Of a DNA stretch of 64,000 nucleotides, positions 1 through 64,000 are shown piece by piece (within the stretch, counting starts at the first letter, position 1; every line of letters starts with the position of its first letter). The notes beneath the pieces were generated by a model. The model saw only the letters and a list, made by a program, of their open reading frames with translations. It searched no databases and was not told the origin of the DNA. The DNA lies in assembly GCA_030583725.1 (NCBI GenBank), contig CP129472.1, positions 334,958-398,957 on the forward strand, in the 5' to 3' direction. Source of the DNA: a bacterium (GTDB lineage Bacteria; Patescibacteriota; Microgenomatia; UBA8517). The position numbers and the translations under genes are program-made.

Positions 1-1
1 A

Positions 2-220
2 GGGCAAGTTCCATACACAGTGGCACTTGTAAAACTTGATGAAGGCCCAATGCTTACAGCCCAATTAACCGATGTTGACCAAAACGACATTGAAATTGGA
101 ATGCCTGTTGAGATGGTTACCAGAAAGATGAAAGATGACGGTGATGAAAGAGGTTTAATTGTATATGGCTATAAATTTAGGCCCGTTTTACAAACGGATT
201 CTTCCAAGTTTTCCAGATGA
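2..220 (+). CDS. C-terminal fragment of an OB-fold (DUF35-like) protein; the gene starts upstream of the window
   Basis: The frame is open from the window edge with no upstream stop. The C-terminal pattern (PMLTAQLTDVDQNDIEIGMPVEMV...GLIVYGYKFRPV) resembles DUF35 OB-fold domains. The ORF track calls only the GTG-initiated part. Confidence 0.35.
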   Translation, partial: GQVPYTVALVKLDEGPMLTAQLTDVDQNDIEIGMPVEMVTRKMKDDGDERGLIVYGYKFRPVLQTDSSKFSR

Positions 221-1322
221 ATAAGTTATAGACTGTGTAGTTGTATATCAAAACAAAGATAAGGGCAAATAGTAGCGAAGCAAGCCTGATAATTGATGTG
301 TCTCCAAATAGGTATGTTCCCAAAGAAACAATTAATGGTTGAAATATAACTGCAAAAATTGAGGTTAAGTTAAATTTGCCAAATTGAACCAAAATATCTC
401 TAAATCTTTTGATTTCTTTATCTTTAAAGGTCCATATATTATTGAATGTAAAGTTGGAGATTATTGCTAATTCTGTGGCAAGTAACGTAGACCAGTATGT
501 ACTAAGTCCAAACATTTTAAGTAATTCCAGACCCAAGTAATTAACAATAAACCCTGTCCCACCAACTATGCCAAATTTAATAAATCTCATTTTGTCTTTT
601 ATACCTAAAATAATTGCAACTTTAAATGTTGCTATCATTTCTTTTGGATTAAATTTTGATTTCTCCATTGTTCTGGGGGCAAATTCTAAAGGTACCTCAA
701 CGGTTTTCTTTGATAGCTTGACTGACTGATATAACAAGTCAACTTTATATGCAAATCGGTCTAGCTCCATTAAGTTTTCTAAGTCAATCTGATCTAGAAC
801 ACCTTTAACTTTTGTAAGCCTGAAACCAGTAGTCAAATCGTGTAGTGATGGTTTTAACAAGACAAGTCTAATAAAAAGGTTTCCTAAATATGAAACGGCC
901 TTTCTTGATAGTTGCCATTCTTTTGGTACTGAACCCCCTTTAATGTATCTACTGCCAATACAATATTCAGATCCAGCTAAGTAACTGTCGACCATCGGTT
1001 TGACAAATCTTGGTGGATGTTGAAAATCTCCATCCATCTCCATGACCGCATCAGCTTTTAAATTATTAATTGCATACTTAAAGCCTGTTACATAAGCCCA
1101 ACCTAAACCTTTGTTTTGTTGTTGGATAATCTCTAAATTTTTGTATTTTCTGGCAAAGTCCTTGACCACACCTTCTGTGCCGTCGTTTGAATGATTATCA
1201 ACAATCAATAGGTGCATTTCAGCCTCAATTTTTGGAAAATGAACTTCGAAAAGCTCATCAATCATTTTTTTAACGTTATGAACCTCATTCCAAACGGGTA
1301 TAACAACTGCAACTTTTAACAT
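177..1322 (-). CDS. GT2 glycosyltransferase (dolichyl/polyprenyl-phosphate mannosyl/glucosyltransferase-like) fused to a GtrA-like 4-TM C-terminal domain
   Basis: An N-terminal VAVVIPVWNE...DGDFQHPP motif is characteristic of the GT2_DPM type, and there are C-terminal TM helices. I trimmed the start to Met77 of the tracked ORF (MLKVAVV...) because the upstream extension overlaps trmD and is non-coding-like. Confidence 0.8.
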   Translation of the reverse strand: MLKVAVVIPVWNEVHNVKKMIDELFEVHFPKIEAEMHLLIVDNHSNDGTEGVVKDFARKYKNLEIIQQQNKGLGWAYVTGFKYAINNLKADAVMEMDGDFQHPPRFVKPMVDSYLAGSEYCIGSRYIKGGSVPKEWQLSRKAVSYLGNLFIRLVLLKPSLHDLTTGFRLTKVKGVLDQIDLENLMELDRFAYKVDLLYQSVKLSKKTVEVPLEFAPRTMEKSKFNPKEMIATFKVAIILGIKDKMRFIKFGIVGGTGFIVNYLGLELLKMFGLSTYWSTLLATELAIISNFTFNNIWTFKDKEIKRFRDILVQFGKFNLTSIFAVIFQPLIVSLGTYLFGDTSIIRLASLLFALIFVLIYNYTVYNLFIWKTWKNPFVKRA

Positions 1323-1344
1323 ACTTAAATGATACAATATCATT

Positions 1345-1983
1345 ATGCAAATTGATATAATCACACTTTTTCCGACAATGTTTGAAAGACCAATGAATGA
1401 GTCAATTATGTGGAGAGCACAAGACAAGGACTTTTTAAAATTAAATGTTGTAGATATGCGTGAGTTTGGAATAGATGAAAGAAGAACAGTTGATGATAAG
1501 CCGTATGGGGGAGGAGCTGGTATGATAATTCGTGTTGACGTTGTAGACAATGCCCTAAAGTCACTCGGTGTAAAAAAGGGCGACCCAAATACAAGAATAG
1601 TAGTACTAGATGCTGGTGGAGAAAAATTTAATCAATCTAGGGCATACGAATACTCAAAACTTGAAAAACTTGTACTAATTTGTGGTAGATACGAAGGAAT
1701 TGACCACAGGGTTCATGAAAATTTAGTTGATGAAGTTGTGTCTATTGGAAATTATGTTTTAACGGGAGGTGAAATCCCAGCAATGGTTATAGCCGATGCA
1801 GTTACAAGACTTATTCCAAACGTGATTAAACCAGAATCTCTAGCTGAAGAATCACACTCTGGTTTCGATTCTGAATATCCTCAATATACTCGCCCTGAAG
1901 ATTATAATGGTTTAAAAGTCCCAGAAATATTACTTACAGGAAACCATGGTGAAATTGAAAAGTGGAGAAAAAGTAATCAATAG
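1345..1983 (+). CDS. trmD: tRNA (guanine37-N1)-methyltransferase TrmD
   Basis: MQIDIITLFPTMF start, GGGAGMI motif and RYEGIDHRV motif; length 212 aa. Confidence 0.9.
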   Translation: MQIDIITLFPTMFERPMNESIMWRAQDKDFLKLNVVDMREFGIDERRTVDDKPYGGGAGMIIRVDVVDNALKSLGVKKGDPNTRIVVLDAGGEKFNQSRAYEYSKLEKLVLICGRYEGIDHRVHENLVDEVVSIGNYVLTGGEIPAMVIADAVTRLIPNVIKPESLAEESHSGFDSEYPQYTRPEDYNGLKVPEILLTGNHGEIEKWRKSNQ

Positions 1984-2864
1984 GAAGACAAAAATACTAC
2001 CCTTACATATCTCACTATCTTAAATAAGTTAATCCCTAAAACTACGAAATAATTAAACAGAAGTGGATATTTATTCCACAAATTTTTTCTGTAAAACAAT
2101 TCCATTGATGCAACCCCTGCAAGTCTAATTTTTCTTCTTTGGGCATCAGTTAACTTGTGTCTCCATTTTTTAACCTTACCCTTAGTAACACCTTTTAAGT
2201 GGGTAATATATACGTCTGGATAATAAACTAACTTATATCCTGTTTTGTGAATTTGATAACAAAGATCAACGTCTTCCCCATCAAAAAAGTATCTTTCATC
2301 AAACCAACCAACTTTATCCAAAAGTTTTTTGTAAGTTAAGAAAAATGCACCCTGAATTGCTTCAACCTCATGTGTTGCCGTATCTGGAATATAGTCATAG
2401 TAATAATCATGGCTTCTACCCAAAACTAATTTATTAAAAGATACCCAGGGGGTAGGAAACTTCCTCCTGACATCTTTATCCATACTGCCATCCTGCAGAA
2501 TTAGTTTGCAAGTGACTGCTCCCACCTTTGGGTGTTCTTCAAGATATCTTACGGTTCTTGCAAAAACATCTTTGTGAACTAACGTATCAGGATTTAAAAA
2601 CAAAACCATTTCCCCATTAACATATGGTTTTGCCCTATTGTTACCTTTTGAGAAACCTTCGTTTGGTCCTTCTATATATTTAACCCAAGGAAAATTCTTC
2701 TTTATCATTTCTGGACTGCCATCATTTGAGGAGTTGTCAGAAACAATAACCTCCATTGGGACTTCGCCCATGTTTTCTTTAACAGATTTCAAACAATCTG
2801 ATAAAAGTTCCTTTGTGTTGTAGTTTAGAATAATTATAGACAACTTTGGTTTGTGTGATTTCAT
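1977..2864 (-). CDS. GT2 family glycosyltransferase
   Basis: LSIIILNYNT...VSDNSSNDGS...NPD and a DxD-like DGED motif; classic GT-A fold signatures. Confidence 0.8.
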   Translation of the reverse strand: MKSHKPKLSIIILNYNTKELLSDCLKSVKENMGEVPMEVIVSDNSSNDGSPEMIKKNFPWVKYIEGPNEGFSKGNNRAKPYVNGEMVLFLNPDTLVHKDVFARTVRYLEEHPKVGAVTCKLILQDGSMDKDVRRKFPTPWVSFNKLVLGRSHDYYYDYIPDTATHEVEAIQGAFFLTYKKLLDKVGWFDERYFFDGEDVDLCYQIHKTGYKLVYYPDVYITHLKGVTKGKVKKWRHKLTDAQRRKIRLAGVASMELFYRKNLWNKYPLLFNYFVVLGINLFKIVRYVRVVFLSSY

Positions 2865-2928
2865 AAGTTATATTGTTTCAGTTTTTATGTTATTTTTCAA
2901 GAGCCTAGGTATGTTACAATAACACTGT

Positions 2929-3771
2929 ATGAAAAAGATACTATTATCTGTAGTAATTGTAAATATGAACACGCGCGACCTGACTGTGGGTTGCATTAGA
3001 TCAATTCAAAAAGAAGCTGGCAGTATTCCAATTGAAGTATTACTTACAGATAATGGTAGTAGTGATGGCTCTGTTGAAGCTTTTCAAAAAATTTCCAAAG
3101 AAAAATTTTGGAATGGTAAGTTTACATTAATTCTAAATGACACAAACACTGGTTATGCTAAAGCAAACAACCAAGGTATACGAAGAGCTAAGGGAAAATA
3201 TGTATTACTTTTAAACAATGACACAATCGTACACAAAGACGCACTTCAAAACCTGATTAAGTTTGCAGAAAAAACTGAAGATGCAGGCGTTATAGGTAGC
3301 AGATTATTAAATATAGATGGAACACTACAAATGTCTTGTTTTAACTTTCCAACAGTTAAGAACGCTATCCTTGAGTATTTTGGAGGAAGAAAAGGGTTAT
3401 TTGACAAGTTTGCGCCTCTTGGAGATAAACCAACAACAGTTGATTCCGTAGTTGGAGCAGTATTTTTAATGACACCCAAAGCTATTAAGAAAGTTGGAAT
3501 TTTGGATGAACGGTATTGGGCCTATTTTGAAGACATAGATTATTGTAGACAGTGCTGGAAAAATGGACTTAAGGTTTATTATCTTCCAGAGTCAGTAATC
3601 ACACATTACCACGGGGCAACATTCAAAAAGATGGCGAATGAAGCCGAAAGATGGAAAAAACTAATTCCATCAAGCAAAATTTATCATGGATTTATAAATC
3701 ACTATATAATCAATGTAATTCTTTGGTCTGGTCAAAAATGGCAAAAATTACTTTCAAAATTAAACAAATGA
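2929..3771 (+). CDS. GT2 family glycosyltransferase
   Basis: LSVVIVNMNTRD...TDNGSSDGS...LLLNNDT...FEDIDYC motifs. Confidence 0.8.
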   Translation: MKKILLSVVIVNMNTRDLTVGCIRSIQKEAGSIPIEVLLTDNGSSDGSVEAFQKISKEKFWNGKFTLILNDTNTGYAKANNQGIRRAKGKYVLLLNNDTIVHKDALQNLIKFAEKTEDAGVIGSRLLNIDGTLQMSCFNFPTVKNAILEYFGGRKGLFDKFAPLGDKPTTVDSVVGAVFLMTPKAIKKVGILDERYWAYFEDIDYCRQCWKNGLKVYYLPESVITHYHGATFKKMANEAERWKKLIPSSKIYHGFINHYIINVILWSGQKWQKLLSKLNK

Positions 3772-4703
3772 AACTCAAACAAACAGACATCGAAATTTCT
3801 ATAGTAATCGTGTCGTCTCAAATTAAATACCTTGGTGGCTGTTTAAAAACTTTATATTCAGCACTAAAAGGTATTCCTAATGAAATAATTATTGTTGACA
3901 ATGCTTCAGTCGATAAAATTGGCGAACAAATTAAGAAACAATTTTCAGAAGTAATAATAATAAGAAGAGAAGTAAATGGTGGTTTTGGTGAAAACAACAA
4001 TATGGGAATGAGAATAGCAAAAGGTAGATATGTATTACTTTTAAATGATGATACAGAAATAATTGATAAAAACATTTTCAAAGAAATGATTGAGTGGATG
4101 GATTCTCATCCTAAAGTTGGTCTTTCTAGTTGTGCGTTAGTAAACCCAGATCTCAAGAACTACCAAGGATCAGGTGGATATTTTCCTACTCTATTAAGAG
4201 TTATTGCGTGGATGACTTTTATCGACGATATTCCATACCTTGATAACATTATTAAACCATATCACCCAATGCATTCTTCTTCATTTATTCACACTAATGA
4301 AGATTATTACAAAAAGGCACATAAACAAGACTGGGTAACTGGAGCATTTTTCTTTATGCGTAAATCAGCAATGGATGAGGCGGGCATATTTGATGAAAAG
4401 TTTTTCCTTTATGTGGAAGAGGTTGAACTAGCATACAGATTTTACCTAAAGGGTTGGGAAACATGGTACTTACCAAAATGGAAAACTGTTCACTATGGAA
4501 TGGCCACAAACGGAAGTGAAAAAGCGACAATTATGGAAATGCAAAACCTTAGGTTATTTTATAAGTTACACATGCCAAAATGGCAACTTCCTATATTAAC
4601 CGGAGTACTTAAGTTTGGAGTTTTATTAAGAATAATAATTTATACTATTTTTGGTAAATTAAATATTACAAAAATTTATTTGAAGGCTCTAACTAGCTTC
4701 TAA
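3768..4703 (+). CDS. GT2 family glycosyltransferase
   Basis: ISIVIVSS...VDNASVD...LLLNDDTE...YVEEVELAYR motifs. I set the start at the ATG that overlaps the previous stop codon as ATGA; the tracked ORF's N-terminal extension is in the previous gene. Confidence 0.75.
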   Translation: MKLKQTDIEISIVIVSSQIKYLGGCLKTLYSALKGIPNEIIIVDNASVDKIGEQIKKQFSEVIIIRREVNGGFGENNNMGMRIAKGRYVLLLNDDTEIIDKNIFKEMIEWMDSHPKVGLSSCALVNPDLKNYQGSGGYFPTLLRVIAWMTFIDDIPYLDNIIKPYHPMHSSSFIHTNEDYYKKAHKQDWVTGAFFFMRKSAMDEAGIFDEKFFLYVEEVELAYRFYLKGWETWYLPKWKTVHYGMATNGSEKATIMEMQNLRLFYKLHMPKWQLPILTGVLKFGVLLRIIIYTIFGKLNITKIYLKALTSF

Positions 4704-4710
4704 CAAGTAT

Positions 4711-5640
4711 TTATCTATATTTCCACTGACCCATGCCTTTTCTACCTAATAATGCGTCTATAGCTCCCCATTTTTGCCAAGTTCTGCCCGTGAATATTTG
4801 TCTTACAGTATCTCTTAATACCGCAAATTTTGTTCTTAATGGTGAGTATCTCATTGAGTAGTAAAATCTATTTCTAATTAAAAAATAATCATTTGTAGGG
4901 CTTCCTGATCCACCAGTTGAAGCTGATACCTTATGCCACATCCAAGTGTCTGGATAATACATTACCTTATATCCTGCACGTATTACTCTTTCTGAAAAGT
5001 CTGCATCTTCCCAATAAAGAAAGAATGATGCATCTAAAAGTCCAACTTTCTTAAATACTTCTCGCTTTACTATTACACATGCTCCATTTGCCACATCTGT
5101 TTCTTCAATCTTGTCGTATTGTCCTTTATCAATTTCATCTACACCACGATGTGATGTGTATACATTATGTTTATCAATTATGCCACCTGCGTACCATAAA
5201 ACATTTCCCTTTTCTGAAGTTTTATATCTATCTTTATGAAATTCATATCCTTTAGCAAAGTACATCTTAGGTGACGCTATTCCAACTTCAGGATTTTTTT
5301 TCATATAGTCAACAAGTTTAACAACAATATCTTTTTGCAAAATCAGATCATTGTTCATTAATATTATGTAATCAAATTTACGTCTTACAGCGTCTTTAAT
5401 CCCCACGTTATTTCCACCAGCGAAACCTAAGTTTGCACCGCTTTGAATGAACTTATACTTCATATTGGATAATTTATAATCTTTTAAAGCTTCTTCAGTG
5501 CCATCAGGAGAACCATTATCTACAATCATGCATTCAACATCCAAATTTCCTGTATCTAGTTTAGCTACATCCAAAAGTTGCTCCTTTGTCATACTTAAAG
5601 CATTTGTGGTTAAAATAATTATGGAGACTTTAGTTTTCAT
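4711..5640 (-). CDS. GT2 family glycosyltransferase
   Basis: VSIIILTTN...VDNGSPDGT...LMNNDL...YWEDADF motifs. Confidence 0.8.
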   Translation of the reverse strand: MKTKVSIIILTTNALSMTKEQLLDVAKLDTGNLDVECMIVDNGSPDGTEEALKDYKLSNMKYKFIQSGANLGFAGGNNVGIKDAVRRKFDYIILMNNDLILQKDIVVKLVDYMKKNPEVGIASPKMYFAKGYEFHKDRYKTSEKGNVLWYAGGIIDKHNVYTSHRGVDEIDKGQYDKIEETDVANGACVIVKREVFKKVGLLDASFFLYWEDADFSERVIRAGYKVMYYPDTWMWHKVSASTGGSGSPTNDYFLIRNRFYYSMRYSPLRTKFAVLRDTVRQIFTGRTWQKWGAIDALLGRKGMGQWKYR

Positions 5641-6542
5641 AGTTTGGATACAAATTCATCTATCATTTCTTTCCATGTTGGAAGTTTTATACCAAGCTTT
5701 TCTTCAGTTATTTTAGTTTGGAGTCCTCCAAGCCTCGGTCTTGGTGTTCTTCCTTCTGCTTTCAAAAATTCTGTCATAGATCCTTTTTGAACAACACCTT
5801 CTACTTTTCTAGCTTTCCAAAGTAAATACTCAACAAAGTCAAATGGTGTTGTAGTATCACTGGAAACTAAATGAAAGACGCCCTCTAGCTCATTATCTAT
5901 AATCTTGGTCATCGGTTCAACTAAATCATCGACGTTTAAAACACTTAAAATTTGGTCAGTAAAAATAGGAAACAATTTTCCTTCATCAAACAATTTCAGA
6001 TAGTTCTTGGCGAAATCCAACTTTGCTTCATATAAGGAAGGGTAAAAGGGATAGGCTATTCGTACTACTGCAAATCTTGCTCCTGATTCCCTAGCTAATT
6101 TTTCAGATCTATTCTTGGACCATCCATACCACCCAATTCCACTATTCTCTTCTGGGAGAGGAGTATTTTCTGAATAGGGCCCAGGATCGTTTTCAGTTCC
6201 CTTAAACACAAAGTCTGTAGATATCTGAATCAAAAAACGATCATGCTTTAGACACACTTCAGCTAAGTTCAGGGGTCCTACAACATTAAGCTTCCAAGTA
6301 AATCCATTTTCATCTCCTCGTTCTTTTTCAGCACCGTCAACGTTGGTGACTGCTGCAAAATTTATAACCGAGTCAAAGGAATTATCATTAAAATACTTGT
6401 TTACTGCATCACTATTTGTAATATCCAAGGTCTTTTCATCAACGGCAATAATATCTAATTCAGATTTTACAAGTTGTACAAATCTAGAACCAACTAACCC
6501 TGTTGCACCAACTACTAATACTTTTTTCATTCTATGCATCAT
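5637..6542 (-). CDS. rfbD: dTDP-4-dehydrorhamnose reductase-like NAD(P)-dependent epimerase/reductase (RmlD family)
   Basis: KVLVVGATGLVGS Rossmann motif, YSENTP/YGWSK catalytic region and a length of ~300 aa. It overlaps the rmlC-like gene by 4 nt. The real start may be the MKKVLVV Met 4 codons in. Confidence 0.65.
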   Translation of the reverse strand: MMHRMKKVLVVGATGLVGSRFVQLVKSELDIIAVDEKTLDITNSDAVNKYFNDNSFDSVINFAAVTNVDGAEKERGDENGFTWKLNVVGPLNLAEVCLKHDRFLIQISTDFVFKGTENDPGPYSENTPLPEENSGIGWYGWSKNRSEKLARESGARFAVVRIAYPFYPSLYEAKLDFAKNYLKLFDEGKLFPIFTDQILSVLNVDDLVEPMTKIIDNELEGVFHLVSSDTTTPFDFVEYLLWKARKVEGVVQKGSMTEFLKAEGRTPRPRLGGLQTKITEEKLGIKLPTWKEMIDEFVSKL

Positions 6543-7126
6543 CCTTTGGATGTAAATTTTTCTGGAAAAGTCTGTCTTAATGTTTTATTTGTTTTATCTC
6601 TTTCAGATAAAATTGGGTCTTTAATTGGCCATTTAACGGCCAGGTCAGGATCGTCCCAAGCAACACCTGAGGCCTTAGTATCATCCCAATACTCATCAAT
6701 TAAATAAAAGTAATGCATCATTTCATTTCCTGGTGTACATATTGAATTACCAATTCCTCCTTTTGGAAGAAAAAGTGCGGTTTTAGGTTTTGTGTCGTCA
6801 GTGTTATCTATTTCAATTATTTCAACTTTTCCAAAAGTCTTTGATTCAGGTCTTAAATCAGCAATCGGTGCAAACAACTTGCCGGTTACTGGGTATATTA
6901 ATTTATTCCAGTCTTCTCTGTGAAATGCCTTGATAACTCCAGGTTTTATATACGCATGTGTCCACTGTACAGGATTAAACTCAACTCCTGTTGCCACCTT
7001 AAGCTCTTCCTTGTTATATGGTTCATATACAAAACCCCTACTATCACCCATCACAGGTCTTTGTATCAAGACTACTCCCTCGATAGATGTCTTGATTATG
7101 TTTTTCTCAGGGTCAAAACGCATCAT
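6539..7126 (-). CDS. rfbC: dTDP-4-dehydrorhamnose 3,5-epimerase-like cupin (RmlC family)
   Basis: About 195 aa with a GDSRGF-type motif (MGDSRGFVYE) and a cupin beta pattern. It is adjacent to the rmlD-like gene. Confidence 0.7.
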   Translation of the reverse strand: MMRFDPEKNIIKTSIEGVVLIQRPVMGDSRGFVYEPYNKEELKVATGVEFNPVQWTHAYIKPGVIKAFHREDWNKLIYPVTGKLFAPIADLRPESKTFGKVEIIEIDNTDDTKPKTALFLPKGGIGNSICTPGNEMMHYFYLIDEYWDDTKASGVAWDDPDLAVKWPIKDPILSERDKTNKTLRQTFPEKFTSKG

Positions 7127-7181
7127 ACTAAATTGATTCTAATGTATATGTATATAAGTTTCAATTATTGAATTGTTGAAG

Positions 7182-7784
7182 TTAATCTAATTTTGAAATT
7201 TTAGATAATGCCTCGTCAGCAGATACACCACTAGATAACGAGCTTTTTAAGATATCCACAGCAGCCATTGTTTGACCCAACTCATTACCCGTCTCTCCCA
7301 CCTCATTAAATCCTGAATCTTTTATGACAACAGTCACATCAAAATCCGCCTTAAGTTGTTGATTCAATCTGTCAACTTCTACCCCAGATGTAAGAGATTT
7401 GGGTAAAGTATCATTTTCAAACGCCATCAAAAGTACATTAAAATCGTCATCGGACACCTTTTTAATTAAAGGTACCCCGCACTTAATTAACACATCCAGT
7501 AACATCAATTTATGCATTCCACTTTCAGAAATACTTGTTTCTTCAAACGTCTTAGAATTATTATCAATGACTTTATTAACTACATCTAAAAATCTAGATA
7601 GCCTTTGGGGATGAGTAGACTTAGTATCATATATGGCTAACATATTTGATCTAATTGTTGATATTTCTGGATCAAGTTTTCGTTTTAATTCATCGCTATA
7701 TCCAAATACCTGCATCGAAATTGGATTCAACACACTCTTTGTAGCCTCAATTTGTCTGTCCAACTGTTCTCCTAAATTCTCCAT
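7182..7784 (-). CDS. hypothetical protein
   Basis: A 200-codon ORF with ordinary composition and no motif I recognise. Confidence 0.45.
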   Translation of the reverse strand: MENLGEQLDRQIEATKSVLNPISMQVFGYSDELKRKLDPEISTIRSNMLAIYDTKSTHPQRLSRFLDVVNKVIDNNSKTFEETSISESGMHKLMLLDVLIKCGVPLIKKVSDDDFNVLLMAFENDTLPKSLTSGVEVDRLNQQLKADFDVTVVIKDSGFNEVGETGNELGQTMAAVDILKSSLSSGVSADEALSKISKLD

Positions 7785-7851
7785 AGTAGAATTATATCAC
7801 AACTTCGTTATTCAAAATATTTAGCTCCAAGGTCCTGACTAAATATCAAAT

Positions 7852-9033
7852 TTATAACTCCTCTCTTTTAATTCTCAAAAATATTATTGGCAAAATAAAC
7901 AACAAAGTTGAGATTACTAAAACATAGTTTATATTTATATTTGCCAAATATCCAATTAACAAAAGTAGCGGGATATCACTTATATTTTTAATGATATTTA
8001 AAGTTGACGTAGCTGTTGCTCTATTGTGTGATGGTATTCTTGATTGAATTTGAGCCATAAATAATGGATCCCTAACAACTCCTACTGTAAAAAGTACAGT
8101 ACATGCTAGAAACAAAATTGTGAGGTTTGATGTTAATAATGTAGACACAACTGCTATTACACCCAAGATTGGAGGATAAAACATAAAGTTGGCTTTACCC
8201 ACTTTGTTTTGTACTTTTTCAGTATTCCAAAACAGCAAAAAATTAATTCCCTGGAAAACTGTATAAAGTACACCTAAGTAAATAATTGGCATATCAGCGT
8301 TTTTTAATAAAACCTGGTAAATTCTCCAAAAAACAAAGCTTGCCTGAAATACAATTATCTTATTTAGTGCAAACTTTAAAAGAATTTTGTCGTCTTTGAT
8401 TAATCTAAGCCCTTCTTGTATTAAACCAAGTTTATTAACCTTAATTTCTTTAACATGTGGCTCAGTCAAAAACAAGGCAATGCCCATAGATATAATTGTT
8501 CCGATAAAATCAATTCCAATCAATATTAAAAACTGACTTGGTAGAAGTCCTTTGGCAATTATGGAACCTATTAACGGCATTATAACTTTGGGTAAACTAG
8601 CTGAAGAAAAATATTTTCCTGCTACTCTGTTTGCATTTGATTCTTCACCAGTTTCCTTCAATGAGTCATATAGTAACGCATGATCTGCACCTGCAAAAAA
8701 TGAATAACCCGCAGCACCTACCATATATGCAAAGATAAAGGTTAAAAAAGTAGATGCATTAAAGAGCATCGCTGTCGAGACAGCTGTTAACAGAATTCCC
8801 AAAATAATTAGTTTTTTACGTCCAAACTTATCAGCTAAAAAACTTGAAGGAACATCACAGATAAAGGAAGTTATTGTCCAAACCAAACTTAAATACACAA
8901 TCTGACCTAAATCTAATCCCCGTGATAAATAAAATAATTGAATAACAGAATTTAAAGATTTTAATTCCACAAAAAACCGTGTTCCAAACATCAGTCTTTT
9001 ATTTAATTTTAAAGCTTTAATTCTTTGTTTCAT
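7852..9033 (-). CDS. MFS transporter
   Basis: About 12 predicted TM helices, a DKFGRKK motif in the loop 2-3 position, and a length of 393 aa. Confidence 0.75.
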   Translation of the reverse strand: MKQRIKALKLNKRLMFGTRFFVELKSLNSVIQLFYLSRGLDLGQIVYLSLVWTITSFICDVPSSFLADKFGRKKLIILGILLTAVSTAMLFNASTFLTFIFAYMVGAAGYSFFAGADHALLYDSLKETGEESNANRVAGKYFSSASLPKVIMPLIGSIIAKGLLPSQFLILIGIDFIGTIISMGIALFLTEPHVKEIKVNKLGLIQEGLRLIKDDKILLKFALNKIIVFQASFVFWRIYQVLLKNADMPIIYLGVLYTVFQGINFLLFWNTEKVQNKVGKANFMFYPPILGVIAVVSTLLTSNLTILFLACTVLFTVGVVRDPLFMAQIQSRIPSHNRATATSTLNIIKNISDIPLLLLIGYLANININYVLVISTLLFILPIIFLRIKREEL

Positions 9034-9043
9034 GTAAAAAGAA

Positions 9044-9805
9044 TCAACTTACAGATAAGATAGTTAAGGCAGATAGAGTAAAACCATCTTTGAATTCATA
9101 TTCCTTTCCATCTCTATCCACGTATTTTTGATTTACTATCACCTCTTTTAATTCTTTTTTATCCAAAAATACAACACCCCGAATTGCTTCTGTAACTTCG
9201 TATTCAGGTTTTCCAGTAAAATTTATTTCAACTTTGTAAATAGGAACAACTGAAGACAAAACTCCAGAATCTGGACAAACTGATCCAACTTCTTTTGGCT
9301 CACCAATTATTTCTGCGCCTATCTCTTCAGAAAGTTCAGTCTTTACAGTCTTAAGTAAACTGTTACCTATATCTTTATTTCCTCTAGGAAATTCCAAGCA
9401 CCAAACTTTTGTGGCGTTTCTAAAGTTTTTCAAAAATACGTATTTTCCACTTGAAGTAATAGGAGCCACAACACAACCAGCAAAACCAGAATCAAGTGTT
9501 CCCCAGGATATCCAACGATTAAAAACTGTGTACGAACCATTCGGTAAGCGAAGTGGCTCATGAATTGAAACGCCCCATCTATTTTCATCAAAAATTCCAA
9601 TTTTTGATCTTTTTTCAGCATCAACCCCTGAAGTACCCGTCTTGACCATAATCGCGACAGATCCAGATTCACACTGTGGAAATAAGTTTACATCAGAAAC
9701 AACTTCAATTTCACCTTTGGAATAATCACCTTTATACCCTAAGTTATTTTTATACTTTTCTACAAAATCTAAATATGCTTGATATCTTGTTTTTGAATTT
9801 TTCAT
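9044..9805 (-). CDS. hypothetical protein with possible degenerate Nudix box
   Basis: RGNKDIGNSLLKTVKTELSEEIGAEI approximates GX5EX7REUXEEXGU with R replaced by T. Confidence 0.45.
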   Translation of the reverse strand: MKNSKTRYQAYLDFVEKYKNNLGYKGDYSKGEIEVVSDVNLFPQCESGSVAIMVKTGTSGVDAEKRSKIGIFDENRWGVSIHEPLRLPNGSYTVFNRWISWGTLDSGFAGCVVAPITSSGKYVFLKNFRNATKVWCLEFPRGNKDIGNSLLKTVKTELSEEIGAEIIGEPKEVGSVCPDSGVLSSVVPIYKVEINFTGKPEYEVTEAIRGVVFLDKKELKEVIVNQKYVDRDGKEYEFKDGFTLSALTILSVS

Positions 9806-10002
9806 TTGAAGTTATTATATCACTTGAAGATTTGTTCTTGCCGTGCGATATAGATTTTTGATTGAGTTTTTAATTCAATTTTATTTTCTATACCGCACTG
9901 GCAAAACTTCGTGAACCCCCACCACCTTTGATTCGACAGCGCAATCGCCACCAAATTTTTTTGAGGCGGTGAGGGCCAGAAGCGGTCCGAACAAATTATT
10001 AC

Positions 10003-10722
10003 TTACTTAAGCGGTTTGGACGAGATACATCCAAAGTGTTTGGCAGTGAGCCAAAGCGCGGAATTGACAAGAGCGTCAGGACCAACAGGGAAATCTCCCA
10101 GCGGATAGACGTCACCAGCCAAAACTGCATCGTGAGTACCATCGCCGATGGGCTCGCCCGCGCGCTTGAACTTGGCTACGAAGACTTCGTTGCAAGTTTC
10201 AACCCATGCGCGATTGGGATTGTGAATACCCACCAATTCGACTGAGGATTCCTCCACTTCGATTCCGGCATCCGCGATCAATCCTTCGAGTGCAGTCGCC
10301 GCGGGATTCTTCCCAACTTCCTTCGCCCATTTGCCAGTCACGCCAACAACCTGCATTCCTTTTTCGCCTGAGCGATGATCGTACATAAAAGGACGGGGTT
10401 CATTGACGCTGTGTACCCAGAGTTCACCATCGCGATCTTCGATCACAACCACCATGGCGTTGGGAGTAGCATGGCCCCAAGGGTCATTGACATCCATCGC
10501 GCCGTCGGTGCGTTCGATCTGGTCGAAATCAAAACCGATGATTTTACCCTCGGCGTCGACTTCAACCTGTGCAACATGACGGGAAGCGGAAAACGGGCTA
10601 ACAAAGCCGGCGACAGATCCGTCGGGAGTATAAAACGGGCGGTGCCCATTCTTGGACAACTGTTCGGCTTTCGCCAAAAGCAGCTCTTGCGGGACTTCGT
10701 GGAACGGGACGATTTTTTTCAT
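10003..10722 (-). CDS. hypothetical protein in a compositionally foreign high-GC (~50%) segment
   Basis: A clean 239-codon ORF whose codon usage is GC3-rich, unlike every other gene in the window. No family was recognised. Confidence 0.6.
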   Translation of the reverse strand: MKKIVPFHEVPQELLLAKAEQLSKNGHRPFYTPDGSVAGFVSPFSASRHVAQVEVDAEGKIIGFDFDQIERTDGAMDVNDPWGHATPNAMVVVIEDRDGELWVHSVNEPRPFMYDHRSGEKGMQVVGVTGKWAKEVGKNPAATALEGLIADAGIEVEESSVELVGIHNPNRAWVETCNEVFVAKFKRAGEPIGDGTHDAVLAGDVYPLGDFPVGPDALVNSALWLTAKHFGCISSKPLK

Positions 10723-10930
10723 GACTACCTCCAGTAGTTGAAATAACAGATTTGAATTACAAAATTTAAAACATTTGTTCGGACCACCTCTAAAATAGAG
10801 ATGTCCTTTAAGAATTTGAAGATTTTAAAGTCCGACCTTTTGGGTCTTGATAAAGAACTAAACAGGTCAACTTTTTAAGTTGTGGAGGTAGTATATCAGG
10901 CAATTTTCCATTTGTCAAGATTATAGGATA

Positions 10931-12109
10931 CTATTTAATGTCAATACGATTGTTCATCAACCTCTTAAGTGCTGGCTCAAGAAACATTCTTATTTTTGCA
11001 ACCGTATATGATTCGTATGGAATTCTCATAAAAGTAAGTCCTTTAGTTTCGTGTGCAGGTCTTGTTACAGGTTTTAACTTCCTAGCTATAAACAATAAGT
11101 CAGTAGCAATAAGTCTTGCATTAAGTTCTTCTTTTTCTTGTTCTGATAACCTGGAATTTTTAACAAATTCAGCTAAAATTAAACGTTTTGATTCATCGGA
11201 CAAACCCTCGCTAGAATGATGCATTAGTAGGCTCGAAATACCTCCAGAAAAATGATCCCACCCTGCATATTCCATATCAATAGGCACTAATATTCTTTTA
11301 TCATCAATAAGTTTAAAATTCATGTTTGGAAAACTCACATCTCCCCAATTAAATCTTAGGTCGGTTATATTAGTTCGCTTGTGTAAAACTATTGGATCTA
11401 TAAACCGAAGTAATTCATTTAATCTAGATTCAAACAAGGGAATTATATTATTGTCTGTACACCACATTTTCGTAGTTATTTTGCCATCATCATCTAACCA
11501 ACGTTTAAATTGCTCAAGTCGAGAAACTGTCTCCTGATAAATTTCATATACTGAATCTTTTGAATATCTACTCCTATTTGCAAATTGTTCTAAATTTGTA
11601 GGAATAGCCTTTAATTCATTTAAACGAATTAAAAAATCAACTAATAACTTCGATTTATTGTCTTCTAAAATCAATGGATAAACTTGATCTAGATTATCTA
11701 TAAACTCAGTAGCTATTAGCCTATCAGCGTTACTCTCTAATATATTTTTTGGTAATAATATACGAGATTCTGCTCCAAAAATTCCAGAATTTTGAAGAAA
11801 ATCTTTACCTAACGATTCCGCTACAAATCCAGATTGACTATTTTCACCGCCAGAAAATAACTTGACAGCAAGAGATTTTTGACCATCTGGACTAAATTTA
11901 AAAACAACATTATTAAAACTATAAATACGGCTGAAATCTTTAGCACCTATTTTTGATATATTTGTACCGTTTTGTTCAGAATATTGCAAAACAAATCTTG
12001 CTACTTTTTCTGCTGAATATTTATGTAAATGAAGATTTTCTTCTAATGATCTAACCAAACCTGATTTTTCATTTTTTGTTTGGATGATATCTTTACCGGA
12101 GTCCGACAT
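10931..12109 (-). CDS. APH/choline-kinase/NahK-like phosphotransferase (possible anomeric sugar kinase)
   Basis: ITDLRFNWGDVSF is a Brenner HxD-like catalytic loop and VPIDMEYAGWDHFSGG is the IDxE..G..D motif of the APH family. The gene lies inside the nucleotide-sugar cluster. Confidence 0.55.
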   Translation of the reverse strand: MSDSGKDIIQTKNEKSGLVRSLEENLHLHKYSAEKVARFVLQYSEQNGTNISKIGAKDFSRIYSFNNVVFKFSPDGQKSLAVKLFSGGENSQSGFVAESLGKDFLQNSGIFGAESRILLPKNILESNADRLIATEFIDNLDQVYPLILEDNKSKLLVDFLIRLNELKAIPTNLEQFANRSRYSKDSVYEIYQETVSRLEQFKRWLDDDGKITTKMWCTDNNIIPLFESRLNELLRFIDPIVLHKRTNITDLRFNWGDVSFPNMNFKLIDDKRILVPIDMEYAGWDHFSGGISSLLMHHSSEGLSDESKRLILAEFVKNSRLSEQEKEELNARLIATDLLFIARKLKPVTRPAHETKGLTFMRIPYESYTVAKIRMFLEPALKRLMNNRIDIK

Positions 12110-12110
12110 T

Positions 12111-12863
12111 TTAATATAATTTCAAGATATTCATTGAGATAAGCCTCAAAACAGAACACAAGAAATATGGATCGTCAACAGTATTTATCATCTCTCCCAA
12201 TTTGTTTATTGGAAAAACCTTAATTCCAAATTCTATTTTCTTGGTAGTAATAGAATCCTTCTCCAATTCTCTAATTTTTTGTGAGTCATTTGCATCTAAT
12301 ACTGCCGCAAACAATGCAGCCTGTTTATTTGTTAGGGTTATATCTGGATTTATTTGTCCTAAATCAATAAATCTCTTTACAATCAACTCATTTAAACCAA
12401 GCTCATTTTTTATTTCTTTTTCTACAATCGCAGGAAAATTTTTGATCGATCCTTGAGAAAATTGAATAAAGTCGCCAATCGTATCATAAACCCATGTACC
12501 TACTGAAAACTTTTTAGTATATTTAAGTACAAAATATTTGATTCCATCTCCGTGTTCCAATAGCAATATACCTCTGTAGCCTGCATTCTTTCCATATTTG
12601 AAACTAGCATACTCATATGTAAAAATTTGATTAGTTTTTTGCGATCTGACCTCAAAGACTGGGGTTATAATAAAGTTTCCCCGAGGAATCCTTAAAATTC
12701 TAAGAATATCAACGCCTTCAAATTCATCTGGTCTCGAAGCTAAGTCCCACAAAAATCCATCAAAATCTTGAGGCAAATTTAGCAGATCACTTTTAACTTC
12801 TTCATCTGTATTTTGAAACCAAACTTTTTCTGATAACTTTTCTATTAATTGAGTCCTATCCAT
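12111..12863 (-). CDS. Nudix-like domain protein, paralog of the C-terminal extension of the rmlB fusion
   Basis: The C-terminus KVFPINKLGEMINTVDDPYFLCSVLRL aligns with VLWPIDKLADLVNKCDDSYFLSALSRL of the 633-aa protein. A KEIKNELGL motif resembles REUXEEXGU. Confidence 0.55.
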   Translation of the reverse strand: MDRTQLIEKLSEKVWFQNTDEEVKSDLLNLPQDFDGFLWDLASRPDEFEGVDILRILRIPRGNFIITPVFEVRSQKTNQIFTYEYASFKYGKNAGYRGILLLEHGDGIKYFVLKYTKKFSVGTWVYDTIGDFIQFSQGSIKNFPAIVEKEIKNELGLNELIVKRFIDLGQINPDITLTNKQAALFAAVLDANDSQKIRELEKDSITTKKIEFGIKVFPINKLGEMINTVDDPYFLCSVLRLISMNILKLY

Positions 12864-12909
12864 ATACTAACTTTAGTCTTTGAAGCTACTTTTTTCAAGA
12901 TAGAAAAAC

Positions 12910-14811
12910 TTACTGGAGTTTGAGGTTTGTGGCACCCGAGAGGTTAAGTCTTGAAAGAGCTGAAAGAAAGTAAGAATCGTCACATTTATTGACAAGGTCT
13001 GCAAGTTTATCAATTGGCCATAAAACTATTCCTTCGTCTTCTTCAAATTTATCTCCACTTTTGACGTCTTTATAAAGCTCATCTGACAAGTCTGCTATAA
13101 CTGCATATAAGTTTGGTTTATTGTTTGTCATACCAGAATCTGGATTAAGTCTCCCTAATGAAATTATTTGGTCTAGTGTTACATCTTTTTTAGCTACATC
13201 CAAGTTTAAATCTTTCTTCAACGACCTAACTATGAAATCAAGTACAGATTCATTTAGTTGTGGGAATCCACCTGCAAGTGAATATTCAACTGCTCCTGTA
13301 GCAAACTTCTTTTCTCGCTGTGTTGCTAAGTGGGTTATTTTTCCATTTCTTTTAATTAAAATTAAAAGTTTCGCGCCTGATTTTGGTCCCCAACCCCACG
13401 AATAGTAACCCTCCATTCTCTTTTTACCTTTTTTATCATCAACTTCAAACCATGAACCTATACCATATATACCAAATTCTGGATTAGCATGTTCTATCTT
13501 AGATAATTTTTGAATTACATCACCGTTTAAACGGTCCTCCCTACCTGCTAAGTCCTCAACGTAACCAAATGTAGATGGATTTATACCCAAAGTTTTAATT
13601 TCATCCTTTATAGCTTCAGAACTATTTTGATACCATTTTTTGCTTTCTAAATTTTTAATAACAATTTCATATCTAACTAAATTTTGTTCTACAAAGTGTT
13701 CATCAGTATCTACCTTCTCTGGCACCTTACCATTATCTTCAACCTGACCAAAAACAAACTTTGTTTTCCCAGAATCTCTATCAAGTGATATGTAAGCAGA
13801 GATTGACTTGGACCTATCCATTATCATTGCCTTCCTTTTAAGAAGTGGTCTCCACCAATCCTGATTATCTTTATACCACTTTATGGTTTCTTTAAGTCCT
13901 TCATTAAAATTATCTCTTGTGATTTCAGGTTTCCAACCCAGCTCCTCAATAATCTTTGTCGCATCAATAGCATATCTTCTATCATTACTGTGTCTGTCTG
14001 AAACATGCCTAATCATGTTTTGATTTGCACCATACAAATCTACAACTTTCTCTGCTATATAACCATTACTCCTATCATTATTCGATCCAATTAAATAAGT
14101 TTCGCCTGACCTACCCTTCTTTAGGATTAGATCAACTGCAGATGAGTGATCTTTGGTGTGTATCCAATCACGAACATTTCTTCCATCACCATGGAGTGGA
14201 ACTTTTATATTATCTATTAAATTAGTAACTACTATTGGGATAAACTTTTCAGGGAACTGGTATGGGCCGTAGTTGTTTGAACAGTTGGAAATTGTTATAT
14301 ACATTCCTGTCTTTTGATAAAAATCTAAAACTATTTTATCTGCCTCTGCTTTTGATAAGGCGTATAAGTTATCAGGTCTTGGTGAATAAGGAGTTTTTTC
14401 TGTAAATCTGGCGTCAGAATCCAGTGGAAGTTCACCATACACTTCATCAGTTGAAATATGGTGAAACCTGGTAATTCCAGCTTTGTTAGCCTCCTCAAGG
14501 AGGGTAAGCGTACCATGCACATTAGTTTGCCAATAAGTAGACGGGTCAAAAATTGCCCTATCAACATGACTTTCTGCAGCAAAATGAACAACAGCGTCCA
14601 CACCTTTTAAACTCTGAGAAACACTTTTGCGATCATTAATGTCTGCTTCTGCAAACTCTATATTCTTAATTACAGGAGTTAAGTTTTCAATATTACCTGC
14701 ATAAGTTAAAGAATCTATAACTTTTATTTTGTCTTTTGGATATTTTTTAACCCAATAATGCACAAAGTTTGATCCAATAAACCCCGCTCCACCTGTTACT
14801 AATATTTTCAT
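12910..14811 (-). CDS. rfbB: dTDP-glucose 4,6-dehydratase (RmlB) fused to a ~300-aa C-terminal Nudix-like domain
   Basis: The N-terminal 330 aa are canonical RmlB (MKILVTGGAGFIGSN, YxxxK region). The C-terminal extension contains GFPQLNESVLDFIVRSLKKDL, a degenerate Nudix box. Confidence 0.85.
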   Translation of the reverse strand: MKILVTGGAGFIGSNFVHYWVKKYPKDKIKVIDSLTYAGNIENLTPVIKNIEFAEADINDRKSVSQSLKGVDAVVHFAAESHVDRAIFDPSTYWQTNVHGTLTLLEEANKAGITRFHHISTDEVYGELPLDSDARFTEKTPYSPRPDNLYALSKAEADKIVLDFYQKTGMYITISNCSNNYGPYQFPEKFIPIVVTNLIDNIKVPLHGDGRNVRDWIHTKDHSSAVDLILKKGRSGETYLIGSNNDRSNGYIAEKVVDLYGANQNMIRHVSDRHSNDRRYAIDATKIIEELGWKPEITRDNFNEGLKETIKWYKDNQDWWRPLLKRKAMIMDRSKSISAYISLDRDSGKTKFVFGQVEDNGKVPEKVDTDEHFVEQNLVRYEIVIKNLESKKWYQNSSEAIKDEIKTLGINPSTFGYVEDLAGREDRLNGDVIQKLSKIEHANPEFGIYGIGSWFEVDDKKGKKRMEGYYSWGWGPKSGAKLLILIKRNGKITHLATQREKKFATGAVEYSLAGGFPQLNESVLDFIVRSLKKDLNLDVAKKDVTLDQIISLGRLNPDSGMTNNKPNLYAVIADLSDELYKDVKSGDKFEEDEGIVLWPIDKLADLVNKCDDSYFLSALSRLNLSGATNLKLQ

Positions 14812-14816
14812 AATTT

Positions 14817-15707
14817 TTAAATCTCTAAACTCTTGAGGTAATCTCTAAATTTACCATTTAAATCTTTGTGTTTTAGTGCAAATTCAACAACTGTTTTTAA
14901 GTATTCTAATTTATTGCCAGTGTCATAATATTTACTATTCTTAATTTCTTTTACATATACATCTATATTATCCTTCAACATCAGTTTAATAGGATCATTG
15001 TAGTAAAGCTCATCACCTTCCTTTAAATTATCTTTTGCAATTTCTAAATATTTAAAAATCTCTGGGGTAAACAAGAAGCCTGAAACATTTGCAATATCTG
15101 AAGGAGAATTTTCTCTTCCAGGTTTTTCTATAATAGTGTTTACTTTGATTAAACCATCCTCAACTGTTTCTCCACCCGCAAAGCCATATCTGTCATAATC
15201 TTCATCCTTCGTAGCTTTAATTCCAGCTAGAACACTTCCACCATATTTTTCGTAAATTGAAATTAACTGTTTAAACCTGTTTGGTTCAGCCACGATAAAA
15301 TCATCGCTCCATGTATAAATAAATGGTTCATCTCCAATTAAATGTTTGACATTTAATAGTGGTGTCCCATTTCCATATGGTCCCTTTTGCCTTATGTAGA
15401 CAAAGTTTGCCATATTTGATATTTTTTCCACTTCCTCTAGTAGATGCTTCTTTTTCTCCCCTCCCATTTTTAAGTTTTCAATCAAGTCTAGGTTTGGAGC
15501 ATCAAAATGGTCTTCAATTCCTCGCTTGTGGTAACCAGTTACTATAAAAATGTCTTGTATCCCAGCTTCAACTAATTCTTCCACCACATACTGAATGACA
15601 GGTTTATCCACAATAGGAAGCATCTCTTTAGGCATTGCCTTAGTTTGGGGTAGAAATCTTGTTCCAAAACCAGCTGCTGGAATTACTGCTTTTGTTACTT
15701 TTTTCAT
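14817..15707 (-). CDS. galU: UTP--glucose-1-phosphate uridylyltransferase (GalU family)
   Basis: VIPAAGFGTRFLPQTKAMPKEMLPIVDKPVIQYVVEE is the GalU signature; length 296 aa. Confidence 0.85.
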   Translation of the reverse strand: MKKVTKAVIPAAGFGTRFLPQTKAMPKEMLPIVDKPVIQYVVEELVEAGIQDIFIVTGYHKRGIEDHFDAPNLDLIENLKMGGEKKKHLLEEVEKISNMANFVYIRQKGPYGNGTPLLNVKHLIGDEPFIYTWSDDFIVAEPNRFKQLISIYEKYGGSVLAGIKATKDEDYDRYGFAGGETVEDGLIKVNTIIEKPGRENSPSDIANVSGFLFTPEIFKYLEIAKDNLKEGDELYYNDPIKLMLKDNIDVYVKEIKNSKYYDTGNKLEYLKTVVEFALKHKDLNGKFRDYLKSLEI

Positions 15708-15738
15708 ATACTTAAGTGTGAAAAGAATTATACTAGGA

Positions 15739-15999
15739 CTAAGTTCTAAAAATCAAGGTAAAGACCATAACTAGACCCAATATAGCCACGGAAAAGTACT
15801 CTAAAACTATAGACAAACATATATCTTTGTGGAGTGTATGGTGTATTATTCCCCAAGACACATAAGCTGAGGCCATTGCAACAGCCACCCCAATTTGAAA
15901 AAATCTGTCAAAAGAAAAAACATAGAAGCCAACAATTCCTGCAATAAAAATGGTAATTAGAGAAAAATAGTGTGGTAGATGTTTTAAATGTTTTTGCAT
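15739..15999 (-). CDS. small membrane protein (2-3 TM)
   Basis: An 86-codon ORF with hydrophobic helices. Confidence 0.35.
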   Translation of the reverse strand: MQKHLKHLPHYFSLITIFIAGIVGFYVFSFDRFFQIGVAVAMASAYVSWGIIHHTLHKDICLSIVLEYFSVAILGLVMVFTLIFRT

Positions 16000-16020
16000 T
16001 TCTTTAAATAATATATATTT

Positions 16021-16962
16021 TTATAATATCTGACCTGATTTAAGTATTATAATAATTGACAAAACCATACCTAAAAAGGCAATGTGGGCAAATGTTCTAC
16101 CAGTTAGTCTTGTTATCCTTCTTTTTGAAACTAAAATTGCATCAACCATAAAAACTAGAAGTAGTAACCCAACCACAATTAAGGATGCGTTTCTTGTTGT
16201 GGTAAACGGCGAAACTAAAACTTGCTGATCTGGGTTTGGAGTTACAATAACTGCAGGAATAGTTTCAATTTCAGGAACAGTAATTGAAGTAGGTGTTGCT
16301 TCTACTATTGGGGTAGAAGTAGGAACTGTGGTAGTAACAGTATTGGGTAAGCTAGTAACCTCCGTACTTACAGCCTGAGCAATTGGCTCTCTAACCTGGT
16401 CTGCGTAGGTTGCACCAAAAAACTGAACTATTATTGTAGTATCAGATCCTGCCAAGTCACCCTCAACTACCCCGACACCTATATCTTTATATTTTGGGTT
16501 TAAAATATTATCCCTATGCGTTGGAGAATTCATCCAAGCTTCAACTGCAGAATTTGCATTAGAAAAATCCCTGGCCAAGTTTTCCCCCGCATATCTGTAT
16601 TTATAGCCAGCATTATTAAAAAAGACCCAAGGCTGTGTACCATCTGGGGCAGTATGTGCCCAATAATCTTTATTTATCATGTCGACACCCTTAACATAGG
16701 CAGCATTTGATAATGTTTGATTTAAACTTAAAGCAGGTAGCCCTGCTTGGGCTCTTTTTTGATTTGTTAGATTAACAACGTCTTGAATAGAAATATTTGA
16801 TGCATATCCTAAAATACTGGGGTTAATCTTAGGAATATAGTTAAGAACAGCCTGAAATATAATCATCAAACAGGCAATAACTATCAGACTTGATGAATGC
16901 AAAATCTTGGCTTTGTGGTTATTGGTGTCTCGAGGCACTAACAAATGAATTAACTTCTCCAT
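16021..16962 (-). CDS. CAP/SCP/YkwD-like extracellular domain protein, membrane anchored
   Basis: An N-terminal TM helix, then a CAP-domain pattern (NQKRAQAGLPAL...YWAHTAPDG...GENLA...AWMNSPTHRDNIL), a Thr/Pro-rich linker and a C-terminal TM helix. Confidence 0.75.
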   Translation of the reverse strand: MEKLIHLLVPRDTNNHKAKILHSSSLIVIACLMIIFQAVLNYIPKINPSILGYASNISIQDVVNLTNQKRAQAGLPALSLNQTLSNAAYVKGVDMINKDYWAHTAPDGTQPWVFFNNAGYKYRYAGENLARDFSNANSAVEAWMNSPTHRDNILNPKYKDIGVGVVEGDLAGSDTTIIVQFFGATYADQVREPIAQAVSTEVTSLPNTVTTTVPTSTPIVEATPTSITVPEIETIPAVIVTPNPDQQVLVSPFTTTRNASLIVVGLLLLVFMVDAILVSKRRITRLTGRTFAHIAFLGMVLSIIIILKSGQIL

Positions 16963-16989
16963 AATTCATCATAACATACCTAGTAACTA

Positions 16990-18987
16990 TCAAGTAAGAT
17001 TGGTTCTAATGCGACGTATATACTTAAAAATCAACTTTCTTTTTTGTATTATTTTTAAAGTTAAGTATAAAAACAATAAACCCACAAAAATATAGATCAT
17101 TTTCATAATCATTGAATTTCCACTAGCTTCCGTCGATTCTCCAAAAACTTGAGGGTCACCAGATTCATCATCTTCATAAGCTAATAAAACAGGTGTTGTA
17201 TTGAAAAATGCCGTATTATAGCCGGAAATTATAAAGCTTGATTCAGATTCTGCTGATATTTCATCCTCTCCTGGTCCAACTACTCCATAGCCTGTAACTT
17301 TAGCAACATATAACCCTGGCACTGCCCTTCTGGACATTACAAGACCTGTTGATAGTCTAACAGTCTTTTGTGCATCGATATCTCCAAGATCAAAATGACT
17401 TCCACCATAATTTATTCCATCTCTATATAGCTCAATTTTAAGTTTTGCACCATAAACTTTTCCATAACCTACATTTTTGATTCTGGCTTGAAAAGTAATC
17501 GTATCACCCGGAAATACATATGCCCCTACATTATTAGTATGAGTTACTTCCAAAACCCCTCCGCTTTCTTTTTCTGATTGTTTGGTTTCTTCCTCAGTAG
17601 TTGGTTGGGGAGAAACATCAGGCGAAACTTCTTCAAACATGCTTGTCCCCCCAACATCGCCTACTAATGTCCCAAAAATATTGATAAATCCTATAAACCC
17701 TTGGGAATTAATTATGTTTGTGTTTACAAGGTTTACAAGCGATATACTGTTATATGCATTGCCTGTTTTTATATCTCCGTCTTCACTGTTTACAATCTGG
17801 TTATTTCCGGTATTTGAATTTGAACTGATATTATTATTAACAATTGCAGTATTTGTACCCGTCATGGCATTTGAACTACAATAAACACACCCACCACCTT
17901 GTAAAATTAAACCATTTTGGCCAGAATCAATTGCTAAGTTATTATCAGTTTGGGCGGGTTCATCCATCCAGCCTAAGAAATCTCCTATCCAAACTCCTAG
18001 TGTATTAATATATAAATACCTAAAAACGGTATCGACTATGTTGGTATTTACTATGTTTACGACATTTACAACACTTTGAGAGTCACCTGTTTCAATACTT
18101 GATAAACCATTACCGATAGTTGAGTTTTCACCAGTATTTGAGCTAGATGATATGTTGTTATTAACAGACGCATCACTGGATAGATCAATATTAGAACTAC
18201 AGCTCACACAAGAACCAGAATCTTTATATTCAGGAAGTATTATATTTCCTGTTAAGTTGCCAAAAATATTTATAGTCACCAAATGAACTTTTGAATCAAC
18301 TACGTTTGTATTTACATTATTAAGTACAGAAACGACAGAATATGCATCCCCTGTTTGAATATTTGAACTCAACCCATTTTCAACAGTGTTACCACCAGTA
18401 TTTGAGCTTGAAGAAATATTATTTTCAACATATGCATAATTTTCAATATATGAAAAATTATTAGAATCAGTTACTTTGACAGATATATTTTCGGATAAGT
18501 TATTGTCAACTCCATATACTTTGTTGATGACATTAGAAGTTAAACTTGATAGATTAATATTGCCTGATTCTGGAAGATATATATTTAAAGTGTGGTATAC
18601 AAACTCTGAATTTATAATATTTGTATTGACATTATTTTCAACCTCAACAACTGATACAGCATCTGAGGTAACTATTTCAGAAACAGGTGTTGGAGATGGT
18701 TCGCTACTTGGACTTGGAGATTCATCAATATTGTAAATAACAACTACGTGACTTGGTTCTGGAGTTGGGGACGCTAAGACTTCAATTGTATTTTCGCCTG
18801 TATTTGATGTGTCTGTTATATCATTAATAACTTCTGCAGTGTTTTCAATCTCAATCTCAGAAGTTACTGTAGCCTCAGGTGTGGGACTTTCTAAATCTTC
18901 TTGGGCATATATCAAAACAGGAAAGATATTTGTAAAACACAACAACAATACAACTACTATATTTATTACTCTTTTTATTTTTTTCAT
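16990..18987 (-). CDS. large secreted/cell-surface repeat protein with C-terminal TM anchor
   Basis: A signal peptide followed by about four ~85-aa tandem repeats of the form NNISSSSNTGxN...TGDA...V.VxNxVNTNIVDS, then a C-terminal TM helix and basic tail. Confidence 0.65.
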   Translation of the reverse strand: MKKIKRVINIVVVLLLCFTNIFPVLIYAQEDLESPTPEATVTSEIEIENTAEVINDITDTSNTGENTIEVLASPTPEPSHVVVIYNIDESPSPSSEPSPTPVSEIVTSDAVSVVEVENNVNTNIINSEFVYHTLNIYLPESGNINLSSLTSNVINKVYGVDNNLSENISVKVTDSNNFSYIENYAYVENNISSSSNTGGNTVENGLSSNIQTGDAYSVVSVLNNVNTNVVDSKVHLVTINIFGNLTGNIILPEYKDSGSCVSCSSNIDLSSDASVNNNISSSSNTGENSTIGNGLSSIETGDSQSVVNVVNIVNTNIVDTVFRYLYINTLGVWIGDFLGWMDEPAQTDNNLAIDSGQNGLILQGGGCVYCSSNAMTGTNTAIVNNNISSNSNTGNNQIVNSEDGDIKTGNAYNSISLVNLVNTNIINSQGFIGFINIFGTLVGDVGGTSMFEEVSPDVSPQPTTEEETKQSEKESGGVLEVTHTNNVGAYVFPGDTITFQARIKNVGYGKVYGAKLKIELYRDGINYGGSHFDLGDIDAQKTVRLSTGLVMSRRAVPGLYVAKVTGYGVVGPGEDEISAESESSFIISGYNTAFFNTTPVLLAYEDDESGDPQVFGESTEASGNSMIMKMIYIFVGLLFLYLTLKIIQKRKLIFKYIRRIRTNLT

Positions 18988-19067
18988 CCTAGTATTATTT
19001 ACTACGCACCTCCTCAGGTGGGAGATGATTTTAAATCTCCCACCCGAAAAGTAAGTGATTTAATTAC

Positions 19068-19493
19068 TTAATCACCTGTAACAGTTGTATTAACTGTGCT
19101 TTCGATAACAGATGTTGCTATTGCATCACCTGTACCTATCATGCCTCGTCTGACATACTTTCCACTGATAGAATTATCACCGGAATCTGCCTTGACTTCG
19201 ACATTGTTTCTAACCCTAGCCATATTTTTAACGGATAAATCTCCGTCACAACCACAGCCTAAATCGTTTGTATTAACTACATTGACTAAAGTGCTCATGG
19301 CATCTGCTATGCCAGTTAAAATTCTGCCTCCGCCTACATACTTTCCACTGATAGAATTATCACCGGAATCTGCCTTGACTTCGACATTGTTAGTAACTCT
19401 TCCATAATTTCTTACAGAAGTGTCATCAGAGCTTCTTCTATGATATGCCATTACAGGAACGACAAACATCATAACCAAAGCGCCTGAAATCAT
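19068..19493 (-). CDS. small secreted repeat protein from the same repeat family as the 665-aa surface protein
   Basis: Starts MISGALVMMFVVPVMA (a signal/TM helix) and has two copies of RV(T/R)NNVEVKADSGDNSISGKYV...TGDA...VNTN. I trimmed the ORF-track start because the upstream 38 codons are antisense to the ftsX repeat copy. Confidence 0.5.
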   Translation of the reverse strand: MISGALVMMFVVPVMAYHRRSSDDTSVRNYGRVTNNVEVKADSGDNSISGKYVGGGRILTGIADAMSTLVNVVNTNDLGCGCDGDLSVKNMARVRNNVEVKADSGDNSISGKYVRRGMIGTGDAIATSVIESTVNTTVTGD

Positions 19494-19497
19494 TAAA

Positions 19498-19890
19498 CTT
19501 AAAGCTTTTAGTTCATACTTGCGAATAGGCGGAATTGTTTTTGTAGGAGCTCTGGCTGTAACTTCATTCTTTGTACTTTTGGTGATTGTCAGTATGAGAA
19601 TGACCACGAGAAAAGGAGAAATTGAAATATTAAGTCTTATTGGTGCAACTCCAGCTTTTGTCAGAAGTCCAATTGTTATTGAGGGTTTAATATATGCAAC
19701 AGTGGGTGTAGTAACAGGTTGGGCATTATCACTAATTCTTTGGCTTTATGTCTCAGCTCCGATACTTAACTATTTTGGACAAGTTCCAATTTTACCAAGA
19801 GATCCTTTTTACTTCTTTATGCTTTTCTTAATAATTTTAGGTATCGAGTTGATGGTTGGGTTAGTAATTGCACTAACCGGAAGTTTAATA
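19498..19890 (+). pseudogene. 3' fragment of ftsX (codes for the last ~131 aa of FtsX minus the final 9), one arm of a ~393-bp perfect inverted repeat
   Basis: The translation of ORF 19519..19917 is identical to FtsX residues LRIGGIVFVGALAV...LTGSL. The nucleotide sequence 19498-19890 is the exact reverse complement of 23322-23714. Confidence 0.8.
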
Positions 19891-19929
19891 TTCGCTTTTT
19901 TATTTGTCAATAGTTAAATACTATGAGAA

Positions 19930-20937
19930 TCAAACCTGGTTATAGCCTTTTGGATGGGTTTTATAACCATTTGGGTTGGTTTTATGCCAAAGAAGTGCAG
20001 TTTCAATAATTTTTTCTATATCATATTTTGGTGACCAATTAAAATCTTTTTTTAATTTTTCATTTGAAGCATATAATTCATTAGCATCCCCTTCTCTTCT
20101 TGGCCCATACTTTACATTGACTTTTAAATTACTTAACCTTTCTATTTCTTCTATAATTTGGTTGTTTGAATAACCACGGCCCAAACCAACATTGTAGACA
20201 TTACTCTTTTTATTTTTTACTAAAGATTGTAGCCCCATTTCATGAACTTCAACTAAATCAAGTACGTGGATATAGTCACGAACACAAGTACCATCGGTGG
20301 TTTCATAGTCATTACCAAATATTTCCACTTCTTGGTTATTTAAAGCTTTAACAATTATATTTGGTATTAAATGGCTTTCTTCCATATGCGCCTCTCCAAT
20401 TGTGCCATCTAGTGATGCACCAGAAGCATTAAAGTATCTAAAAGACATATATTTTAAACCGTAGGCCAAGTCATAGTCATCTGCCACCCTTTCAAGAATG
20501 TATTTTGTTTCTCCGTATGGATTAAGTGGGTTTTTAAGGTCATCTTCTTCAATTGGTACTCTCTCAGGATTTCCATATACACCTGCAGAAGAAGAAATAA
20601 TTAAATTTAAACAATTATTCTCAATCATAGTATCCATAAGATTTAAATACCCAACAACGTTATTACGATAATACTTTGATGGATTATTAAATGATTCACC
20701 CATTTGAATAAAACTGGCCATATGAACAACACCATCAAATTTTTCTTTCTGGAATAATTCGTCTAGTTTTTGTTTTTCAGTTACTAAATCAATTTTTTGT
20801 AAATCAAAATCTTTTACTGCTTCGGGGTGCCCACCTGACAGGTTATCCACAATCACAACACTGTGTCCTTTTTCTTTAAGTTCTCTAACCATAAAAGAAC
20901 CAATGTAACCTGCCCCACCTGTTACTAATATTTTCAT
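19930..20937 (-). CDS. galE: UDP-glucose 4-epimerase
   Basis: MKILVTGGAGYIGS, YxxxK and other NAD-dependent epimerase motifs; length 335 aa. Confidence 0.85.
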   Translation of the reverse strand: MKILVTGGAGYIGSFMVRELKEKGHSVVIVDNLSGGHPEAVKDFDLQKIDLVTEKQKLDELFQKEKFDGVVHMASFIQMGESFNNPSKYYRNNVVGYLNLMDTMIENNCLNLIISSSAGVYGNPERVPIEEDDLKNPLNPYGETKYILERVADDYDLAYGLKYMSFRYFNASGASLDGTIGEAHMEESHLIPNIIVKALNNQEVEIFGNDYETTDGTCVRDYIHVLDLVEVHEMGLQSLVKNKKSNVYNVGLGRGYSNNQIIEEIERLSNLKVNVKYGPRREGDANELYASNEKLKKDFNWSPKYDIEKIIETALLWHKTNPNGYKTHPKGYNQV

Positions 20938-20945
20938 TTTTTTTA

Positions 20946-21368
20946 TTATTTAACTATCTGATATTTTGTATAAAAATCCCGAATCACCTTTGGCATATTT
21001 TTAATATTTTCTATTATACCAAATAAGGCAAAACTGGCCCCAATTGTATCAATTAAAACATCGCGAAATGCAGGACCTCTACCCGGTACAAATGACTGAT
21101 GATACTCATCACTAACTGCATATAAAAATGAGATTAAAACGGATAACCACATAGCTTTTTTACTTTTAACTTTTGAATTTATTAGAGCCCTATATAACAG
21201 TGTCGACAATATCGCATACTCCACAAAATGAGCAGATTTTTTAAAAATAAAATCCCACAAGTAAAACTTAGTTGTCGTAACTGTAGGGATACTTGAAAGA
21301 GTAAATATCAAACCAGCCCAAAGTAAAACTGGCAACCAGAATTTAGTCAATTTTTTGTTCTTTAACAC
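20946..21368 (-). CDS. VanZ-like membrane protein
   Basis: About 140 aa with 4 TM helices and a VanZ-like layout. Confidence 0.5.
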   Translation of the reverse strand: MLKNKKLTKFWLPVLLWAGLIFTLSSIPTVTTTKFYLWDFIFKKSAHFVEYAILSTLLYRALINSKVKSKKAMWLSVLISFLYAVSDEYHQSFVPGRGPAFRDVLIDTIGASFALFGIIENIKNMPKVIRDFYTKYQIVK

Positions 21369-22137
21369 GTCTTTGATTATATATCATATAGCCCACATAT
21401 CCCAGACAAGAGACTCCAAGTAATATGAAAATAATTGCAGCTAGTGGTGTTTTTTTAGTATCTGTTGCTCCAGCTACTAAACCCTCTGGTGTAGATTCAA
21501 CTATTTTAATATCAGCGTCAGAAATCAAATTTATAGGTTCGTTTGTTTCCTCAGATTCTTCAGTTGGAGTTGGCTTGGGGGTTGATGTTTTAGTAGGTGT
21601 TGGTTTGGGGGTTGGAGTTGGAGTTGGTGCAGTAGTTGGTTGGCTAGTTGGTTGTGGAGTTGAAGTAGCTGTTGGGGTCGGTATGGGTGTAGGATCTGGA
21701 TTTTGTAATCCTTGAGTTATTACACTCGTAATTTGCCAATTCTCACTTCCGTTTGGTACTCTTGCATAAACTTTGTTTGAATCCACGGCGGTATATGTGT
21801 ATTGATCGATAATTACTTGTGGCAACTGATTATTATATAATTTAATTGTGTCACCACCGTTATTTAGCCAACCCTCCGACCTCTGAAAAACAATATAACC
21901 AAGTGGTTCTATCACCCCTGAAAGTAAAATATCATCCTTTGAATTTGAGTTGCCATCCTCCAATAAATACCCACCGAGATCTATTTGATTTGAGCTTTCA
22001 TTATATAACTCTACCCACTCAGGGTCTGTTGAGGGAGAGAACTCATTTATCACAACCTGTGAAAAAACATATTTTGGGTAAAACAAAAACAAAAAACCAA
22101 CAGCAGATAGTAAATAAACAACTTTTGCTGTTTTCAT
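21343..22137 (-). CDS. lamin-tail-domain (LTD) protein with Pro/Thr-rich linker and C-terminal TM anchor
   Basis: A signal peptide, then the LTD signature VINEFSPSTDPEWVELYN, a PTPTPTPKPTPT linker and a C-terminal TM helix. Confidence 0.65.
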   Translation of the reverse strand: MKTAKVVYLLSAVGFLFLFYPKYVFSQVVINEFSPSTDPEWVELYNESSNQIDLGGYLLEDGNSNSKDDILLSGVIEPLGYIVFQRSEGWLNNGGDTIKLYNNQLPQVIIDQYTYTAVDSNKVYARVPNGSENWQITSVITQGLQNPDPTPIPTPTATSTPQPTSQPTTAPTPTPTPKPTPTKTSTPKPTPTEESEETNEPINLISDADIKIVESTPEGLVAGATDTKKTPLAAIIFILLGVSCLGYVGYMIYNQRRVKEQKID

Positions 22138-23295
22138 TTATTGCAAATGCAAATAAAGAGACATTTTCCCGTTAGGGTGAAATATTCGTACGTTATTACC
22201 AAAAGAACTAGATCCACGGTAGAAATAAGCAACACCATCGTCTAAGGCTCTAATTATTCTATCTGCACTATCAACCATATCTAGACCGTGGTGAAAATTA
22301 CCAGAATAGACGTAGGAATAGGGAGTATTACCATAACATTGAGTTATTCTGGGGTTTGTCATGGGCCAAGGTAGTGAACCAGACCCTATACTCTTAGTTT
22401 GTGCAGTTTGTACATCATTACAAGACAAAGCATTAAAATATAAACTTCGTGAAGCTAACAAGTTTGTGGGTGACTCGTGTTTTGTAGCATACCATCCGAT
22501 ACTGCCACTATACTCCTCGTTGTGTTGTGACTCTGTTAGGTTATATAAACCGAAGTGTAGATGTGCACCGGTTGAAAATCCTGTATTACCCATAACTCCA
22601 ATTGTTTCACCTTTTTTAACGTCCTTTTTGCCTGTAAATTGTGAACTGGATAGAGCTTCTAGTTCTCTTCTTGCTAAATCCAACAGCTCAGAATACTTCT
22701 TTTCATCGTTTTTAGTAACTGCCAACAAGTTTGCTTTCTGCTGTTTTTGATTGGCCAATTGCCTCTGTTGACTTGCAAGCTGTTCTTGTAGTTCTTCCTG
22801 ATCTGTTTTTTCTTCTACGTAAGTGTCTTGTGCTTTCTGGAGTCTATCAAGTAAACTTTTATCTCCATCCTGAATTTTTTTAAGATATGAAAATCTACTA
22901 AAAACTTCATTTAAATTACTTGAGGCTGCTAAAAGTAAAAATGGGTCACCAACACGAGCCATTTTATATGTTTCTTTGGCTCTTTCATTAAAGGCAATAT
23001 TTAATGATTCAATTGAGCCACCAATTTGATCAATTCTGCCTGACAACAAACTAATTTGCTCTTCTGTTTGCTGTACTTTTAAAGTTGTCAAAGTAATCTG
23101 GGCATCGAATTGGTTTATTTGACTAGAAAGCGTTTTGCTTGAGTCTTTCAACTTAGAAATGTTGGCCTCATAACAACTGATTCTTGACTGCACATCACCA
23201 CTACACTCTTGGGCGCTAACTTTTAAAACAGTTGAGAGAATTAGTGGTGTAAAAGCAAAGAAAAGCGATGTAAATATTATTATTTTATTTCTCAT
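22138..23295 (-). CDS. EnvC/PcsB-like coiled-coil M23 peptidase (FtsEX-associated murein hydrolase activator/hydrolase)
   Basis: A signal peptide, a long coiled-coil, and a C-terminal M23 LytM domain (GNTGFSTGAHLHFGLY). It lies immediately downstream of ftsEX. Confidence 0.8.
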   Translation of the reverse strand: MRNKIIIFTSLFFAFTPLILSTVLKVSAQECSGDVQSRISCYEANISKLKDSSKTLSSQINQFDAQITLTTLKVQQTEEQISLLSGRIDQIGGSIESLNIAFNERAKETYKMARVGDPFLLLAASSNLNEVFSRFSYLKKIQDGDKSLLDRLQKAQDTYVEEKTDQEELQEQLASQQRQLANQKQQKANLLAVTKNDEKKYSELLDLARRELEALSSSQFTGKKDVKKGETIGVMGNTGFSTGAHLHFGLYNLTESQHNEEYSGSIGWYATKHESPTNLLASRSLYFNALSCNDVQTAQTKSIGSGSLPWPMTNPRITQCYGNTPYSYVYSGNFHHGLDMVDSADRIIRALDDGVAYFYRGSSSFGNNVRIFHPNGKMSLYLHLQ

Positions 23296-24206
23296 ATTTT
23301 TTTAAGTGATCGTTTGACAGCTATTAAACTTCCGGTTAGTGCAATTACTAACCCAACCATCAACTCGATACCTAAAATTATTAAGAAAAGCATAAAGAAG
23401 TAAAAAGGATCTCTTGGTAAAATTGGAACTTGTCCAAAATAGTTAAGTATCGGAGCTGAGACATAAAGCCAAAGAATTAGTGATAATGCCCAACCTGTTA
23501 CTACACCCACTGTTGCATATATTAAACCCTCAATAACAATTGGACTTCTGACAAAAGCTGGAGTTGCACCAATAAGACTTAATATTTCAATTTCTCCTTT
23601 TCTCGTGGTCATTCTCATACTGACAATCACCAAAAGTACAAAGAATGAAGTTACAGCCAGAGCTCCTACAAAAACAATTCCGCCTATTCGCAAGTATGAA
23701 CTAAAAGCTTTAAGCCTGCCTACAACATCCCCCAGTGATTGTTCCCCACCAATGTTTGCAGTAAAGCCAACTTCCTCAACAACTGCTTCTGACTTGACTT
23801 CACTAATTACAGCCTCAGCCAAATCAAGATCAGTGACTGAAAACTCTAAAGAAGCTGGAAAAATTGAAGGACTAACTAACTCAGAAAGAAGTGGATTATC
23901 TTCTGTTGCTTTTTTATAAATTTCAAGAGCTTCCTCTTTGGGCACATATTTAACATCTTTAATTCTTAAGTCTTGGCTTAACTTATTTTGCAAAGCAAAA
24001 ACTGCTTCTTGTGTAGCATCATTTTTCAAAAAAGAAATAATTTGTGGCCTAGTTTCAAAATAATTTAAAGACTGGTTTGAGGCATAGACTAAAATAGCAA
24101 CTGTGGTAGCCACAAAAAAAGTTAAAGTTAAAACAAAAATTGCAGAAATTGCCTGAAACGGCGATCTCTTAATTGAGTCGATTGCTGTTTTTGAATGTAT
24201 TCCCAT
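23292..24206 (-). CDS. ftsX: cell division ABC transporter permease FtsX
   Basis: Follows ftsE with a 4-nt overlap and has the 4-TM FtsX topology with a large extracellular loop. Confidence 0.85.
   Translation of the reverse strand: MGIHSKTAIDSIKRSPFQAISAIFVLTLTFFVATTVAILVYASNQSLNYFETRPQIISFLKNDATQEAVFALQNKLSQDLRIKDVKYVPKEEALEIYKKATEDNPLLSELVSPSIFPASLEFSVTDLDLAEAVISEVKSEAVVEEVGFTANIGGEQSLGDVVGRLKAFSSYLRIGGIVFVGALAVTSFFVLLVIVSMRMTTRKGEIEILSLIGATPAFVRSPIVIEGLIYATVGVVTGWALSLILWLYVSAPILNYFGQVPILPRDPFYFFMLFLIILGIELMVGLVIALTGSLIAVKRSLKKI
23322..23714 (-). repeat. second arm of the ~393-bp perfect inverted repeat (the intact ftsX 3' end)
   Basis: The exact reverse complement of 19498-19890. Confidence 0.85.
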
Positions 24207-24233
24207 ATAGTTATTAAAAAAATTTAAATACCT

Positions 24234-24887
24234 CTATTTCCCAGCTGCTTTGCCATCTTTTAATTCTATCACTCTATGCTTACCATGTTTAATAATACCC
24301 TCGTGATGAGTAGCCATAATTATTGTTTTACCTTCTTTGTTTACTTTTTCTAAAAGATCCATTATACCTTCTGCAGTATCCCAATCTAGGTTGCCGGTAG
24401 GCTCATCAGCTAAAATTAGTTTTGGATTGACCACTAATGCGCGAGCAAGGGAAACTCTTTGAAGCTCTCCACCAGAAAGTTGTGAGGGAAATAGTCTTGC
24501 CCTGTTTGACAGCCCAACAAGTTTTAAAACATGGTCAACTCTCTTTTGCCATTCCTCTTGGGGTGTATTTGAAACCGCCAAAGCAACCTCAACGTTTTCT
24601 GAAACAGTTCTTTCAGACAACACTTTAAAATCCTGAAAAACTATACCCATCTGCTGACGTAGAAGTGGTATGTCGCTTGCTCTAATTTCAGAAAGATCGT
24701 TTCCATCAAAAACTACTTTACCTGAGTCTGCTATCAAATCTCTTAAAATTAATTTTAGAATCGTTGTTTTCCCTGCACCAGAAGGACCTGTTAAAAAAAC
24801 AAATTCGCCATCCTTGACTTCAAATGAGATTTTGTCGAGGGCTTTTATAGATCCAAAGGATTTAGAAACATTTTCAAATTGTATCAT
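24234..24887 (-). CDS. ftsE: cell division ATP-binding protein FtsE
   Basis: Walker A GPSGAGKTT, LSGGELQR signature, Walker B ILADEPTGNLD; length 217 aa. Confidence 0.9.
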   Translation of the reverse strand: MIQFENVSKSFGSIKALDKISFEVKDGEFVFLTGPSGAGKTTILKLILRDLIADSGKVVFDGNDLSEIRASDIPLLRQQMGIVFQDFKVLSERTVSENVEVALAVSNTPQEEWQKRVDHVLKLVGLSNRARLFPSQLSGGELQRVSLARALVVNPKLILADEPTGNLDWDTAEGIMDLLEKVNKEGKTIIMATHHEGIIKHGKHRVIELKDGKAAGK

Positions 24888-25399
24888 TCAATAACTTTAA
24901 TTTTACCCACATCAATCAACCAACCAGCTTTCTTACCTGAAATTGTATCCCCCCAAATTCTGACCTTTTTACCAACAAATTTATCCAAGTCAACAGAAGT
25001 TGAAGTTAGATAAGCGTATTGAGAAGGACCTACACCCCTAACCAAGTGGTGTGTACCTTCATCTGCAATTCCACCTTCTTCTAAAAGACCATCAGCAGTA
25101 GATGCAAAAATTGATTCGTCTGCAACCCCCGCCTCATTTTCAGAAACAATTATTGTCTGCTCCTTCGAAATGCTTAAAAATCCGTCAGAATCTTTACCAG
25201 CACCTGACAATAAATAACCTGCGCCTATGCCTAGTAAAACTACTGTAATAGAAATTAAAGCAAGAATGATATTTTTCTTGGATTGATTTTGGCCACTATT
25301 GGTTGTGCTAAATTGCTTAACTACAGATGCGGACCTTTGGACTGGATTTAAAGTAGATTCCATATCATTAAAACTACCATAATTGAGAGTGTCAAACAA
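24884..25399 (-). CDS. hypothetical membrane-anchored protein
   Basis: A 171-codon ORF with a single TM helix. Confidence 0.4.
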   Translation of the reverse strand: MFDTLNYGSFNDMESTLNPVQRSASVVKQFSTTNSGQNQSKKNIILALISITVVLLGIGAGYLLSGAGKDSDGFLSISKEQTIIVSENEAGVADESIFASTADGLLEEGGIADEGTHHLVRGVGPSQYAYLTSTSVDLDKFVGKKVRIWGDTISGKKAGWLIDVGKIKVIE

Positions 25400-25407
25400 G
25401 AGAGAAA

Positions 25408-25767
25408 TTATTCTGTTTCTATTGGGCTTGAGGTTGGCAACACAACAACTTCGGCACTGACTGTCGCTGTTGGCTCATCTGAAGACTCTGCTGTCGGCGA
25501 TGGAGATGGAACCATAGTTGGCTCTGGTGTAACTTGAATATTTATTAACTCTTCATTCTTCATTCTCAACTCTGTCACCAATTGTTGTGTTTGATAGGCA
25601 AAAAAGCCAGCCATTAAGGTTGCAAGAATTAAAAGGATTGAAAGCAATGATACTAAAAAACTACCTCCTTTTGTTTTTACTGGTTCTGGGTTTACTACCT
25701 GAGGAACACTAACTTCAGGTTCTGGATTACTAATTACTGGTACTTCTGGTGTTTGATTTTCTTGCAT
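25408..25767 (-). CDS. hypothetical single-TM protein with short coiled-coil (FtsB/FtsL-like topology)
   Basis: A TM helix followed by LVTELRMKNEEL and Pro-rich tails. Confidence 0.35.
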   Translation of the reverse strand: MQENQTPEVPVISNPEPEVSVPQVVNPEPVKTKGGSFLVSLLSILLILATLMAGFFAYQTQQLVTELRMKNEELINIQVTPEPTMVPSPSPTAESSDEPTATVSAEVVVLPTSSPIETE

Positions 25768-25806
25768 AAATTAACTATACCACAGTTTTAATTTTTATTC
25801 TGCTTC

Positions 25807-26862
25807 TTAAATTTTCAACTCGGCATTTATAAATTCATCAAGTTCACCATCAAGAACTGCATCTGGATTTCCTGATTCCACCTCTGTTCTTAAATCCTTA
25901 ACCATCTTATACGGATGTAACACATAACTTCTGATCTGGTTTCCCCAACTTGCAGGTTTATAATCCCCTTTAATATCTTTTAATTGGTTCTTTTCTACTT
26001 CTTGTTGCCTAATCCATAATTTTGCACGAAGTAACCCTAATGCAATTTTTCTATTTTGTTCTTGAAATCTTTCAGTCCTTGCAGTAATTACAATTCCTGT
26101 CGGAATATGCGTAAGCCTAACTGCAGTGGACACTTTATTAACATTTTGTCCTCCATGCCCACCAGCCCTCGTAAATTGCCAATCAAGTTCTTCATCTTTA
26201 ATCTGTATCTCAGGTAAATCAGTAGCTTCCAAGTCTGGCAAGACTTCAACCAAAGCAAATGATGTTTGCCTTAAATCATTTGCATTAAATGGCGACTGAC
26301 GGACAAGCCTGTGTGTTCCTGATTCTTTTTTTAAATAACCATATGTATATTTACCCTTTACCTCAAAAGTTACACTTTTTAAACCAGCTTCTTCACCTGC
26401 TGTTGAGTCAATGGTTTCAGTTGTATAGTTTTTTCTTTCGCAGTATCTTAGATACATTCTAAAAAGCATTGCGGTCCAGTCCATAGCTTCGGTTCCACCT
26501 TGACCCGCGTGAATTGTAATAATTGCATTTTTAGTATCATATGGACTCGAAAGGTATGACTTTGTTTCAAGTTTTGATATTATTTTTGAGGCTTTTGATA
26601 ATTCTGTGGGATCCTCAACTTCATTTAAAATTTCAATCGTAGCTGAAATGTCTTCTATCTCATCCAACTCTTCTTTTAAATTTGATAGATTTTGAAGGAC
26701 AGTTTTGGCATTATTCTGGTCATCCCAAAGACTTGGATCAGTTGACAAGCTTTCCAATTTTTTCAACTCCGCTTCTTTTTTGGGAATATCTAAAACCTCT
26801 TTTAACTTGTCTAATCTCTGGGTTAGTTCTTCAATTGTTACTTCTTCGCTCATGGAGTACAT
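25807..26862 (-). CDS. prfB: peptide chain release factor 2
   Basis: The RF2-specific SPF tripeptide (RQSPFNAN) and GGQ motif (GGHGGQNVNKVSTAVRLTHIPTGIV). The ORF is uninterrupted, with no +1 frameshift site. Confidence 0.9.
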   Translation of the reverse strand: MYSMSEEVTIEELTQRLDKLKEVLDIPKKEAELKKLESLSTDPSLWDDQNNAKTVLQNLSNLKEELDEIEDISATIEILNEVEDPTELSKASKIISKLETKSYLSSPYDTKNAIITIHAGQGGTEAMDWTAMLFRMYLRYCERKNYTTETIDSTAGEEAGLKSVTFEVKGKYTYGYLKKESGTHRLVRQSPFNANDLRQTSFALVEVLPDLEATDLPEIQIKDEELDWQFTRAGGHGGQNVNKVSTAVRLTHIPTGIVITARTERFQEQNRKIALGLLRAKLWIRQQEVEKNQLKDIKGDYKPASWGNQIRSYVLHPYKMVKDLRTEVESGNPDAVLDGELDEFINAELKI

Positions 26863-27284
26863 ATTATAGCCTTTATTTTTTTCATTTCATCTGGGTTTAA
26901 ACTTTGTAAAACATTTAAAGCATCATCAGTTGTCGGGTTACTAGCATAAGATGATGGTATTTCGTCCGTGACACCCAGAACATCTACCAATTTGCCTCTG
27001 CCTATATCTAGCGCTGCGGTAATTGGTTTTGGAGCATTTTTCCAACCTAAAATCTCAGTAATTGCAGTTCTTCCTGCAATTAATAAAAATCCTTCCAAAA
27101 GCAATGTCAACAAAAATCCAAAAAAAATACCTAAAAAGACACCATCTATTGATGACTTGACAAAAATTTTGCGTATATATCCAAAAACCACAACTGCCAA
27201 AAACACCAAAACAATAATTAACCCTGCCTTAATATGACCTTGGCTCCAACTGATGTTTGAAATATAACTTAAGATATTTTGCAC
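26850..27284 (-). CDS. hypothetical membrane protein
   Basis: A 144-codon ORF with 3 TM helices. Confidence 0.4.
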   Translation of the reverse strand: MQNILSYISNISWSQGHIKAGLIIVLVFLAVVVFGYIRKIFVKSSIDGVFLGIFFGFLLTLLLEGFLLIAGRTAITEILGWKNAPKPITAALDIGRGKLVDVLGVTDEIPSSYASNPTTDDALNVLQSLNPDEMKKIKAIICTP

Positions 27285-27337
27285 AATTTAATTATATACT
27301 AGTCAAACCAGTTTGCTACTTTTGTAGGTTAGTAGAG

Positions 27338-28018
27338 TTATAAAGGTGTGGAAGTTGGGGTTGCTGAAGGCTTTGGTGTGCCTGAGGCTTGAGGTGTGGC
27401 CGTACTAGCAGGTTTTGATGTTTGACTACCTCTAAGCCCAGTAATTACTACAACATCTGATTTTTGAGTTGTAGAGGTTTTTACATTTACTTCTTTATAG
27501 AAACTTTCTAATTCTTTTTTGAGTTCATCTTGAACTGTTTTAGACAAACTACTTAAAAAGGTAACTGTTGTAATTGTGTTATTTGTTGAATCTGCATTTC
27601 CTGATGTTATATCACTGTAACCTAGAGTTTTTAACTTATCTGAAAGTAATTTTGCTTCCCCTGTTATACCAGTACCATTTAAAATCTCTATCGAAACTTC
27701 AGACTTATTAACAGGTGCTGGTGTTGATGTTGGAGATGGAGTATTTTGTGGTTCGTCAATAGGAACAATTCCAAATGATGGAGTAGGTGTTGCTATTGGT
27801 TCACTACTAGTTTTTGAAAAGAAATAAATACCAGCTCCACCTAAAACTAATAAAAGTATAAAAATTATTAACCACTTGGAGTTAGAATTTTTTGCCCTGT
27901 TGGAAGATGATTGAAAATCAGATGCCTGAGGAGGTCCTTGCTGAGCTACTTCGTTCTGTGTTATTTGGTCTTCCATCGTTGTCGGCGCAGTATACCTATA
28001 ACTTATGGGTATTGTCAA
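27338..28018 (-). CDS. membrane-anchored LytR_C (LytR/CpsA/Psr C-terminal) domain protein
   Basis: A TM helix, a Pro/Thr-rich segment, then IEILNGTGITGEAKLLSDKLKTLGY... Confidence 0.5.
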   Translation of the reverse strand: MTIPISYRYTAPTTMEDQITQNEVAQQGPPQASDFQSSSNRAKNSNSKWLIIFILLLVLGGAGIYFFSKTSSEPIATPTPSFGIVPIDEPQNTPSPTSTPAPVNKSEVSIEILNGTGITGEAKLLSDKLKTLGYSDITSGNADSTNNTITTVTFLSSLSKTVQDELKKELESFYKEVNVKTSTTQKSDVVVITGLRGSQTSKPASTATPQASGTPKPSATPTSTPL

Positions 28019-28029
28019 GTGTAGTCTTA

Positions 28030-29130
28030 CTAATCAAGGTCAACAAGCTTACTTAGTTTCTCCATTAAAATGGAGTAAAACCTAAGGTTATGTATCGTGG
28101 CTAATCGGCCCGCAGTAAAATCACCAATTTTAAATAGGTGGGCCAAATACCCTCTAGTATATCTTTTACAGGTCAGGCAATCACAAGCTTCTGAAACTGG
28201 TTCGTTGGAACTTAAGTTTTTAGTTTTTGCTGGAACATAAAACTCGTAGAAATCTTTTTGAGATACATCTATCTCATCTATTGTTTTTGCGTTATATATA
28301 TACATTCTGCCGTGCCTTGCATCTCTAGTTGGCAGAACACAATCAAAAATTGTAAAGCCTTGGCCAACTAAAGTTACAATATCTTCAGGCTTCCCTAACC
28401 CTAGTCCATATAGTAAATAGTTTTTGGGGCTGTTATTGGCAATAACTTTGGACATTTCATAATTTATACCCTTGTCTCCTTTGCCATCTCCACCATAACC
28501 CAAACCATCAAAGCCTATTTTTACTAGTTCTTGTGTACAATACTTTCTTAAGTCAGCAAACCTACCACCTTGAACAACCCCTAAAATAAGTGGTCTTTTA
28601 CTTGTTGGTATTTTTTTTGCCTTACATATTTTTTCAAATTCATCTTTACTACGTTTGGCCCACATAATAGTCCTATCAACTGATATCTCGGTTCCTTTTT
28701 TAGTACCACCAAACAAATCAAAGTCATCCAATACAACCACCATATCAACACCTAGTTCCATTTGAATTTGTATGGATAGCTCAGGTGTTAGTAGTATTTT
28801 TTTACCATCTAGTTTAAATAAAGCTCCCTCGTCAGTAATTTTTCCCAAATTTGGGTTTGATTTTATTAAACTTCCAACTTGAAACCCCCCTGAGTCTGAA
28901 ATCATGGCACCATCCCAATTCATGAACTTTTTAATCCCACCTATTTTTTTGATGAAGTCTAATCCCAACTCTTTGTATAAATGGAAAGTATTAACTAATA
29001 AACCTGTTGTTTTTGTTTCTTCAATATCTCTGGTATCAAGTGATTTAAGTACTGCCCTAGTAGCATCAGGAAAGAATACTGGTAAAGAAACATTACCATT
29101 GGCAGACCGAAAATATTTAGGAGACGTCAT
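28030..29130 (-). CDS. tgt: queuine tRNA-ribosyltransferase
   Basis: The FFPDATRA start, the D-SGGFQ catalytic region and the zinc site CDCLTC...H. Confidence 0.9.
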   Translation of the reverse strand: MTSPKYFRSANGNVSLPVFFPDATRAVLKSLDTRDIEETKTTGLLVNTFHLYKELGLDFIKKIGGIKKFMNWDGAMISDSGGFQVGSLIKSNPNLGKITDEGALFKLDGKKILLTPELSIQIQMELGVDMVVVLDDFDLFGGTKKGTEISVDRTIMWAKRSKDEFEKICKAKKIPTSKRPLILGVVQGGRFADLRKYCTQELVKIGFDGLGYGGDGKGDKGINYEMSKVIANNSPKNYLLYGLGLGKPEDIVTLVGQGFTIFDCVLPTRDARHGRMYIYNAKTIDEIDVSQKDFYEFYVPAKTKNLSSNEPVSEACDCLTCKRYTRGYLAHLFKIGDFTAGRLATIHNLRFYSILMEKLSKLVDLD

Positions 29131-29756
29131 TTGTTACCCAGAGTTATGACAAAATCATAAGGACTTGAAGCAGGCAATGTTTCAGTCTCAGTAGAAACTT
29201 CATAATCTTCTGAAAGATCTTTAATTAAAGATTCCAAAAGTTCTTTTTTGTCACTTTTGACAGATATTACAGTTTCTTCAAAATTTGAACTAGAAGCATT
29301 ACCCACAGCTACATTCTCATAGCCTAGACCTTCTAGCATTGTTTTGGCTTTACCAGCAAAACCTGCAATTCCACTACCATTTAAAACTTGTAATTTAACT
29401 ACTGATCTATCAAATTCATCCTCTTCTTCTGTTTTAACTTCTTCCTCCACCTCAGGAGTAGCAACTACAACAGGAGATGGTAAAGCTTCCACACTAGAAA
29501 GACGAGACAGGCCTGAGAAATAAGTAATTAAACCTCCAACAAATGCGCCAACTAAAAGCGCTGTTGGGACTATAATCCAGAGGTAATTTGTTTTTTCTGT
29601 TTCCTCAACTACAATTTCTTCACTTGAAGGCTCTTGATCCTCAACTTTAACTGTTTCTGGTTCACTTTCTGGCTTCTCCAATTCATTCTCTTCAACGGGC
29701 TCAGCTATTTCCTCAACTACTACCATTTTTTTCTTCTTATCTTCTTCTTTTGGCAT
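29127..29756 (-). CDS. membrane-anchored LytR_C domain protein with acidic N-terminus
   Basis: An acidic, low-complexity N-terminus, a TM helix, then LQVLNGSGIAGFAGKAKTMLEGLGY... Confidence 0.5.
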   Translation of the reverse strand: MPKEEDKKKKMVVVEEIAEPVEENELEKPESEPETVKVEDQEPSSEEIVVEETEKTNYLWIIVPTALLVGAFVGGLITYFSGLSRLSSVEALPSPVVVATPEVEEEVKTEEEDEFDRSVVKLQVLNGSGIAGFAGKAKTMLEGLGYENVAVGNASSSNFEETVISVKSDKKELLESLIKDLSEDYEVSTETETLPASSPYDFVITLGNK

Positions 29757-29777
29757 ATACTTATATTAACATACTTT

Positions 29778-30308
29778 TCAAATTTTTGTTGCATCGTAAG
29801 CCCAATGAACAAGTGTTTGTCTTTGTTTCTTCCTGCAATCTAAATCATGAGGCTTACAGTTGTTTTTAAGTTGTACTAAGTGTCTTTTAATAGCTACCCA
29901 TCTTTTTATTTGTTTTTCGTCCTCACCTTTTATCCTCCTACCCATAAAGTATCTACAATACCACTGGAACCAACCCCTAGGATCTTCTCTATATATCCAG
30001 CCCTTATTTCTCCACACAGACAAAGGCTGGCTGGCATTCACTTTAAAAAAATTAAGACCTGGGTCATGAAATTCGTGACATAACTTTGCATTTTTATACC
30101 AGTCTTTTGGAAATTCACCCCCACAATCAGTCATGTATTTACCACCAAAAACTCCCAAATAAAGCATCTCCTTTGGTGTAAGTTCTGGTTTAAAACGAGG
30201 GTCAAAGTGCTTACCTATTGGCTCAGTTAAATAATAAACGTAGCCCTTTTGCATTACATCATTAACAACAACTTTTTTACCACCATATGGCAAGCTCTGC
30301 TTATTCAT
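29778..30308 (-). CDS. hypothetical Trp/Cys-rich protein
   Basis: A 176-codon ORF. Motifs such as WFQWYCRYFMGRR suggest conservation, but I do not recognise the family. Confidence 0.45.
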   Translation of the reverse strand: MNKQSLPYGGKKVVVNDVMQKGYVYYLTEPIGKHFDPRFKPELTPKEMLYLGVFGGKYMTDCGGEFPKDWYKNAKLCHEFHDPGLNFFKVNASQPLSVWRNKGWIYREDPRGWFQWYCRYFMGRRIKGEDEKQIKRWVAIKRHLVQLKNNCKPHDLDCRKKQRQTLVHWAYDATKI

Positions 30309-30790
30309 TACCTAATACCAAGAAGTTCTACCTCAAAAACTAAGGTAGCATTTGGAGGGATAACACCACCAGCGCCTTGTGCGCCATAGCCCAAAGATGC
30401 AGGAATAACTAATTTTCTCTTTCCTCCAACTTTCATACCATTAAAACCTTGGTCCCAACCTTGAATTACTTGTCCTGCACCTAATGTAAATTCAAATGGT
30501 TCATTTCTATCAACACTTGAGTCAAATTTTGTTCCATCAGTTAAAGTACCAGTATAATGCACTGAAATAATCTTGCCTGAAACAGCCTCAGGACCTGTAC
30601 CAACAACCAAATCTTTTATTTCTAATTCTTCCATATCAGTTTCTATATTTTGCAGGACTTCTTCACTTTCTGCAACAGGTGAAATACTACTTAGATCACT
30701 TCTTAATAAGAGAACTATACCAATAGTTGCCACAGCAACAATAGTAAAGTAACCAAAATATGAAATTAGACTGTTTTTACTTTCCTCCAT
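30308..30790 (-). CDS. FKBP-type peptidyl-prolyl cis-trans isomerase, membrane anchored
   Basis: [16 protein letters not shown]...[15 protein letters not shown]...LVFEVELL after an N-terminal TM helix. Confidence 0.85.
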
Positions 30791-30926
30791 TTTGCTTCTA
30801 AAATATCTAATAACTATACACTTTACCTCAAAAAGTTTCTATGGGAAACAACTGGTCTCTTCAATCTCGTCTCAAGTTTTTTCCTTGCAACTCCTGCAAT
30901 TTCCCCACCATCTTCAGCATCTTTTT

Positions 30927-31544
30927 TTAGTTTTTTAAATCTTTTGAATCTTCAACTTTGTGAATCTCCGTGGTTGATCTTTCTCCAAGCATAGTAAAAA
31001 TTAATTCAAAATCATCCATGTGATCCCTTAAATTTTGACGTTTCAAACCTTTTAATTTTTTATATTGACTTGGAGTAACACCAAATGTAGCTTTTGAAAT
31101 TTCTGAAGTTAATATTTTATAATCCAAGTCTTTTTCAATTCCTCTATTTTTCCACTCGTTTGTTAGTTCTTCTCGAATAACAATCCCACGCATTCTTTTC
31201 TCAATCCATGAATCTGGATAACCTTTGAGTTTATATAGAATTCGAGTTCGTTTTGTTGCAAGCTCAGGATCTTCAATCTCTTGAATCCTTTCAAACCCTA
31301 CTTTTGCCAACCACCTTTTCATTGGTTCGACTTTCGGAGAAGGAATTGTTTGTATTATACGAAACATAGTTTCCGTATTTGCGCAGTCAGTCTCTCTTTT
31401 TTTACCATCAGGTGCAGTTAACTTCAACTGTCCGATTTTATCGGACAGTTCAATAAAACCTTCCTTAACTAACTTAGTTTTAAGATCACTCCAATATTTT
31501 CGAGGCCGTTCTGAACCTACCAAAATTTCAATGATATCAATCAC
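30927..31544 (-). CDS. Bro-N/DinD-like (phage antirepressor N-terminal domain family) protein
   Basis: A pattern reminiscent of Bro-N domains (FRIIQTIPSPKVEPMKRWLAKVGFERIQEIEDPE); an assignment made from memory. Confidence 0.4.
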   Translation of the reverse strand: MIDIIEILVGSERPRKYWSDLKTKLVKEGFIELSDKIGQLKLTAPDGKKRETDCANTETMFRIIQTIPSPKVEPMKRWLAKVGFERIQEIEDPELATKRTRILYKLKGYPDSWIEKRMRGIVIREELTNEWKNRGIEKDLDYKILTSEISKATFGVTPSQYKKLKGLKRQNLRDHMDDFELIFTMLGERSTTEIHKVEDSKDLKN

Positions 31545-31669
31545 CGAAAACCACCATTCTCCATGATGAATTTACTTTCTAACTTTTTTATTTCTAAAAA
31601 TTGCAATATGAGTATCTATCATACTTTAACAATAGTACGAATTATTACCGAAGTCAAGGAGTTTGACTC

Positions 31670-31691
31670 ATCCCACTTTTGGATAGTGGCA
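31670..31691. repeat. 22-bp direct repeat copy 1 (ATCCCACTTTTGGATAGTGGCA), a copy of the secA 3' end
   Basis: Identical to 32162-32183, which encodes the last 7 codons of secA. Confidence 0.8.
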
Positions 31692-31721
31692 GTGTTTGAA
31701 ATGCTATTCAAATAGGAATCC

Positions 31722-32135
31722 TTACAAATCACTTATGTCTTCTAGTATTTCTTTAGTTCCGGGGAGAAGTATAAGTTTGTTAACCGTTTTTCTATTAAAC
31801 CAACCAAATTCAGTGTGTTCATCACTTATTACAATATCATTTGGAGTAACGATTGCATTAAAAACAACCCTGAAACACAAAAAATTCAATCCTTTGGCCT
31901 CAATTTCATTGTGATATACAGATTTTAGTTCAAGTTTGTTAACTTCAATTTTAGTTTCCTCCTCAACTTCCCTTCTTATTGTTTCTTCAGGTGACTCACT
32001 GATGTTTATTTTGCCCTCGACTAATTGCCAATGATCAGGATATGAGCTTTTTTTACTTCTTTTAATGAGTAAGACTTGTTTTTTTGAATCTCGTATAATC
32101 GCAGTTGATATAACTAGAACCTTATCTATATTCAT
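31722..32135 (-). CDS. Nudix hydrolase
   Basis: A perfect Nudix box, GKINISESPEETIRREVEEETKI; length 137 aa. Confidence 0.85.
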   Translation of the reverse strand: MNIDKVLVISTAIIRDSKKQVLLIKRSKKSSYPDHWQLVEGKINISESPEETIRREVEEETKIEVNKLELKSVYHNEIEAKGLNFLCFRVVFNAIVTPNDIVISDEHTEFGWFNRKTVNKLILLPGTKEILEDISDL

Positions 32136-32159
32136 ATTGGTATATACAAAAACTAGTAT

Positions 32160-34859
32160 TTATCCCACTTTTGGATAGTGGCATTTCTTCCATTTTTTTC
32201 CAGATTTACACCAGCAGGGGTCGTTACGACCTATTTTTAAACCATTTGTTGTTGACATCCCTTGACCTGAGGCAAAAGTCGTAGTATTTAACAAGTTGTT
32301 GGGATTTTGTCGTGGGCTAGAAACACGAGAAACTTCAGACAACCCAGTTCCATCCTTTTTATCAATGTTTTCCCTCATTAAGTTAACTGGGATTTCTTGT
32401 GGTCTTTGTGTAACTCCAATTCTAAATATCCTTCTTGCTATTTCTTCATCAATTCTATTTAAAAGTCCTTCAAACATCTCGTATGCTTCACCTTTAAATT
32501 CTACTAATGGGTCACGTTGTCCATAGGCCCTTAAACCTATAGCACCCCTTAAGTCATCGATTGCATCAATGTGGTCAATCCAATGGTGATCAATTGCTCC
32601 TAGGTATGCATATTTTTCAATTTGGCGCATAACCGTCTCTCCAACTTCTTTTTCGCGTGAATTATATATATCTTTAAAAATTGATTCCAAAAACTCTTCT
32701 ACCGCTTGTGGATTACTTCTTTTTTGAAGCTCTTTTTTGAAATTTTTTGTAGATTCAGGATCAAATGGAATTACTTCTAGAAAACCTGCCGTAACAGCAT
32801 CATAGTCAACAGATTCAGTAACAGATTGTGATATCTTTCCTGCGTGGATTCCTAATTTTTCAGAAACTTCTTCTTTTAAATTGTTACTATCTAAAATTTT
32901 TCTCCTTAAAGTGTAAATTATTTCCCTTTGCTGATTGGCAACATCATCAAACTCAACTAAACGTTTCCTTGTATCAAAATGAAAACCCTCGACCTTTACC
33001 TGAGACTGTTCAATTGCACGACTTACAAGTGAGTTTTCAATTGGCTGATCATCAGGAATTGAAAGCCTATCCATTAATGATTTTATTTGTTCTCCACCAA
33101 AAATTCTCATTAAATCATCCTCTAGTGACAAATAAAACTTTGATGATCCTGGGTCACCTTGTCTTCCAGCCCTTCCTCTTAACTGGTTATCTATTCGTCT
33201 TGATTCATGTCTTTCTGTACCAATAACATGAAGTCCACCCACATTGATAACATCCAAGTGATCTCTCTCCCACTTTTTAACATCTTTTTGTGATTCAGGC
33301 TTTGCTCCTCCTAAAATAATATCGACACCACGGCCTGCCATGTTTGTAGCAACAGTTACGGCCTTAAGTCTGCCTGCATTGGCTATAATTTCTGCTTCTT
33401 TTTCATGGTTTTTAGCATTTAAAACATTATGTGGTATCTTTTTTCTTTTTAAGAGTTCTGAAACTATTACATTTTTTTCAATTGAGGTGGTTCCAATTAA
33501 AACAGGTTGACCAGCTTCATATCGTTCAACAATGTCGTTTGCAATAGCACCATACTTACCAGACAGTGTTTTATAAATTGAATCACCCTCGTCAATTCTT
33601 ATATTTTCCCTGTGTGTAGGTATCGCAACAACTTCTAGTTTATATATTTTTTTGAATTCCTCAGCTTCAGTTACTGCAGTTCCCGTCATACCTGACAAGT
33701 GTTCATACAACCTAAAATAGTTTTGGAATGAAATGGTTGCCAAGGTTTTACTCTCTTGCTGTATTACTACTCCCTCTTTTGCTTCTACTGCCTGATGGAG
33801 ACCATCACTCCATCTTCTGCCGGTCATTAACCTTCCTGTAAACTCATCAACAATAGTTACTCCTGCATCGTTTACAACATAGTCTCTATCTTTCAAATAC
33901 AAACTTTTGGCGCGAAGTGCATTTTCAATGTGGTGGATACTTTCAAAATCTTTTTCATACAAATTATCAACTTTTAATACTTTTTCAACTTTTGATATAC
34001 CTGTTTCAGTTAGAGATGCACTTTTAGCTTTTTCGTCAACTTTAAAATCAATCTCTGGCTGTAACTTCTCAACTAATTTTGAAAACTCGTAGTATTTTTG
34101 TGTGGGCTCAGTATCAGGAGCTGAAATAATTAATGGTGTTCTTGCTTCATCAATTAAAATTGAATCAACCTCATCAACAATTGCAAAGTAGTGCTCTCTT
34201 TGCACCATCTCAGATAAATTTTGAACCATATTGTCTCGAAGATAATCAAAACCAAATTCATTATTGGTTCCATAGGTGATATCACAGGCATATGCCTCTT
34301 TTCTTGATACTGGTTTTAAATGAGAAAGTCTTTCGTCGCCGTGGCTATTATCAGTATATTTAGGGTCATACACAAAAGATTTATTTTCTTGGACAATGAC
34401 ACCCACAGAAAGTCCCAACAACTCAAAGACAGGAGCATTCCACCCAGCACCAAGACGAGCTAAAAAGTCATTTACAGTAACCAAGTGGACACCTTTACCT
34501 TCTAAAGCCCTTAAGTAGAGTGCGGGGACAGCTGACAGCGTTTTACCTTCACCTGTTTTTTGTTCTACTATTTTACCTTCAAAAAGAGCTGTAGCTGCCA
34601 TTAATTGGACATCGTAGTGGCGTTGTCCCAAAACACGAAGTGAAGCTTCACGAGCAAGGGCAAAGGCGGAAGGTAAGGCATCTGTCAAATCTTGACTATT
34701 TGCAATTTGTTTTTTTAATTTTTCAGTTTCTTTTTTAAAATCTTCAAGTTTGAATTTGGTAAATTTTGACTCAACCTCATTGATTTGTGTGACAGTTTTG
34801 TTTAACCTGTCAACTTCTCTCTGGTTAAGATCTAAAAATTTAAATAAGTTTTTGAACAT
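32160..34859 (-). CDS. secA: preprotein translocase ATPase SecA
   Basis: 899 aa with DEAD motor motifs (Walker A GEGKT, DEVDSILIDEARTPLIIS) and a C-terminal zinc-binding tail (CWCKSGKKWKKCH). Confidence 0.95.
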   Translation of the reverse strand: MFKNLFKFLDLNQREVDRLNKTVTQINEVESKFTKFKLEDFKKETEKLKKQIANSQDLTDALPSAFALAREASLRVLGQRHYDVQLMAATALFEGKIVEQKTGEGKTLSAVPALYLRALEGKGVHLVTVNDFLARLGAGWNAPVFELLGLSVGVIVQENKSFVYDPKYTDNSHGDERLSHLKPVSRKEAYACDITYGTNNEFGFDYLRDNMVQNLSEMVQREHYFAIVDEVDSILIDEARTPLIISAPDTEPTQKYYEFSKLVEKLQPEIDFKVDEKAKSASLTETGISKVEKVLKVDNLYEKDFESIHHIENALRAKSLYLKDRDYVVNDAGVTIVDEFTGRLMTGRRWSDGLHQAVEAKEGVVIQQESKTLATISFQNYFRLYEHLSGMTGTAVTEAEEFKKIYKLEVVAIPTHRENIRIDEGDSIYKTLSGKYGAIANDIVERYEAGQPVLIGTTSIEKNVIVSELLKRKKIPHNVLNAKNHEKEAEIIANAGRLKAVTVATNMAGRGVDIILGGAKPESQKDVKKWERDHLDVINVGGLHVIGTERHESRRIDNQLRGRAGRQGDPGSSKFYLSLEDDLMRIFGGEQIKSLMDRLSIPDDQPIENSLVSRAIEQSQVKVEGFHFDTRKRLVEFDDVANQQREIIYTLRRKILDSNNLKEEVSEKLGIHAGKISQSVTESVDYDAVTAGFLEVIPFDPESTKNFKKELQKRSNPQAVEEFLESIFKDIYNSREKEVGETVMRQIEKYAYLGAIDHHWIDHIDAIDDLRGAIGLRAYGQRDPLVEFKGEAYEMFEGLLNRIDEEIARRIFRIGVTQRPQEIPVNLMRENIDKKDGTGLSEVSRVSSPRQNPNNLLNTTTFASGQGMSTTNGLKIGRNDPCWCKSGKKWKKCHYPKVG

Positions 34860-34906
34860 ACTTGCTTTGTCATTCTACCAGATATAGACTTCAAATAAAA
34901 TTATAT

Positions 34907-35272
34907 ATGAGCATAAGAGAAGCAATACGTGAAGTACGCAAAAAAAATAAAGAATCAGGAAGGCGTCGTGGTAAAGAAAGCGAAAACAAAGTCGGTGATG
35001 CTCTAGGAATATTGGCTGCTAATGGATACATCACTACCTCTTGGGATGCAAGTGGTACTGAAGACAAATTTGAGGGTATTGATAAACACATACAACTACC
35101 CGACGGAACAATAATCGACCTACAAGTTAAAAGTTCGAGGTCGGGTGTGGACATAGCCAGACAAAACTATCCCCATATACCAGCTATTGAGGTTGATTAC
35201 AATGAAAAGATAGACCATCTAGCCATGAGATTACTTGGACTGATTCGAGCAAAAGTTGAAGGTAGATTTTAA
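34907..35272 (+). CDS. hypothetical protein (possible small PD-(D/E)xK-like fold)
   Basis: A 121-codon ORF from the internal ATG. LPDGTIIDLQVKSS is weakly nuclease-like. Confidence 0.35.
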   Translation: MSIREAIREVRKKNKESGRRRGKESENKVGDALGILAANGYITTSWDASGTEDKFEGIDKHIQLPDGTIIDLQVKSSRSGVDIARQNYPHIPAIEVDYNEKIDHLAMRLLGLIRAKVEGRF

Positions 35273-35862
35273 TAGCTACAGATAAACATCAAGTTTGCTT
35301 CTGGATAAAACCAAGTTACTTTTGAGAATATTTCTTCTAGTTTTTTACCAAACCTAACAGTATCTGGTCTTTTATCTCCAAAATACAACCTATTAATGAC
35401 TACTGTGGGGAATTTTGTTAATTTTTTTAAAAATTCTTCACTCTCAAATTCTTTTGGAAAGTTGTCTCCAGAATACATATCTACAATTACTAAATCATAT
35501 TTACCAAATTTAAATTTGTTGGTATCTTCAATTTTAATATCAATATCATATTTATCTAAGTCAAAATATTCTTTACCTAATTCAACCATAATGGGATCTA
35601 TTTCAACTCCAGTTATTTTGGCTTCAGGATATTTTTTACGAAGCAACTTTGCGAGTGTTCCCCCACCTAAACCCAAGATTAAAATATCTCTATAATCCTT
35701 TCCAAGTTGTTTTATTGTTTGTTTCCAGATACTTTCAACAATTCCTCCAGACTGGGTTAATCCATTTGCTTGTATGTAAGTCCCCATTCCAAAAGTTTTT
35801 AAAACACGTAAATGACCATTATGCTTTGAATCTCTTTCCTCCAAAACTTGTGTACCTAGCAT
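35269..35862 (-). CDS. spermidine-synthase-like / class I SAM-dependent methyltransferase fold protein
   Basis: ILILGLGGGTLAKLL...VEIDP...DLVIVD resembles the spermidine synthase core. Confidence 0.55.
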   Translation of the reverse strand: MLGTQVLEERDSKHNGHLRVLKTFGMGTYIQANGLTQSGGIVESIWKQTIKQLGKDYRDILILGLGGGTLAKLLRKKYPEAKITGVEIDPIMVELGKEYFDLDKYDIDIKIEDTNKFKFGKYDLVIVDMYSGDNFPKEFESEEFLKKLTKFPTVVINRLYFGDKRPDTVRFGKKLEEIFSKVTWFYPEANLMFICSY

Positions 35863-35866
35863 GAAT

Positions 35867-37096
35867 TTATTCCATCCCTATCTTTTTCTTCCCCACCCAC
35901 TTTTGAAGAACTTTGGGAATATTTACTGATCCGTCTTCATTTTGGTAGTTTTCCAAAATTGCAATTATTGTTCTACCTATTGCAAAGGCTGTTGCGTCGT
36001 TCATATGTACATATTCAGTTCCTTCTTTTGTTCTTACTTTTGTGTTTAATCTTCTTGATTGATAATCTGTCATATAGTCTGATGTGTGAGTTTCTCTATA
36101 TCTATCTTGACTTGGAATCCAGCTTTCAATATCTATTTGTCTAAAGTCAGGCCCCCCCATATCCCCTGTACAAATTTGAATCACTTGGTATGGGATATCA
36201 AGAGCTTGCATAAATTCTTCTTGAATAGAAACAAAAAAGTCTTGTTCTTTTAAGCCATCTTCAGGAGTGGAAAAAGATTCCATTTCCAGTTTATCAAATT
36301 GGTGTTGTCTTAAAATTCCCTTTGTGTCTTTACCATATGAACCTGCTTCTCTTCTAAATGCAGGGGTGAAGGCAAAATATCTAAGTGGTAAATCCTTTTC
36401 ATTTAAAGTTTGATCCATATGCATCGGACCTAAAGTATGTTCTGCACTACCAATAAGCATTGTGTCGTCTTCTTTTAGGTAGTATCTTTCTTCTAGAGGA
36501 TCATGTCTTGACATTTTCTTCATGACCTCCGTTTTTAACATAAGAGGGGGAACAACGGGGATAAAACCTTTTTTAAGTAACACTTCCATTGCAAACTGAT
36601 GCAAAGCGTTTTGCAACAAAACGGCATCTCCCTTTAAATAATTAAATCTTGCGCCAGATACTTTACTTGCAGTTTCAGTGTCAATTATTTTTAAACTTGT
36701 ACCAAGCTCCATATGGTCTTTGGGATTAAATTCAAATTTTCGTGGTTCTCCCCATTTTCTGATTACTACATTTTCTGTTTCATCCTTACCTACTGGGGAA
36801 TCTTTTGAAACAACATTTGGAATATTATATAAGCTTTCTAAAAACTCTTGACTTATTTTTGATAATTTTGGTTCTAATTCTTGTAGTTTTGTTTTTGTTT
36901 CTTTTCCTTTTTCTATATTTTTTTCTAAAGCATATTTATTTTTTAAGCTTCTTAAGTTTTCAACCTCACCTATTAATTTTCTCTTTTTTTCATCTAATTC
37001 TAAAGCTTTATCAACAACAGTTGGATCAAGTTGTTTGTTATTTACAACTTCTTTGACCAAATCAACATTTTCTCTAATAAATTTAATGTCTAGCAT
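35867..37096 (-). CDS. serS: seryl-tRNA synthetase
   Basis: An N-terminal coiled-coil arm followed by the class II core motifs (FRRE, GSA); length 409 aa. Confidence 0.9.
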   Translation of the reverse strand: MLDIKFIRENVDLVKEVVNNKQLDPTVVDKALELDEKKRKLIGEVENLRSLKNKYALEKNIEKGKETKTKLQELEPKLSKISQEFLESLYNIPNVVSKDSPVGKDETENVVIRKWGEPRKFEFNPKDHMELGTSLKIIDTETASKVSGARFNYLKGDAVLLQNALHQFAMEVLLKKGFIPVVPPLMLKTEVMKKMSRHDPLEERYYLKEDDTMLIGSAEHTLGPMHMDQTLNEKDLPLRYFAFTPAFRREAGSYGKDTKGILRQHQFDKLEMESFSTPEDGLKEQDFFVSIQEEFMQALDIPYQVIQICTGDMGGPDFRQIDIESWIPSQDRYRETHTSDYMTDYQSRRLNTKVRTKEGTEYVHMNDATAFAIGRTIIAILENYQNEDGSVNIPKVLQKWVGKKKIGME

Positions 37097-37135
37097 GCTA
37101 CTTGATTATACCAATAAATATATTATAATCCATCC

Positions 37136-37378
37136 ATGTCAACTGAAAAGATAACAAACTGCAATCTCTGTGAAGAATATGGGTTCACTTGTAGACGAGC
37201 AAATCTTATCGAACGATGGACAGGTAGAGAAAAAATTGTAAAATTAAACAATAGTGGTCAAGAATTTGCTCACGATTTCACAATCGAAACGTGTGAAGTT
37301 GTCACCGGCGAGGTTCCTGCGAAAAAATATGCAAAACTTTTGATGAAAGTCATAGGTCAGGAAATATTAAGGATATAA
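37136..37378 (+). CDS. hypothetical small protein
   Basis: An 80-codon ORF in an otherwise empty gap. Confidence 0.3.
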   Translation: MSTEKITNCNLCEEYGFTCRRANLIERWTGREKIVKLNNSGQEFAHDFTIETCEVVTGEVPAKKYAKLLMKVIGQEILRI

Positions 37379-37410
37379 AAGATTCCATTGACCATAGCTC
37401 GACAGGTCTC

Positions 37411-37968
37411 CTATAAACCTAACTCTTGAGAAATGCTCTGCATTGAAGTTAACACAATTCCTATAAAATCAGGTAATTTAATTCCCAGTTTTTCTTCACA
37501 AAGTTTTATGTTTTCCCTTTCAACACCTTTTGCGAAATCTTTCTTGTCCCATTTTGAAAGTATGTTCTCTACTGTCACAGTGGATAATTTTTTTTCTGGT
37601 CTAATCAGGGCAACCGCAACAATTAACCCAGTTAATTCGTCACAACAGTAAATACTCCACTCCATATTACTCTGTGGTTCTCTGTCCATTCCATTATATT
37701 TCCAAGCATGTGCACGAATTGCATTTACAATCTTTTCATCTTCTTTTCTCTTTATTAGCTCATCAATTAAAACTTGAGGATGTTTATCTGGATATTTATC
37801 ATAGTCAGCATCATGAATCAAACCTACTAATTTCCAAAGATTTTCGTCTTCTCCGAAATGTTTTGCCAAACCACCCATTGAAGCCTCAACAGCCAACATG
37901 TGTTTAATTAAGTTTTTGTTTTGTGTCCAAGAAGTAACTAAACTAAAGGCGTCTTCACGACTGATCAT
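37411..37968 (-). CDS. HD-domain phosphohydrolase
   Basis: The HMLAVE...LIHDADY (H..HD...D) metal-binding motifs. Confidence 0.7.
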   Translation of the reverse strand: MISREDAFSLVTSWTQNKNLIKHMLAVEASMGGLAKHFGEDENLWKLVGLIHDADYDKYPDKHPQVLIDELIKRKEDEKIVNAIRAHAWKYNGMDREPQSNMEWSIYCCDELTGLIVAVALIRPEKKLSTVTVENILSKWDKKDFAKGVERENIKLCEEKLGIKLPDFIGIVLTSMQSISQELGL

Positions 37969-38306
37969 TACTTAAGTGAGTCTTTAAGTTTTAAGATTTT
38001 GAAGTATCTAACCATATTGCCTAATATTGTAATTGCCCAAAAAACAACTGGGACTGCAATAAAAGCCTGCATTATTTTCAAAGATGATGGTAAATATGGA
38101 TTGATAATTTCTGGAAAAACTGATGGTGCGCCAATAAATAAAAGTAAAGATAAAATTGAAACAGCTACTGATTCAGTAACATAATGAGTCATTTCTAATC
38201 TGAGTTCTGTTATTTGGTCTTTAACCATTTCTGCATTTACAGCCTGAAGGAGATTTGAAACTTTCACTGTTTTTACGCTGGTTCTTTTAGCTGTCTTTCT
38301 TGCCAT
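37968..38306 (-). CDS. hypothetical 2-TM membrane protein
   Basis: A 112-codon ORF translationally coupled to the HD gene. Confidence 0.4.
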   Translation of the reverse strand: MARKTAKRTSVKTVKVSNLLQAVNAEMVKDQITELRLEMTHYVTESVAVSILSLLLFIGAPSVFPEIINPYLPSSLKIMQAFIAVPVVFWAITILGNMVRYFKILKLKDSLK

Positions 38307-38354
38307 ATTCGTAATTTACCTCTTAATTTGTTAAATGTAAAGAGTTAATTTTTT

Positions 38355-39818
38355 TTAAGAGTTTTCCGGTCTTAATAATGGAAACAAAACTGTTTCCTTA
38401 ATTGGTTTGTCTGCTAAAAATGAGAATAGCCTTTCAGATACTCCAAAACCTGATACCGGAGGCATACCATACTCTAAGGCTCTTACAAAATCCCAGTCAT
38501 TCATTTGTGCTTCGGTGTCACCCTCGTCACGAAGTTTCTGTTGTTCTTCAAATCTTTCTGCTTGATCAATAGGATCATTTAACTCCGAATATCCATTACC
38601 CATTTCGCTACCTGCTAAGATTACTTGATATCTTTCTACTTTTTCAGGTTTGTCTGTCATCCTTTTGGCAAGGGGTGAAATTTCAACAGGGTGACCTGTT
38701 AAAAACACGGGTCCACTAATTTCTTTTCTTATACTCTTCCACAGTAGGTCTATTAAACGTGGCCTTGATAAGTCATCTCCTATTTTTATTTTTAAAGATT
38801 TTAGTTTATCTTTCAATTCCTTGACCGTCGTTGATGTTATATCAACCCCAGTTTTATCTAAAATGGTTTTAGTGTAATCTATTTTTTTCCAGTCTGAATC
38901 GAAGTCAACGACCATGCCATTGATCTCAAACTTCAACTTTCCAAATGTTTCTTTGATTACATACTTATACATTTCTTCAACTAATGCCATTGAGTCTTCA
39001 TAGTTTGCATAACCCCAGTAAAATTCCATTTGTGTATAGTCTTGGAGATGCTCACGACTTAAACCTTCATTTCTAAATTGTCTACCAATTTCAAAAGTCT
39101 TATCAAACCCTGCAACCATTAGTCTTTTTTGCCACAACTCACCCATTGAAATTCTTAAAAATAAATCAATATCCAAAGCTTCATGATGTGTAACAAAGGG
39201 GTTAGCATCTGCTCCGCCAGCCGTATTTTCTAAAACAGGTGTCTCAACTTCTAGAAATTCTTTATTCATTAAAAACTTTCTCATACTATTCCAAAACATA
39301 GATTTTTTCTTAAAGAGGTCTCTCAAATCGTCATTTAGTAATAAATCTACGTATCTTTGGCGATATCTTTCTTCTGTGTCTTTTAAACCATACCAAATAC
39401 TAGGTAGTTGCCTGATAGCTTTTGTTAAAATTTGAAAATCAGAAACTAAAACTGAGATCTCCCCAGCTTGGGTCTTAATAATTTTTCCAGTAACTGCCAA
39501 AAAATCTGCAGAATCAACTAATTTTAAAAGATTGTATTTATCCTCTAATATCTTTTTTGAAAAAAAAAGTTGTATATTACCAGAAGAATCTTTGAGGTCT
39601 GCAAACGTAACACCACCGTGTAATCTAATAGACATTATTCTTCCAGCCACCAAAACGTCTTTGTCCATTAAGTCACGAGAGTTATTAATAGATATGTGCT
39701 TGCCTTCTAATAGAATTTTGGAAGGATATGGATCAATTCCAAGTTTATTAAGTTTGTTAAGTTTTTCTATTCGTTCTTCGCGAACATTTTTTACGGTACT
39801 ACCTGTTATTTCATCCAT
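38355..39818 (-). CDS. lysS: lysyl-tRNA synthetase (class II)
   Basis: An OB anticodon-binding N-terminus and class II motifs (FLEVETP, FEIGRQFRNEG, GGxGxGxxR-type C-terminus). Confidence 0.9.
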   Translation of the reverse strand: MDEITGSTVKNVREERIEKLNKLNKLGIDPYPSKILLEGKHISINNSRDLMDKDVLVAGRIMSIRLHGGVTFADLKDSSGNIQLFFSKKILEDKYNLLKLVDSADFLAVTGKIIKTQAGEISVLVSDFQILTKAIRQLPSIWYGLKDTEERYRQRYVDLLLNDDLRDLFKKKSMFWNSMRKFLMNKEFLEVETPVLENTAGGADANPFVTHHEALDIDLFLRISMGELWQKRLMVAGFDKTFEIGRQFRNEGLSREHLQDYTQMEFYWGYANYEDSMALVEEMYKYVIKETFGKLKFEINGMVVDFDSDWKKIDYTKTILDKTGVDITSTTVKELKDKLKSLKIKIGDDLSRPRLIDLLWKSIRKEISGPVFLTGHPVEISPLAKRMTDKPEKVERYQVILAGSEMGNGYSELNDPIDQAERFEEQQKLRDEGDTEAQMNDWDFVRALEYGMPPVSGFGVSERLFSFLADKPIKETVLFPLLRPENS

Positions 39819-39833
39819 ATTTGTATTCTACAT

Positions 39834-39860
39834 TAAAAAAACCTCCTAGTTAAGGAGGTT
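39834..39860 (-). terminator. rho-independent terminator of greA (hairpin AACCTCCT-AGTTA-AGGAGGTT followed by a T-run on the minus strand)
   Basis: Read directly: an 8-bp GC-containing stem with a run of six or seven U's immediately 3' on the minus strand, 22 nt after the greA stop. Confidence 0.7.
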
Positions 39861-39882
39861 ATTGATTTAATTGATTGTTATT

Positions 39883-40344
39883 TTAATCAATTGCAACAAC
39901 CTCGTAGACTATCTTACCTACTGGCGCTTCAACTTCAAATTTTTCGCCTGCTTTTCTCCCAGCCAACGAAGATCCAAGAGGTGATGTATGACTAATTTTT
40001 TTGTTTGCTATATCAGCTTCCCATTCTCCAACTATTTCAAAAGTATTTTTAACACCATTTACACGAACTGTAACTCTTGAACCCACACCTGCACCAGATC
40101 CATTTTTAGCATCTGACACAACATCAGCGTTTTTAATAACTTGAGTTAGTTCTTCAATTTTCCCATCTAAAAACTCTAATTCTTCTTTTGAATTTTGATA
40201 GTCACTGTTTTCAGACAAATCACCTTGTGACCTTGCATTTGATAGTCTTTTAACTAATGCAGGCCTCTTTTTGTCCACCAAAAGTCCAAGCTCCTTTTTT
40301 AGAGCTTCTAAACCTTTTGTTGTTAATTGTATTTTATTTGCCAT
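39883..40344 (-). CDS. greA: transcription elongation factor GreA
   Basis: The N-terminal coiled-coil and C-terminal FKBP-like domain pattern; length 153 aa. Confidence 0.9.
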   Translation of the reverse strand: MANKIQLTTKGLEALKKELGLLVDKKRPALVKRLSNARSQGDLSENSDYQNSKEELEFLDGKIEELTQVIKNADVVSDAKNGSGAGVGSRVTVRVNGVKNTFEIVGEWEADIANKKISHTSPLGSSLAGRKAGEKFEVEAPVGKIVYEVVAID

Positions 40345-40581
40345 AATCCTTGTTTTTCAAAAAAAATAATCTCCCCTTAATTTGGAGAGATTTAAATAAT
40401 TGATTCTCTCCAACAAACCTTAAACCTTAATAATAAGGCTAGAACAAAACGGCATGTTGGAAAAAATATTCATTAGTTAAATAGTACCTAAGGCGTTTAT
40501 CAGTTCACGCGTGACAAACTCGTTTATCATATCCCTTGAACCATGCAAAGTCAAGTAGTCAGATTGTATCAAAAACTAATC

Positions 40582-40842
40582 TTACTTTAAACACTTTGCC
40601 TCAGACTTTACTTGTTCCGGAGAAATTCTATCACCTTGTACGTCTGCAAAAATTGAACCACCAGCAGAATCAGGTCCTCCACATGAATAACCCAAAGGAC
40701 AACTTCCGCATTTGACTTTTTTCACCATAGCAATATTTGTTCCTTCAGAAAAAATTATGCGATGACTATCTGTGGGGGATATACTAGCAGCCAAAATTTC
40801 TGTCATATGGCAATATATATCATAATGTTTTATTTTTTTCAA
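40582..40842 (-). CDS. hypothetical Cys-rich small protein
   Basis: CGSCPLGYSCGG motif. The start is uncertain because a 36-codon CPKCG zinc-ribbon ORF (40820-40930, minus strand) overlaps it in another frame. Confidence 0.3.
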   Translation of the reverse strand: MKKIKHYDIYCHMTEILAASISPTDSHRIIFSEGTNIAMVKKVKCGSCPLGYSCGGPDSAGGSIFADVQGDRISPEQVKSEAKCLK

Positions 40843-41069
40843 ATTGTTGTATTACCATATCGTTAAATTCTACATAAACAGTCCCCACCCTGCCACATTT
40901 TGGGCATCTGAATCTGAATGTGTGAGCCATCCGGGTCTGGAACCGTTTAGTCCCATAACCACTTGGTTCTTACCATTGTCTCACGTCCTGGCTAAACAAG
41001 ACAAATAAGACACTATAAAAGGACTGTCTCAGTTTACTGATGTATTTTGATATAGATAACTACTTATCC

Positions 41070-42722
41070 TTATAACTGAATCTCTTTTCCATCCGAACCA
41101 GCTATAGTCATCTTAATCTTAGAGTCCTTTTTGGGGTATTTTTCCAGAAACTCTTGATTTTCACTCACTAAGTAGATGGTGTGGTACTCGCTTCCATCCT
41201 TTCGCTTCAAATCTCTGCCTTTAAGCAAGCCTTCTCGCCTGAGTTTACGAATTGAGGACGGATGAACGCCTCTATTGGAAGTAATCTCAAATTTATCAAA
41301 CCACTCAGACTTGTCATCGTGTTTACTGCGTTTTAGTGGCGGAATGACACCTTCCACTATATTCCTTCGACAATCGACACAACGTAAGCCATCCAGATTC
41401 CACCAAATCTCATTTCCATAATGACTTTCACCACAAATGCCACAATTGTATGGACCTTCACTGGCTTCTAGGAAGAAACCATCTGGTTCTTTGGTAAGTC
41501 TGCGTTTTCGCATGTTTTCAATGCCGTCATGTTCACCAATGAGTCTTGCGAGTTGGACTAGATTGTTAGAAGCATATTTTTGTCGCTTAGCTTCATCAAT
41601 CTTTGATTTTGGTTTAACAGGTTCTTCTTTCTTGCCAGCGAGTTTAAGCATGTCTTCTTCACGCTCATGGCCCTTTAATCGACCTTCAAGGTATCCAAGT
41701 CTGTAACTGACACTATTGGAGAGTAATCGCCAGTTTGTGTCTTCTAGTGAGTTCTTAATGACCTTTTCTAGCTCCGAAACACTGATTCTGTCTCTTCTGG
41801 ATGAGTCGGCATCTTGAACGGTGAAGGGAACAATCACATATTGGCCTATTTCTGGTTTATCAAACGATAGTTTGGCGTATTTAGCGTTCTCAAGCGACTT
41901 GGTTAGCAAAGTTTCTAGATCAGAGATGTTGGTCTTCTTGAGCTGTAGAGAGCGCTCATAGACAGGATTATCGTACTTTTGCATTTCTTCTTCCCGTACG
42001 ACCTTAGCTACTTCCATCGCCTCTATCAGCTCAATGTATTCTTGACCCTCTTTGTCGGACAAACAGAACTCAGAGCGGTATTTTTCAAGTAACTCCTTGT
42101 CTTTTTTCTTCTCAGCTTCTCGTTCAAGATCTTTCTTGCCCAAATCCTCAACTTCAACTTTCTTGTATTTACATGAGGTACATTTTTCAGTGGTGGTTAT
42201 AACATCGCCTTTTCGTTTGTAGATGGTCTTTATCTCTTTACTACACTCAGGGCATAAATTTGGTTTTGAGATGTGTTCTTCACCATTGTCATACAAGCCT
42301 AGACGCTTCTTGCACTTTGGACATTCAAAAATAAACATAACTCGCATTGGTTTATCTTCTGGCCAGTCTTCCAGATGCTTAAAATCTTCGGCAACCATCT
42401 CGGTTTTACAATGGGGACACAAAACATTGGCAGGTGAAGGGGTATTGTCTACTTTGTCTTGCCTTACTCGATCTTTTTCTACCCAATCGCTGATAGTCTC
42501 TGCTTTACGTCGATATTCCTCACCCTTTTTAACTCGTAGATCCCAAGAAATGTAATGATTAAAACCTTTTTCTACTTCTTCTGGAGAAATTTCTTTAAGC
42601 TTGGGGTCGGTATCTTTTTTCTTGTATAAGTCTTGCCAGAAATGAATAACTTTTAAGCAGGCCTTTATAGTGAAAAGGTCGTAAAGATCAACATAATATT
42701 GTTCATCTTTAAGATATTTCAT
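41070..42722 (-). CDS. multi-zinc-ribbon protein (three CxxC...CxxC ribbons plus a KE-rich coiled coil), unknown family
   Basis: CPHCKTEM...CPKCKKR; CPECSKE...CTSCKYKK; CGICGES...CVDCRRN. A paralog occurs at 63204. Confidence 0.6.
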   Translation of the reverse strand: MKYLKDEQYYVDLYDLFTIKACLKVIHFWQDLYKKKDTDPKLKEISPEEVEKGFNHYISWDLRVKKGEEYRRKAETISDWVEKDRVRQDKVDNTPSPANVLCPHCKTEMVAEDFKHLEDWPEDKPMRVMFIFECPKCKKRLGLYDNGEEHISKPNLCPECSKEIKTIYKRKGDVITTTEKCTSCKYKKVEVEDLGKKDLEREAEKKKDKELLEKYRSEFCLSDKEGQEYIELIEAMEVAKVVREEEMQKYDNPVYERSLQLKKTNISDLETLLTKSLENAKYAKLSFDKPEIGQYVIVPFTVQDADSSRRDRISVSELEKVIKNSLEDTNWRLLSNSVSYRLGYLEGRLKGHEREEDMLKLAGKKEEPVKPKSKIDEAKRQKYASNNLVQLARLIGEHDGIENMRKRRLTKEPDGFFLEASEGPYNCGICGESHYGNEIWWNLDGLRCVDCRRNIVEGVIPPLKRSKHDDKSEWFDKFEITSNRGVHPSSIRKLRREGLLKGRDLKRKDGSEYHTIYLVSENQEFLEKYPKKDSKIKMTIAGSDGKEIQL

Positions 42723-42727
42723 AGCCT

Positions 42728-43579
42728 TTAACTGTCTTTATAGTTTCCTATCTCGAAAATAGCGGCCTGTAAAACCTGCCAGCTAATTTTTGCTGTATGT
42801 TCATGTGGACTAAAACCGCTCGCTACCTGCTGGTAGGGGTGAATGTAATTTCTAAAATCTCTTAGTGCGTGACTATGTTTCTTCACATCATCCCCCAAAA
42901 TTTTGAGATCACTCGCGGTGTCAATAAAATTAGATAGTGTCCAGTTGTGAAAAGGTAGAACTTTTCCTTCTTTCTGAGGGGCGCATTTTGATTGATTGAA
43001 TTTTCTAGCGTATTTACTTGCTGTCCCTAGAAGAATTCCTTCCAATGTGCTGCCACATAAGAAGATAGTTGCTAAAGAAGACTTTGATGATAAACACTTC
43101 CTAATTTCTTCAATTCTTTGGCTAAGGGTATCAGTGATTGTTGTATCCAAACCTAATTTTTCCAGAGAAACACTCTTAAATTCTTTATTTATAAATTCAT
43201 CTTCAGATGATACTTGATCTGATTGTTTTGGCGGTTGGCCTCCCACAAGTCTAATGACGATCTTTTGACATTCATCAAAAAGAGACTGATCGTTACTTGT
43301 AATAACCACGCCATCAATAAGCCTCTTTGTTTTCCAGTACTCTAGTAAGTCGGCTATTAACTTTCCGACAATATGGTTAGGCTCTTGCTCCCATAGAGAT
43401 CTCAGCCTATTAGCTTTTGATCCGCTTGCATAAGAGTATTTATCACTCCATATATCAATTTTTATAGCCGAATGAACAAACTCCTGAAGTTTTTGATTGG
43501 AAAGGTCAAGAACATAACCACCACCCATTTCAAGTATTCGTTCAAGTTTCAATTTTTCAATATTAGTAATATTTGACAT
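42728..43579 (-). CDS. hypothetical protein with C-terminal HEPN-like R-x6-H motif
   Basis: HALRDFRNYIHPYQQ near the C-terminus. There is a 6-nt gap to the AAA_13 gene upstream and a 5-nt gap to the ribbon gene downstream. Confidence 0.5.
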   Translation of the reverse strand: MSNITNIEKLKLERILEMGGGYVLDLSNQKLQEFVHSAIKIDIWSDKYSYASGSKANRLRSLWEQEPNHIVGKLIADLLEYWKTKRLIDGVVITSNDQSLFDECQKIVIRLVGGQPPKQSDQVSSEDEFINKEFKSVSLEKLGLDTTITDTLSQRIEEIRKCLSSKSSLATIFLCGSTLEGILLGTASKYARKFNQSKCAPQKEGKVLPFHNWTLSNFIDTASDLKILGDDVKKHSHALRDFRNYIHPYQQVASGFSPHEHTAKISWQVLQAAIFEIGNYKDS

Positions 43580-43585
43580 GTGTAT

Positions 43586-45814
43586 CTATCCAGTAATTGA
43601 TTTCTCCAATATTGAATAGTGTTCTGGGAATGTTGTTTGAATCATTTCAAGCAAATATTTAACATTCTTTTGAGTCTCTTGAACCAAAGAGGGATCAAGA
43701 CCTTTTCCAGTTATGTGTGATTGATCGTTTGTGAACTTATATATTGCTGTAAGTTTGTTTTGATCAAATTTATCATTTAATGATTCAAGTTTTTTGAACG
43801 GACTCTGGTTGCTTGGGACTCTAAACATTAAGAATGTCTCTAATGCTTTCCTGGCTATATTAGGCATATGATATACAGACATGATTGTGCCATCAGACTT
43901 AAATGTATAGAGAAGTTTAAAAAGAAAATGGTATTCACTCTCATGATCCTGAAGATCTTTGTCTAGCAGGGAGATGCTGGCTACTCTCCCCGCAGTAGTG
44001 TCAGTATTTTTGATCATGTAATAGCTTTTTTCGCCTGCACTGTTAGGAATATTTTTTACCCAATTTAAAAGTAATCTAAGAAAATCAAAATTGTGAGTCA
44101 GTACAAATATTTGCTTTGCATCCTTAACTGAATTTTTTAAGAAGGCAAAAGCTTGAAATAATGAATTAGAATCTAAACTAGATACAGGGTCGTCTATTAC
44201 TAAAATTCCTTCTTTCGTGTCAAAATTCTGATCCTGTAAATGAACAGTAAAATACACGAATGCAATTGCTGTTTTTTCTCCCTCACTTAAATTCTCAGCT
44301 ATTTTTCCATGTCGCTTAATAACATAACCATCACCTTCTACCTCAAAAGTTATTTCATCCCTTCCTAGGAAAGTTTTTATACCATCATTAATCGCCTTAC
44401 AGGCTTTGTGCGAGGAAGATATTTTGCTCTTATTTTCGATGATGGCCTTACTTGTTGATTCAAGATCACTCTTTTTGTTGGTCAAGTCTTTCTTGCTATT
44501 TTCCATTTTTGTCTCAAGTTCATTGATGTCATCAAAAATAGTGCTTAAATAATGTTTTTCCAATTCTTTTTGGGCATTTAATTTTTCATTCTTAAAATTG
44601 TTTGATTTATCATTATGCTGTTTGATCAATTCATTTATTTCACTGATTGCACTAAGAAATTCATCTAGATTTATTTTTTGTTCAAAATTAACTACTTCAG
44701 TGGTCTTTGACTTTTTTTCTTTTACTAAAGTTCCAGCTTTTGTGATCTCACCTAGGATGGTCTTTTTTACTGTCTCAAATTTCTCTGCCTTCTTTTGGTA
44801 ATCTGGTTGAATTTCATCATAAAGATTCGCTTTATCTATCGTTTTTACTGTCTCAATCTGTGAATAAAGTGACCTGAGGTCAGATAAATTCTCGTCGATT
44901 TTAATCTTTAGCTTTTTGTCAGCGTCATTGAAGTGTTTTGCGAGCTCGAGAAGCCTTTCTTTTGGTAAACTTTGATTACAGAATTCGCAGACGGTTGACT
45001 TGTGTGTTTCGTGGATGTGAATACCATTTTCAACCCACTCTGAAATATCGGCATTGTCTTTTAGTTTGTCTATTATTACTGTTTCAACAGTTTCTCTACA
45101 CAAGTTAACGGCTACCTCATTTATTTTTTCTATACCTTTATTGGTGTCATAGGTATTACCCCCAATCACCAACTGAGGAGTGGAAAGTAGGGTTAGCTGA
45201 GGCTTTTCTAGTTGTCTAAGGGTGAGGTTATGCTTAGTAAGTCCAGCCTCATCAATCAATTCCTTCTTTAAAAGTTTTTTGAAAGCTTCTTCGGCGTCTC
45301 GTTTGTCATACCGACGAGTGGCCTCACCTGAGGTGTTGGAACTAATTGTTCTCGCAATATCAGTAAACTTCTTATTTTTATCCTTTTCTTGATTTTCCAA
45401 ATCTAGTTTATGTTTCTTGATTTGAGAATTAAGGCTGATAACTTCTTTCTCATCCTTTTCTATCTGATCTGCAATTTTTTTATTCTCTTCTCCCAGAATG
45501 TATATTGGTTTTGCAGTACAAGATAAGACCTGTACATTATTTGCAACATAATCTTGATTGAACACTCTCACTTTTCTGGAGTAGGTTGTTCCTTGCTTGG
45601 TTACTCCAGATTCAGAATCAATTTCATATTCCAGTTCCGGGAACTTAGTTGACTGTCCAGATTCGAGGGTGTCAAAAAGACTAGAAAGAGTGGTTTTGCC
45701 ACAGCCATTCCATCCATAAATAATGTTGTACCTTTTAAAATCAGGCAAAGAAGAATCCCAGACATAGTCACTGAATATTCCTAAGTTTTTTATCTTCTTA
45801 ATTTTCTTGATCAT
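43586..45814 (-). CDS. AAA_13/RloC-like ABC-type ATPase with long coiled coil and CxxC zinc hook
   Basis: Starts MIKKIKKIKNLGIFSDY (a typical AAA_13 N-terminus), Walker A GWNGCGKTT, a coiled coil of more than 400 aa containing CEFC, and Walker B/D-loop LVIDDPVSSLD. I trimmed 20 codons from the ORF-track start. Confidence 0.7.
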   Translation of the reverse strand: MIKKIKKIKNLGIFSDYVWDSSLPDFKRYNIIYGWNGCGKTTLSSLFDTLESGQSTKFPELEYEIDSESGVTKQGTTYSRKVRVFNQDYVANNVQVLSCTAKPIYILGEENKKIADQIEKDEKEVISLNSQIKKHKLDLENQEKDKNKKFTDIARTISSNTSGEATRRYDKRDAEEAFKKLLKKELIDEAGLTKHNLTLRQLEKPQLTLLSTPQLVIGGNTYDTNKGIEKINEVAVNLCRETVETVIIDKLKDNADISEWVENGIHIHETHKSTVCEFCNQSLPKERLLELAKHFNDADKKLKIKIDENLSDLRSLYSQIETVKTIDKANLYDEIQPDYQKKAEKFETVKKTILGEITKAGTLVKEKKSKTTEVVNFEQKINLDEFLSAISEINELIKQHNDKSNNFKNEKLNAQKELEKHYLSTIFDDINELETKMENSKKDLTNKKSDLESTSKAIIENKSKISSSHKACKAINDGIKTFLGRDEITFEVEGDGYVIKRHGKIAENLSEGEKTAIAFVYFTVHLQDQNFDTKEGILVIDDPVSSLDSNSLFQAFAFLKNSVKDAKQIFVLTHNFDFLRLLLNWVKNIPNSAGEKSYYMIKNTDTTAGRVASISLLDKDLQDHESEYHFLFKLLYTFKSDGTIMSVYHMPNIARKALETFLMFRVPSNQSPFKKLESLNDKFDQNKLTAIYKFTNDQSHITGKGLDPSLVQETQKNVKYLLEMIQTTFPEHYSILEKSITG

Positions 45815-45995
45815 AGTTTTCAATAAACTTCTTGATATCTTCTTTTCTATATTTCCTGTCTTTTCTTGTTCCAAATCGTACAGCCTTAAGAATGCCTTTT
45901 TTATCCCACAATCTTAAGGTATTAGGATGAACTTTTAATAGTTCACAGGCCTCCCTCATGCTCAGTAGTTCTGGTATTTTGTCGTCATTTTTCAT
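45798..45995 (-). CDS. excisionase/AlpA/MerR-type helix-turn-helix DNA-binding protein
   Basis: LSMREACELLKVHPNTLRLWDKKGIL HTH; length 65 aa. Confidence 0.6.
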   Translation of the reverse strand: MKNDDKIPELLSMREACELLKVHPNTLRLWDKKGILKAVRFGTRKDRKYRKEDIKKFIENYDQEN

Positions 45996-46226
45996 TTTTT
46001 GTTAACCTACCAATAGTTAACAATAACTTACACCAATTTCCTTCTAATGACAAATAAAGTCTTGATTGCTAAAACCTTGTCAAGTGGGTAGTTTCGGTGA
46101 ATTTAAAAAACTGAAGAAAATTATTTAGGTCGTTAAATCGGTCTATTTTATGTATTACCCTCCGTTTCACCCACCTCCACCGTGTCACCTAGGTCATTCA
46201 AAAACCCGTGGTAAATTGGCTTAATT

Positions 46227-47555
46227 ATGAAAGACACAAAGATTCAAACGGTGGAAGTTCCCGTGAACGAACTCATCACACCAGACTATAACCCTCGCAA
46301 GCATGACGACCTTGCTAAAGAACAATTAAAAGAAAGCATCCGTCGATTTGGGATTGTCGACCCGATAGTCGCAAACTCCTCGCTTGCCCGCAAAAACATA
46401 GTTATCGGAGGCAACTTTAGGTTGGAGACAATCAAAGAGCTAGGTTACACCACCGTTCCTGTCGTATACGTCGATATACCAGATCTTGATAGGGAAAAAG
46501 AACTCAATATTCGCCTCAATAAAAATACTGGCGAGTTTGATTGGAATCTGTTGGCGAAGTTCGATGTCTCGCTACTTACTGATATTGGTTTTACCAGCGG
46601 TGAACTCGACACGATCTTTGATATCGAAGACACGCCTGAGGAATTTAATCTTGAAAAAGAGTTAAAGAAGCTAGACATAGAGACTATAAACACTAAAAAA
46701 GGTGATGTGTATGAGTTGGACGGAAGTCGGTTAATGTGTGGCGACTCAACAATAGTAGAAGACTTCACCAAGCTTATGAATGGTGAGAAAGCGGATATGT
46801 GTTTTACTGATCCGCCTTACATCCTCGATTACCTCAATGGCAAGAAAAAGCATGGCTCGGCAGTTACAGGGTTTGGTGCAAAGCGAGATAGAAGATATTT
46901 GGAAACTGATGTGCTTCCACCAGACTTTACTGAGAAATGGATGGGCAATATCGCCAAAGCCCAAAAAGAACATTTCAGTATTATTGTTTACGAGAACTGG
47001 AAGAACATTCGTACCATTTGGGGTGAGATGGAGAAATTCTGGAAGGTTAAGAACATGATCGTCTGGCACTTACCCAACAGACATCAAGGATTTTCAGCTA
47101 AACACAAGTTTTTCTCTAAACATGACATAGCCATGGTTGGTGCTTCACCAGATGTAGATGTTGAGTTCAACTGGGAAGAAGAAGCAGACGGGTTACAAGA
47201 AGAATACGAGACCGCACTATATGCCATAGCAGGCAAACCCCACTGGGAAGGCTACGAGCGAGGCAGGAAGAACCAACCAACTGATTTCATCGAGTACGTA
47301 GCCTCAGATGAGAAGCATTCTGGGCAAGGTGTAATTTTTGGTACGAAGCCCACTGAAATCCTCATTCCATATATTAAGATGCTCACTAAGCGTGGCGATC
47401 TCATTATTGAGCCATTTGGAGGCAGTGGAAGCACTCTGATGGCCTCAACCAAGATGAAGCGCCGATGCTACATCATGGAAAAATCGCCAGTCTATACCGA
47501 GGTCATTATTAAACGCTGGGGAAAGCTGACTGGACTAAAAGCAAAGAAACTATGA
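46227..47555 (+). CDS. ParB-like nuclease domain fused to beta-class N6A/N4C DNA methyltransferase
   Basis: An N-terminal ParB/Srx fold pattern, then DPPY (CFTDPPYILDY) and a later FGGSGST motif I (EPFGGSGSTLMA). This is the beta order, IV before I. Confidence 0.8.
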   Translation: MKDTKIQTVEVPVNELITPDYNPRKHDDLAKEQLKESIRRFGIVDPIVANSSLARKNIVIGGNFRLETIKELGYTTVPVVYVDIPDLDREKELNIRLNKNTGEFDWNLLAKFDVSLLTDIGFTSGELDTIFDIEDTPEEFNLEKELKKLDIETINTKKGDVYELDGSRLMCGDSTIVEDFTKLMNGEKADMCFTDPPYILDYLNGKKKHGSAVTGFGAKRDRRYLETDVLPPDFTEKWMGNIAKAQKEHFSIIVYENWKNIRTIWGEMEKFWKVKNMIVWHLPNRHQGFSAKHKFFSKHDIAMVGASPDVDVEFNWEEEADGLQEEYETALYAIAGKPHWEGYERGRKNQPTDFIEYVASDEKHSGQGVIFGTKPTEILIPYIKMLTKRGDLIIEPFGGSGSTLMASTKMKRRCYIMEKSPVYTEVIIKRWGKLTGLKAKKL

Positions 47556-48148
47556 TCGATGAAACTACTGCCAAACGCCAAGCGAGGAATAAGGAACTAC
47601 TGTTACTACAGTTCACTAAGATACCAATTGTCCAAATTGCATGTGAGAAGGTTGGGATTAGCCGAGCCAGTTACTATCGCTGGCGACAAGAAGACAAAGA
47701 TTTTGCTGATAAATCTGATGTGGCCATTGGCGAAGGAACTCTACTCATGAATGACATGGCAGAGTCTCAGCTTCTTTCATTAATAAAGGATAAGCACCCA
47801 ACAGGAATTATCTTTTGGCTTAAACATCATCATCCCACTTATGCGCCAAAATATGAGATTTCAACGATCAGCAATAAAGATAGCCTGACGGAAGCAAATA
47901 TAAATGAACTGACACAGCTTCTCTATAACAAAAGCACCTTTAAACAGGGTCAGGAGATGCTGACCTCATATGTTTTTAGAGGTTTTATCAGCGAAAAATT
48001 TGCCCAGTTAATACTAAAGATGTTTATCTCCCAACTTCGAGCTGAAGATGTTATGACCAGAAAAGCTGAAGCTGAAATTATGACTGAAGTCCTAAGAAGA
48101 AAAGTAGAACGCAAAGAAAAGAAGAAATTCGAAAAAACATGGACTTAA
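47552..48148 (+). CDS. HTH-domain protein (terminase-small-subunit / transposase-HTH-like)
   Basis: IACEKVGISRASYYRWRQED HTH. A 4-nt overlap with the upstream gene. Confidence 0.45.
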   Translation: MIDETTAKRQARNKELLLLQFTKIPIVQIACEKVGISRASYYRWRQEDKDFADKSDVAIGEGTLLMNDMAESQLLSLIKDKHPTGIIFWLKHHHPTYAPKYEISTISNKDSLTEANINELTQLLYNKSTFKQGQEMLTSYVFRGFISEKFAQLILKMFISQLRAEDVMTRKAEAEIMTEVLRRKVERKEKKKFEKTWT

Positions 48149-48933
48149 ATAAAGCATCTCTCATTCAAAAGATTATTTCAAAAGGTGTGGTTCTGACACC
48201 ATTTGAAGCGATTCAGTTGCGATATCTCGAACGTAAGGGCATTTTGAACGGCCTCATTAATATTGAGAGAGAAGCCAATCCATACATTGCCGCTGAACGA
48301 GCAACGGGGCCAATTTCACCTGTGATGGTCAACTTTATGGTTCAACAAACAAGAGCCGAATCACCTGATGAGTACCAGGAATATAACTTTGCCTATGAAT
48401 CCATGCTCGATCAAGATAGTAATAGCACCAAGCAGGCATATAAAGGGTTAATGCTGATAACTCAACTCAGGCTAATTAAAGCGGAATTTCAAGCAACACC
48501 AATTCATAAGACCAAAGGTTCCTTGTTAGATTTTGGCTCGTATTCTTATTATCACCACAGCACCAAAACTTTCACTCAAACTTTAGAGTCTTTGGGAGAC
48601 ACATTTAAATACTTTATTCAGGACATCGATAACATTCTGACATTGAACTGTTATCTTCATGAGTTAGCGGAACTAAAAGATTTCCAGTGTCTGAGTTTAT
48701 TAAAGTTGTGGTTAAGTAAGCCAATAAGCAGTCACAATGAGGACTTTGAATATTTAAATGGAGCGTATCTTTGTTGTAGTTCGGAAATGATCAATTTGGT
48801 ATTAGATAGAAACCATCAAAACTATGTTGATGGTTTAGAACGTCATGTTGGACACATATCTATAGATTTCGCAGAAAATTCGCTTAAGTACGTTAAGAGC
48901 GTACTTGGAGATTTAACTAAAGCAGATCTTTAA
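48139..48933 (+). CDS. hypothetical protein
   Basis: A 264-codon ORF with a 10-nt overlap with the upstream gene. Confidence 0.45.
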   Translation: MDLNKASLIQKIISKGVVLTPFEAIQLRYLERKGILNGLINIEREANPYIAAERATGPISPVMVNFMVQQTRAESPDEYQEYNFAYESMLDQDSNSTKQAYKGLMLITQLRLIKAEFQATPIHKTKGSLLDFGSYSYYHHSTKTFTQTLESLGDTFKYFIQDIDNILTLNCYLHELAELKDFQCLSLLKLWLSKPISSHNEDFEYLNGAYLCCSSEMINLVLDRNHQNYVDGLERHVGHISIDFAENSLKYVKSVLGDLTKADL

Positions 48934-49340
48934 AGTCCAAGGATCTGTTTTTTCTTCTGGTCAAACTCTTCTTGGGTTAAGATTCCTTTGTCTTTAAGTT
49001 GACTAAGCTTCTCGAGTTCATCTGCGTCACTTGCTCCACCTGATTTTTTCTTCATCAGATTAAGGATGAGTTCTTCAGCCTTCTTGGCTTCGGCAACTTT
49101 CACAAAAGGAGCTTCGAGCTTTTGATCACCTGTACCAAACACTTTGACGGTAGCTGCTCCTGGAGACATGAATACAGCCGCCATCACTACTTTAATTTCA
49201 ACTCCTGTGAGTTGTTCTTTCATGATGGTGTTAGCCTTATATGATCCGAGGAATTTAAGCTCTATAGCGACTCTGTCGTCATAGACCATTAAGAATCCTT
49301 TGGTGGTTCTGGCTTTAAGTAGTACTTTCATAGTTTTCAC
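48930..49340 (-). CDS. SHOCT-domain protein
   Basis: The C-terminal LKDKGILTQEEFDQKKKQIL is the SHOCT motif. Confidence 0.6.
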   Translation of the reverse strand: MKTMKVLLKARTTKGFLMVYDDRVAIELKFLGSYKANTIMKEQLTGVEIKVVMAAVFMSPGAATVKVFGTGDQKLEAPFVKVAEAKKAEELILNLMKKKSGGASDADELEKLSQLKDKGILTQEEFDQKKKQILGL

Positions 49341-49458
49341 CTCCTATCGTAATGATGCAATGCTAACTTACATTTAGCATAAAATCAAGCTCTTTACCAG
49401 GCTAAATGCTAACTGTGGTTAAGTGGACTATCCTCTAAGATATTTCGACAATGTATGA

Positions 49459-49671
49459 ATGAGAAAAAATGCAAAGTTACCAAAAGTCCTAGGCAAGAGA
49501 GTCCAGAAGCGCAGGAAGGAACTTGGACTCACTCAGGAAGATGTGGGTTATAAAGTCGGCATTAGTCGGGCTTATATGGGTTATATTGAGCAAGGTAGAA
49601 ATGCACCCTCTCTCGAGATACTTGAGAAAATCGCCAAAGCACTCAAGTCTCCAATTAGTGATTTTTTCTAA
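49459..49671 (+). CDS. XRE-family HTH transcriptional regulator
   Basis: LGLTQEDVGYKVGISRAYMGYIEQGRNAPSLEILEKIA. Confidence 0.75.
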   Translation: MRKNAKLPKVLGKRVQKRRKELGLTQEDVGYKVGISRAYMGYIEQGRNAPSLEILEKIAKALKSPISDFF

Positions 49672-49741
49672 CCCATCGCCAAGTGATGCAGTAACACCCA
49701 GTTGACTTATGTATGTGAATATCATTATATGATATATACAT

Positions 49742-52417
49742 ATGTCACAGCTATTTAAATCAATTTACTTTCCAAATTACAGCGATCAAGATTCTAAGTC
49801 ATTTACTCTAGCTTTTTCAGAGAAGGACTTAGATTTATACGATATTCTAAAAAATATCTCTAGCCTTGAGATTAGAAGTTTGCTATCCGCTCAAACACTC
49901 AAAGATCTGACTGACAAAGCAGATCAAGAGCATTTGGCACTAAACACCTACTGTCTTTGGAAACTACGTAAAAACTTTTCGCAAAGCCACACTAATGAGG
50001 AAGGGGTTAATGGCCAGTTACCATTATTGAAAATTGACCCCATTCATGTAACCTTCGAAGGTGGCAAGAAGCTTCCATTACAATCTTGGTTTCCCTACCT
50101 CGAGGGATATTCTCCAGATTTTGTTACTCACATAATTAACAACTATTTGAATAAAAATACCAGAACAATTTATGATCCGTTTTCTGGGTCAGGAACTACC
50201 CCACTAGTAACTTCTACTTTGAAGTACACATCTTATTATTCAGAGGTAAATCCGTTACTGCAATTTTTATCTCAAACAAAGTTTAAGGCTAGAAATATCG
50301 TAAATAAAGAGAAGACAATTGAAATACTAAACGAGATAAAATCTAATCTTAAAAAGAATATTATCAAACAAGCCGAAGATGAAGTATTAAGGAAAGCATA
50401 TCAAGACACTTTTGGAAGCAGTAAATTCTTTAACGATGAAGTATTTTCATACATACTTAAAACAAAGACTTATTTGAATGGTTTATCTAAGTCTGAAAAT
50501 TTAATATCTGACCTAGTTTGTACTGCCGTATTGGGGAGTTTGATAAAAGTTTCACTATTAAAACGACAAGGTGATCTGAGATTCAAAAATCAAAGTGAGC
50601 TCTTAAAGGCTAAAAAATCTGAATATTTTGAGACTCTAGAACAATGTCTTCAAAATATAATCGACGATCTTAAAGTGATAAAAAAAGCCTCCGAACCCAT
50701 ATTTCTAACTGACGACGCTCGAAAGTTAAAGGATTTGGAATCAGTTGGAATCGATGCTGTCATCACAAGCCCACCATATTTAAATGGAACAAACTATTTT
50801 AGAAACACAAAAGTTGAGCTTTGGTTTTTGGGAAATTTGAAAACTCCAAAGGATCTAAATGAATTCCGAAGACAGGCGGTGACGGCTGGTATTAACGATG
50901 TTTCTTTCAAAGAAGAAAAACTTATCGAGAACAAACAACTTAATGATTTACTAGAAATCATGAGAAAAAATGCTTATGACAAGAGAATTCCGAAGATGGT
51001 TCATGATTATTTTGCTGATATGAAGATTATCTTTGAAGGACTACAAAGACACTTAAATGATAATGCAGTGTTGGCAATTGATTTGGGTGACTCGATTTAT
51101 AGTGATGTTCATGTAAAAACTGATGAAATATTAATTTCCATATTGACTAATATTGGATATAAATTCGAAAAAAATGTTGTTTTGCGCAGAAGAATATCTA
51201 AAAGTGGTGCTGAATTACGACAGGTATTGCTAATCTTTAGATACTCGAAACCAAAGAAGGACAGCCTAGTTCCATTGGACCAAGCGTATGCTTGGCAAAA
51301 TTCATGGAATGATTTTAAGAAAGACCTGCCCCATCAAAAAGTTCCTTTCTCTAAGAGAAATTGGGGTGATCCTATGCACTCACTCTGTTCATATCAAGGA
51401 AAGCTAAAGCCATCCATAGCAAATATGTTGGTATCGATATTTGTCCCTCCAAATGGATCGGTATTAGATATTTTTGCAGGAGTTGGCACTATTCCATTAG
51501 AAGCTGCGCTACAAGGCAAAAAATCTTTTGGATTCGATATTAGTAACCCAGCAATTGCAATTTCTCGAGCAAAGTTGACATTGCCATCAAAAGAAAGAAC
51601 TTATGAAATAATCTCAGATCTAGAAAGCCACATCCGAAATGAAAGTGTTGATGAAATGATCCATGAAAAAGCGGAAAGGTTTGGATTTAATAAAAAATTA
51701 GTAGATTATTTTCATAAAGATACTCTAAATGAGATTTTAGTATCGAGAGAGTATTTTAGAAAAAACGGGTTCGATACTCCAGAGAAATCTATTGTTCTTG
51801 CATCCATTCTTCACATATTACATGGCAACAGACCATATGCCCTCAGTAGAAGGTCTCATGGGATTACTCCATTTGCACCAACTGGAGAATTTGAGTACAA
51901 AAATTTAATTACAAAACTAAAAGAAAAAATTGATCGTTCATTTAAACACTTTGATAGGACCAATTTTGCAAAAGGTAAAATGTACTTTCAAAACTCTTTG
52001 AAGCCTTGGCCAGAAGAAGTTAAAAACTTAGATTCGATAATAACAAGCCCTCCTTTTTTTGATAGCACAAGATTTTATGTATCAAACTGGATGAGACTTT
52101 GGTTCGCAGGATGGGATGAGGAAAACTTTAAAACAGATTCTGTTGACTTTATAGAGGAATTACAGAAAAAGGATTTCTCTGTATATAACTCAATATTTAG
52201 TCAAGCAAAGGAGAGACTCAAAAAAAATGGAACGCTTGTGATGCATCTCGGAAAAAGCAAGAAGTGTGACATGGCAACCGTTTTATCTGAAAAAGCTAAA
52301 CCATGGTTTGATACTGCAGATATCTTTGAGGAGAGTGTTAGAAAAGGTGAGTCACATGGTGTTACTGACAAAGGAACGGTTGTTGATCACCAATATCTTG
52401 TTCTTATTCCAAACTAA
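49742..52417 (+). CDS. tandem double DNA methyltransferase (two alpha-class N6A/N4C MTase domains, M.FokI-like architecture)
   Basis: Domain 1 has motif X-I (WFPY...IYDPFSGSGTT) and motif IV (ITSPPYLNG). Domain 2 has HSLCSYQGKLKP...VLDIFAGVGT and IITSPPFFDS. Confidence 0.7.
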   Translation: MSQLFKSIYFPNYSDQDSKSFTLAFSEKDLDLYDILKNISSLEIRSLLSAQTLKDLTDKADQEHLALNTYCLWKLRKNFSQSHTNEEGVNGQLPLLKIDPIHVTFEGGKKLPLQSWFPYLEGYSPDFVTHIINNYLNKNTRTIYDPFSGSGTTPLVTSTLKYTSYYSEVNPLLQFLSQTKFKARNIVNKEKTIEILNEIKSNLKKNIIKQAEDEVLRKAYQDTFGSSKFFNDEVFSYILKTKTYLNGLSKSENLISDLVCTAVLGSLIKVSLLKRQGDLRFKNQSELLKAKKSEYFETLEQCLQNIIDDLKVIKKASEPIFLTDDARKLKDLESVGIDAVITSPPYLNGTNYFRNTKVELWFLGNLKTPKDLNEFRRQAVTAGINDVSFKEEKLIENKQLNDLLEIMRKNAYDKRIPKMVHDYFADMKIIFEGLQRHLNDNAVLAIDLGDSIYSDVHVKTDEILISILTNIGYKFEKNVVLRRRISKSGAELRQVLLIFRYSKPKKDSLVPLDQAYAWQNSWNDFKKDLPHQKVPFSKRNWGDPMHSLCSYQGKLKPSIANMLVSIFVPPNGSVLDIFAGVGTIPLEAALQGKKSFGFDISNPAIAISRAKLTLPSKERTYEIISDLESHIRNESVDEMIHEKAERFGFNKKLVDYFHKDTLNEILVSREYFRKNGFDTPEKSIVLASILHILHGNRPYALSRRSHGITPFAPTGEFEYKNLITKLKEKIDRSFKHFDRTNFAKGKMYFQNSLKPWPEEVKNLDSIITSPPFFDSTRFYVSNWMRLWFAGWDEENFKTDSVDFIEELQKKDFSVYNSIFSQAKERLKKNGTLVMHLGKSKKCDMATVLSEKAKPWFDTADIFEESVRKGESHGVTDKGTVVDHQYLVLIPN

Positions 52418-53015
52418 TTGAACTAGGAAACTTACCAGTTTTTTTTCTATAAATGGAGATCAAGTCGATATTTGTTGTAGTAAGAACTTTATTCAGAGCT
52501 TTAAAAATGAGATCTGCAACTTTTTTGCCTTTCTTAATCTTTTGGTAGTCATTTCTTGATAAAAAGTCTTCGAAAACCCACTCAACGTTTTCTTTAAGGA
52601 GACCAGAAACTGACTCATTCACTGTTCTTTCTTTGCTCGAAATAACTTCATAGGGAATCCCAGTTAATTTTGAAAGAATCATTAACTTGTTTTTGTCGTA
52701 AAGTTTAAATTCACTGGGAAAAAGATCGTGTTTCAAAGAGTTACAACTCTTACATAAAGCTGTAGCCGTGGCATCCAAGGGCCAAAGATAGACAAGTGGA
52801 AGTGTGTGATCGATATCCATATCGGTAATTTTTTCTAGCTTCTTGCCACAACCAAAACAAGATTTCGAAAAGTTATTCCAAATATAGTCCTGAAATTCTA
52901 TCCCATTCGCACTACGAAACGTCTTTACGACATCTTGTTTGGTAAGCTCGATAATAAGACGTTCGAAAGCCCGCCTTCGCGCACTGTCTTCGTGGTGTTG
53001 AGCTTTATTTCGCAA
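52404..53015 (-). CDS. HNH endonuclease
   Basis: CFGCGKK...DIDHTLPL...CKSCNSLKHD is an HNH/zinc motif. It converges on the double MTase with a 14-nt overlap. Confidence 0.65.
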   Translation of the reverse strand: MRNKAQHHEDSARRRAFERLIIELTKQDVVKTFRSANGIEFQDYIWNNFSKSCFGCGKKLEKITDMDIDHTLPLVYLWPLDATATALCKSCNSLKHDLFPSEFKLYDKNKLMILSKLTGIPYEVISSKERTVNESVSGLLKENVEWVFEDFLSRNDYQKIKKGKKVADLIFKALNKVLTTTNIDLISIYRKKTGKFPSSISLE

Positions 53016-53163
53016 AGGATTTAGCGGTGAATTAACTTCAAACTTCTTACAGGTTCGACATTCTAATTGAAACCCGAAGTTTGTCTTTAAATATTTCTTT
53101 TCACCAGCTTCAATGACGGCCTGTCTTAATTTTTTTGGACAGTTCCGGATACTTTCGGGATTT

Positions 53164-53910
53164 TCAATAAATATATCTACTGAAAGCGTTATGAACGCAG
53201 GGTGCCTTTTTCTTACAATGATTGCTAAATCCTAAAGAATTTGACTCATTTTCAACATCAATTGGAAGGAACCTGGCACATCTGTTGCACGATTTACTCA
53301 CAATATATCCAGGCTCAATTTGCTCAGGATCTTTAACATCAAAGTCAAATTCACAAGAATCGAGATAGTAAATATCCGGTTTATATAAATCTGTCTTTTC
53401 ATAGAAAGCATTAAAGTAATTCGATTTTTCAGCATAGAATTTGACTACATCTGCATACAGCTCATATATTTCCAATTGGAAGTTGGGTGTGGCTGACACG
53501 ATTTTCAGAGAAACTGAGACACTGTAAGTTTTGGCACCATCTTCTACTTCTATTTGTAGGTCGTTTCCCACTCTAACCCAATGACTATTAGAGACCTTAT
53601 AGGTTTTCTTGGACTCAGCAATTAAACCGCTCTCATCAGTCAACTCGATCTTTATAGTTAACTCTGAATTTGTACTAATTTTTATGTAACCACCAGCACC
53701 ATAAATTCCTAGGTTCTTATCAAACAATTTAGTGAAGACGACACTAGGATCTTTTTTAGAAAGAGTTATCTGAGAACCATTAATTCTGAAAACTTTAGTT
53801 TGTGATAATAAACATTCACTACCTGTTTTAATACCACCAACATTAAATCCGCTTCTTTGTCTAGTTAGCCTTCTTTTTGGCTGCAAAAATTTAGATAATT
53901 TTATTTCCAT
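53164..53910 (-). CDS. hypothetical protein
   Basis: A 248-codon ORF with a C-terminal Cys/His cluster (CNRCARF...HCKKKAPCVH). Confidence 0.4.
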   Translation of the reverse strand: MEIKLSKFLQPKRRLTRQRSGFNVGGIKTGSECLLSQTKVFRINGSQITLSKKDPSVVFTKLFDKNLGIYGAGGYIKISTNSELTIKIELTDESGLIAESKKTYKVSNSHWVRVGNDLQIEVEDGAKTYSVSVSLKIVSATPNFQLEIYELYADVVKFYAEKSNYFNAFYEKTDLYKPDIYYLDSCEFDFDVKDPEQIEPGYIVSKSCNRCARFLPIDVENESNSLGFSNHCKKKAPCVHNAFSRYIY

Positions 53911-53981
53911 GATGGAATTATATCGGGTATAAGACTATTATGCTATTTTGAACCTAGACTTCCTCAAGAGACAGCGGTACA

Positions 53982-55337
53982 TTGACTACTGAAATGAGTG
54001 CCAAATACAACCAAAATACGACGATAGAACCGCCCAAGATAGAATATTGTCTCTATGCTCGTAAGTCTTCGGAATCCGATGAAAGGCAAGCAATGTCGAT
54101 TGATTCTCAGATTGATGAGATGCTGACTTTAGCTAAACGAGATAATTTAAAAATTAAAGCGATTAAAAAAGAAAGTCATTCTGCAAAAATGTCTGGATCA
54201 AGACCTGTATTTACTGAATTACTTCAAGATTTAAGACAAAAGAAATTTAACGGAATTTTAACTTGGGCTCCTGATAGGCTTTCGAGAAACGCAGGAGACT
54301 TAGGATCTGTAGTTGATTTAATGGATCAAGGAAAATTAGTAAAAATCCAGACATATTCACAAAGTTTTTCAAACAGTCCAAATGAAAAGTTTTTATTAAT
54401 GATTCTCTGCTCTCAAGCAAAGCTTGAAAATGATAACAAAGGATTAAACGTTCAAAGAGGGTTGAGAACTAAGTGTAGTATGGGGTGGAGACCATCAGTT
54501 GCTCCTCTGGGTTATCTAAATCAAGCAGGAGATGGACATAAAGACGAACTCATCATTATTGACCAAGAACGATCCTCCTTTGTCAAACAGATGTTTGATC
54601 GGATGGCGAACCAAGGTCACAGTGGAAGGGCTATAAAGAACTGGTTAGATAGAATTGGGTTTAAAACTAAAAATGATAAACCACTAGCATTAAGTAGGTT
54701 ATATACAACTCTTAGTAACCCTTTTTATTATGGAGAATTTGAATTTCCAGTTGGAAGTGGAACTTGGTATCAAGGAAAGCATAAACCATTAATCTCAAAG
54801 GAATTGTTTGACAAAGTTCAAATAATGCTTGAAACACCTCCAAAAAGCTATCACAATAAGATCTTTCCGTTTAAAAAGATATTTAGATGTGGTGGTTGTA
54901 ACGGTGGAATAACTGCTGATGACAAACTTAGAAAATTAAAAGGTGGTGGGTATACTAAACATATTTACTATCACTGTGCTAGATCTGTAAATTACGAGTG
55001 TGACGAGCCGTATATTACCGAAAACGATTTAGTAAAACAATTAATTGCAAACATAGATAAAATTAAATTCAACAACTCTGGTATAAATAGAAAAATTCAA
55101 GAAGATATTGAAAGATATCATAGACTAAAAACACAAGTGCTACACCAAGAATTTATAGACGGGTATCTACCAGAATTTAATAGAGTTCCACAAACCACAA
55201 TTGATAAAAACGAAATGACTAAAAACTATCTTTTGCACATATTACAAGTTGGAACTGCTGAAGAAAGACAAGAAGCATTGAGTTTTATCAAAACTAAATT
55301 TATTCTATCTAAAAGAACTATAACAATAGAAAAATAA
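53982..55337 (+). CDS. large serine recombinase (phage-type serine integrase)
   Basis: A resolvase catalytic domain (YARKSSESDERQAMSIDSQ with the catalytic Ser), a recombinase domain and a zinc ribbon (CGGCNG...HCARS); length 451 aa. Confidence 0.85.
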   Translation: MTTEMSAKYNQNTTIEPPKIEYCLYARKSSESDERQAMSIDSQIDEMLTLAKRDNLKIKAIKKESHSAKMSGSRPVFTELLQDLRQKKFNGILTWAPDRLSRNAGDLGSVVDLMDQGKLVKIQTYSQSFSNSPNEKFLLMILCSQAKLENDNKGLNVQRGLRTKCSMGWRPSVAPLGYLNQAGDGHKDELIIIDQERSSFVKQMFDRMANQGHSGRAIKNWLDRIGFKTKNDKPLALSRLYTTLSNPFYYGEFEFPVGSGTWYQGKHKPLISKELFDKVQIMLETPPKSYHNKIFPFKKIFRCGGCNGGITADDKLRKLKGGGYTKHIYYHCARSVNYECDEPYITENDLVKQLIANIDKIKFNNSGINRKIQEDIERYHRLKTQVLHQEFIDGYLPEFNRVPQTTIDKNEMTKNYLLHILQVGTAEERQEALSFIKTKFILSKRTITIEK

Positions 55338-55512
55338 CTCCAGATTAATATCTGGTGTACTTTTCGTTGTCTAAACTTGGTCTAAAACAAGGCCATTTCT
55401 TCACTATTACAGGATATAAAAGTGTTTTCTGGGCAAGATGATAGAAGATTAGCAAGTGTTGTTGAGCTTTTCTGGCCATGCGAGCAGGTCTGGCTGAACC
55501 TTGCGATATATG

Positions 55513-55586
55513 TGACCCCAGTGAGATTCGAACTCACGATCTCTTGGATGAGAACCAAGTGTCCTAGGCCACTAGACGATGGGGCC
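55513..55586 (-). tRNA. tRNA-Glu (anticodon CUC)
   Basis: Hand-folded cloverleaf on the minus strand. The acceptor stem is GGCCCCA/UGGGGUC, the D-arm is UCUAGUGGCCUAGGA, the anticodon stem CUUGG/CCAAG has loop UUCUCAU, and the T-arm is GUUCGAAUC. No encoded CCA. Confidence 0.8.
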
Positions 55587-55599
55587 TCCTAGAATAGGG

Positions 55600-57969
55600 T
55601 TATTTTACCACAATTGGCCACTTTGTGAGGGAAACTTTTAAAACATCTTCTAATTTTTCTGCAAAGACAAAATTAATATCTTTCTTTACTTTTTCTGGTA
55701 CATCTTCCATATCTTTTTTATTTTCTTTAGGTAAAATTATTGTTTTAAGTCCTGCCCTATGACCTGCAATTGTTTTTTCTTTTACTCCCCCTATTTCCAT
55801 TACATGACCTCTTAGAGATATTTCACCTGTCATACCCGTATCTCTTCTTGTTGGAATCTTAGTTAGAGCTGAAACTAAAGCAGTTGTAATTGATGTTCCT
55901 GCAGATGGTCCATCTTTTGGTACTGCACCTTCTGGAACGTGGATATGAATATCAAGTTTTGAAGAAAAATCTGGCTTTAATCCTAACAACTTATAATTAG
56001 ATCTTGCCCAGGTAAATGCAGCTTGGGCTGATTCTTTCATAACATCTCCCAACTGACCTGTTAAAGTAAGTCTCCCACGTCCAGGCATTAAAGAAACTTC
56101 AATGAAGAGTATTTCTCCACCTACTGAAGTTACTGCAAGACCTGTTGACATCCCCACTTCATTTTTCTTTTCTGCAATTAAAGATGAATATTTGTGAGGA
56201 CCTAAAAACTTTAGTAAATGACTTGAATTAATAGATCTAGGGAATTTTTTCTTTTCTGCTTTTAACCTTGCTAATTTTCTCATAACAGTTGCTATGTTTC
56301 TTTCCAAGTTTCTAACACCCGACTCTCTTGTATACTTTGATACCATTTCTTTTAATGCCTTATCTGTAATTTTTATACTTATATCTTCTAGTCCATGATT
56401 TTTGAGTTGTTTTGGTAATATAAATCTGTTTGCAATCTCAAACTTTTCTTCTTCTGTATAACCTGCAAACTGAATTATTTCCATTCTGTCTTTTAGAGCT
56501 GATGGAATAGTATCTAATATATTTCCTGTGGCTATGAAAAAAACACCTGATAAGTCAAATGGAACTTCCAAATAGTGATCTGAGAATTCCCTGTTTTGTT
56601 CAGGGTCTAAAGCTTCCAATAATGCAGAACTTGGGTCACCCCTAAAGTCTGAGCCAACCTTATCTATTTCATCAAGCATAAAAACAGGGTTTTTAGTCCC
56701 CGCTTGTTTTATACCTTGAATAATTCTTCCTGGAAGTGCACCAACATATGTTCTCCTATGACCCCTGATTTCTGCCTCATCTCTAATTCCTCCGAGTGAA
56801 ATTCTTGCAAATTTTCTACCCATTGCTTCTGCAATTGCACGACCAATTGATGTTTTACCAACTCCTGGGGGACCAATAAAACAAAGAATTGTGGGTTGAT
56901 AGTTTCCTTCTTTACCCTTTTTCTTTTTTTCCTCCAAAAGCTTCATAACTGATAAATATTCCAAAATTCTTTCCTTTGTCTTTTTTAAACCATAGTGCCT
57001 TTTTTCCATTGTTTTACCAGCTTTGGTAATTGATACATTGTTTGGGGATACCACACTCCAAGGTACCTCACACAACCAATCTAGATAATTTCTTAAAAAT
57101 CCAGACTCAGGATTAAAAGAACTCATTTTTGAAAGCTTGGTTAACTCCTTTAAGGCCTTAGTCTCAACATCTTTGGGCATTTTGGCATCAGCAATTTTTT
57201 TCTTGTATTCCTTAATTTCTTCAGAGTCTATTTCTCCCTCTTCTCCACCTTTACCCCCAATTACTCCAAGTTCTTTGTCAATTGCCCTCTTCTTTTCTCT
57301 TAAAATGTTTTTCTTCATTATTTCGTCAAACTGAGCTTGCGTGTTAGTTGAAATAGTCTTTTCAATTTCCAAAACACTAATTTCTCTATTTAAAAGTTCT
57401 TGAACTTTTCTCATTCTTTCAATTAATGGGAATGTAGCTAGGAGTAGTTGTTTTTCAGTGAATTTAATGTCTAATACTGATGCAATTTGGTCAACCATCT
57501 CACTTGGACTTGATGAGTTGGAAATTAATTTTACAACAGACATAACCTCAACTGTTTTACCAAGTGAAAGTGCTTTTTTAAACAAATCAGAAAGTGAATT
57601 TGATAGGGCAACAAATTCTGGAGAGTTATCAAAAATATCAGGTAATTCTTCCACATTTCCTATAACAAATGGGTCTTTTGCAACTATTTCTGATAGTTTT
57701 ACTCTTGCCTGCCCCTTAACTAATGCGTGGGTTCCATCTTCAACAGTCATCAGTTGAGTAATAGTTGCCAAAGTTCCAACTTCATATAAATCTTCTTTTT
57801 CAGGGTTATTTATTCTTGAATCTTTTTGAGTGAAAATAGCAATAAGTCTGTCTTTTTGGAATGCTTCATCAGCTGCCAAAACAGATCCAGACCTTACAAA
57901 TGATAACAAAGTATCAGTATGGGGAAAAACAACAGAGCCTCGTATTGGTACAATTGGTACACTTCTCAT
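55600..57969 (-). CDS. lon: ATP-dependent Lon protease
   Basis: A Lon N-domain, an AAA+ module (GPPGVGKTS, Walker B) and the S16 protease catalytic Ser (PKDGPSAG). Confidence 0.9.
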   Translation of the reverse strand: MRSVPIVPIRGSVVFPHTDTLLSFVRSGSVLAADEAFQKDRLIAIFTQKDSRINNPEKEDLYEVGTLATITQLMTVEDGTHALVKGQARVKLSEIVAKDPFVIGNVEELPDIFDNSPEFVALSNSLSDLFKKALSLGKTVEVMSVVKLISNSSSPSEMVDQIASVLDIKFTEKQLLLATFPLIERMRKVQELLNREISVLEIEKTISTNTQAQFDEIMKKNILREKKRAIDKELGVIGGKGGEEGEIDSEEIKEYKKKIADAKMPKDVETKALKELTKLSKMSSFNPESGFLRNYLDWLCEVPWSVVSPNNVSITKAGKTMEKRHYGLKKTKERILEYLSVMKLLEEKKKKGKEGNYQPTILCFIGPPGVGKTSIGRAIAEAMGRKFARISLGGIRDEAEIRGHRRTYVGALPGRIIQGIKQAGTKNPVFMLDEIDKVGSDFRGDPSSALLEALDPEQNREFSDHYLEVPFDLSGVFFIATGNILDTIPSALKDRMEIIQFAGYTEEEKFEIANRFILPKQLKNHGLEDISIKITDKALKEMVSKYTRESGVRNLERNIATVMRKLARLKAEKKKFPRSINSSHLLKFLGPHKYSSLIAEKKNEVGMSTGLAVTSVGGEILFIEVSLMPGRGRLTLTGQLGDVMKESAQAAFTWARSNYKLLGLKPDFSSKLDIHIHVPEGAVPKDGPSAGTSITTALVSALTKIPTRRDTGMTGEISLRGHVMEIGGVKEKTIAGHRAGLKTIILPKENKKDMEDVPEKVKKDINFVFAEKLEDVLKVSLTKWPIVVK

Positions 57970-58016
57970 TGATTTAGCAGTCTAACAAAGTGTTTGCTAG
58001 ATGTCAATCAGTATTT

Positions 58017-59141
58017 TCACTTTTTTAGTATATAAATCAAACCTGTTTTATCGTCTCCTATATATAGGTTGCCATTTCTATCATATGCCAATCCAGCAGG
58101 GCGTCCCAAGATTTGACCATTGTCTTGTATGAAGCCTGTTACAAAATCTTCCATTCCAGTAATACTATTTGCAAAAGTAGTTAGTTTTACAACTTTATAG
58201 CCAACTGGCTGAGTTGAGTTCCATGAACCATGCAATGCAACTAAAATATTGCCACTACTATCAAAAATAAACCCTAAAGGTGCAGTATGGGCAGGCATTT
58301 CAAAAACAGGAGGTTCTGTCTGTTCACAAGTTATGGTTTTATCTGAATTAAACTTAGTATCCTTAACCCTGTTGCCATAGCAATATGGCCAACCATAGTC
58401 TAATCCTTCTTTTATCAAGTTTACTTCTTCAGGTGGGAGGTTATCTCCTAGATTGTCCCTACCCATATCTGCCCCCCACATATTTCCTTGACTATCAAAA
58501 TCAAAAAAAACAGTATTCCTAAGTCCTCTTGCAAAAACTTTTAAATCAGAACCATCAAGGCTAGAGACTAAAATAGTTGCACTATGTGGGTTTGTTTCAA
58601 GACAGGTATCACAAGAGGAACCAACTGATGTATAGAGCTTGCCGTTATTTATCTTTATAGTCCTAGTAAAATGTCTTCCACCACTAGGGAGTGAAAATAA
58701 AAATTCTTTTTTACCAATTTCTAAATTTTGGGAGTTATATAAATATCTACTTACTCCATCAGTCTCTGCAATGTAGATATAATTTTCATTGAAAGCTATG
58801 CCATGTGGTTTATTTAAACCTGTTAATAATTCTGTAACAGAGTCGTCAGTTAAAGCAAGTATCTTACCTTTTGAAGTAATACTAACAATCAAGTTTCCAT
58901 TTGAATCAAATTCCAAAACTCTTGGCAAATCATTTTTTAAATCTGCAAAAATATCCATACTATAACCACTTGGAATTTTAAATGGAGAAAATGTTTCATT
59001 ACTTAAAGGAAAATGTTGTTTTACTTCTTTTGAAACAGGTATAAATTGAGGTAAAACCTGTGGAAAATACTTACTCACTACAAAATAAGAACCACCAATA
59101 ACACCTAAGATTAAAATCGTCCAAACTAAAAAACTTTTCAT
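58017..59141 (-). CDS. PQQ-dependent glucose/sorbosone dehydrogenase-like beta-propeller protein
   Basis: A signal/TM N-terminus and GSDH-family motifs (HGIAFNENYIY, GRHFTRTI, DYGWPYCYG). Confidence 0.65.
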   Translation of the reverse strand: MKSFLVWTILILGVIGGSYFVVSKYFPQVLPQFIPVSKEVKQHFPLSNETFSPFKIPSGYSMDIFADLKNDLPRVLEFDSNGNLIVSITSKGKILALTDDSVTELLTGLNKPHGIAFNENYIYIAETDGVSRYLYNSQNLEIGKKEFLFSLPSGGRHFTRTIKINNGKLYTSVGSSCDTCLETNPHSATILVSSLDGSDLKVFARGLRNTVFFDFDSQGNMWGADMGRDNLGDNLPPEEVNLIKEGLDYGWPYCYGNRVKDTKFNSDKTITCEQTEPPVFEMPAHTAPLGFIFDSSGNILVALHGSWNSTQPVGYKVVKLTTFANSITGMEDFVTGFIQDNGQILGRPAGLAYDRNGNLYIGDDKTGLIYILKK

Positions 59142-59698
59142 CTACTTTCAAAAATTTTTAAAAATGAATCAATATATTCTGCTCGTCTATTTTGGTATTT
59201 TAGGTAGTAAGCATGTTCCCATAAGTCTAAGCCCAAAACAGGTTTTTTGTTTTGCAATAAGGGTGAGTCTTGATTAGCTGTTGTCATAACTTCAAACGAA
59301 TCTCCATTTTCAACTAGCCAAACCCAACCACTACCAAATAGACTTACTCCCTTTTGTTTGAATTCTTCTTCAAAGGAAGAAAAATTTGAGGGTAATTTTT
59401 TAGTTAAAATCTGCCAAAAAAATGTGTGGTTATAGTGACCTCCTCCAAAATTAGTTACTTTTTGTTTTATTTCACTAGGTAATTCACCAACTTTTGATAA
59501 TAAGTCTTCTATTGTAAGACTTGAGAATTGAGGGTAATCTTTTAATGTTTCATTTAACTTATCAACATAGCCCTGATGATGTTTAGTGTAGTGAATTTCC
59601 ATTGTTTTAGTATCAATAAAAGGTTCAAACTGATCAAATGAAAAATTAAGTTCAGGGAGTTTGTACATAATTAATTGTAACATATCAAAAAAAGGCAT
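59138..59698 (-). CDS. sodA: Fe/Mn superoxide dismutase
   Basis: HYTKHHQGYV and DLWEHAYYL metal-ligand motifs. Confidence 0.85.
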   Translation of the reverse strand: MPFFDMLQLIMYKLPELNFSFDQFEPFIDTKTMEIHYTKHHQGYVDKLNETLKDYPQFSSLTIEDLLSKVGELPSEIKQKVTNFGGGHYNHTFFWQILTKKLPSNFSSFEEEFKQKGVSLFGSGWVWLVENGDSFEVMTTANQDSPLLQNKKPVLGLDLWEHAYYLKYQNRRAEYIDSFLKIFESR

Positions 59699-60041
59699 CG
59701 TTTGGTATAATTACGCTTGATATATTATCTCGTCGGATAACGGTAAACAAGTTTTGGCCGTTATCCGATTTAGGTAGTTGTTGTTTATTATGCCTCGTCG
59801 GCTAACGGTAGGCCAAATGATTCTGGATCATTTTATCTTCGTTCGAATCGAAGCGAGGCAGCCAGGTTACGTACTATCATGAAAAAAGTTGTAAAAACAC
59901 ACTTATTCCGATTCTATTCTGATGTAATTCCTTGTAAGCAGGCCTCTTAAGCAACACGCACAAAAGCTGTCTTGTAAATAAATATTAGTTTCCTTATCTA
60001 TTTTTATAAAGATCTAAATCCTTATCAAGATAGGTCTCTCG

Positions 60042-60357
60042 TTCTCATCTTAAAACAACTGACTCCGGTCAACAACAAAAAATTATAATTGACAAGTATT
60101 CAGGCTCAATTTTGAGATAATACACACCAACCTTTTTGTCCTTTGTCAAGAGTTGGTATTTTATGAAGATTAATTTTACAAATACAATGAAGACTATTAT
60201 GGCTATTTCTTGTAAAAGCACTTATTCTCATCTTAAAACAACTGACTCCGGTCAACAACAAAAAATTATAATTGACAAGTATTCAGGCTCAATTTTGAGA
60301 TAATACACACCAACCTTTTTGTCCTTTGTCAAGAGTTGGTATTTTATGAAGATTAAT
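60042..60357. repeat. perfect 133-bp tandem direct repeat (60042-60174 and 60225-60357) separated by a 50-bp spacer
   Basis: Identical copies read directly. Each unit contains TTGACA/TTATAAT promoter-like hexamers and the hairpin CCAAC-N20-GTTGG. Confidence 0.9.
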
Positions 60358-60370
60358 AATACGAAGAAAG

Positions 60371-60814
60371 ATGGAGAATAAGTTTTTGCTTATTGACTTT
60401 AAAAATTCTGTCCTTATAATAATTCTTATTATGGCTGATCCATTAGATAAAATCTTTACACCCGATCGAGAGGTCGATTCGCAGTTGCTTTCAGACATAT
60501 TGTTTCCATTTGTTAAGATCAATTCCGAAGACTTATCAATATTTTTTACCAACTTAGGAAATAAATTGCCCATAAATAAAAAGCTCATCATTTTTTTGCT
60601 GGCCAAAAAGGCTTTGTATATAAAGGGTAAGGTAGAGCTCGAGAGCGTGACTCCAAATGACATTATCGATCAGACAGATTTAAAATCAGGAAGCGTACAC
60701 CCCGGTTTGAAGCAATTAAGGGATAAAAATTTGGTAATTGTTAAAGACGGTAGGTATTTTATTCCTAATTATCAAATCAATGAAATGAAGAATCTCTTCT
60801 TAGAAGGCAAGTAA
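60371..60814 (+). CDS. small winged-helix-like protein (paralog pair A, member 1)
   Basis: Its C-terminal half aligns with the next ORF (KKLIIFLLAKKALYIKG... against KKILIYLLALRGWPYVI...). An alternative start is at 60431. Confidence 0.45.
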   Translation: MENKFLLIDFKNSVLIIILIMADPLDKIFTPDREVDSQLLSDILFPFVKINSEDLSIFFTNLGNKLPINKKLIIFLLAKKALYIKGKVELESVTPNDIIDQTDLKSGSVHPGLKQLRDKNLVIVKDGRYFIPNYQINEMKNLFLEGK

Positions 60815-60815
60815 T

Positions 60816-61202
60816 ATGGCATTAAAAGATTTAACAATAGATCAAGGTCAGATGTTAGAAGAACTTATAGAAAGTTCTGTAAGTTCATATATTAGGTACG
60901 ATATTAATCAAAAGGCTGTAATCTTCCTCCCGGAAGCATTGAGAAATTTATCGGTCCAAAAAAAGATTTTGATATACTTGCTTGCTTTAAGGGGTTGGCC
61001 ATATGTTATAGAGTCAACAGACATTTCTCAGGAAGCTCAACCCAAGGATATCGCCAAGGCTATAACGGAAAACGGAAGTACGGTTAGGAACAACCTTCAG
61101 TCTTTGTTAAAAGATGGCCTTATTTTGAAAAGTGCTACCAAATATTCAATTTCGCAAATTGCAATAACGAGAATCGAAGATTTTATGAGAGAAGAAAGAT
61201 AG
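60816..61202 (+). CDS. small winged-helix-like protein (paralog pair A, member 2)
   Basis: Paralogous to the preceding ORF, with a 1-nt gap between them. Confidence 0.45.
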   Translation: MALKDLTIDQGQMLEELIESSVSSYIRYDINQKAVIFLPEALRNLSVQKKILIYLLALRGWPYVIESTDISQEAQPKDIAKAITENGSTVRNNLQSLLKDGLILKSATKYSISQIAITRIEDFMREER

Positions 61203-61206
61203 AAAT

Positions 61207-61614
61207 ATGGAAAAGAAGATACAAGAAGCATTAAAAAAAGCAAAAGACATCATCAACAACTCTGAAATAGGAGATGATTTACGAAGTGCCGGTTTTAGAG
61301 AAGTCTTCCGTCTTTTAATTTCTTCTGATGTAGACTCTGGAAAAACTCAATTAAAGACTGAATCTGATTCTGGTTTAGCAGCTCCAAGGACAAAAAGTAA
61401 GGCTAGGGGCAAGGTTGCTGGAATAGTAGATGAACTAATAAGTAACGGTTATTTTGCAGAAAAGAGAAGAGATATTGACTGCATTGAACAAATAAATCTT
61501 GTAAAAGGAATAAAAATTCCGCGAAACCAGATGGCCACTATTCTCGTACGAAAACTAAGAAGCGGAGTTTTAAAGAGAGAGAAAATCACAACAGGTTATG
61601 TATATTTTAAATAA
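61207..61614 (+). CDS. small winged-helix-like protein
   Basis: A C-terminal wing-like pattern (LVRKLRSGVLKREKITTGYVYF). Confidence 0.4.
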   Translation: MEKKIQEALKKAKDIINNSEIGDDLRSAGFREVFRLLISSDVDSGKTQLKTESDSGLAAPRTKSKARGKVAGIVDELISNGYFAEKRRDIDCIEQINLVKGIKIPRNQMATILVRKLRSGVLKREKITTGYVYFK

Positions 61615-61617
61615 ATT

Positions 61618-62028
61618 ATGAAAACAGATATTTCTACTATTTTAAAGCAGATTACAGATCTTAAGAGAAGGGTCTCCGTTCTTGAAAGACAGATAGTAAA
61701 CCAGCCCGAACAAATAATTAATAGTGTCAAGGAATTATCATTGAAAGAATTCTTGCTTGAAAAAAGGCCGAAAAACGATGTACAAAAAACTTTTTATATA
61801 GGAGTGTATTTGGAAAAATATAAAGGAATAGGTTCGTTTACAATGGATGATATCAAAAAAGCATTCAAAGTTGCCAAAGAACCCTCTCCCTTAAATATAA
61901 ACGACAAAATTAATAAAAATATCTCTAAAGGTCGTTTTATGGAATCGGATACTAGAGATGGAAAAAAGACTTGGATGTTGACTTCGACAGGTGAACAGGC
62001 GGCAAATAGTGATACGGAAATTAAATGA
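61618..62028 (+). CDS. small coiled-coil + winged-helix-like protein (paralog pair B, member 1)
   Basis: LKQITDLKRRVSVLERQ followed by a wing region. Paralogous to the next ORF. Confidence 0.45.
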   Translation: MKTDISTILKQITDLKRRVSVLERQIVNQPEQIINSVKELSLKEFLLEKRPKNDVQKTFYIGVYLEKYKGIGSFTMDDIKKAFKVAKEPSPLNINDKINKNISKGRFMESDTRDGKKTWMLTSTGEQAANSDTEIK

Positions 62029-62035
62029 AATAACT

Positions 62036-62446
62036 ATGGACGATTTGACAAGCATAATAGATCAACTGAAAGATCACGAGAAACGTATTTCTGCTTTGGA
62101 AGGAAACCTTACAAGTAATAATTTAAAAACAACTTCAAAGGTAAAAGAATTGACAATAACAGAATTGGTAAAAGGGGAAAAATTTCATTCTGGACAGAAA
62201 AAAATTGCCACGATTGTTGGATATTGCGAGAAGATACTTAAATTAGAAAAAATTGATGAAGGTAAGATTAAAAATAATTGGGTAAATGGTAAATTTGACG
62301 GAAAATATAGAAGCAACTTTATTGAACGCGCCGTTGGTGACGGATTGATAAGAGATTTGGAAGACGGAACATACGACCTTAGCCAAACCGGGGAAAGTTT
62401 CTTTGAAGAATTACTTCATAAAAACAATGGAAAAACTCAAAGCTGA
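62036..62446 (+). CDS. small coiled-coil + winged-helix-like protein (paralog pair B, member 2)
   Basis: The start was moved to ATG 62036 (MDDLTSIIDQLKDHEKRISALEGNL). Paralogous to the preceding ORF. Confidence 0.45.
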   Translation: MDDLTSIIDQLKDHEKRISALEGNLTSNNLKTTSKVKELTITELVKGEKFHSGQKKIATIVGYCEKILKLEKIDEGKIKNNWVNGKFDGKYRSNFIERAVGDGLIRDLEDGTYDLSQTGESFFEELLHKNNGKTQS

Positions 62447-63182
62447 TCTTGCCATAAAGGTTGATGACGAAAAGTTAATCGAAAACTTATTTTCTAGCTT
62501 TCAAAAGATATCTGAAGAATATATAGCGCAGAAACCCGTTGACTTACTTCAAAATACTGGTCTTTTTCTGGAATCTGTTATGAGAGTTACCCAACATTTA
62601 ATAGAGGGCAAGCACACCCCTCTTGGGGGAAAATTTGGTTTAGACGATTGTGTAAAAAATCTCGAATCAGTCGCTGGAAACGACGGGCTAAGAATACATG
62701 TTTCAAGATTAAGCCGTGCAATCTATGATTTCAGAAGCAGAAAGAAATCTGTACATCTTAAGGCCACGGATCCCCAAGCAATAGATGCAGACTTAGTTTT
62801 TAACGTATGTAACTGGATTTTGATAGAGGTATTAAAAGAAAGCGGTGTTGCTGGAGCAGAACAAGAAATAAAGATCCTTCACACCAGAAAAGTTCCGTTA
62901 GTCCAAAGTGTGGGTGGTATATTAAGAACTACAAACCCAAAACTATCTGGAACCCAAAGGATTTTATTACTACTCTATTCCAACCCGGATGGAATATCGG
63001 TTGATGAATTACTAGAAAGTACAAAAATTAAGATTAAAAACAAAAATCACATGAACAAGGATTTAAAAAACCTAGAAACTAGGGATATGGTTCACTTACT
63101 TCCAAACGGAAATTGGACATTGTTTGGGCGTGGTTTTAATGAGGCAGAGGTTATAATAAGTAAATTTTCTTCCTTAAACTAA
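62427..63182 (+). CDS. HEPN-like (R-x4-6-H) plus C-terminal winged-helix protein
   Basis: SRLSRAIYDFRSRKKSVH motif, with C-terminal ILLLLYSNPDGISVDELLE...GNWTLFGRG. Confidence 0.45.
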   Translation: MEKLKADLAIKVDDEKLIENLFSSFQKISEEYIAQKPVDLLQNTGLFLESVMRVTQHLIEGKHTPLGGKFGLDDCVKNLESVAGNDGLRIHVSRLSRAIYDFRSRKKSVHLKATDPQAIDADLVFNVCNWILIEVLKESGVAGAEQEIKILHTRKVPLVQSVGGILRTTNPKLSGTQRILLLLYSNPDGISVDELLESTKIKIKNKNHMNKDLKNLETRDMVHLLPNGNWTLFGRGFNEAEVIISKFSSLN

Positions 63183-63203
63183 TACCCTAAAATATAATTA
63201 GTT

Positions 63204-64000
63204 ATGAATAATTTAGGGGATGAACAGCATTACAACAATTTATATGATCTCCATACGATAGAAGAATGTTTACAAAGTCACAAATTTGCCATAAAAAGTA
63301 AGCCTCAGAAACCCAAGGGCTCCAGAGTAAAAGCTATCAGAATAGTTACAGATCTTTTACTTATTACATTAAGGGTGAAAGATATAGGAAAAAGTCGGAA
63401 ACGATTCGAGAATGGATGGCTAGAGATAAAGAAAAGGATGATAGGGTTGAAAATGCAGTTACTCCGCGAAACGTTTATTGTGATTCTTGTTCAAACGAGA
63501 TGAATATGACCATGAAACATCTGTCATCTAACGACACAAGAGTAATGTTTTGGTTCGAATGTCCAAATAAATGCAAAAAAAGAAAGGCAGTTTTTGACAA
63601 TGGCGAGGAATTTAAACCAGAACCCCCGCTATGCCCTAGATGTTCTGGAAAACTTAATGAAAAGCTTGAAAGGAAAGGTGAGGCATTAATAACTTATATC
63701 TCCTGTCCCAACTGCAAATATAAAAATAAAGAAATTATCGATTATGAGAAGGATAGAAAAGAATGGGCAGAAAAGAAAAGGAAAGATAAAGAGCTACTTA
63801 AAAAATACAGATGGCAATTTTGTTTAAACGAAAAAGAGGGTCAAGAATACATTTCTCATATAGAAAGCATGAAACGACTTAGGGAGGTAATGGAAGAAAG
63901 TGAGAAAAAACAAAAAGACCCCACTTACAAGAAAGTTCAAAAACTGAAAAGGTTAAAGATCACTGATCTAAGGGAAAACCTGGAGAAAATACTTACAAAA
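63204..64000 (+). pseudogene. paralog of the 550-aa multi-zinc-ribbon protein, apparently frameshifted (-1 near 63300-63330), continuing past the window end
   Basis: Frame A (63204-) gives MNNLGDEQHYNNLYDLHTIEECL, which matches the paralog's MKYLKDEQYYVDLYDLFTIKACL. Frame B, from about 63302, gives ...IKGERYRKKSETIREWMARDKEKDDRVEN...FECPNKCKKRKAVFDNGEEF...CPRCSG...CPNCKYK, which matches the paralog's ...VKKGEEYRRKAETISDWVEKDRVRQDKVDN...FECPKCKKRLGLYDNGEEH. Confidence 0.55.

Follow-up and report, generated by a model that had tools for sequence, protein, structure and literature searches.

The analysed window, a 64-kb stretch of DNA from a Woesebacteria-type CPR bacterium, contains a rhamnose-precursor operon made up of genes for a GalU-type nucleotidyltransferase, RmlB, RmlC, and RmlD. 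The GalU-like gene, the RmlB gene, the genes for a 250-aa and a 392-aa protein behind it, and the downstream set all lie on the minus strand. The first gene of the operon (14817..15707) encodes a 296-aa sugar-1-phosphate nucleotidyltransferase, recognized by Pfam NTP_transferase (2.7e-26) and carrying the AAGFGTRFLPQTKAMPKEMLPIVDKP signature. Its far best-scoring family in NCBIfam is TIGR01099 (galU), at 260 bits under a cutoff of 326.8, in keeping with its earlier description as GalU-like, with UTP or dTTP as the candidate nucleotide; its gene is the sole instance of a G-x-G-T-R-F/L signature within the window. The second gene (12910-14811) encodes a 633-aa RmlB with a C-terminal extension. 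The downstream end of the operon (5637..7126) is formed by rmlC (6539-7126; Pfam dTDP_sugar_isom, 2.2e-33) and rmlD (5637-6542; Pfam RmlD_sub_bind, 2.7e-48). Synteny among fetched loci of relatives reveals the conserved order GalU-like, RmlB-Nudix, RmlC, RmlD. The GalU-like gene is found immediately upstream of RmlB-Nudix in L001, L002, L013, and L014, and in the first two of these rmlC and rmlD come straight after the RmlB-Nudix gene. The interval between rmlB and rmlC is a slot whose content varies between loci. The version in this genome includes an accessory module, in which a free paralog of the RmlB extension is translationally coupled to an APH-superfamily kinase and followed by a promoter-preceded, degenerate Nudix gene. 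The remainder of the slot contains a canonical ADP-sugar-pyrophosphatase-like Nudix gene, an MFS transporter gene, and a gene for a 200-aa protein.

The catalytic domain of RmlB occupies residues 1-323 (13843..14811) and is a genuine dTDP-glucose 4,6-dehydratase. Its match to TIGR01181 over residues 2-323, at 399.5 bits, exceeds the curated cutoff of 365.1; the motifs GGAGFIGSNF (residues 7-16), STDEVYG (120-126), and YALSK (150-154) are present, with the GxxGxxG NAD site and the T-D-E and Y-x3-K catalytic residues all in place. The extension, put at about 300 aa in the first-pass annotation, measures 310 aa, and no family in Pfam or NCBIfam covers these residues (324-633). It begins with a linker (residues 324-375; 13687..13842), predicted as β strands at pLDDT <50, that includes a ISAYISLDRDSGKTKFVFG segment kept in all fusion homologs; P0012, a 369-aa RmlB, terminates after this segment. 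A family-specific helical subdomain follows (residues 376-422; 13546..13686). It has the highest model quality (pLDDT 90-96), is common to the free paralogs, and aligns with the N-terminus of the 250-aa protein.

The remaining core (residues 431-624; 12940..13521) is predicted to adopt a Nudix fold. Structure prediction of the C-terminal ~300 aa gave a low-confidence model, from which the binding site is not readable because the mean pLDDT is 60.8 and falls below 50 around the Nudix box. With this low-confidence model as the query, all of the top 50 Foldseek matches are Nudix ADP-ribose/NDP-sugar hydrolases (prob 1.00, E ~1e-7, TM ~0.5 on the target), among them 1vhg (the best, at 6.9e-8), 3o69, NUDT5, and 5c7q. 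An hhalign comparison of the extension with the family of the neighbouring 253-aa Nudix protein gives a probability of 80% (E = 1.4e-5), and three of the four weak matches in a PDB-sequence profile search are Nudix proteins. The profile link to Nudix is indirect, running through the 253-aa protein, because Pfam NUDIX (PF00293) finds no match at E <= 1 in either the extension or the 250-aa paralog. The earlier proposal of a Nudix domain in the extension is borne out by these comparisons. They place the domain in the ADP-ribose/NDP-sugar-pyrophosphatase branch of the fold, and RmlB carries it throughout the lineage.

The first-pass annotation did not know a dehydratase-Nudix fusion as a standard architecture, a view that the distribution of homologs reverses. 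A survey retrieved 175 matches from Woesebacteria/Microgenomates, 113 of them >=600 aa. Full-length fusions number at least 113, are about 630-643 aa long, and trace to independent assemblies, one of them the complete genome CP011214.1. RmlB-Nudix is the standard architecture in Woesebacteria/Microgenomates, and no peculiarity of this genome. The extension is itself well conserved, its identity to L001 being 68% versus 79% in the RmlB part, and to L002 49% versus 72%. The component folds are already known, and the architecture is real and conserved. All full-length fusions carry plain RmlB names in public records, an annotation gap in which well over a hundred CPR proteins are called merely 'dTDP-glucose 4,6-dehydratase' and half of each is unseen by Pfam and NCBIfam.

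The Nudix box singled out earlier, GFPQLNESVLDFIVRSLKKDLNL, is located at residues 515-537 (13201-13269), where it reads G-x5-E-x7-R-S-L-K-K-D-L-N-L. The spacing is canonical and the first Glu and the Arg are kept, with RSLKKD at the REUxEE position. This variant recurs as RS[LIF][KQ]KD in nearly all 116 homologs, so the partial substitution of catalytic Glu first noted here (RS for RE, KD for EE) is a conserved trait of the family. The modelled box helix covers E521-D534, at pLDDT <50 around the box. The BLAST/MAFFT, hhalign, and motif-based readings of the box register disagree by 1-4 residues, and none of the possible registers restores all three box Glu. Judged by sequence, the metal-binding glutamates of the box have been replaced (REUxEE by RS-U-x-K-D), and the replacements themselves are conserved. 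The substituted residues are near-invariant across the family, as are a Gly-rich WGWGPKSGAK loop and a PDSGMTNN loop. Such constraint exceeds the usual needs of a scaffold and makes it very improbable that the domain is purely structural, a dimerization or scaffolding remnant without ligand binding, even though the catalytic residues are gone, RmlB is a dimer like the Nudix proteins of the ADP-ribose pyrophosphatase type, and P0012 is apparently an RmlB without the domain.

A stronger competitor, though still an unlikely one, is that the fused domain and the free paralog are active NDP-sugar pyrophosphatases with a non-canonical metal site, which would trim the dTDP-/UDP-glucose pool or the reactive 4-keto-6-deoxy intermediate in the manner of NudK/YffH or Gmm. 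This alternative carries some weight because D534, the glutamate of G-x5-E, and the PDSG loop are retained, as is R529. It is also consistent with the near-canonical RKLEEELGI of the P0009 ortholog (44% identical), with two invariant Glu in the free paralogs (x-E-U-K-x-E-L-G-U), and with the nature of the nearest structures, which are NDP-sugar hydrolases, including the YffH GDP-mannose hydrolase and a Bdellovibrio NDP-sugar hydrolase. Activity is nevertheless disfavoured by the Ser and Lys at two of the three box glutamates in nearly all 116 fusions and by the failure of Pfam NUDIX to match even at E <= 1. Furthermore, fusing a hydrolase to the maker of its substrate or product would be futile unless tightly regulated.

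The fused domain is most likely an NDP-sugar binder that has given up canonical hydrolysis. Its best structural matches, the ADP-ribose/NDP-sugar pyrophosphatases (E. coli NudE 1vhg, NudK/YffH 3o69, and NudF, human NUDT5, and Bdellovibrio 5c7q), align over ~200 columns and share with it the G-x5-E-x7-R spacing, a post-box PD(S)G-type loop, and a C-terminal helix. It departs from them in the RS-U-x-K-D variant, the unmatched Pfam NUDIX, and the dehydratase partner, and it alone has the added N-terminal helical subdomain and the WGWGPKSGAK loop. Degenerate-box Nudix folds that bind a nucleotide or sugar ligand and do not hydrolyse it are found in NrtR and in Bacteroides AraR (PDB 5bs6), the latter a weak sequence match to the extension (E 0.1-0.25). 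The effector domain of NrtR regulators is described as Nudix-like and non-catalytic (PMC2330246). NrtR and AraR are transcription regulators with a C-terminal DNA-binding domain, whereas the partner in the window fusion is an enzyme. The fusion chain ends 11 residues past the last, C-terminal Nudix helix, lacks a C-terminal winged-helix DNA-binding domain, and has no HTH family match in Pfam.

In deoxysugar pathways, the EvaA-type NDP-hexose 2,3-dehydratases, which act after RmlB, bind dTDP-sugars through a Nudix fold (PMC8987622). These Nudix-superfamily proteins use dTDP-4-keto-6-deoxyglucose and have a remnant pocket that binds dTDP-rhamnose (PMC8987622). The fusion puts its extra domain beside the producer of that substrate, where it could in principle modify the RmlB product as EvaA and TylX3 do. 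Such a function is highly unlikely, since each chain has a single Nudix domain and not the tandem pair of EvaA, the hexose 2,3-dehydratase Pfam family is unmatched at E <= 1, and EvaA is absent from both the PDB-sequence profile matches and the Foldseek top 50, so that neither a sequence nor a best-fold relation was detected. In addition, the operon otherwise contains only RmlC and RmlD, and a 3-ketoreductase is not evident in it. The gene for Gmm (WcaH/NudD), a GDP-mannose mannosyl hydrolase, neighbours gmd in the colanic-acid cluster of E. coli. Gmm offers another likeness, since this Nudix protein, too, has a genetic link to an NDP-sugar 4,6-dehydratase, with a proposed part in adjusting precursor supply. 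Gmm is, however, catalytically active, encoded by a separate gene, and part of the GDP-mannose pathway, whereas the window domain is fused, degenerate, and part of the dTDP-rhamnose pathway.

The free 250-aa protein (12111..12863) had been recognized as a paralog of the extension, and BLASTP confirms the relationship (30% identity over 246 aa, E = 9e-33). It contains a box-like KEIKNELGL in which two Glu are retained. Its stop codon lies one base from the start of the gene for the 392-aa protein (10931..12109), and the two genes are translationally coupled. Orthologs with 49-88% identity are encoded immediately upstream of the kinase in nine loci, where the two genes are adjacent or overlapping; the kinase always occurs with the free paralog. 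The 392-aa protein has no direct match in Pfam or NCBIfam (E <= 1), PF01636 and PF01633 included, or in the PDB. A profile search among 1.84 billion representatives retrieved only ~34 relatives; of the 35 sequences in the family alignment, 23 carry Pfam APH and eight Choline_kinase. D257 and D278 are invariant in the alignment, and conservation of K83, E98, and N262 is 90% or higher. Assigned through this transitive profile search, the protein appears to be a divergent, catalytically intact phosphotransferase of the APH/choline-kinase superfamily, sharing the K, E, D-x4-N, and D-x-E-Y catalytic set with kinases of that type. The earlier assignment to the APH family therefore holds at the superfamily level, but the catalytic-loop motif is to be sought at the tail of the DLRFNWGD string. 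Within RFNWGDVSFPN (residues 252-262) the loop is best read as G-D257-V-S-F-P-N262 (D-x4-N), and D278 of IDMEYAGWDHF (residues 277-287) is the metal-binding Asp.

NahK and AmgK are anomeric sugar kinases of the APH family (PF01636) that work with nucleotidyltransferase partners. The first-pass annotation had envisaged a salvage route of kinase then pyrophosphorylase; spelled out, an imported sugar would be phosphorylated at C1 by a NahK/AmgK-like kinase and activated by the GalU-like enzyme, with Nudix proteins editing or regulating the products. Membership of a superfamily that contains anomeric sugar kinases is compatible with this pathway, as are the position of the free-Nudix/kinase pair within the rml operon in the window and in L005, the nearby MFS transporter, and, in L017, the large membrane protein and cytidylyltransferase-like gene that flank the pair. 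Nothing specific to NahK emerged, however. The best PDB profile matches of the kinase family are APH(2'') (3uzr, 9e-7; 3ham, 1e-6), corramycin phosphotransferase, and the choline kinase LicA, its relatives match CotS, APH(3'), homoserine kinase, and others in NCBIfam, and NahK/AmgK-type proteins are absent among the PDB and NCBIfam matches listed. The constant partner is a Nudix-like protein (nine loci) and not a nucleotidyltransferase, and one relative joins the kinase to an HD phosphohydrolase, a fusion that points to a nucleotide-type substrate rather than a sugar. Relatives without the kinase still have GalU syntenic with RmlB-RmlC-RmlD. The pair adjoins sortase and rho genes in L008, and no GalU or rml gene is near it in L007, L016, or L017. 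Because the pair occurs at several loci away from GalU/rml, the kinase-to-GalU route is rather improbable.

The earlier annotation passed over rmlC/rmlD and the two further Nudix genes of the slot, both located immediately beyond the interval that it covered. The first of the two Nudix genes (10003..10722) encodes a 239-aa member of the Nudix family whose box is degenerate, reading EGLIADAGI in the window copy where REUxEExGU is expected. Its homologs L003_274 and L006_221 score above the Pfam NUDIX cutoff, and L014_292 matches at 1e-3. The gene is a compositional outlier, with a GC content of 0.535 and a GC3 of 0.554 compared with about 0.31-0.34 and 0.19-0.25 in its neighbours. A GC-rich third gene is persistent across loci and encodes a Nudix protein in most of them; in L014, which has no kinase, the 239-aa family member comes directly after RmlB-Nudix. 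Upstream lies a conserved spacer (10723..10930, minus strand) with a promoter and leader. The promoter, TTGACA-17-TATACT with an extended TG (11/12 matches), is at 10918-10890. Its -35 and -10 elements and ACTTAAAAAGT (10880-10870; 10 of its 11 positions invariant) are nearly fully kept in six loci, and a GACCCAAAAGGTC hairpin is conserved in four; an Rfam search of the spacer returned no match. The second Nudix gene (9044..9805) encodes a 253-aa protein with the intact E-U-x-E-E-x-G box TELSEEIGA, an ordinary member of the ADP-ribose/NDP-sugar pyrophosphatase branch by its matches to NudF 5c7q (3.1e-5) and NUDT5 (~5e-3) in the PDB and to NudE (7.4e-5) in NCBIfam, with an ortholog of 53% identity in L003. 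The 200-aa protein (7182..7784) has no family assignment in Pfam or PADLOC and no homolog in any fetched locus. The MFS transporter (7852..9033; Pfam MFS_1, 1.3e-25) has a 77% identical ortholog immediately upstream of rmlC in L013.

These features are best accommodated, with a probability of about 0.5 for the reading as a whole, by an rml operon in which a conserved, box-degenerate Nudix domain serves as an NDP-sugar binder and the free-Nudix/kinase pair works as a unit. The fused domain would no longer hydrolyse via the canonical Nudix mechanism and would instead bind an NDP-sugar, with a dTDP- or UDP-linked intermediate of the pathway, or its end product dTDP-L-rhamnose, as the most plausible ligand. 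On the dimeric dehydratase it would then function in sensing, regulation, or hand-over. In other systems RmlA supplies feedback control of rhamnose-precursor synthesis, and because a GalU-type enzyme stands in for RmlA within the 64-kb window, the fused domain may conceivably provide that control. The free-Nudix/kinase pair may work on a small phosphorylated compound, probably one related to sugars or nucleotides, without an obligatory tie to GalU. A more ambitious version, which we regard as doubtful, holds that deoxysugar control in Woesebacteria has moved from RmlA to RmlB via a captured NDP-sugar pyrophosphatase turned metal-free sensor, and that the box-bearing free paralog, the obligate APH-like kinase, and the GC-rich third gene with its promoter and leader form a three-gene pathway, not described before, whose substrate in these ultra-small symbionts, a nucleotide-linked metabolite, would be phosphorylated and cleaved. 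Were the fused domain a ligand sensor, it would represent an enzyme-fused case of the catalytic-to-regulatory conversion of Nudix proteins known from transcription factors, and would show a minimal-genome symbiont doing without a classical RmlA in regulating the supply of sugars for its cell envelope. Together with its fixed Nudix partner, the kinase marks out a small and very rare clade, one that is tractable for substrate discovery.

The GalU-like nucleotidyltransferase (15707-14817, 296 aa), RmlB with its C-terminal extension (14811-12910, 633 aa), the free paralog of that extension (12863-12111, 250 aa) and the kinase-like protein (12109-10931, 392 aa) are all encoded on the minus strand, and every sequence string quoted for them in the first-pass annotation is found in its place in the window. 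The RmlB-Nudix fusion and surrounding cluster reported there are confirmed, and the fusion is a lineage-wide feature. A profile search returned 175 proteins, of which 113 reach 600 aa or more and carry both the RmlB domains and the extension; the named fusion homologs are all called 'dTDP-glucose 4,6-dehydratase' and come from Candidatus Woesebacteria or Microgenomates. Recurrence in independent assemblies rules out an assembly or annotation artefact, and the apparently free copies of the extension in the first search proved to be fragments. In L001, a comparison locus from another genome, a stop-free single frame spans the called gene boundary, so that the split there looks like a frameshift; in a second such locus, L002, overlap between the two gene calls, on a contig of low coverage, suggests the same origin. 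By sequence identity, the extension is conserved, though below the RmlB part (68% versus 79% in L001, 49% versus 72% in L002). The architecture is not described in the literature as far as searches reached, and the novelty of the cluster lies in this lineage-conserved assembly of known folds, together with a rare, fixed Nudix-kinase gene pair.

The RmlB part (residues 2-323) scores 399.5 bits against TIGR01181, the dTDP-glucose 4,6-dehydratase equivalog, exceeding the cutoff of 365.1, and contains the motifs for NAD binding and catalysis. The remainder, residues 324-633, is covered by no Pfam or NCBIfam model, and no significant match to the extension, the 250-aa protein or the 392-aa protein was obtained by searching Pfam, NCBIfam and PDB sequences directly. 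Structural and profile comparisons place the extension in the Nudix fold class. An AlphaFold model rests on a 12-sequence alignment made before the 175-sequence family was found, and its confidence is low (mean pLDDT 60.8); all 50 of its best PDB matches in Foldseek nevertheless belong to the ADP-ribose/NDP-sugar branch of Nudix hydrolases, among them NudE (1vhg), the GDP-mannose hydrolase YffH (3o69), NUDT5 and a Bdellovibrio NDP-sugar hydrolase (5c7q), with a probability of 1.00, a lowest E of 6.9e-8 and approximately 200 aligned columns. Independently of the fold search, the extension-family profile aligns over 137 columns (hhalign E = 1.4e-5) with the family of a neighbouring 253-aa protein (9805-9044, minus strand), an ordinary ADP-sugar-pyrophosphatase-like Nudix protein (PDB NudF, 3.1e-5) encoded beyond the genes first described. 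Against PDB sequences, the same profile yields only four weak matches (E 0.05-0.6), three of them to Nudix proteins. A 369-aa RmlB relative from outside the window, P0012, retains a conserved linker segment, ISAYISLDRESGKTKFVFGK, and stops short of the Nudix domain, being a naturally short variant or else the product of a truncated gene.

The canonical catalytic set of the fused domain is lost. At canonical spacing, its box reads G-x5-E-x7-R-S-L-K-K-D-L-N-L, and the consensus over 116 homologs is GGFP[KR]LNES[VI]L.FI.RS[LIF][KQ]KDL[NGD], so that replacement of the metal-binding Glu residues by Ser, Lys and Asp is itself under selection. Retention of RKLEEELGI in a 44%-identical ortholog, P0009, shows that the box descends from a canonical one. 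The register of the box in relatives differs by 1-4 residues between BLAST/MAFFT, hhalign and motif-based readings, and in none of these registers does the window protein regain the three glutamates; the helix E521-D534 of the low-confidence model agrees with the canonical register. The favored interpretation, with a probability of roughly 0.5, is that the fused domain is an NDP-sugar-binding module that carries out no canonical hydrolysis and either modulates the dehydratase or serves it. The GalU-like gene bears the GalU signature, scores 260 bits on TIGR01099 without reaching the cutoff of 326.8, and is the only gene in the 64-kb window with sugar-nucleotidyltransferase signatures. RmlA is subject to allosteric feedback regulation. 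One possible role for the fused domain is sensing of the end product, in a pathway that begins with a GalU-type enzyme in place of the allosterically regulated RmlA. With hydrolases making up its closest fold matches and its metal-binding glutamates replaced, a non-canonical yet still active NDP-sugar pyrophosphatase is conceivable and rather doubtful. A sugar-modifying Nudix domain resembling EvaA, a class described in PMC8987622, is very improbable next to these matches to NDP-sugar hydrolases, and equally so is a purely structural remnant, given a box that is degenerate and conserved in its degenerate form.

The 250-aa gene is firmly established as a paralog of the extension (E = 9e-33, with 30% identity across 246 aa); the free form keeps the pattern x-E-U-K-x-E-L-G-U, in which two Glu residues are invariant. 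For the 392-aa protein, initially proposed to be an APH/NahK-like kinase, the superfamily holds, while no match points to NahK. Searching 1.84 billion representatives with a three-sequence profile recovered 34 relatives, carrying heterogeneous NCBIfam names, and 23 of 35 aligned family sequences match Pfam APH and eight match Choline_kinase. In the alignment, D257, D278, E280, G283 and H297 never vary and K83, E98 and N262 hardly do, so the kinase catalytic set is intact. In the PDB, the family profile matches APH(2'') (3uzr, 9e-7), 3ham, the corramycin phosphotransferase 8agy and LicA (4r77). An AlphaFold model of the kinase from a three-sequence alignment (pLDDT 47.9) returned only noise in Foldseek, and genome and metagenome pattern scans using the kinase gave no new context.

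The free paralog and kinase form a rare and fixed gene pair. An ortholog of the former lies directly upstream of the kinase in every locus with that upstream sequence (the window, L005, L003/L004, L006, L007, L008, L009, L016 and L017), its end touching or overlapping the kinase start, and keeps 49-88% identity with the window copy, also in loci whose kinase is down to ~22%. The pair follows RmlB-Nudix in the window and L005; in L008 it adjoins sortase and rho, and in L007 and L017 a large membrane protein, and none of these three loci has a GalU or rml gene in the vicinity. The APH-family motifs of the kinase and the GalU-like gene of the cluster had been read as a possible salvage route from kinase to GalU; because the pair also occurs away from GalU and rml genes, that functional link is weak and the route is improbable. 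The Nudix fold, degenerate box, paralog and kinase superfamily of the initial interpretation are supported, and its NahK link is not. In L017 (3410-5230), a distant kinase relative with a C-terminal HD phosphohydrolase domain is still preceded by a free Nudix paralog, and a cytidylyltransferase-like gene is located two genes downstream of this fusion gene.

In all paired loci, the kinase is followed by a spacer of ~190-300 nt (10723-10930 in the window, minus strand, ~200 nt). In six closer loci (the window, L003, L005, L006, L007 and L008), it contains a near-consensus sigma-70-type promoter, in the window TTGACA-17-TATACT with an extended TG (10918-10890). An element, ACTTAAAAAGT (10880-10870), is conserved across the six except at one position, and a hairpin, GACCCAAAAGGTC, in four. 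RNAalifold detects only a 4-bp invariant hairpin in the leader, with no covariation; the leader preceding the 239-aa gene folds no better than shuffles (z = -0.93), the spacer has no Rfam match, and an Rfam search of 9000-16000 returned nothing real. The spacer may serve as an operator or as a leader element of an unknown kind. The gene behind it is usually a Nudix protein of the 239-aa family, with homologs that exceed the Pfam NUDIX cutoff; the window member (10722-10003, minus strand, 239 aa), also beyond the genes first described, has a degenerate box. Its GC content of 0.535 and GC3 of 0.554 compare with 0.31-0.34 and 0.19-0.25 in its neighbours, an excess that recurs in L005 (2328-3038), L006 (2232-2897), L003 (1561-2385), L007 (4143-4889) and L016 (3186-4160) and is absent in L008. 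The GC-rich proteins of the five other loci are only 25-65% identical, and one ancient transfer followed by amelioration fails to explain the recurrent excess. Phage, plasmid and IMG/VR viral-contig collections contain no relatives of the 239-aa protein. In L007, the third slot (4143-4889) is occupied by another extension-family member (248 aa, 34% identical to the window extension) with a near-canonical box, TELKEELGM, which implies three subtypes of the extension Nudix family.

In the window, the pair occupies part of a variable slot. In L001, L002, L013 and L014/L015 (the complete genome CP011214.1), a CAP-domain gene is followed by an 86-aa gene, GalU-like, RmlB-Nudix, the variable slot, RmlC and RmlD, in that order. 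Nothing occupies the slot in L001 and L002; L013 has there a 449-aa gene of unknown function, a gene with a nucleotidyltransferase fold and the MFS transporter, and L014 a 292-aa Nudix protein of the 239-aa family plus a weak DUF6016 match. Six genes fill the slot in the window, ending with an MFS transporter (9033-7852, 393 aa) and a 200-aa protein (7784-7182) that has no family match and no homologs in any fetched locus; RmlC (7126-6539, 195 aa) and RmlD (6542-5637, 301 aa) follow, all on the minus strand, and then four family-2 glycosyltransferases on both strands (5640-1977). PADLOC defence models gave no meaningful match. Upstream of the CAP-domain gene, a 665-aa protein (16990-18987, minus strand) carries a signal-like segment at its N-terminus, a hydrophobic one at its C-terminus and numerous repeats matching NN(I/V)SSSSNTG.N...GD...V..VN.VNTN.

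Follow-up and report, generated by a model that had tools for sequence, protein, structure and literature searches.

An internal ftsX segment in perfect inverted repeat around an envelope gene block of a Woesebacteria bacterium looks like a recent rearrangement scar

The ftsEX operon and its neighbours

The window discussed here is the whole stretch of DNA that was analysed, 64,000 nucleotides in length. It carries on its minus strand a run of division and envelope genes whose products were assigned by Pfam. The run starts with ftsE (24234..24887), which encodes an ABC ATPase and is the upstream partner of ftsX. The intact ftsX gene (23292..24206, minus strand) encodes a 304-aa protein with the FtsX_ECD and FtsX domains. 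It is followed by a gene for an EnvC-like coiled-coil M23 peptidase (22138..23295, minus strand), the ATG of which overlaps the ftsX stop codon. Like in an FtsEX-EnvC type operon for cell division and peptidoglycan hydrolysis, ftsE, ftsX, and the gene for a coiled-coil M23 protein are thus arranged consecutively. Further downstream are genes for a lamin-tail-domain (LTD) protein (21343-22137), a VanZ protein (20946-21368), and a GalE-type UDP-glucose 4-epimerase (19930-20937, minus strand). The M23 domain keeps its HxxxD and HxH motifs, and by eye its two halves seem to be swapped in order.

A characteristic of FtsX in this group is its basic C-terminus: a tail of the AVKRSLKK type is present in all of the full-length relatives (122/122), and the last 10 residues have a net charge of +3 to +5. 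A promoter and terminator scan found no terminator-like site after galE, and its promoter matches were at chance level (19 matches against 20.8 expected).

A perfect inverted repeat of 393 nt

Positions 19498-19890 of the window are the exact reverse complement of positions 23322-23714, over 393 nt and with 100% identity, and the two arms are 3431 nt apart. The exact repeat described in an earlier note on this DNA is therefore borne out. A perfect match of 393 nt cannot be a product of chance. The pair is the sole long repeat of the 64-kb window, in which no second inverted repeat of 40 nt or longer was found.

The right arm (23322..23714, minus strand) is the parental copy. It consists of ftsX codons 165-295, begins 492 nt (164 codons) past the ATG at 24206, is in frame with ftsX at both ends, and covers the whole PF02687 permease domain (TM2-TM4). 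The earlier note had taken the arm for the 3' end of ftsX; the origin from ftsX stands, whereas the very end does not belong to it, since the last 9 codons (27 coding nt) and the stop codon lie outside the arm. The left arm (19498..19890, plus strand) is an inverted, 100% identical copy with its sense on the plus strand, located inside a gene for a small secreted protein. This copy is partial: it has the internal codons 165-295 only, without the start and upstream signals of its parent, and is flanked on the 5' side by antisense sequence of another gene. The inter-arm segment (19891..23321, minus strand) comprises, in its 3431 nt, a 5' stub of the small gene, galE as its last intact gene, the VanZ, LTD, and M23 peptidase genes, and the last 9 codons of ftsX; the four bracketed genes are the ones that had been proposed.

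An open frame over the ftsX fragment (19519..19917, plus strand) encodes 132 aa from a TTG and ends in FAFLFVNS*, its final 27 nt being the antisense of the opening codons of the small gene. The two FtsX endings quoted earlier are correct, namely ...SLIFAFLFVNS for the truncated copy and ...SLIAVKRSLKKI for the intact gene. Both ftsX copies are annotated in the NCBI metagenome-assembled contig (841,695 bp) as WKZ26057.1 and WKZ26052.1, five genes apart. The latter, at the left arm, is a 105-aa 'FtsX-like permease family protein' whose start would be at 19600. If ftsEX-galE is one transcript that reads into the arm, the mRNA would possibly contain a 393-nt perfect self-complement and be a target of RNase III.

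The left arm splits a gene for a small secreted protein

The body of the interrupted gene (19068..19497, minus strand) encodes a small secreted two-repeat protein with the family motif ADSGDNSI and lacks a native start. Its detached 5' end lies on the other side of the arm (19891..19910, minus strand), 19 nt past the galE stop, and reads TTG ACA AAT AAA AAA GCG AA, which encodes (M)TNKKA(N). With the arm present, translation from this native start runs into the arm and terminates after 33 codons. NCBI calls the small gene as 179 aa, from a GTG at 19607 within the arm. In-silico deletion of 19498-19890 gives TTG ACA AAT AAA AAA GCG AAT TTA ATG..., the start of an in-frame 148-aa protein. The N-terminus of this protein, (M)TNKKANLMISGALV..A, aligns to the M(x)KK...A signal peptides of homologues of 150-160 aa (16 sequences in one alignment and 12 in another, with Lys in at least 90%). 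Because removal of the arm restores an in-frame and family-typical signal peptide, the left arm is reconstructed, from frame, length, and N-terminal motif, as a precise insertion at codon 7/8 of the small gene. The uninterrupted junction between galE and the small gene would then read AAAAAGCGAA|TTTAATGATT.

The ATG at 19493, earlier regarded as the start of the small gene, is indeed close to the arm (4-5 nt), but it is an internal Met codon of the split gene rather than its native start. No Shine-Dalgarno sequence is visible ahead of the proposed TTG start, and the same is true for most genes of the window. None of the public contigs reached through GalE and small-protein homologues contained the ancestral, uninterrupted junction. 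The nearest GalE homologue is 82% identical, no sister-strain contig spans the junction, and the nearest homologue of the small gene (72%) is in another context, following a sortase-like gene. Exact-protein look-ups with FtsX and the 141-aa small protein returned nothing on record, and the FtsX cluster was reached by homology search.

Support in independent assemblies

Exact repeats are classic sites of mis-joining. The earlier note had listed an assembly artefact among its alternatives; in that case, sequences in a metagenome bin would have been joined chimerically or resolved wrongly at the repeat, and the real genome would have no second ftsX piece. Assemblies of two sequencing runs contradict this. 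Logan k=31 contigs of SRR24881069 (L001) and DRR859381 (L006) are both 3491 nt long and correspond to window positions 19861-23351, so that they contain the whole inter-arm segment and extend k-1 = 30 nt into either arm; the second differs from the first by 1 SNP in 3491 nt. Another contig (L002) ends 30 nt inside the right arm, at 23685, and so branches where that arm starts. The assembly that contains the window may share reads with the SRR24881069 contigs; the two runs that gave the same 3491-nt contig come from different archives.

The junction of the arm with TTCGC...galE is contained in Logan contigs of both runs. The junction on the small-gene side of the left arm (19497|19498) is directly seen only in the window and is otherwise supported indirectly, and k=31 graphs cannot fix the orientation of the middle segment; both points leave some room for an artefact. 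In contrast, a random chimera would not restore an in-frame, family-typical gene start on excision of the arm, and the length of the source contig (841,695 bp) suggests that the assembly is finished or built from long reads. With the assemblies of two runs breaking exactly at the arm edges and a coherent gene appearing on arm excision, an artefact is ruled against and is extremely unlikely. A look-up with VanZ yielded the two known contigs and no others.

Distribution among relatives

The gene order prfB-..-ftsE-ftsX-M23-LTD-VanZ(-galE) is colinear and on one strand in ~30 related Woesebacteria loci, the same as in the window, and the M23 peptidase gene directly follows ftsX in all of them. 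These loci, with an FtsX identity of 61-88%, come from GTDB genomes and JGI/ENA metagenomes, plus contig L040. Within flanks of up to 10 kb, none of the ~30 loci contains another piece of ftsX. A contig of a sister strain (L003; 99.54% nucleotide identity, with 3 SNPs inside the arm) runs unbroken across both arm edges, and therefore this strain is probably without the copy, as far as can be told from one short k=31 contig of low coverage, where a branch could go unseen if junction k-mers are missing. The comparison with relatives favours a recent duplication, which the earlier note had listed among its alternatives.

It is noteworthy that the arms show 0/393 differences even though the sister strain has 3 in the same stretch. 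This would be expected if the duplication were older and gene conversion between the arms still kept them identical, a process that implies frequent recombination and hence frequent flipping of the block. Yet the copy is apparently absent from that sister strain and from all more distant relatives, and with carriers only 1 SNP in 3491 nt apart, recency alone predicts 0 differences in 393 nt. An older duplication with gene conversion is thus a very unlikely explanation. The perfect identity of the arms reflects recency and is not evidence of selection.

Origin of the duplication

Based on the above, we hold with good confidence that the repeat is a real, very recent, and strain-specific inverted segmental duplication, in which ftsX codons 165-295 were inserted into the small gene downstream of galE. 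The host is one strain of a Woesebacteria bacterium of the candidate phyla radiation (CPR), and the repeat looks like a rearrangement scar rather than a built-in genetic switch. The proposed course of events is as follows: a 393-nt internal piece of ftsX would have been copied, reversed, and set between codons 7 and 8 of the small gene, with no target bases gained or lost. The outcome would be an ftsX fragment that has neither promoter nor 5' end and that accidentally stays open for another 8 codons (FAFLFVNS*), which are antisense to the opening codons of the split gene. The small gene would be disrupted, with its body translatable only from an internal start, and the perfect 393-nt inverted repeats flanking the 3.4-kb block would be an incidental substrate for RecA-type inversion.

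Both insertion junctions are blunt. No target-site duplication or microhomology is seen by eye at GCGAA|TATTAAAC and GCTTTAAG|TTTAATG when compared with the source flanks GACAGC| and |CCTGCC. The duplication may have originated in a one-off illegitimate event of break repair or template switching, or else in a staggered-break inversion that was followed by a flip back. Judged from sequence, the block is now in its ancestral orientation.

Inverted duplications of these kinds have been described in eukaryotes. Staggered breaks leave inverted duplications at inversion breakpoints in Drosophila (Ranz et al. 2007, PMC1885836). Inverted duplications that arise by foldback or template switching are exemplified in yeast (PMC10622511). 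Like gene-fragment pseudogenes and other products of illegitimate rearrangement, the copy described here is a partial gene copy, inverted, a few kb from its parent, identical to it, and lineage-specific; it disrupts the host sequence and has no dedicated enzyme. One difference is that the block is in ancestral orientation, so a staggered-break origin would need a second flip; another is that the junctions have no microhomology. In the literature library that was searched, no bacterial case of such an inverted duplication was found, and searches on run, locus-tag, and protein identifiers returned nothing relevant.

Could the block invert?

Perfect inverted repeats of 393 nt are an adequate substrate for homologous recombination. 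The geometry of an inversion is as the earlier note had described it: the M23 peptidase gene would be uncoupled from ftsEX, and the tails that follow the arms would be exchanged. The arms would be long enough for general (RecA-type) recombination to flip the block occasionally. The flipped state would be disadvantageous because ftsEX is split from its M23 partner, FtsX is without its basic tail, and the small-gene promoter is directed antisense into ftsX.

These properties raise the question of a reversible inversion switch, in which the 3.4-kb envelope block flips and toggles the coupling of ftsEX to the M23 gene, the C-terminus of FtsX, and transcription into the small gene, giving two envelope/division states in the population. 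The length and perfection of the arms, the envelope genes in the block, and the finding of the repeat in two runs are all compatible with a switch; moreover, an origin by staggered-break inversion (the model of PMC1885836) together with the present ancestral orientation would imply at least one flip back. However, the copy is missing in ~30 relatives and probably in the 99.5% identical strain, the small gene is restored in neither orientation of the block, and a flip would break the universally conserved junction of ftsX with the M23 gene, at which the two genes overlap in this genome. FAFLFVNS, antisense to the first seven codons of the small gene and without the basic tail of 122/122 relatives, was rejected as an alternative C-terminus of FtsX. 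No invertase is found within ~10 kb of the block, either in precomputed Pfam assignments (window 6990-19182 and 23685-34272) or in our own scans. A programmed, functional switch is thus unsupported and very unlikely.

The window encodes a single recombinase, of the large serine type (53982-55337), which lies 30 kb off, beside tRNA-Glu. It was rejected as the invertase of the block, being distant and belonging to a tRNA-flanked island. No short inverted repeats stand out around the block as recombinase sites, the arms themselves being a 393-nt duplicated coding segment.

It is conceivable, and in our estimate very improbable, that the accidental repeat is already recombining, with a measurable minority of cells flipped, in which ftsEX is uncoupled, the FtsX tail is non-basic, and the orphaned promoter and start of the small gene run antisense into ftsX.

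Comparison with known invertible systems

RecA-dependent inversion occurs at sapA of Campylobacter fetus, where it uses long homologous repeats and silent cassettes. In systems of this type, which are conserved from strain to strain, the cassettes that are exchanged are complete and functional alternatives. Similar to sapA, the locus described here has identical inverted coding segments of hundreds of nt (393 nt, 100%) that general recombination could use for a multi-kb inversion. In contrast to sapA, what would serve as the 'alternative' is a read-through of 8 codons that came about by accident, and only one strain lineage has the duplication.

Invertons, on the other hand, have short repeats and site-specific invertases; for example, an 11-position repeat was mutated for locking at thiC (bioRxiv 10.1101/2023.03.11.532203 / PMC10028968). 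As with intragenic invertons that recode protein ends (PMC10028968), inversion of the block would alter the C-terminal coding of a gene as well as the transcription of its neighbours. The arms differ from inverton repeats in being a 393-nt duplicated coding segment with neither a nearby invertase nor conservation.

Implications for assembly and annotation

The locus provides a worked example in which an eye-catching, perfect inverted repeat that flanks envelope genes is traced, from public assemblies alone, to a fresh rearrangement scar. If the repeat were already recombining, it would be a newborn, RecA-driven on/off variant of a division/envelope operon in an ultra-small CPR bacterium, and would offer a rare view of the origin of an invertible region before selection or a dedicated enzyme. 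It is also a locus at which assemblies of this lineage may set the orientation arbitrarily. In the deposited genome, two calls are doubtful: the 105-aa 'FtsX-like permease' is a fragment, and the 179-aa hypothetical protein is the product of a disrupted gene with its called start inside the insert.

Organization of the ftsX locus and the inverted repeat

All real genes of the locus lie on the minus strand. With families assigned by Pfam, the gene order is ftsE (24234-24887), ftsX (23292-24206; FtsX_ECD and FtsX domains), a coiled-coil M23 peptidase (22138-23295; ATG overlapping the TGA of ftsX), a lamin-tail-domain (LTD) protein (21343-22137), VanZ (20946-21368), a GalE-type epimerase (19930-20937), the inverted copy of part of ftsX, the body (19068-19497) of a small two-repeat secreted protein, and a 665-aa secreted protein (16990-18987). 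A repeat search returns two arms of 393 nt, 19498-19890 and 23322-23714, which are 100% complementary and spaced 3431 nt apart. These arms form the only inverted repeat of at least 40 nt in the whole window (14-nt seed). Both arms were read: the right arm is exactly codons 165-295 of ftsX, starting 492 nt past the ATG at 24206 and ending 27 coding nt ahead of the stop, and the plus strand of the left arm is the same ftsX segment in sense. Past the left arm, the frame of the fragment continues for 27 nt as FAFLFVNS and a stop; there are 39 nt between the left arm and the galE stop. The earlier note described a perfect inverted repeat bracketing the galE-to-M23 part of this locus, and since arm coordinates and gene content are reproduced by repeat search, arm reading, and Pfam, the description is correct. 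A homology search shows that the NCBI annotation of the MAG contig (841,695 bp) lists FtsX as WKZ26057.1 and, five genes from it, a 105-aa 'FtsX-like permease family protein', WKZ26052.1.

The Pfam M23 match of the EnvC-like peptidase (22138-23295; also 2934-4031 of L011, a relative contig) falls in two stretches. Because the HLHF-containing half (residues 219-253, profile positions 56-90) precedes the C-terminal HxxxD half (...FHHGLDM...YLHLQ and stop), the domain looks circularly permuted, apparently still carrying the metal ligands; the halves have the same order in the 88% relative. The GalE C-terminus (19930-19980) reads ...NPNGYKTHPKGYNQV and stop, about 6-8 residues beyond most relatives (325-331 aa), and two codon strings there, CCAAATGGTTATAAAAC and CCAAAAGGCTATAACCA, are near-repeats of each other, which suggests that a short stretch at the galE 3' end was duplicated in tandem.

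The left arm interrupts a small secreted-protein gene

The small protein has homologues of 150-160 aa, each of which opens with M(x)KK... and then a hydrophobic segment whose last residue is A. From the ATG at 19493 the window protein begins MISGALVMMFVVPVMA, without the basic head of the homologues; the NCBI call is a 179-aa product with a GTG start inside the arm. On the minus strand, exact removal of 19498-19890 leaves the galE stop, 19 nt, and TTG ACA AAT AAA AAA GCG AA/T TTA ATG ATT... (slash, junction), which encodes an in-frame 148-aa protein, (M)TNKKANLMISGALVMMFVVPVMA/YHRR.... Its N-terminus aligns with the family, the nearly invariant Lys included. With the arm in place, the native frame is translated as IKLPVSAITNPT... 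and runs into a stop after 33 codons. Since removal of the arm restores a family-type start and its presence truncates the native frame, the left arm reads as a precise insertion into codon 7/8, with target bases neither lost nor gained. The reconstructed ancestral junction is AAATAAAAAAGCGAATTTAATGATTTCAGG, and the insertion junctions are AAAAAGCGAATATTAAACTTCC and AAAGCTTTAAGTTTAATGATT; no target-site duplication or microhomology is seen at either arm junction. Neither orientation of the block restores the small gene.

The small protein is itself an internal duplication (183-nt period, 84% identical; motif KADSGDNSI...TGDA...VNxVNT), and this repeat also interrupts k=31 assemblies at 19160-19182. 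The adjacent 665-aa protein has similar NTGxN / VNTN repeats. The two genes are kept together in a distant relative (L037, 16059-18609), and a weak DUF4097 'toastrack' match is the only hit.

Independent assemblies and age of the duplication

Independent k=31 (Logan) contigs were reached via exact-protein look-ups. L001 (SRR24881069) and L006 (DRR859381), 3491 nt each, correspond to 19861-23351 of the window, in which the inter-arm segment is flanked by exactly 30 nt (k-1) of each arm; L006 differs from the window by one SNP. L002, also from SRR24881069, ends at 23685, 30 nt inside the right arm. Contig ends lying k-1 nt into the arms are what a genuine repeat leaves in the read graph; such k=31 graphs are silent on the orientation of the middle segment. 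The junction of arm with TTCGC on the galE side is thus directly present in two runs from different archives, and this contradicts an assembly artefact, one of the alternatives first offered for the repeat.

Relative loci came from FtsX-based scans of GTDB genomes and metagenome contigs, plus Logan contig L040, and were compared with the window proteins by tblastn. About 30 Woesebacteria loci were collected (FtsX identity 61-88%). In every locus of sufficient length, the genes stand in the order prfB-..-ftsE-ftsX-M23-LTD-VanZ(-galE), all on the same strand, so the block orientation in the window is ancestral. The interval from galE/VanZ to a conserved CAP-domain gene differs by species, with sortase-like genes and very large surface proteins. 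A second FtsX match, which the earlier note proposed to look for in relatives, is found in none of the ~30 loci with flanks up to 10 kb. A strain contig, L003 (SRR22388160), differs from the window by 9 SNPs in 1966 nt (99.54% identity), 3 of them in the arm, and crosses both arm edges unbroken to 23284; a second copy is probably absent from this strain's graph, with its low coverage as a caveat. L039, at 92% nucleotide identity, is likewise continuous through the arm. With L003 and L039 unbroken and L001 and L006 carrying the copy, the duplication is estimated to be younger than the 0.5% split and older than the 0.03% split. At such an age, 0/393 nt differences between the arms are expected from recency alone. 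A recent duplication, the other alternative put forward at the outset, is supported by the lack of a second copy in relatives and by the gene restored on removal of the insertion.

One further record, L007 (CAZSXP010000003.1), is titled 'uncultured Gammaproteobacteria bacterium' and has a Woesebacteria-type prfB-ftsEX-M23-LTD-VanZ block with an FtsX 76% identical to that of the window; judged by this block, its taxonomic label looks wrong.

Origin of the copy and prospects for inversion

The sequence evidence fits a one-off illegitimate event in which an internal ftsX segment would have been copied, reversed, into a neighbouring gene. This could occur by direct capture or template-switch insertion. 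Alternatively, an inversion with staggered breaks could leave a copy of the stretch between the breaks at each end (PMC1885836), and a second inversion via the new repeats would then return the block to its original orientation. The two routes fit equally well, as both yield the same sequence.

The repeat was also read as a possible switch between two FtsX C-termini. Arms of such length suffice for general homologous recombination, and for this reason occasional inversion of the block is plausible. In the flipped state ftsX and the overlapping M23 gene, neighbours in all relatives, would be separated, FtsX would gain a non-basic tail, and the orphaned start region of the small gene would face antisense into ftsX. 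The 'alternative FtsX C-terminus' is the reverse complement of the first seven codons of the small gene. FAFLFVNS has zero charged residues, unlike the AVKRSLKK-type tail present in 122/122 full-length FtsX relatives, whose last ten residues carry a net charge of +3 to +5.

The precomputed Pfam hits across 6990-19182 and 23685-34272 include no recombinase family, and Pfam scans of the remaining ORFs give none except a large serine recombinase (53982-55337). As an invertase for the arms it is rejected as unrelated, lying 30 kb off beside tRNA-Glu at the edge of an apparent integrated element. With no invertase nearby, no conservation, and no functional alternative FtsX tail, the switch reading is not supported. 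RecA-dependent cassette systems, such as sapA of Campylobacter fetus, have a functional alternative cassette, whereas the ftsX feature has none. Invertons, including intragenic ones (PMC10028968), have short recombinase sites and an invertase; the ftsX feature lacks these, and conservation as well. It adds one more case to a type of event already known, the inverted segmental duplication (gene-fragment remnant), and its significance lies mainly in annotation and assembly caveats.

Other features of the window

Window 41070-55586 is a probable integrated mobile element abutting tRNA-Glu (55512-55586, minus strand). Besides the large serine recombinase, its genes encode an ATPase of the AAA_13 family (43586-45874), a DUF4145 protein, an HTH_Tnp_1_2 protein, a ParB_N-N6_N4 DNA methylase (46227-47555), and a second large DNA methylase (49742-52417). 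G+C is 0.41-0.43 at 46-48 kb versus ~0.34 elsewhere. A local G+C peak at 10001-11000 (0.476 versus ~0.33) overlaps a 239-aa ORF (10003-10722, minus strand) with no Pfam match. A 141-nt unit occurs twice in direct orientation at 60042-60365; its copies, 183 nt apart, share 98% identity and lie in a mostly non-coding stretch with tRNA-Gln (59791-59864) on one side and a run of small plus-strand ORFs on the other.

What the first reader, a model, noticed from the sequence alone, without database searches (positions are those of the whole stretch)
40843..55590. Putative ~14.7-kb integrative island ending at a serine integrase next to tRNA-Glu
A large serine recombinase (53982-55337) lies 175 nt from tRNA-Glu(CUC), with lon directly beyond it. 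On the left, the housekeeping block of lysS, greA and a small ORF ends at 40842. In between are an excisionase-like HTH gene, a ParB-MTase fusion, a terminase-small-like HTH gene, SHOCT and XRE regulators, a double MTase with an HNH nuclease, a 248-aa Cys/His protein and the AAA_13 module. This gene set is typical of a prophage remnant, ICE or defence island. GC content is not distinct from the host. I could not find att direct repeats; serine integrases usually need only short imperfect inverted repeats, so that absence is not informative.
Basis: partly seen in the sequence, partly recalled or inferred. Interest (0 to 1): 0.65.

Follow-up and report, generated by a model that had tools for sequence, protein, structure and literature searches.

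The report
Serine-integrase island inserted in tRNA-Glu
This is a real 14.6-kb mobile island that a large serine integrase inserted at the very 3' end of a tRNA-Glu gene in an ultrasmall (CPR/Woesebacteria) bacterium; it carries anti-phage cassettes and belongs to a large family of elements that I found no description of, all of which target tRNA genes in the same way.

Summary
In related Woesebacteria, lon, tRNA-Glu(CUC) and greA lie 0.2-4 kb apart, with only 213 bp between lon and greA in L015.

I mapped both junctions. The element spans window 40921-55515 (14,595 bp). The two ends share the core TCACA, which is the last bases of the tRNA. The host sequence left of the island (40879-40920) directly follows the tRNA in relatives L011, L014 and L016.

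The same two element ends occur in independent copies: both in L032, the left end in L109 and the right end in L007. Homology starts exactly at the junctions.

The integrase is an intact large serine recombinase (LSR). Its relatives (518 metagenome hits; 96 loci studied) almost always have a conserved element arm abutting the 3' end of a tRNA-Glu, -Lys or -Ser gene.

- **Shared backbone:** p550, ParB-methylase, a small-terminase-like gene, large terminase (replaced by p264 in this lineage), XRE and the LSR.
- **Variable cargo here:** PDC-S06 (AAA_13) with a DUF4145 protein, and a methylase/HNH/p248 cassette.
- **No virion or conjugation genes** in the complete copies.

Integration is well supported. 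The means of transfer between cells (satellite-like packaging) is inferred. Excision was not observed.

The parts
40879..40920 (-). B' arm: host sequence that originally followed the tRNA-Glu 3' end. It is outside the element.
   Evidence: Read on the minus strand it is ACATTCAGATTCAGATGCCCAAAATGTGGCAGGG. In L011 a homologous stretch (81% over 53 nt, blastn alignment window 40928..40879) directly follows ...GGGGTCAC of the tRNA. L014 and L016 have ACATTGAGA and ACAATGAGA there.
40921..40925 (-). attL core (TCACA on the minus strand), shared with attR.
   Evidence: Homology with independent element copies L109 and L032 begins exactly here, at GTGAGCC.
40921..41069 (.). Conserved non-coding left end of the element. 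It contains the P arm: a mimic of the tRNA 3' end (GGCTCAC), then CGGGTCTGGAACC and GTCCCATAACCA.
   Evidence: 78-80% identical in L109 and L032, whose outer flanks are unrelated. The same motif sits at the left ends of elements L137 and L176 of the tRNA-Ser clade.
41070..42722 (-). p550: a backbone protein with several CxxC zinc ribbons. Function unknown.
   Evidence: At least 446 homologues; every source name shown is a Patescibacteria-type MAG apart from one labelled Omnitrophica, and 119 of the 120 listed have no Pfam domain. It occupies the left end in L182, L120, L127, L141 and L166. The AF2 model has pLDDT 85 and no match with E <= 0.001 in PDB or BFVD.
42728..43579 (-). p283: a DUF4145-containing protein in cargo slot 1, likely partner of the AAA_13 gene.
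   Evidence: Pfam DUF4145, E 1.6e-4, just under the cut-off. It has no tblastn match in the related elements compared.
43586..45874 (-). AAA_13 ATPase = PADLOC candidate defence gene PDC-S06 (cargo slot 1).
   Evidence: Pfam AAA_13, E 1.9e-134. PADLOC PDC-S06, E 2.6e-260, full length.
45798..45995 (-). HTH_17/MerR-type small DNA-binding protein, first gene of the leftward operon. It is a candidate regulator or excision (directionality) factor.
   Evidence: Pfam HTH_17, E 1.1e-10. Homologues occur in related elements L086/L182, L102, L105, L096 and L170.
46227..47555 (+). ParB_N + N6/N4 DNA methyltransferase fusion (backbone).
   Evidence: Pfam. PHROG 498, E 1.2e-76. Conserved upstream of TerS in most related loci.
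47552..48148 (+). p198: small-terminase-like HTH protein (backbone).
   Evidence: Weak matches to PHROG small-terminase families (3.5e-6). Its homologue L092:8012-8452 scores 1.2e-10. In relatives it is always followed by a large terminase.
48139..48933 (+). p264: an all-helical protein of unknown function that occupies the position of the large terminase in this sub-lineage.
   Evidence: No TerL remnant in 47401-50000. p264 homologues occupy the same slot in L116, L120 and L127. Only 23 homologues were found. AF2 pLDDT 85, no PDB fold match.
48930..49340 (-). SHOCT-domain protein.
   Evidence: Pfam SHOCT, E 2.6e-10. Also present in L088, L124 and L127.
49459..49671 (+). XRE-family HTH regulator (backbone).
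   Evidence: Pfam HTH_3, E 2.1e-14. Homologues of 60-91% identity in many related elements.
49742..52417 (+). 891-aa fused DNA methyltransferase (cargo slot 2).
   Evidence: Pfam N6_N4_Mtase + UPF0020. PADLOC MTase_II, E 1.8e-70.
52404..53015 (-). 203-aa HNH-like nuclease (cargo slot 2).
   Evidence: Pfam HNH, E 0.0036. PHROG endonuclease VII, 1.2e-6. A gene of similar size sits between the p248 homologue and the large MTase in L194 and L196.
53164..53910 (-). p248: Cys-rich protein, third member of the methylase cassette (cargo slot 2).
   Evidence: No family hit. Its homologues in unrelated contigs lie in the same three-gene arrangement with a ~140-206-aa gene and a 695-815-aa MTase.
53982..55337 (+). 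Large serine recombinase (integrase). The likely start is the ATG at 53994.
   Evidence: Pfam Resolvase 1e-19, Recombinase 1.7e-13, Zn_ribbon_recom 1.1e-5. Catalytic motif YARKSSESDERQ. PDB relatives are SPbeta SprA/YokA and TP901-1 Int.
55338..55510 (-). Conserved non-coding right end of the element. It contains the P' arm ATATATCGCAAGGTTCAGCCAGACC (minus strand), which abuts the tRNA.
   Evidence: Conserved in L007, L032, L102-L108 and others. In 42 of 52 loci the P' motif lies directly against a tRNA 3' end.
55511..55515 (-). attR core (TCACA on the minus strand). It overlaps tRNA positions 71-74 plus one base. The inferred crossover dinucleotide is TC.
   Evidence: The best dyad symmetry of the reconstructed attB (13/22) is centred on this TC.
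55512..55586 (-). tRNA-Glu(CUC), the integration target. It remains intact after insertion.
   Evidence: ARAGORN. Rfam tRNA, 61.9 bits.

Best explanation
Window 40921-55515 is a 14.6-kb site-specific integrative element.

**Integration (shown by comparison).** Its large serine recombinase recombined an element site (attP, reconstructed as ...AACGGTTCCAGACCCGGATGGCTCAC|ATATATCGCAAGGTTCAGCC...) with a chromosomal site (attB, ...GAATCTCACTGGGGTCAC|ACATTCAGATTCAG...). attB spans the 3' end of tRNA-Glu(CUC). Exchange occurred within the shared TCACA, most likely at the TC of tRNA positions 71-72. Because the element end mimics the tRNA terminus, the tRNA stays intact.

**Family (shown).** The element belongs to a large family, seen almost only in Patescibacteria-type MAGs, whose LSRs insert at the 3' ends of tRNA-Glu, -Lys or -Ser genes. 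Members share a backbone: p550, ParB-methylase, TerS-like gene, TerL or p264, XRE and LSR. Cargo sits in variable slots.

**Cargo (by homology).** Here the slots hold a PDC-S06 AAA_13 ATPase with a DUF4145 partner, and a three-gene methylase/HNH/p248 restriction-modification-like cassette. The island therefore most likely acts as a mobile anti-phage defence carrier.

**Transfer (inferred, not shown).** The family has a terminase-type module but no capsid, portal, tail, relaxase or secretion genes. I therefore infer that it spreads like a phage satellite, packaged into a helper phage's particles. The TerL-less lineage in this window would rely on the helper's large terminase, as SaPI-type islands do.

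**Excision (inferred).** It probably needs a directionality factor. The HTH_17 protein is a candidate.
For: **Empty site in relatives.**
- lon-tRNA-Glu-greA are contiguous or 0.2-4 kb apart in 12 related Woesebacteria genomes. None of them holds any island gene in that interval except the LSR: full-length in L007, a fragment in L032, and a different LSR in L011.
- The greA upstream region is conserved only up to about window 40502. Homology of relatives to the tRNA side stops at 55508-55511.

**Junctions.**
- The tRNA 3' end is followed directly by ACATTSAGA... in L011, L014 and L016. In the window that sequence lies at 40920 and leftwards.
- Independent copies L109 and L032 share the left end, starting exactly at GTGAGCC, with unrelated outer flanks.
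- L007 and L032 share the right end from the tRNA inwards.
- attB dyad symmetry of 13/22 is centred on TC within the shared core.

**Enzyme.**
- Three LSR domains and the catalytic Ser motif.
- SprA and TP901-1 are the nearest solved relatives.

**Family.**
- 518 relatives in metagenomes.
- Of 82 loci with at least 400 nt downstream of the LSR, 52 have a minus-strand tRNA within 7 kb downstream. These are only Glu, Lys and Ser; one short viral locus that this count left out has Gln.
- 42 of the 52 have the conserved P' motif abutting the tRNA.
- tRNA type follows the LSR tree.

**Horizontal spread.**
- In L127 the LSR is 76% identical while Lon is only 62% identical.
- Distribution among close relatives is patchy.

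**Backbone and cargo.**

**No structural genes.**
- Complete elements of 8-16.5 kb (the window, L109, L137, L176, L182+L086) lack structural genes.
- Every TerL relative of 42% identity or more that I found sits in this module next to an LSR.

**Cargo as self-contained cassette.** The methylase trio recurs elsewhere as a unit.
Against: - No excised circle or attP junction was found. The exact 27-mer is absent from IMG/VR.
- No empty site was seen in the same species. The island is identical in the three samples that carry it.
- attP shows no convincing dyad symmetry around the core.
- The crossover dinucleotide is inferred, not measured.
- No helper phage, pac/cos site or replication gene was identified.
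- The TerS assignment of p198 is weak (PHROG E 3.5e-6; below the Pfam cut-off).
- In this lineage TerL is missing, which could equally mean decay.
- The defence function of every cargo gene rests on homology. PDC-S06 is itself only a candidate system.
- Left ends were located in only 5 family members, so some relatives may be larger and may carry structural genes outside the 10-kb flanks I could read.
Confidence: 0.8

Rival explanations
1. Degraded prophage. A once complete temperate phage integrated by the LSR at tRNA-Glu, then lost its structural, lysis and TerL genes. What remains is an immobile remnant whose defence genes are kept by selection.
For: - Terminase genes, a ParB-methylase next to TerS, XRE/HTH regulators and an LSR are all typical phage genes.
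- TerL is absent here.
- L032 shows that copies do decay: it has an LSR fragment and replaced cargo.
- IMG/VR classed relatives as viral.
Against: - The structural-gene-free architecture is conserved in many independent loci and in all five complete copies of 8-16.5 kb.
- The TerL-less p264 variant is itself conserved across hosts whose Lon is only 62% identical.
- The LSR and both att arms are intact here.
- No full phage carrying this TerL/LSR was found in IMG/VR patterns or in GenBank phages, where the best TerL match is 28% and the best LSR match 27% identical.
Confidence: 0.15
2. An integrative mobilisable element that moves by conjugation-like DNA translocation or by natural transformation, not by phage packaging. 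The terminase-like genes would serve another role, such as DNA processing or defence.
For: - One relative (L100) has an FtsK/SpoIIIE translocase near a p550-like gene beyond its LSR. This resembles actinomycete-type integrative elements.
- From general knowledge, CPR bacteria commonly encode competence machinery. I did not test this here.
Against: - There is no FtsK, relaxase or secretion gene in the window element or in the other complete copies.
- TerS-TerL is by far the most conserved non-integrase module.
Confidence: 0.1
3. Not an insertion. The lon-greA interval is an ancestral variable region, and the serine recombinase acts as an invertase that flips the tRNA-containing segment.
For: - The orientation of tRNA-Glu between lon and greA differs among relatives.
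- In L032 the whole [element + tRNA] block is inverted relative to the window.
Against: - The element always has the same polarity relative to the tRNA: the P' arm lies against the tRNA 3' end.
- The native downstream flank of the tRNA is found displaced by exactly the element length.
- The same LSR clade sits at other tRNA loci in other genomes.
- The enzyme has the Recombinase and zinc-ribbon domains of integrases, not the small invertase layout.
Confidence: 0.03

Closest known systems
Large-serine-recombinase prophages and islands (SPbeta SprA, TP901-1, A118, phiC31, Bxb1; SCCmec CcrAB)
   Same: - Same enzyme family and domain order (Resolvase, Recombinase, zinc ribbon).
- The integrase gene sits next to attP.
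- Short core identity only, with no long direct repeats.
- Like SCCmec at rlmH, insertion is at the extreme 3' end of a conserved gene, which stays functional.
- The nearest solved structures are SprA and TP901-1. The nearest NCBIfam models are CcrB and XisF.
   Different: - The target is the 3' terminus of a tRNA gene, which the element end regenerates. From my own knowledge, that habit is typical of tyrosine integrases. The large LSR survey I read analyses only protein-coding targets and never mentions tRNA.
- Identity to any deposited phage LSR is 27% or less.
- All NCBIfam scores are far below the family cut-offs.
tRNA-targeting genomic islands with tyrosine integrases (P4-like satellites, PICIs, many ICEs)
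   Same: - Insertion at a tRNA 3' end, with the gene restored by the element.
- The integrase lies adjacent to the tRNA.
- Size of about 10-15 kb.
- Regulators of XRE and AlpA/HTH_17 type.
- Defence cargo in variable slots.
   Different: - The recombinase is a serine enzyme, not a tyrosine one.
- The shared identity is 5 bp rather than the tens of bp usual for tyrosine-integrase tRNA sites.
- No primase/replicase module was found.
Phage satellites (SaPI/PICI with TerS; V. cholerae PLE, which uses an LSR)
   Same: - Small integrated element without virion genes.
- It carries packaging-specificity genes (TerS-like) and an integrase. PLE also uses a large serine recombinase (abstracts listed).
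- Anti-phage cargo.
   Different: - Most family members also carry their own large terminase, which I do not know from described satellite families lacking capsid genes (own knowledge).
- No helper phage, induction circuit or replication module was identified.
- The host is a CPR bacterium.
- Satellite status is not tested.
PADLOC candidate system PDC-S06
   Same: The AAA_13 ATPase matches the PDC-S06 model end to end (E 2.6e-260).
   Different: It is followed here by a DUF4145 protein in the same operon. PDC-S06 is a candidate with no mechanism that I could cite.
Reported CPR prophages (Roizmanbacteria ~27-kb prophage, PMC6509639)
   Same: An integrated mobile element in a Microgenomates-group CPR genome with an integrase and terminase.
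   Different: That prophage encodes prohead, tail, tape-measure and lysozyme genes. This element and its complete relatives encode none.

Membership tests
Large serine recombinase (serine integrase) | N-terminal resolvase catalytic domain with the serine nucleophile | tested here: met
   Pfam Resolvase, E 1e-19, residues 24-168. Motif YARKSSESDERQ.
Large serine recombinase (serine integrase) | C-terminal Recombinase domain and zinc-ribbon domain (what distinguishes it from small resolvases/invertases) | tested here: met
   Recombinase, E 1.7e-13. Zn_ribbon_recom, 26.2 bits against a cut-off of 25.3. The alignment to SprA/YokA covers residues 25-381.
Large serine recombinase (serine integrase) | Short attP/attB sites (~40-50 bp) that share only a small central core and have imperfect dyad symmetry | tested here: inconclusive
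   A 5-bp shared core, TCACA, was found. attB symmetry is 13/22, centred in the core. attP symmetry is not convincing. The arms are conserved across copies.
Large serine recombinase (serine integrase) | Unidirectional integration, with excision dependent on a directionality factor | not testable with these tools
   There is only one candidate (HTH_17, 45798-45995).
Integrated mobile island (insertion relative to an empty site) | Related genomes have the flanks contiguous, and both junctions are precisely definable | tested here: met
Integrated mobile island (insertion relative to an empty site) | Empty site or circular form within the same species or population | tested here: inconclusive
   Sample SRR22388160 has the exact host proteins, but none of the 4 island proteins I tested is on record there. 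Its contigs stop 25-27 nt from both junctions. No bridging contig was seen. The attP 27-mer is absent from IMG/VR.
Functional prophage | Capsid, portal, tail and lysis genes | tested here: not met
   PHROGs and Pfam scans of the island proteins found none. The same is true of the complete relatives.
Functional prophage | Large terminase | tested here: not met
   A profile of family TerL proteins finds nothing in 47401-50000. TerL is present in most relatives.
ICE / conjugative element | Relaxase, coupling protein and a type IV secretion or FtsK-like translocase | tested here: not met
   No such domains in any island ORF.
Phage satellite (PICI-like) | Integrase, regulators, small size and a packaging-redirecting gene (TerS) | tested here: inconclusive
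   Integrase, XRE, HTH_17 and the 14.6-kb size are met. The TerS-like call for p198 is weak, but synteny with TerL in relatives supports it.
Phage satellite (PICI-like) | Replication module (primase/rep and ori) | tested here: not met
   None detected by Pfam, PHROGs or NCBIfam. p550 and p264 remain unknown.
Phage satellite (PICI-like) | Helper-phage-induced excision and packaging | not testable with these tools
   No helper was identified. This needs an experiment or virome data.
PDC-S06 (PADLOC candidate defence) | Match to the PDC-S06 profile | tested here: met
   E 2.6e-260, profile positions 1-736 of 740.
Type II restriction-modification | DNA methyltransferase plus a cognate endonuclease | tested here: inconclusive
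   The MTase is clear. The nuclease is only weakly HNH. The conserved trio with p248 in other contigs supports a cassette.

The most novel reading that the evidence does not exclude
The window element is one member of a so far undescribed, Patescibacteria-wide class of phage-satellite-like elements. These encode their own terminase (TerS, usually with TerL) and a ParB-methylase but no virion genes. They use a dedicated clade of large serine recombinases that recognise and regenerate the 3' ends of tRNA-Glu, -Lys or -Ser genes. They shuttle interchangeable anti-phage cassettes between ultrasmall bacteria. If so, they would be a main vehicle of defence-gene exchange in CPR genomes, which rarely encode CRISPR-Cas (abstract of PMC6509639), and a source of serine integrases with tRNA landing sites.
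Probability: 0.35. Interest if true: 0.75.

Novelty: new variant of a known kind. Interest (0 to 1): 0.62.

Why it matters
1. It gives a base-precise example of a large serine recombinase that integrates into, and regenerates, the 3' end of a tRNA gene.
   - That behaviour is normally linked with tyrosine integrases.
   - It is not covered in the large LSR survey I read.
   - I found no open-access paper combining these terms.
   - LSRs are prized genome-engineering tools. A clade whose attB is a conserved tRNA end, with sub-clades retargeted among Glu, Lys and Ser, is a natural series for studying and exploiting site selection.

2. Mobile elements and defence-gene traffic in CPR/Patescibacteria are little documented in what I read: a 2019 paper described its prophage as among the first reported in CPR genomes. 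This family has at least 518 LSR relatives and at least 446 p550 relatives. It looks like a major, recognisable vehicle with defined cargo slots.

3. A terminase module without any virion genes, conserved in compact complete elements, raises a testable question: do CPR bacteria host phage satellites?

Tried and rejected
- **attP junction in IMG/VR.** An exact search for the reconstructed attP junction (ATGGCTCACATATATCGCAAGGTTCAG) gave no hit.
- **TerL remnant.** I searched window 47401-50000 with a profile of family TerL proteins and found nothing. p264 is therefore not a decayed terminase.
- **p550 and p264.**
  - Pfam, PHROGs, PADLOC, NCBIfam and PDB sequence searches gave nothing usable.
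  - Good AF2 models (pLDDT 85) had no Foldseek match with E <= 0.001 in PDB. p550 likewise had none in BFVD.
- **Left ends of relatives.** A motif search for P arms located left ends in only L109, L032, L137 and L176. Most relatives extend beyond the 10-kb flank, so their full size is unknown.
- **attP dyad symmetry.** Not convincing.
- **Hairpin in the P' arm.** I considered that the conserved arm is a structured RNA or terminator. By eye there are apparent compensatory changes (GCGC/GCGC against GCCA/TGGC). I did not test it and treat the arm as a protein-binding DNA site.
- **LSR as invertase.** I considered that the LSR might explain the tRNA orientation flips, and rejected this on the junction evidence.
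- **GenBank phages.** No close relatives of the LSR or TerL (27-28% identity at most).
- **Literature.** Searches for serine integrases at tRNA genes or in Patescibacteria found nothing specific.
- **Rfam.** Only the two tRNAs in the window.

Full report
**1. What is in the window**

- **Left flank:** lysS (38355-39818, minus) and greA (39883-40344, minus).
- **Right flank:** tRNA-Glu(CUC) (55512-55586, minus; also Rfam), then lon (55600-57969, minus) 13 nt further on.
- **Leftward operon:** HTH_17 (45798-45995), AAA_13 ATPase (43586-45874), a DUF4145 protein (42728-43579) and a 550-aa zinc-ribbon-rich protein (41070-42722).
- **Rightward genes:** ParB_N-N6/N4 methyltransferase (46227-47555), p198 (47552-48148), p264 (48139-48933), XRE (49459-49671) and an 891-aa methyltransferase (49742-52417).
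- **Interspersed minus-strand genes:** SHOCT (48930-49340), an HNH-like 203-aa protein (52404-53015) and a 248-aa Cys-rich protein (53164-53910).
- **Recombinase:** a 451-aa protein (53982-55337) with Resolvase, Recombinase and Zn_ribbon_recom domains.

The recombinase carries the catalytic motif YARKSSESDERQ. Its nearest solved relatives are SPbeta SprA/YokA and TP901-1 integrase. It is a large serine recombinase (LSR), not a small resolvase.

GC content is modestly raised. The island is 36.7%, against 34.3-35.5% for every equal-sized window to its left. The backbone genes account for the difference.

**2. It is an insertion**

A Lon-based scan of one genome per species identified the host as a Candidatus Woesebacteria (Microgenomates, Patescibacteria/CPR) bacterium and returned related genomes.

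- In twelve relatives whose Lon is 75-85% identical, lon, tRNA-Glu(CUC) and greA-lysS are neighbours.
- The lon-greA gap is 213 bp in L015 and 540 bp in L008, and 1-4 kb elsewhere.
- No island gene is present in those intervals, with three exceptions:
  - L007 has the same LSR (89% identical) at the same place;
  - L032 has an LSR C-terminal fragment;
  - L011 has a different LSR (36% identical).
- Nucleotide homology of relatives to the greA side ends near window 40502. Homology to the tRNA side ends at 55508-55511.

**3. The junctions, to the base**

Read in the tRNA's orientation, the window shows ...CTCACTGGGGTCAC|ATATATCGCAAGGTTCAGCC at the right end. At the left end it shows ...CCCGGATGGCTCAC|ACATTCAGATTCAGATGCCCAAAATGTGGCAGGG.

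In L011 the tRNA 3' end runs straight into ACATTCAGATATGTCACTCAAAAATGTGGCAGGG. L014 and L016 have ACATTGAGA and ACAATGAGA at that position. So window 40879-40920 is the host sequence that once followed the tRNA. The element lies between the two copies of TCACA, at 40921-40925 and 55511-55515, and measures 14,595 bp.

Independent copies confirm both ends.

- **Left end:** a three-way alignment of the window, L109 and L032 shows homology that begins exactly at GTGAGCC and continues for about 140 nt. The outer flanks are unrelated.
- **Right end:** the window, L032 and L007 are homologous from the tRNA inwards.

The base before the core differs between the two ends (GGGG-TCACA against TGGC-TCACA). 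Exchange must therefore have occurred within TCACA. The reconstructed attB has its best dyad symmetry (13 of 22) centred on the TC of that core, so TC (tRNA positions 71-72) is the likely crossover dinucleotide. attP symmetry is not convincing.

The element end GGCTCAC mimics the tRNA terminus, so the tRNA remains intact. A small ORF at 40826-40930 takes its ATG from the element and the rest from the host flank. It is probably a junction artefact. The 74-aa ORF (40582-40806) is outside the element and is not conserved in relatives.

**4. A large family with the same habit**

Scans with the LSR returned 16 IMG/VR loci and 80 of 518 metagenome loci, at 48-87% identity.

- Of 82 loci with at least 400 nt beyond the LSR, 52 have a tRNA gene on the opposite strand within 7 kb downstream, with its 3' end facing the LSR.
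- Those tRNAs are only Glu(CUC/UUC), Lys(UUU/CUU) or Ser isoacceptors. L090, with too little sequence beyond its LSR to enter that count, has Gln(UUG).
- In 42 of the 52, a conserved element arm abuts the tRNA terminus. Its consensus is A(T/A)ATATCGYAAGGTTCAGCGCGACCCGT.
- The arm abuts the tRNA even where cargo separates the LSR from the tRNA.
- The tRNA type follows the LSR tree. The Glu/Lys-targeting clade, which includes the window, is monophyletic and nested among Ser-targeting clades.
- The left-end motif is a tRNA-terminus mimic followed by (C/T)GGGTCTGGAACC and GTCCCATA(A/G)CCA. It recurs in the Ser-clade elements L137 and L176, where the mimic is GCTCCGC.

Horizontal movement is suggested by two observations. 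In L127 the element sits at the same tRNA-Glu-lon site, but the LSR is 76% identical while Lon is only 62% identical. The element's presence among close relatives is also patchy.

**5. Backbone and cargo**

Across the family the conserved same-strand order is ParB-methylase, p198-like gene, a ~500-aa protein, (XRE), cargo, LSR.

- The ~500-aa protein is a large terminase (PHROG 38, E 9e-83). The p198 homologues match small-terminase families.
- A p550 homologue lies at the far left on the opposite strand in L182, L120, L127, L141 and L166.
- The window lacks TerL. A TerL profile finds no remnant. p264 occupies that slot, as it does in L116, L120 and L127. This is therefore a stable sub-lineage and not a one-off deletion.
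- Relatives carry type I restriction-modification genes and other large ATPase/methylase genes in the same slots.

In the window the two slots hold the following.

- **Slot 1:** the AAA_13 protein, which is PADLOC candidate PDC-S06 (E 2.6e-260), with the DUF4145 protein.
- **Slot 2:** the 891-aa methylase, the HNH-like protein and p248. Homologues of this trio occur together in unrelated contigs, once beside a different LSR, so it is a self-contained cassette.

**6. What kind of element**

Complete copies range from about 8.2 to 16.5 kb: the window (14.6 kb), L109 (~9.5 kb), L137 (~10.3 kb), L176 (~8.2 kb) and the 16.5-kb contig covered by L182 and L086. None has a capsid, portal, tail, lysis, relaxase or secretion gene by PHROGs or Pfam.

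Every TerL relative of 42% identity or more recovered from IMG/VR sits in this same module beside an LSR. GenBank phages hold nothing closer than 28% (TerL) or 27% (LSR).

- A functional prophage is excluded.
- A decayed prophage is possible but fits the conserved compact architecture poorly.
- The best reading is a satellite-like, LSR-integrating defence island. Packaging by a helper phage is an inference from gene content only.
- p550 (at least 446 homologues) and p264 (23 homologues) gave confident AF2 models with no match with E <= 0.001 in PDB, nor in BFVD for p550. Their roles are unknown.

**7. Evidence on current mobility**

The island is identical in SRR24881069 and DRR859381, and island genes also occur in DRR779146.

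Sample SRR22388160 contains exact host proteins (greA, the 74-aa ORF, lysS, lon). None of the four island proteins I looked up is on record there. Its two host contigs stop 25 and 27 nt from the two junctions. This fits an empty-site population, or a graph branch at the junctions. Co-occurring relatives that share the tRNA sequence could produce the same breaks. It is suggestive only. No attP junction was found.

**8. Comparison with what is known**

Mechanistically this is an LSR integration, as in SPbeta, TP901-1, A118 or SCCmec. The target choice, a tRNA 3' end regenerated by the element, is the habit of tyrosine-integrase islands (own knowledge).

- The large LSR survey I read analyses only protein-coding targets and never mentions tRNA.
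- Open-access searches for serine integrases with tRNA-Glu, or in Patescibacteria, returned nothing.
- CPR prophages have been reported, but with full structural modules.
- Satellites using an LSR exist (PLE). I know of no described satellite family with its own TerS + TerL and no capsid genes (own knowledge).

**9. Verdict**

I rate it a new variant of a known kind.

- Integration mechanism and boundaries: confidence about 0.9.
- Defence-carrier role: about 0.7, by homology.
- Satellite-like transfer: about 0.35.

Noticed in passing
window 55512-55586; loci L006-L032: The tRNA-Glu(CUC) gene between lon and greA changes orientation among related Woesebacteria. It is plus in the window, L006, L007, L009, L011 and L016, and minus in L008, L010 and L012-L015 as well as L032. 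Its native downstream flank moves with it. In L032 the whole block of decayed element plus tRNA is inverted relative to the window. The mechanism is unknown.
   Followed up: partly
window 55587-55610 (minus strand): The lon stop codon lies inside a promoter-like TGGTAAAAT just upstream of the tRNA. The arrangement is conserved in L006, L007 and L009, so lon's 3' end and the tRNA promoter overlap.
   Followed up: no
L011:12467-13986: A different large serine recombinase (36% identical) lies about 500 nt from the same tRNA-Glu, although the junction between the tRNA and its downstream flank looks uninterrupted there. The site seems to be a hotspot for more than one element type.
   Followed up: no
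L032:12347-16552 (CP011214.1): This is a decayed copy of the element. Both ends and an LSR C-terminal fragment (aa 314-451, 85% identical) are kept. The interior is replaced by ORFs of 168, 295, 128 and 133 aa that I did not scan and that lack any homologue of the window island's genes.
   Followed up: partly
L183, L184, L185: Some family members carry two large-terminase-like genes in tandem between TerS and the LSR.
   Followed up: no
L100:10265-20206: In one IMG/VR contig the region beyond the LSR holds an aminoglycoside-phosphotransferase-like kinase, an ABC-F-type ATPase, a p550-like gene, an FtsK/SpoIIIE translocase and a DUF2779 protein. This hints that some relatives use another transfer route.
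   Followed up: partly
L194:2391-8946; L196:160-3773: The trio of p248 homologue, a ~140-206-aa gene and a convergent 695-815-aa methylase recurs in unrelated contigs. In L194 it sits next to a 659-aa LSR with a DUF2924 partner. It behaves as a portable three-gene cassette.
   Followed up: partly
L002 (starts at window 40896) and L005 (ends at window 55538), sample SRR22388160: Host contigs of this sample stop 25-27 nt from both island junctions, and none of the four island proteins I looked up is on record for the sample. This could be an empty-site population.
   Followed up: partly
window 55470-55505 and the homologous P' arms in L102-L122: The conserved arm next to the tRNA contains a hairpin-like inverted repeat. 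By eye it shows apparent compensatory changes (TTCAGCGC...GCGCTGAA in L102 against GCCA...TGGC in the window). No covariation analysis was run.
   Followed up: no
window 10003-10722 (minus strand): A 239-aa ORF lies in a 1-kb stretch of 47.6% GC, far above the ~34.5% background. It could be another foreign gene.
   Followed up: no
window 53164-53910: p248 is 100% identical to an NCBI MAG protein (locus tag QY322_02135) on an 841,695-bp contig. That contig is probably the source genome of the window.
   Followed up: no
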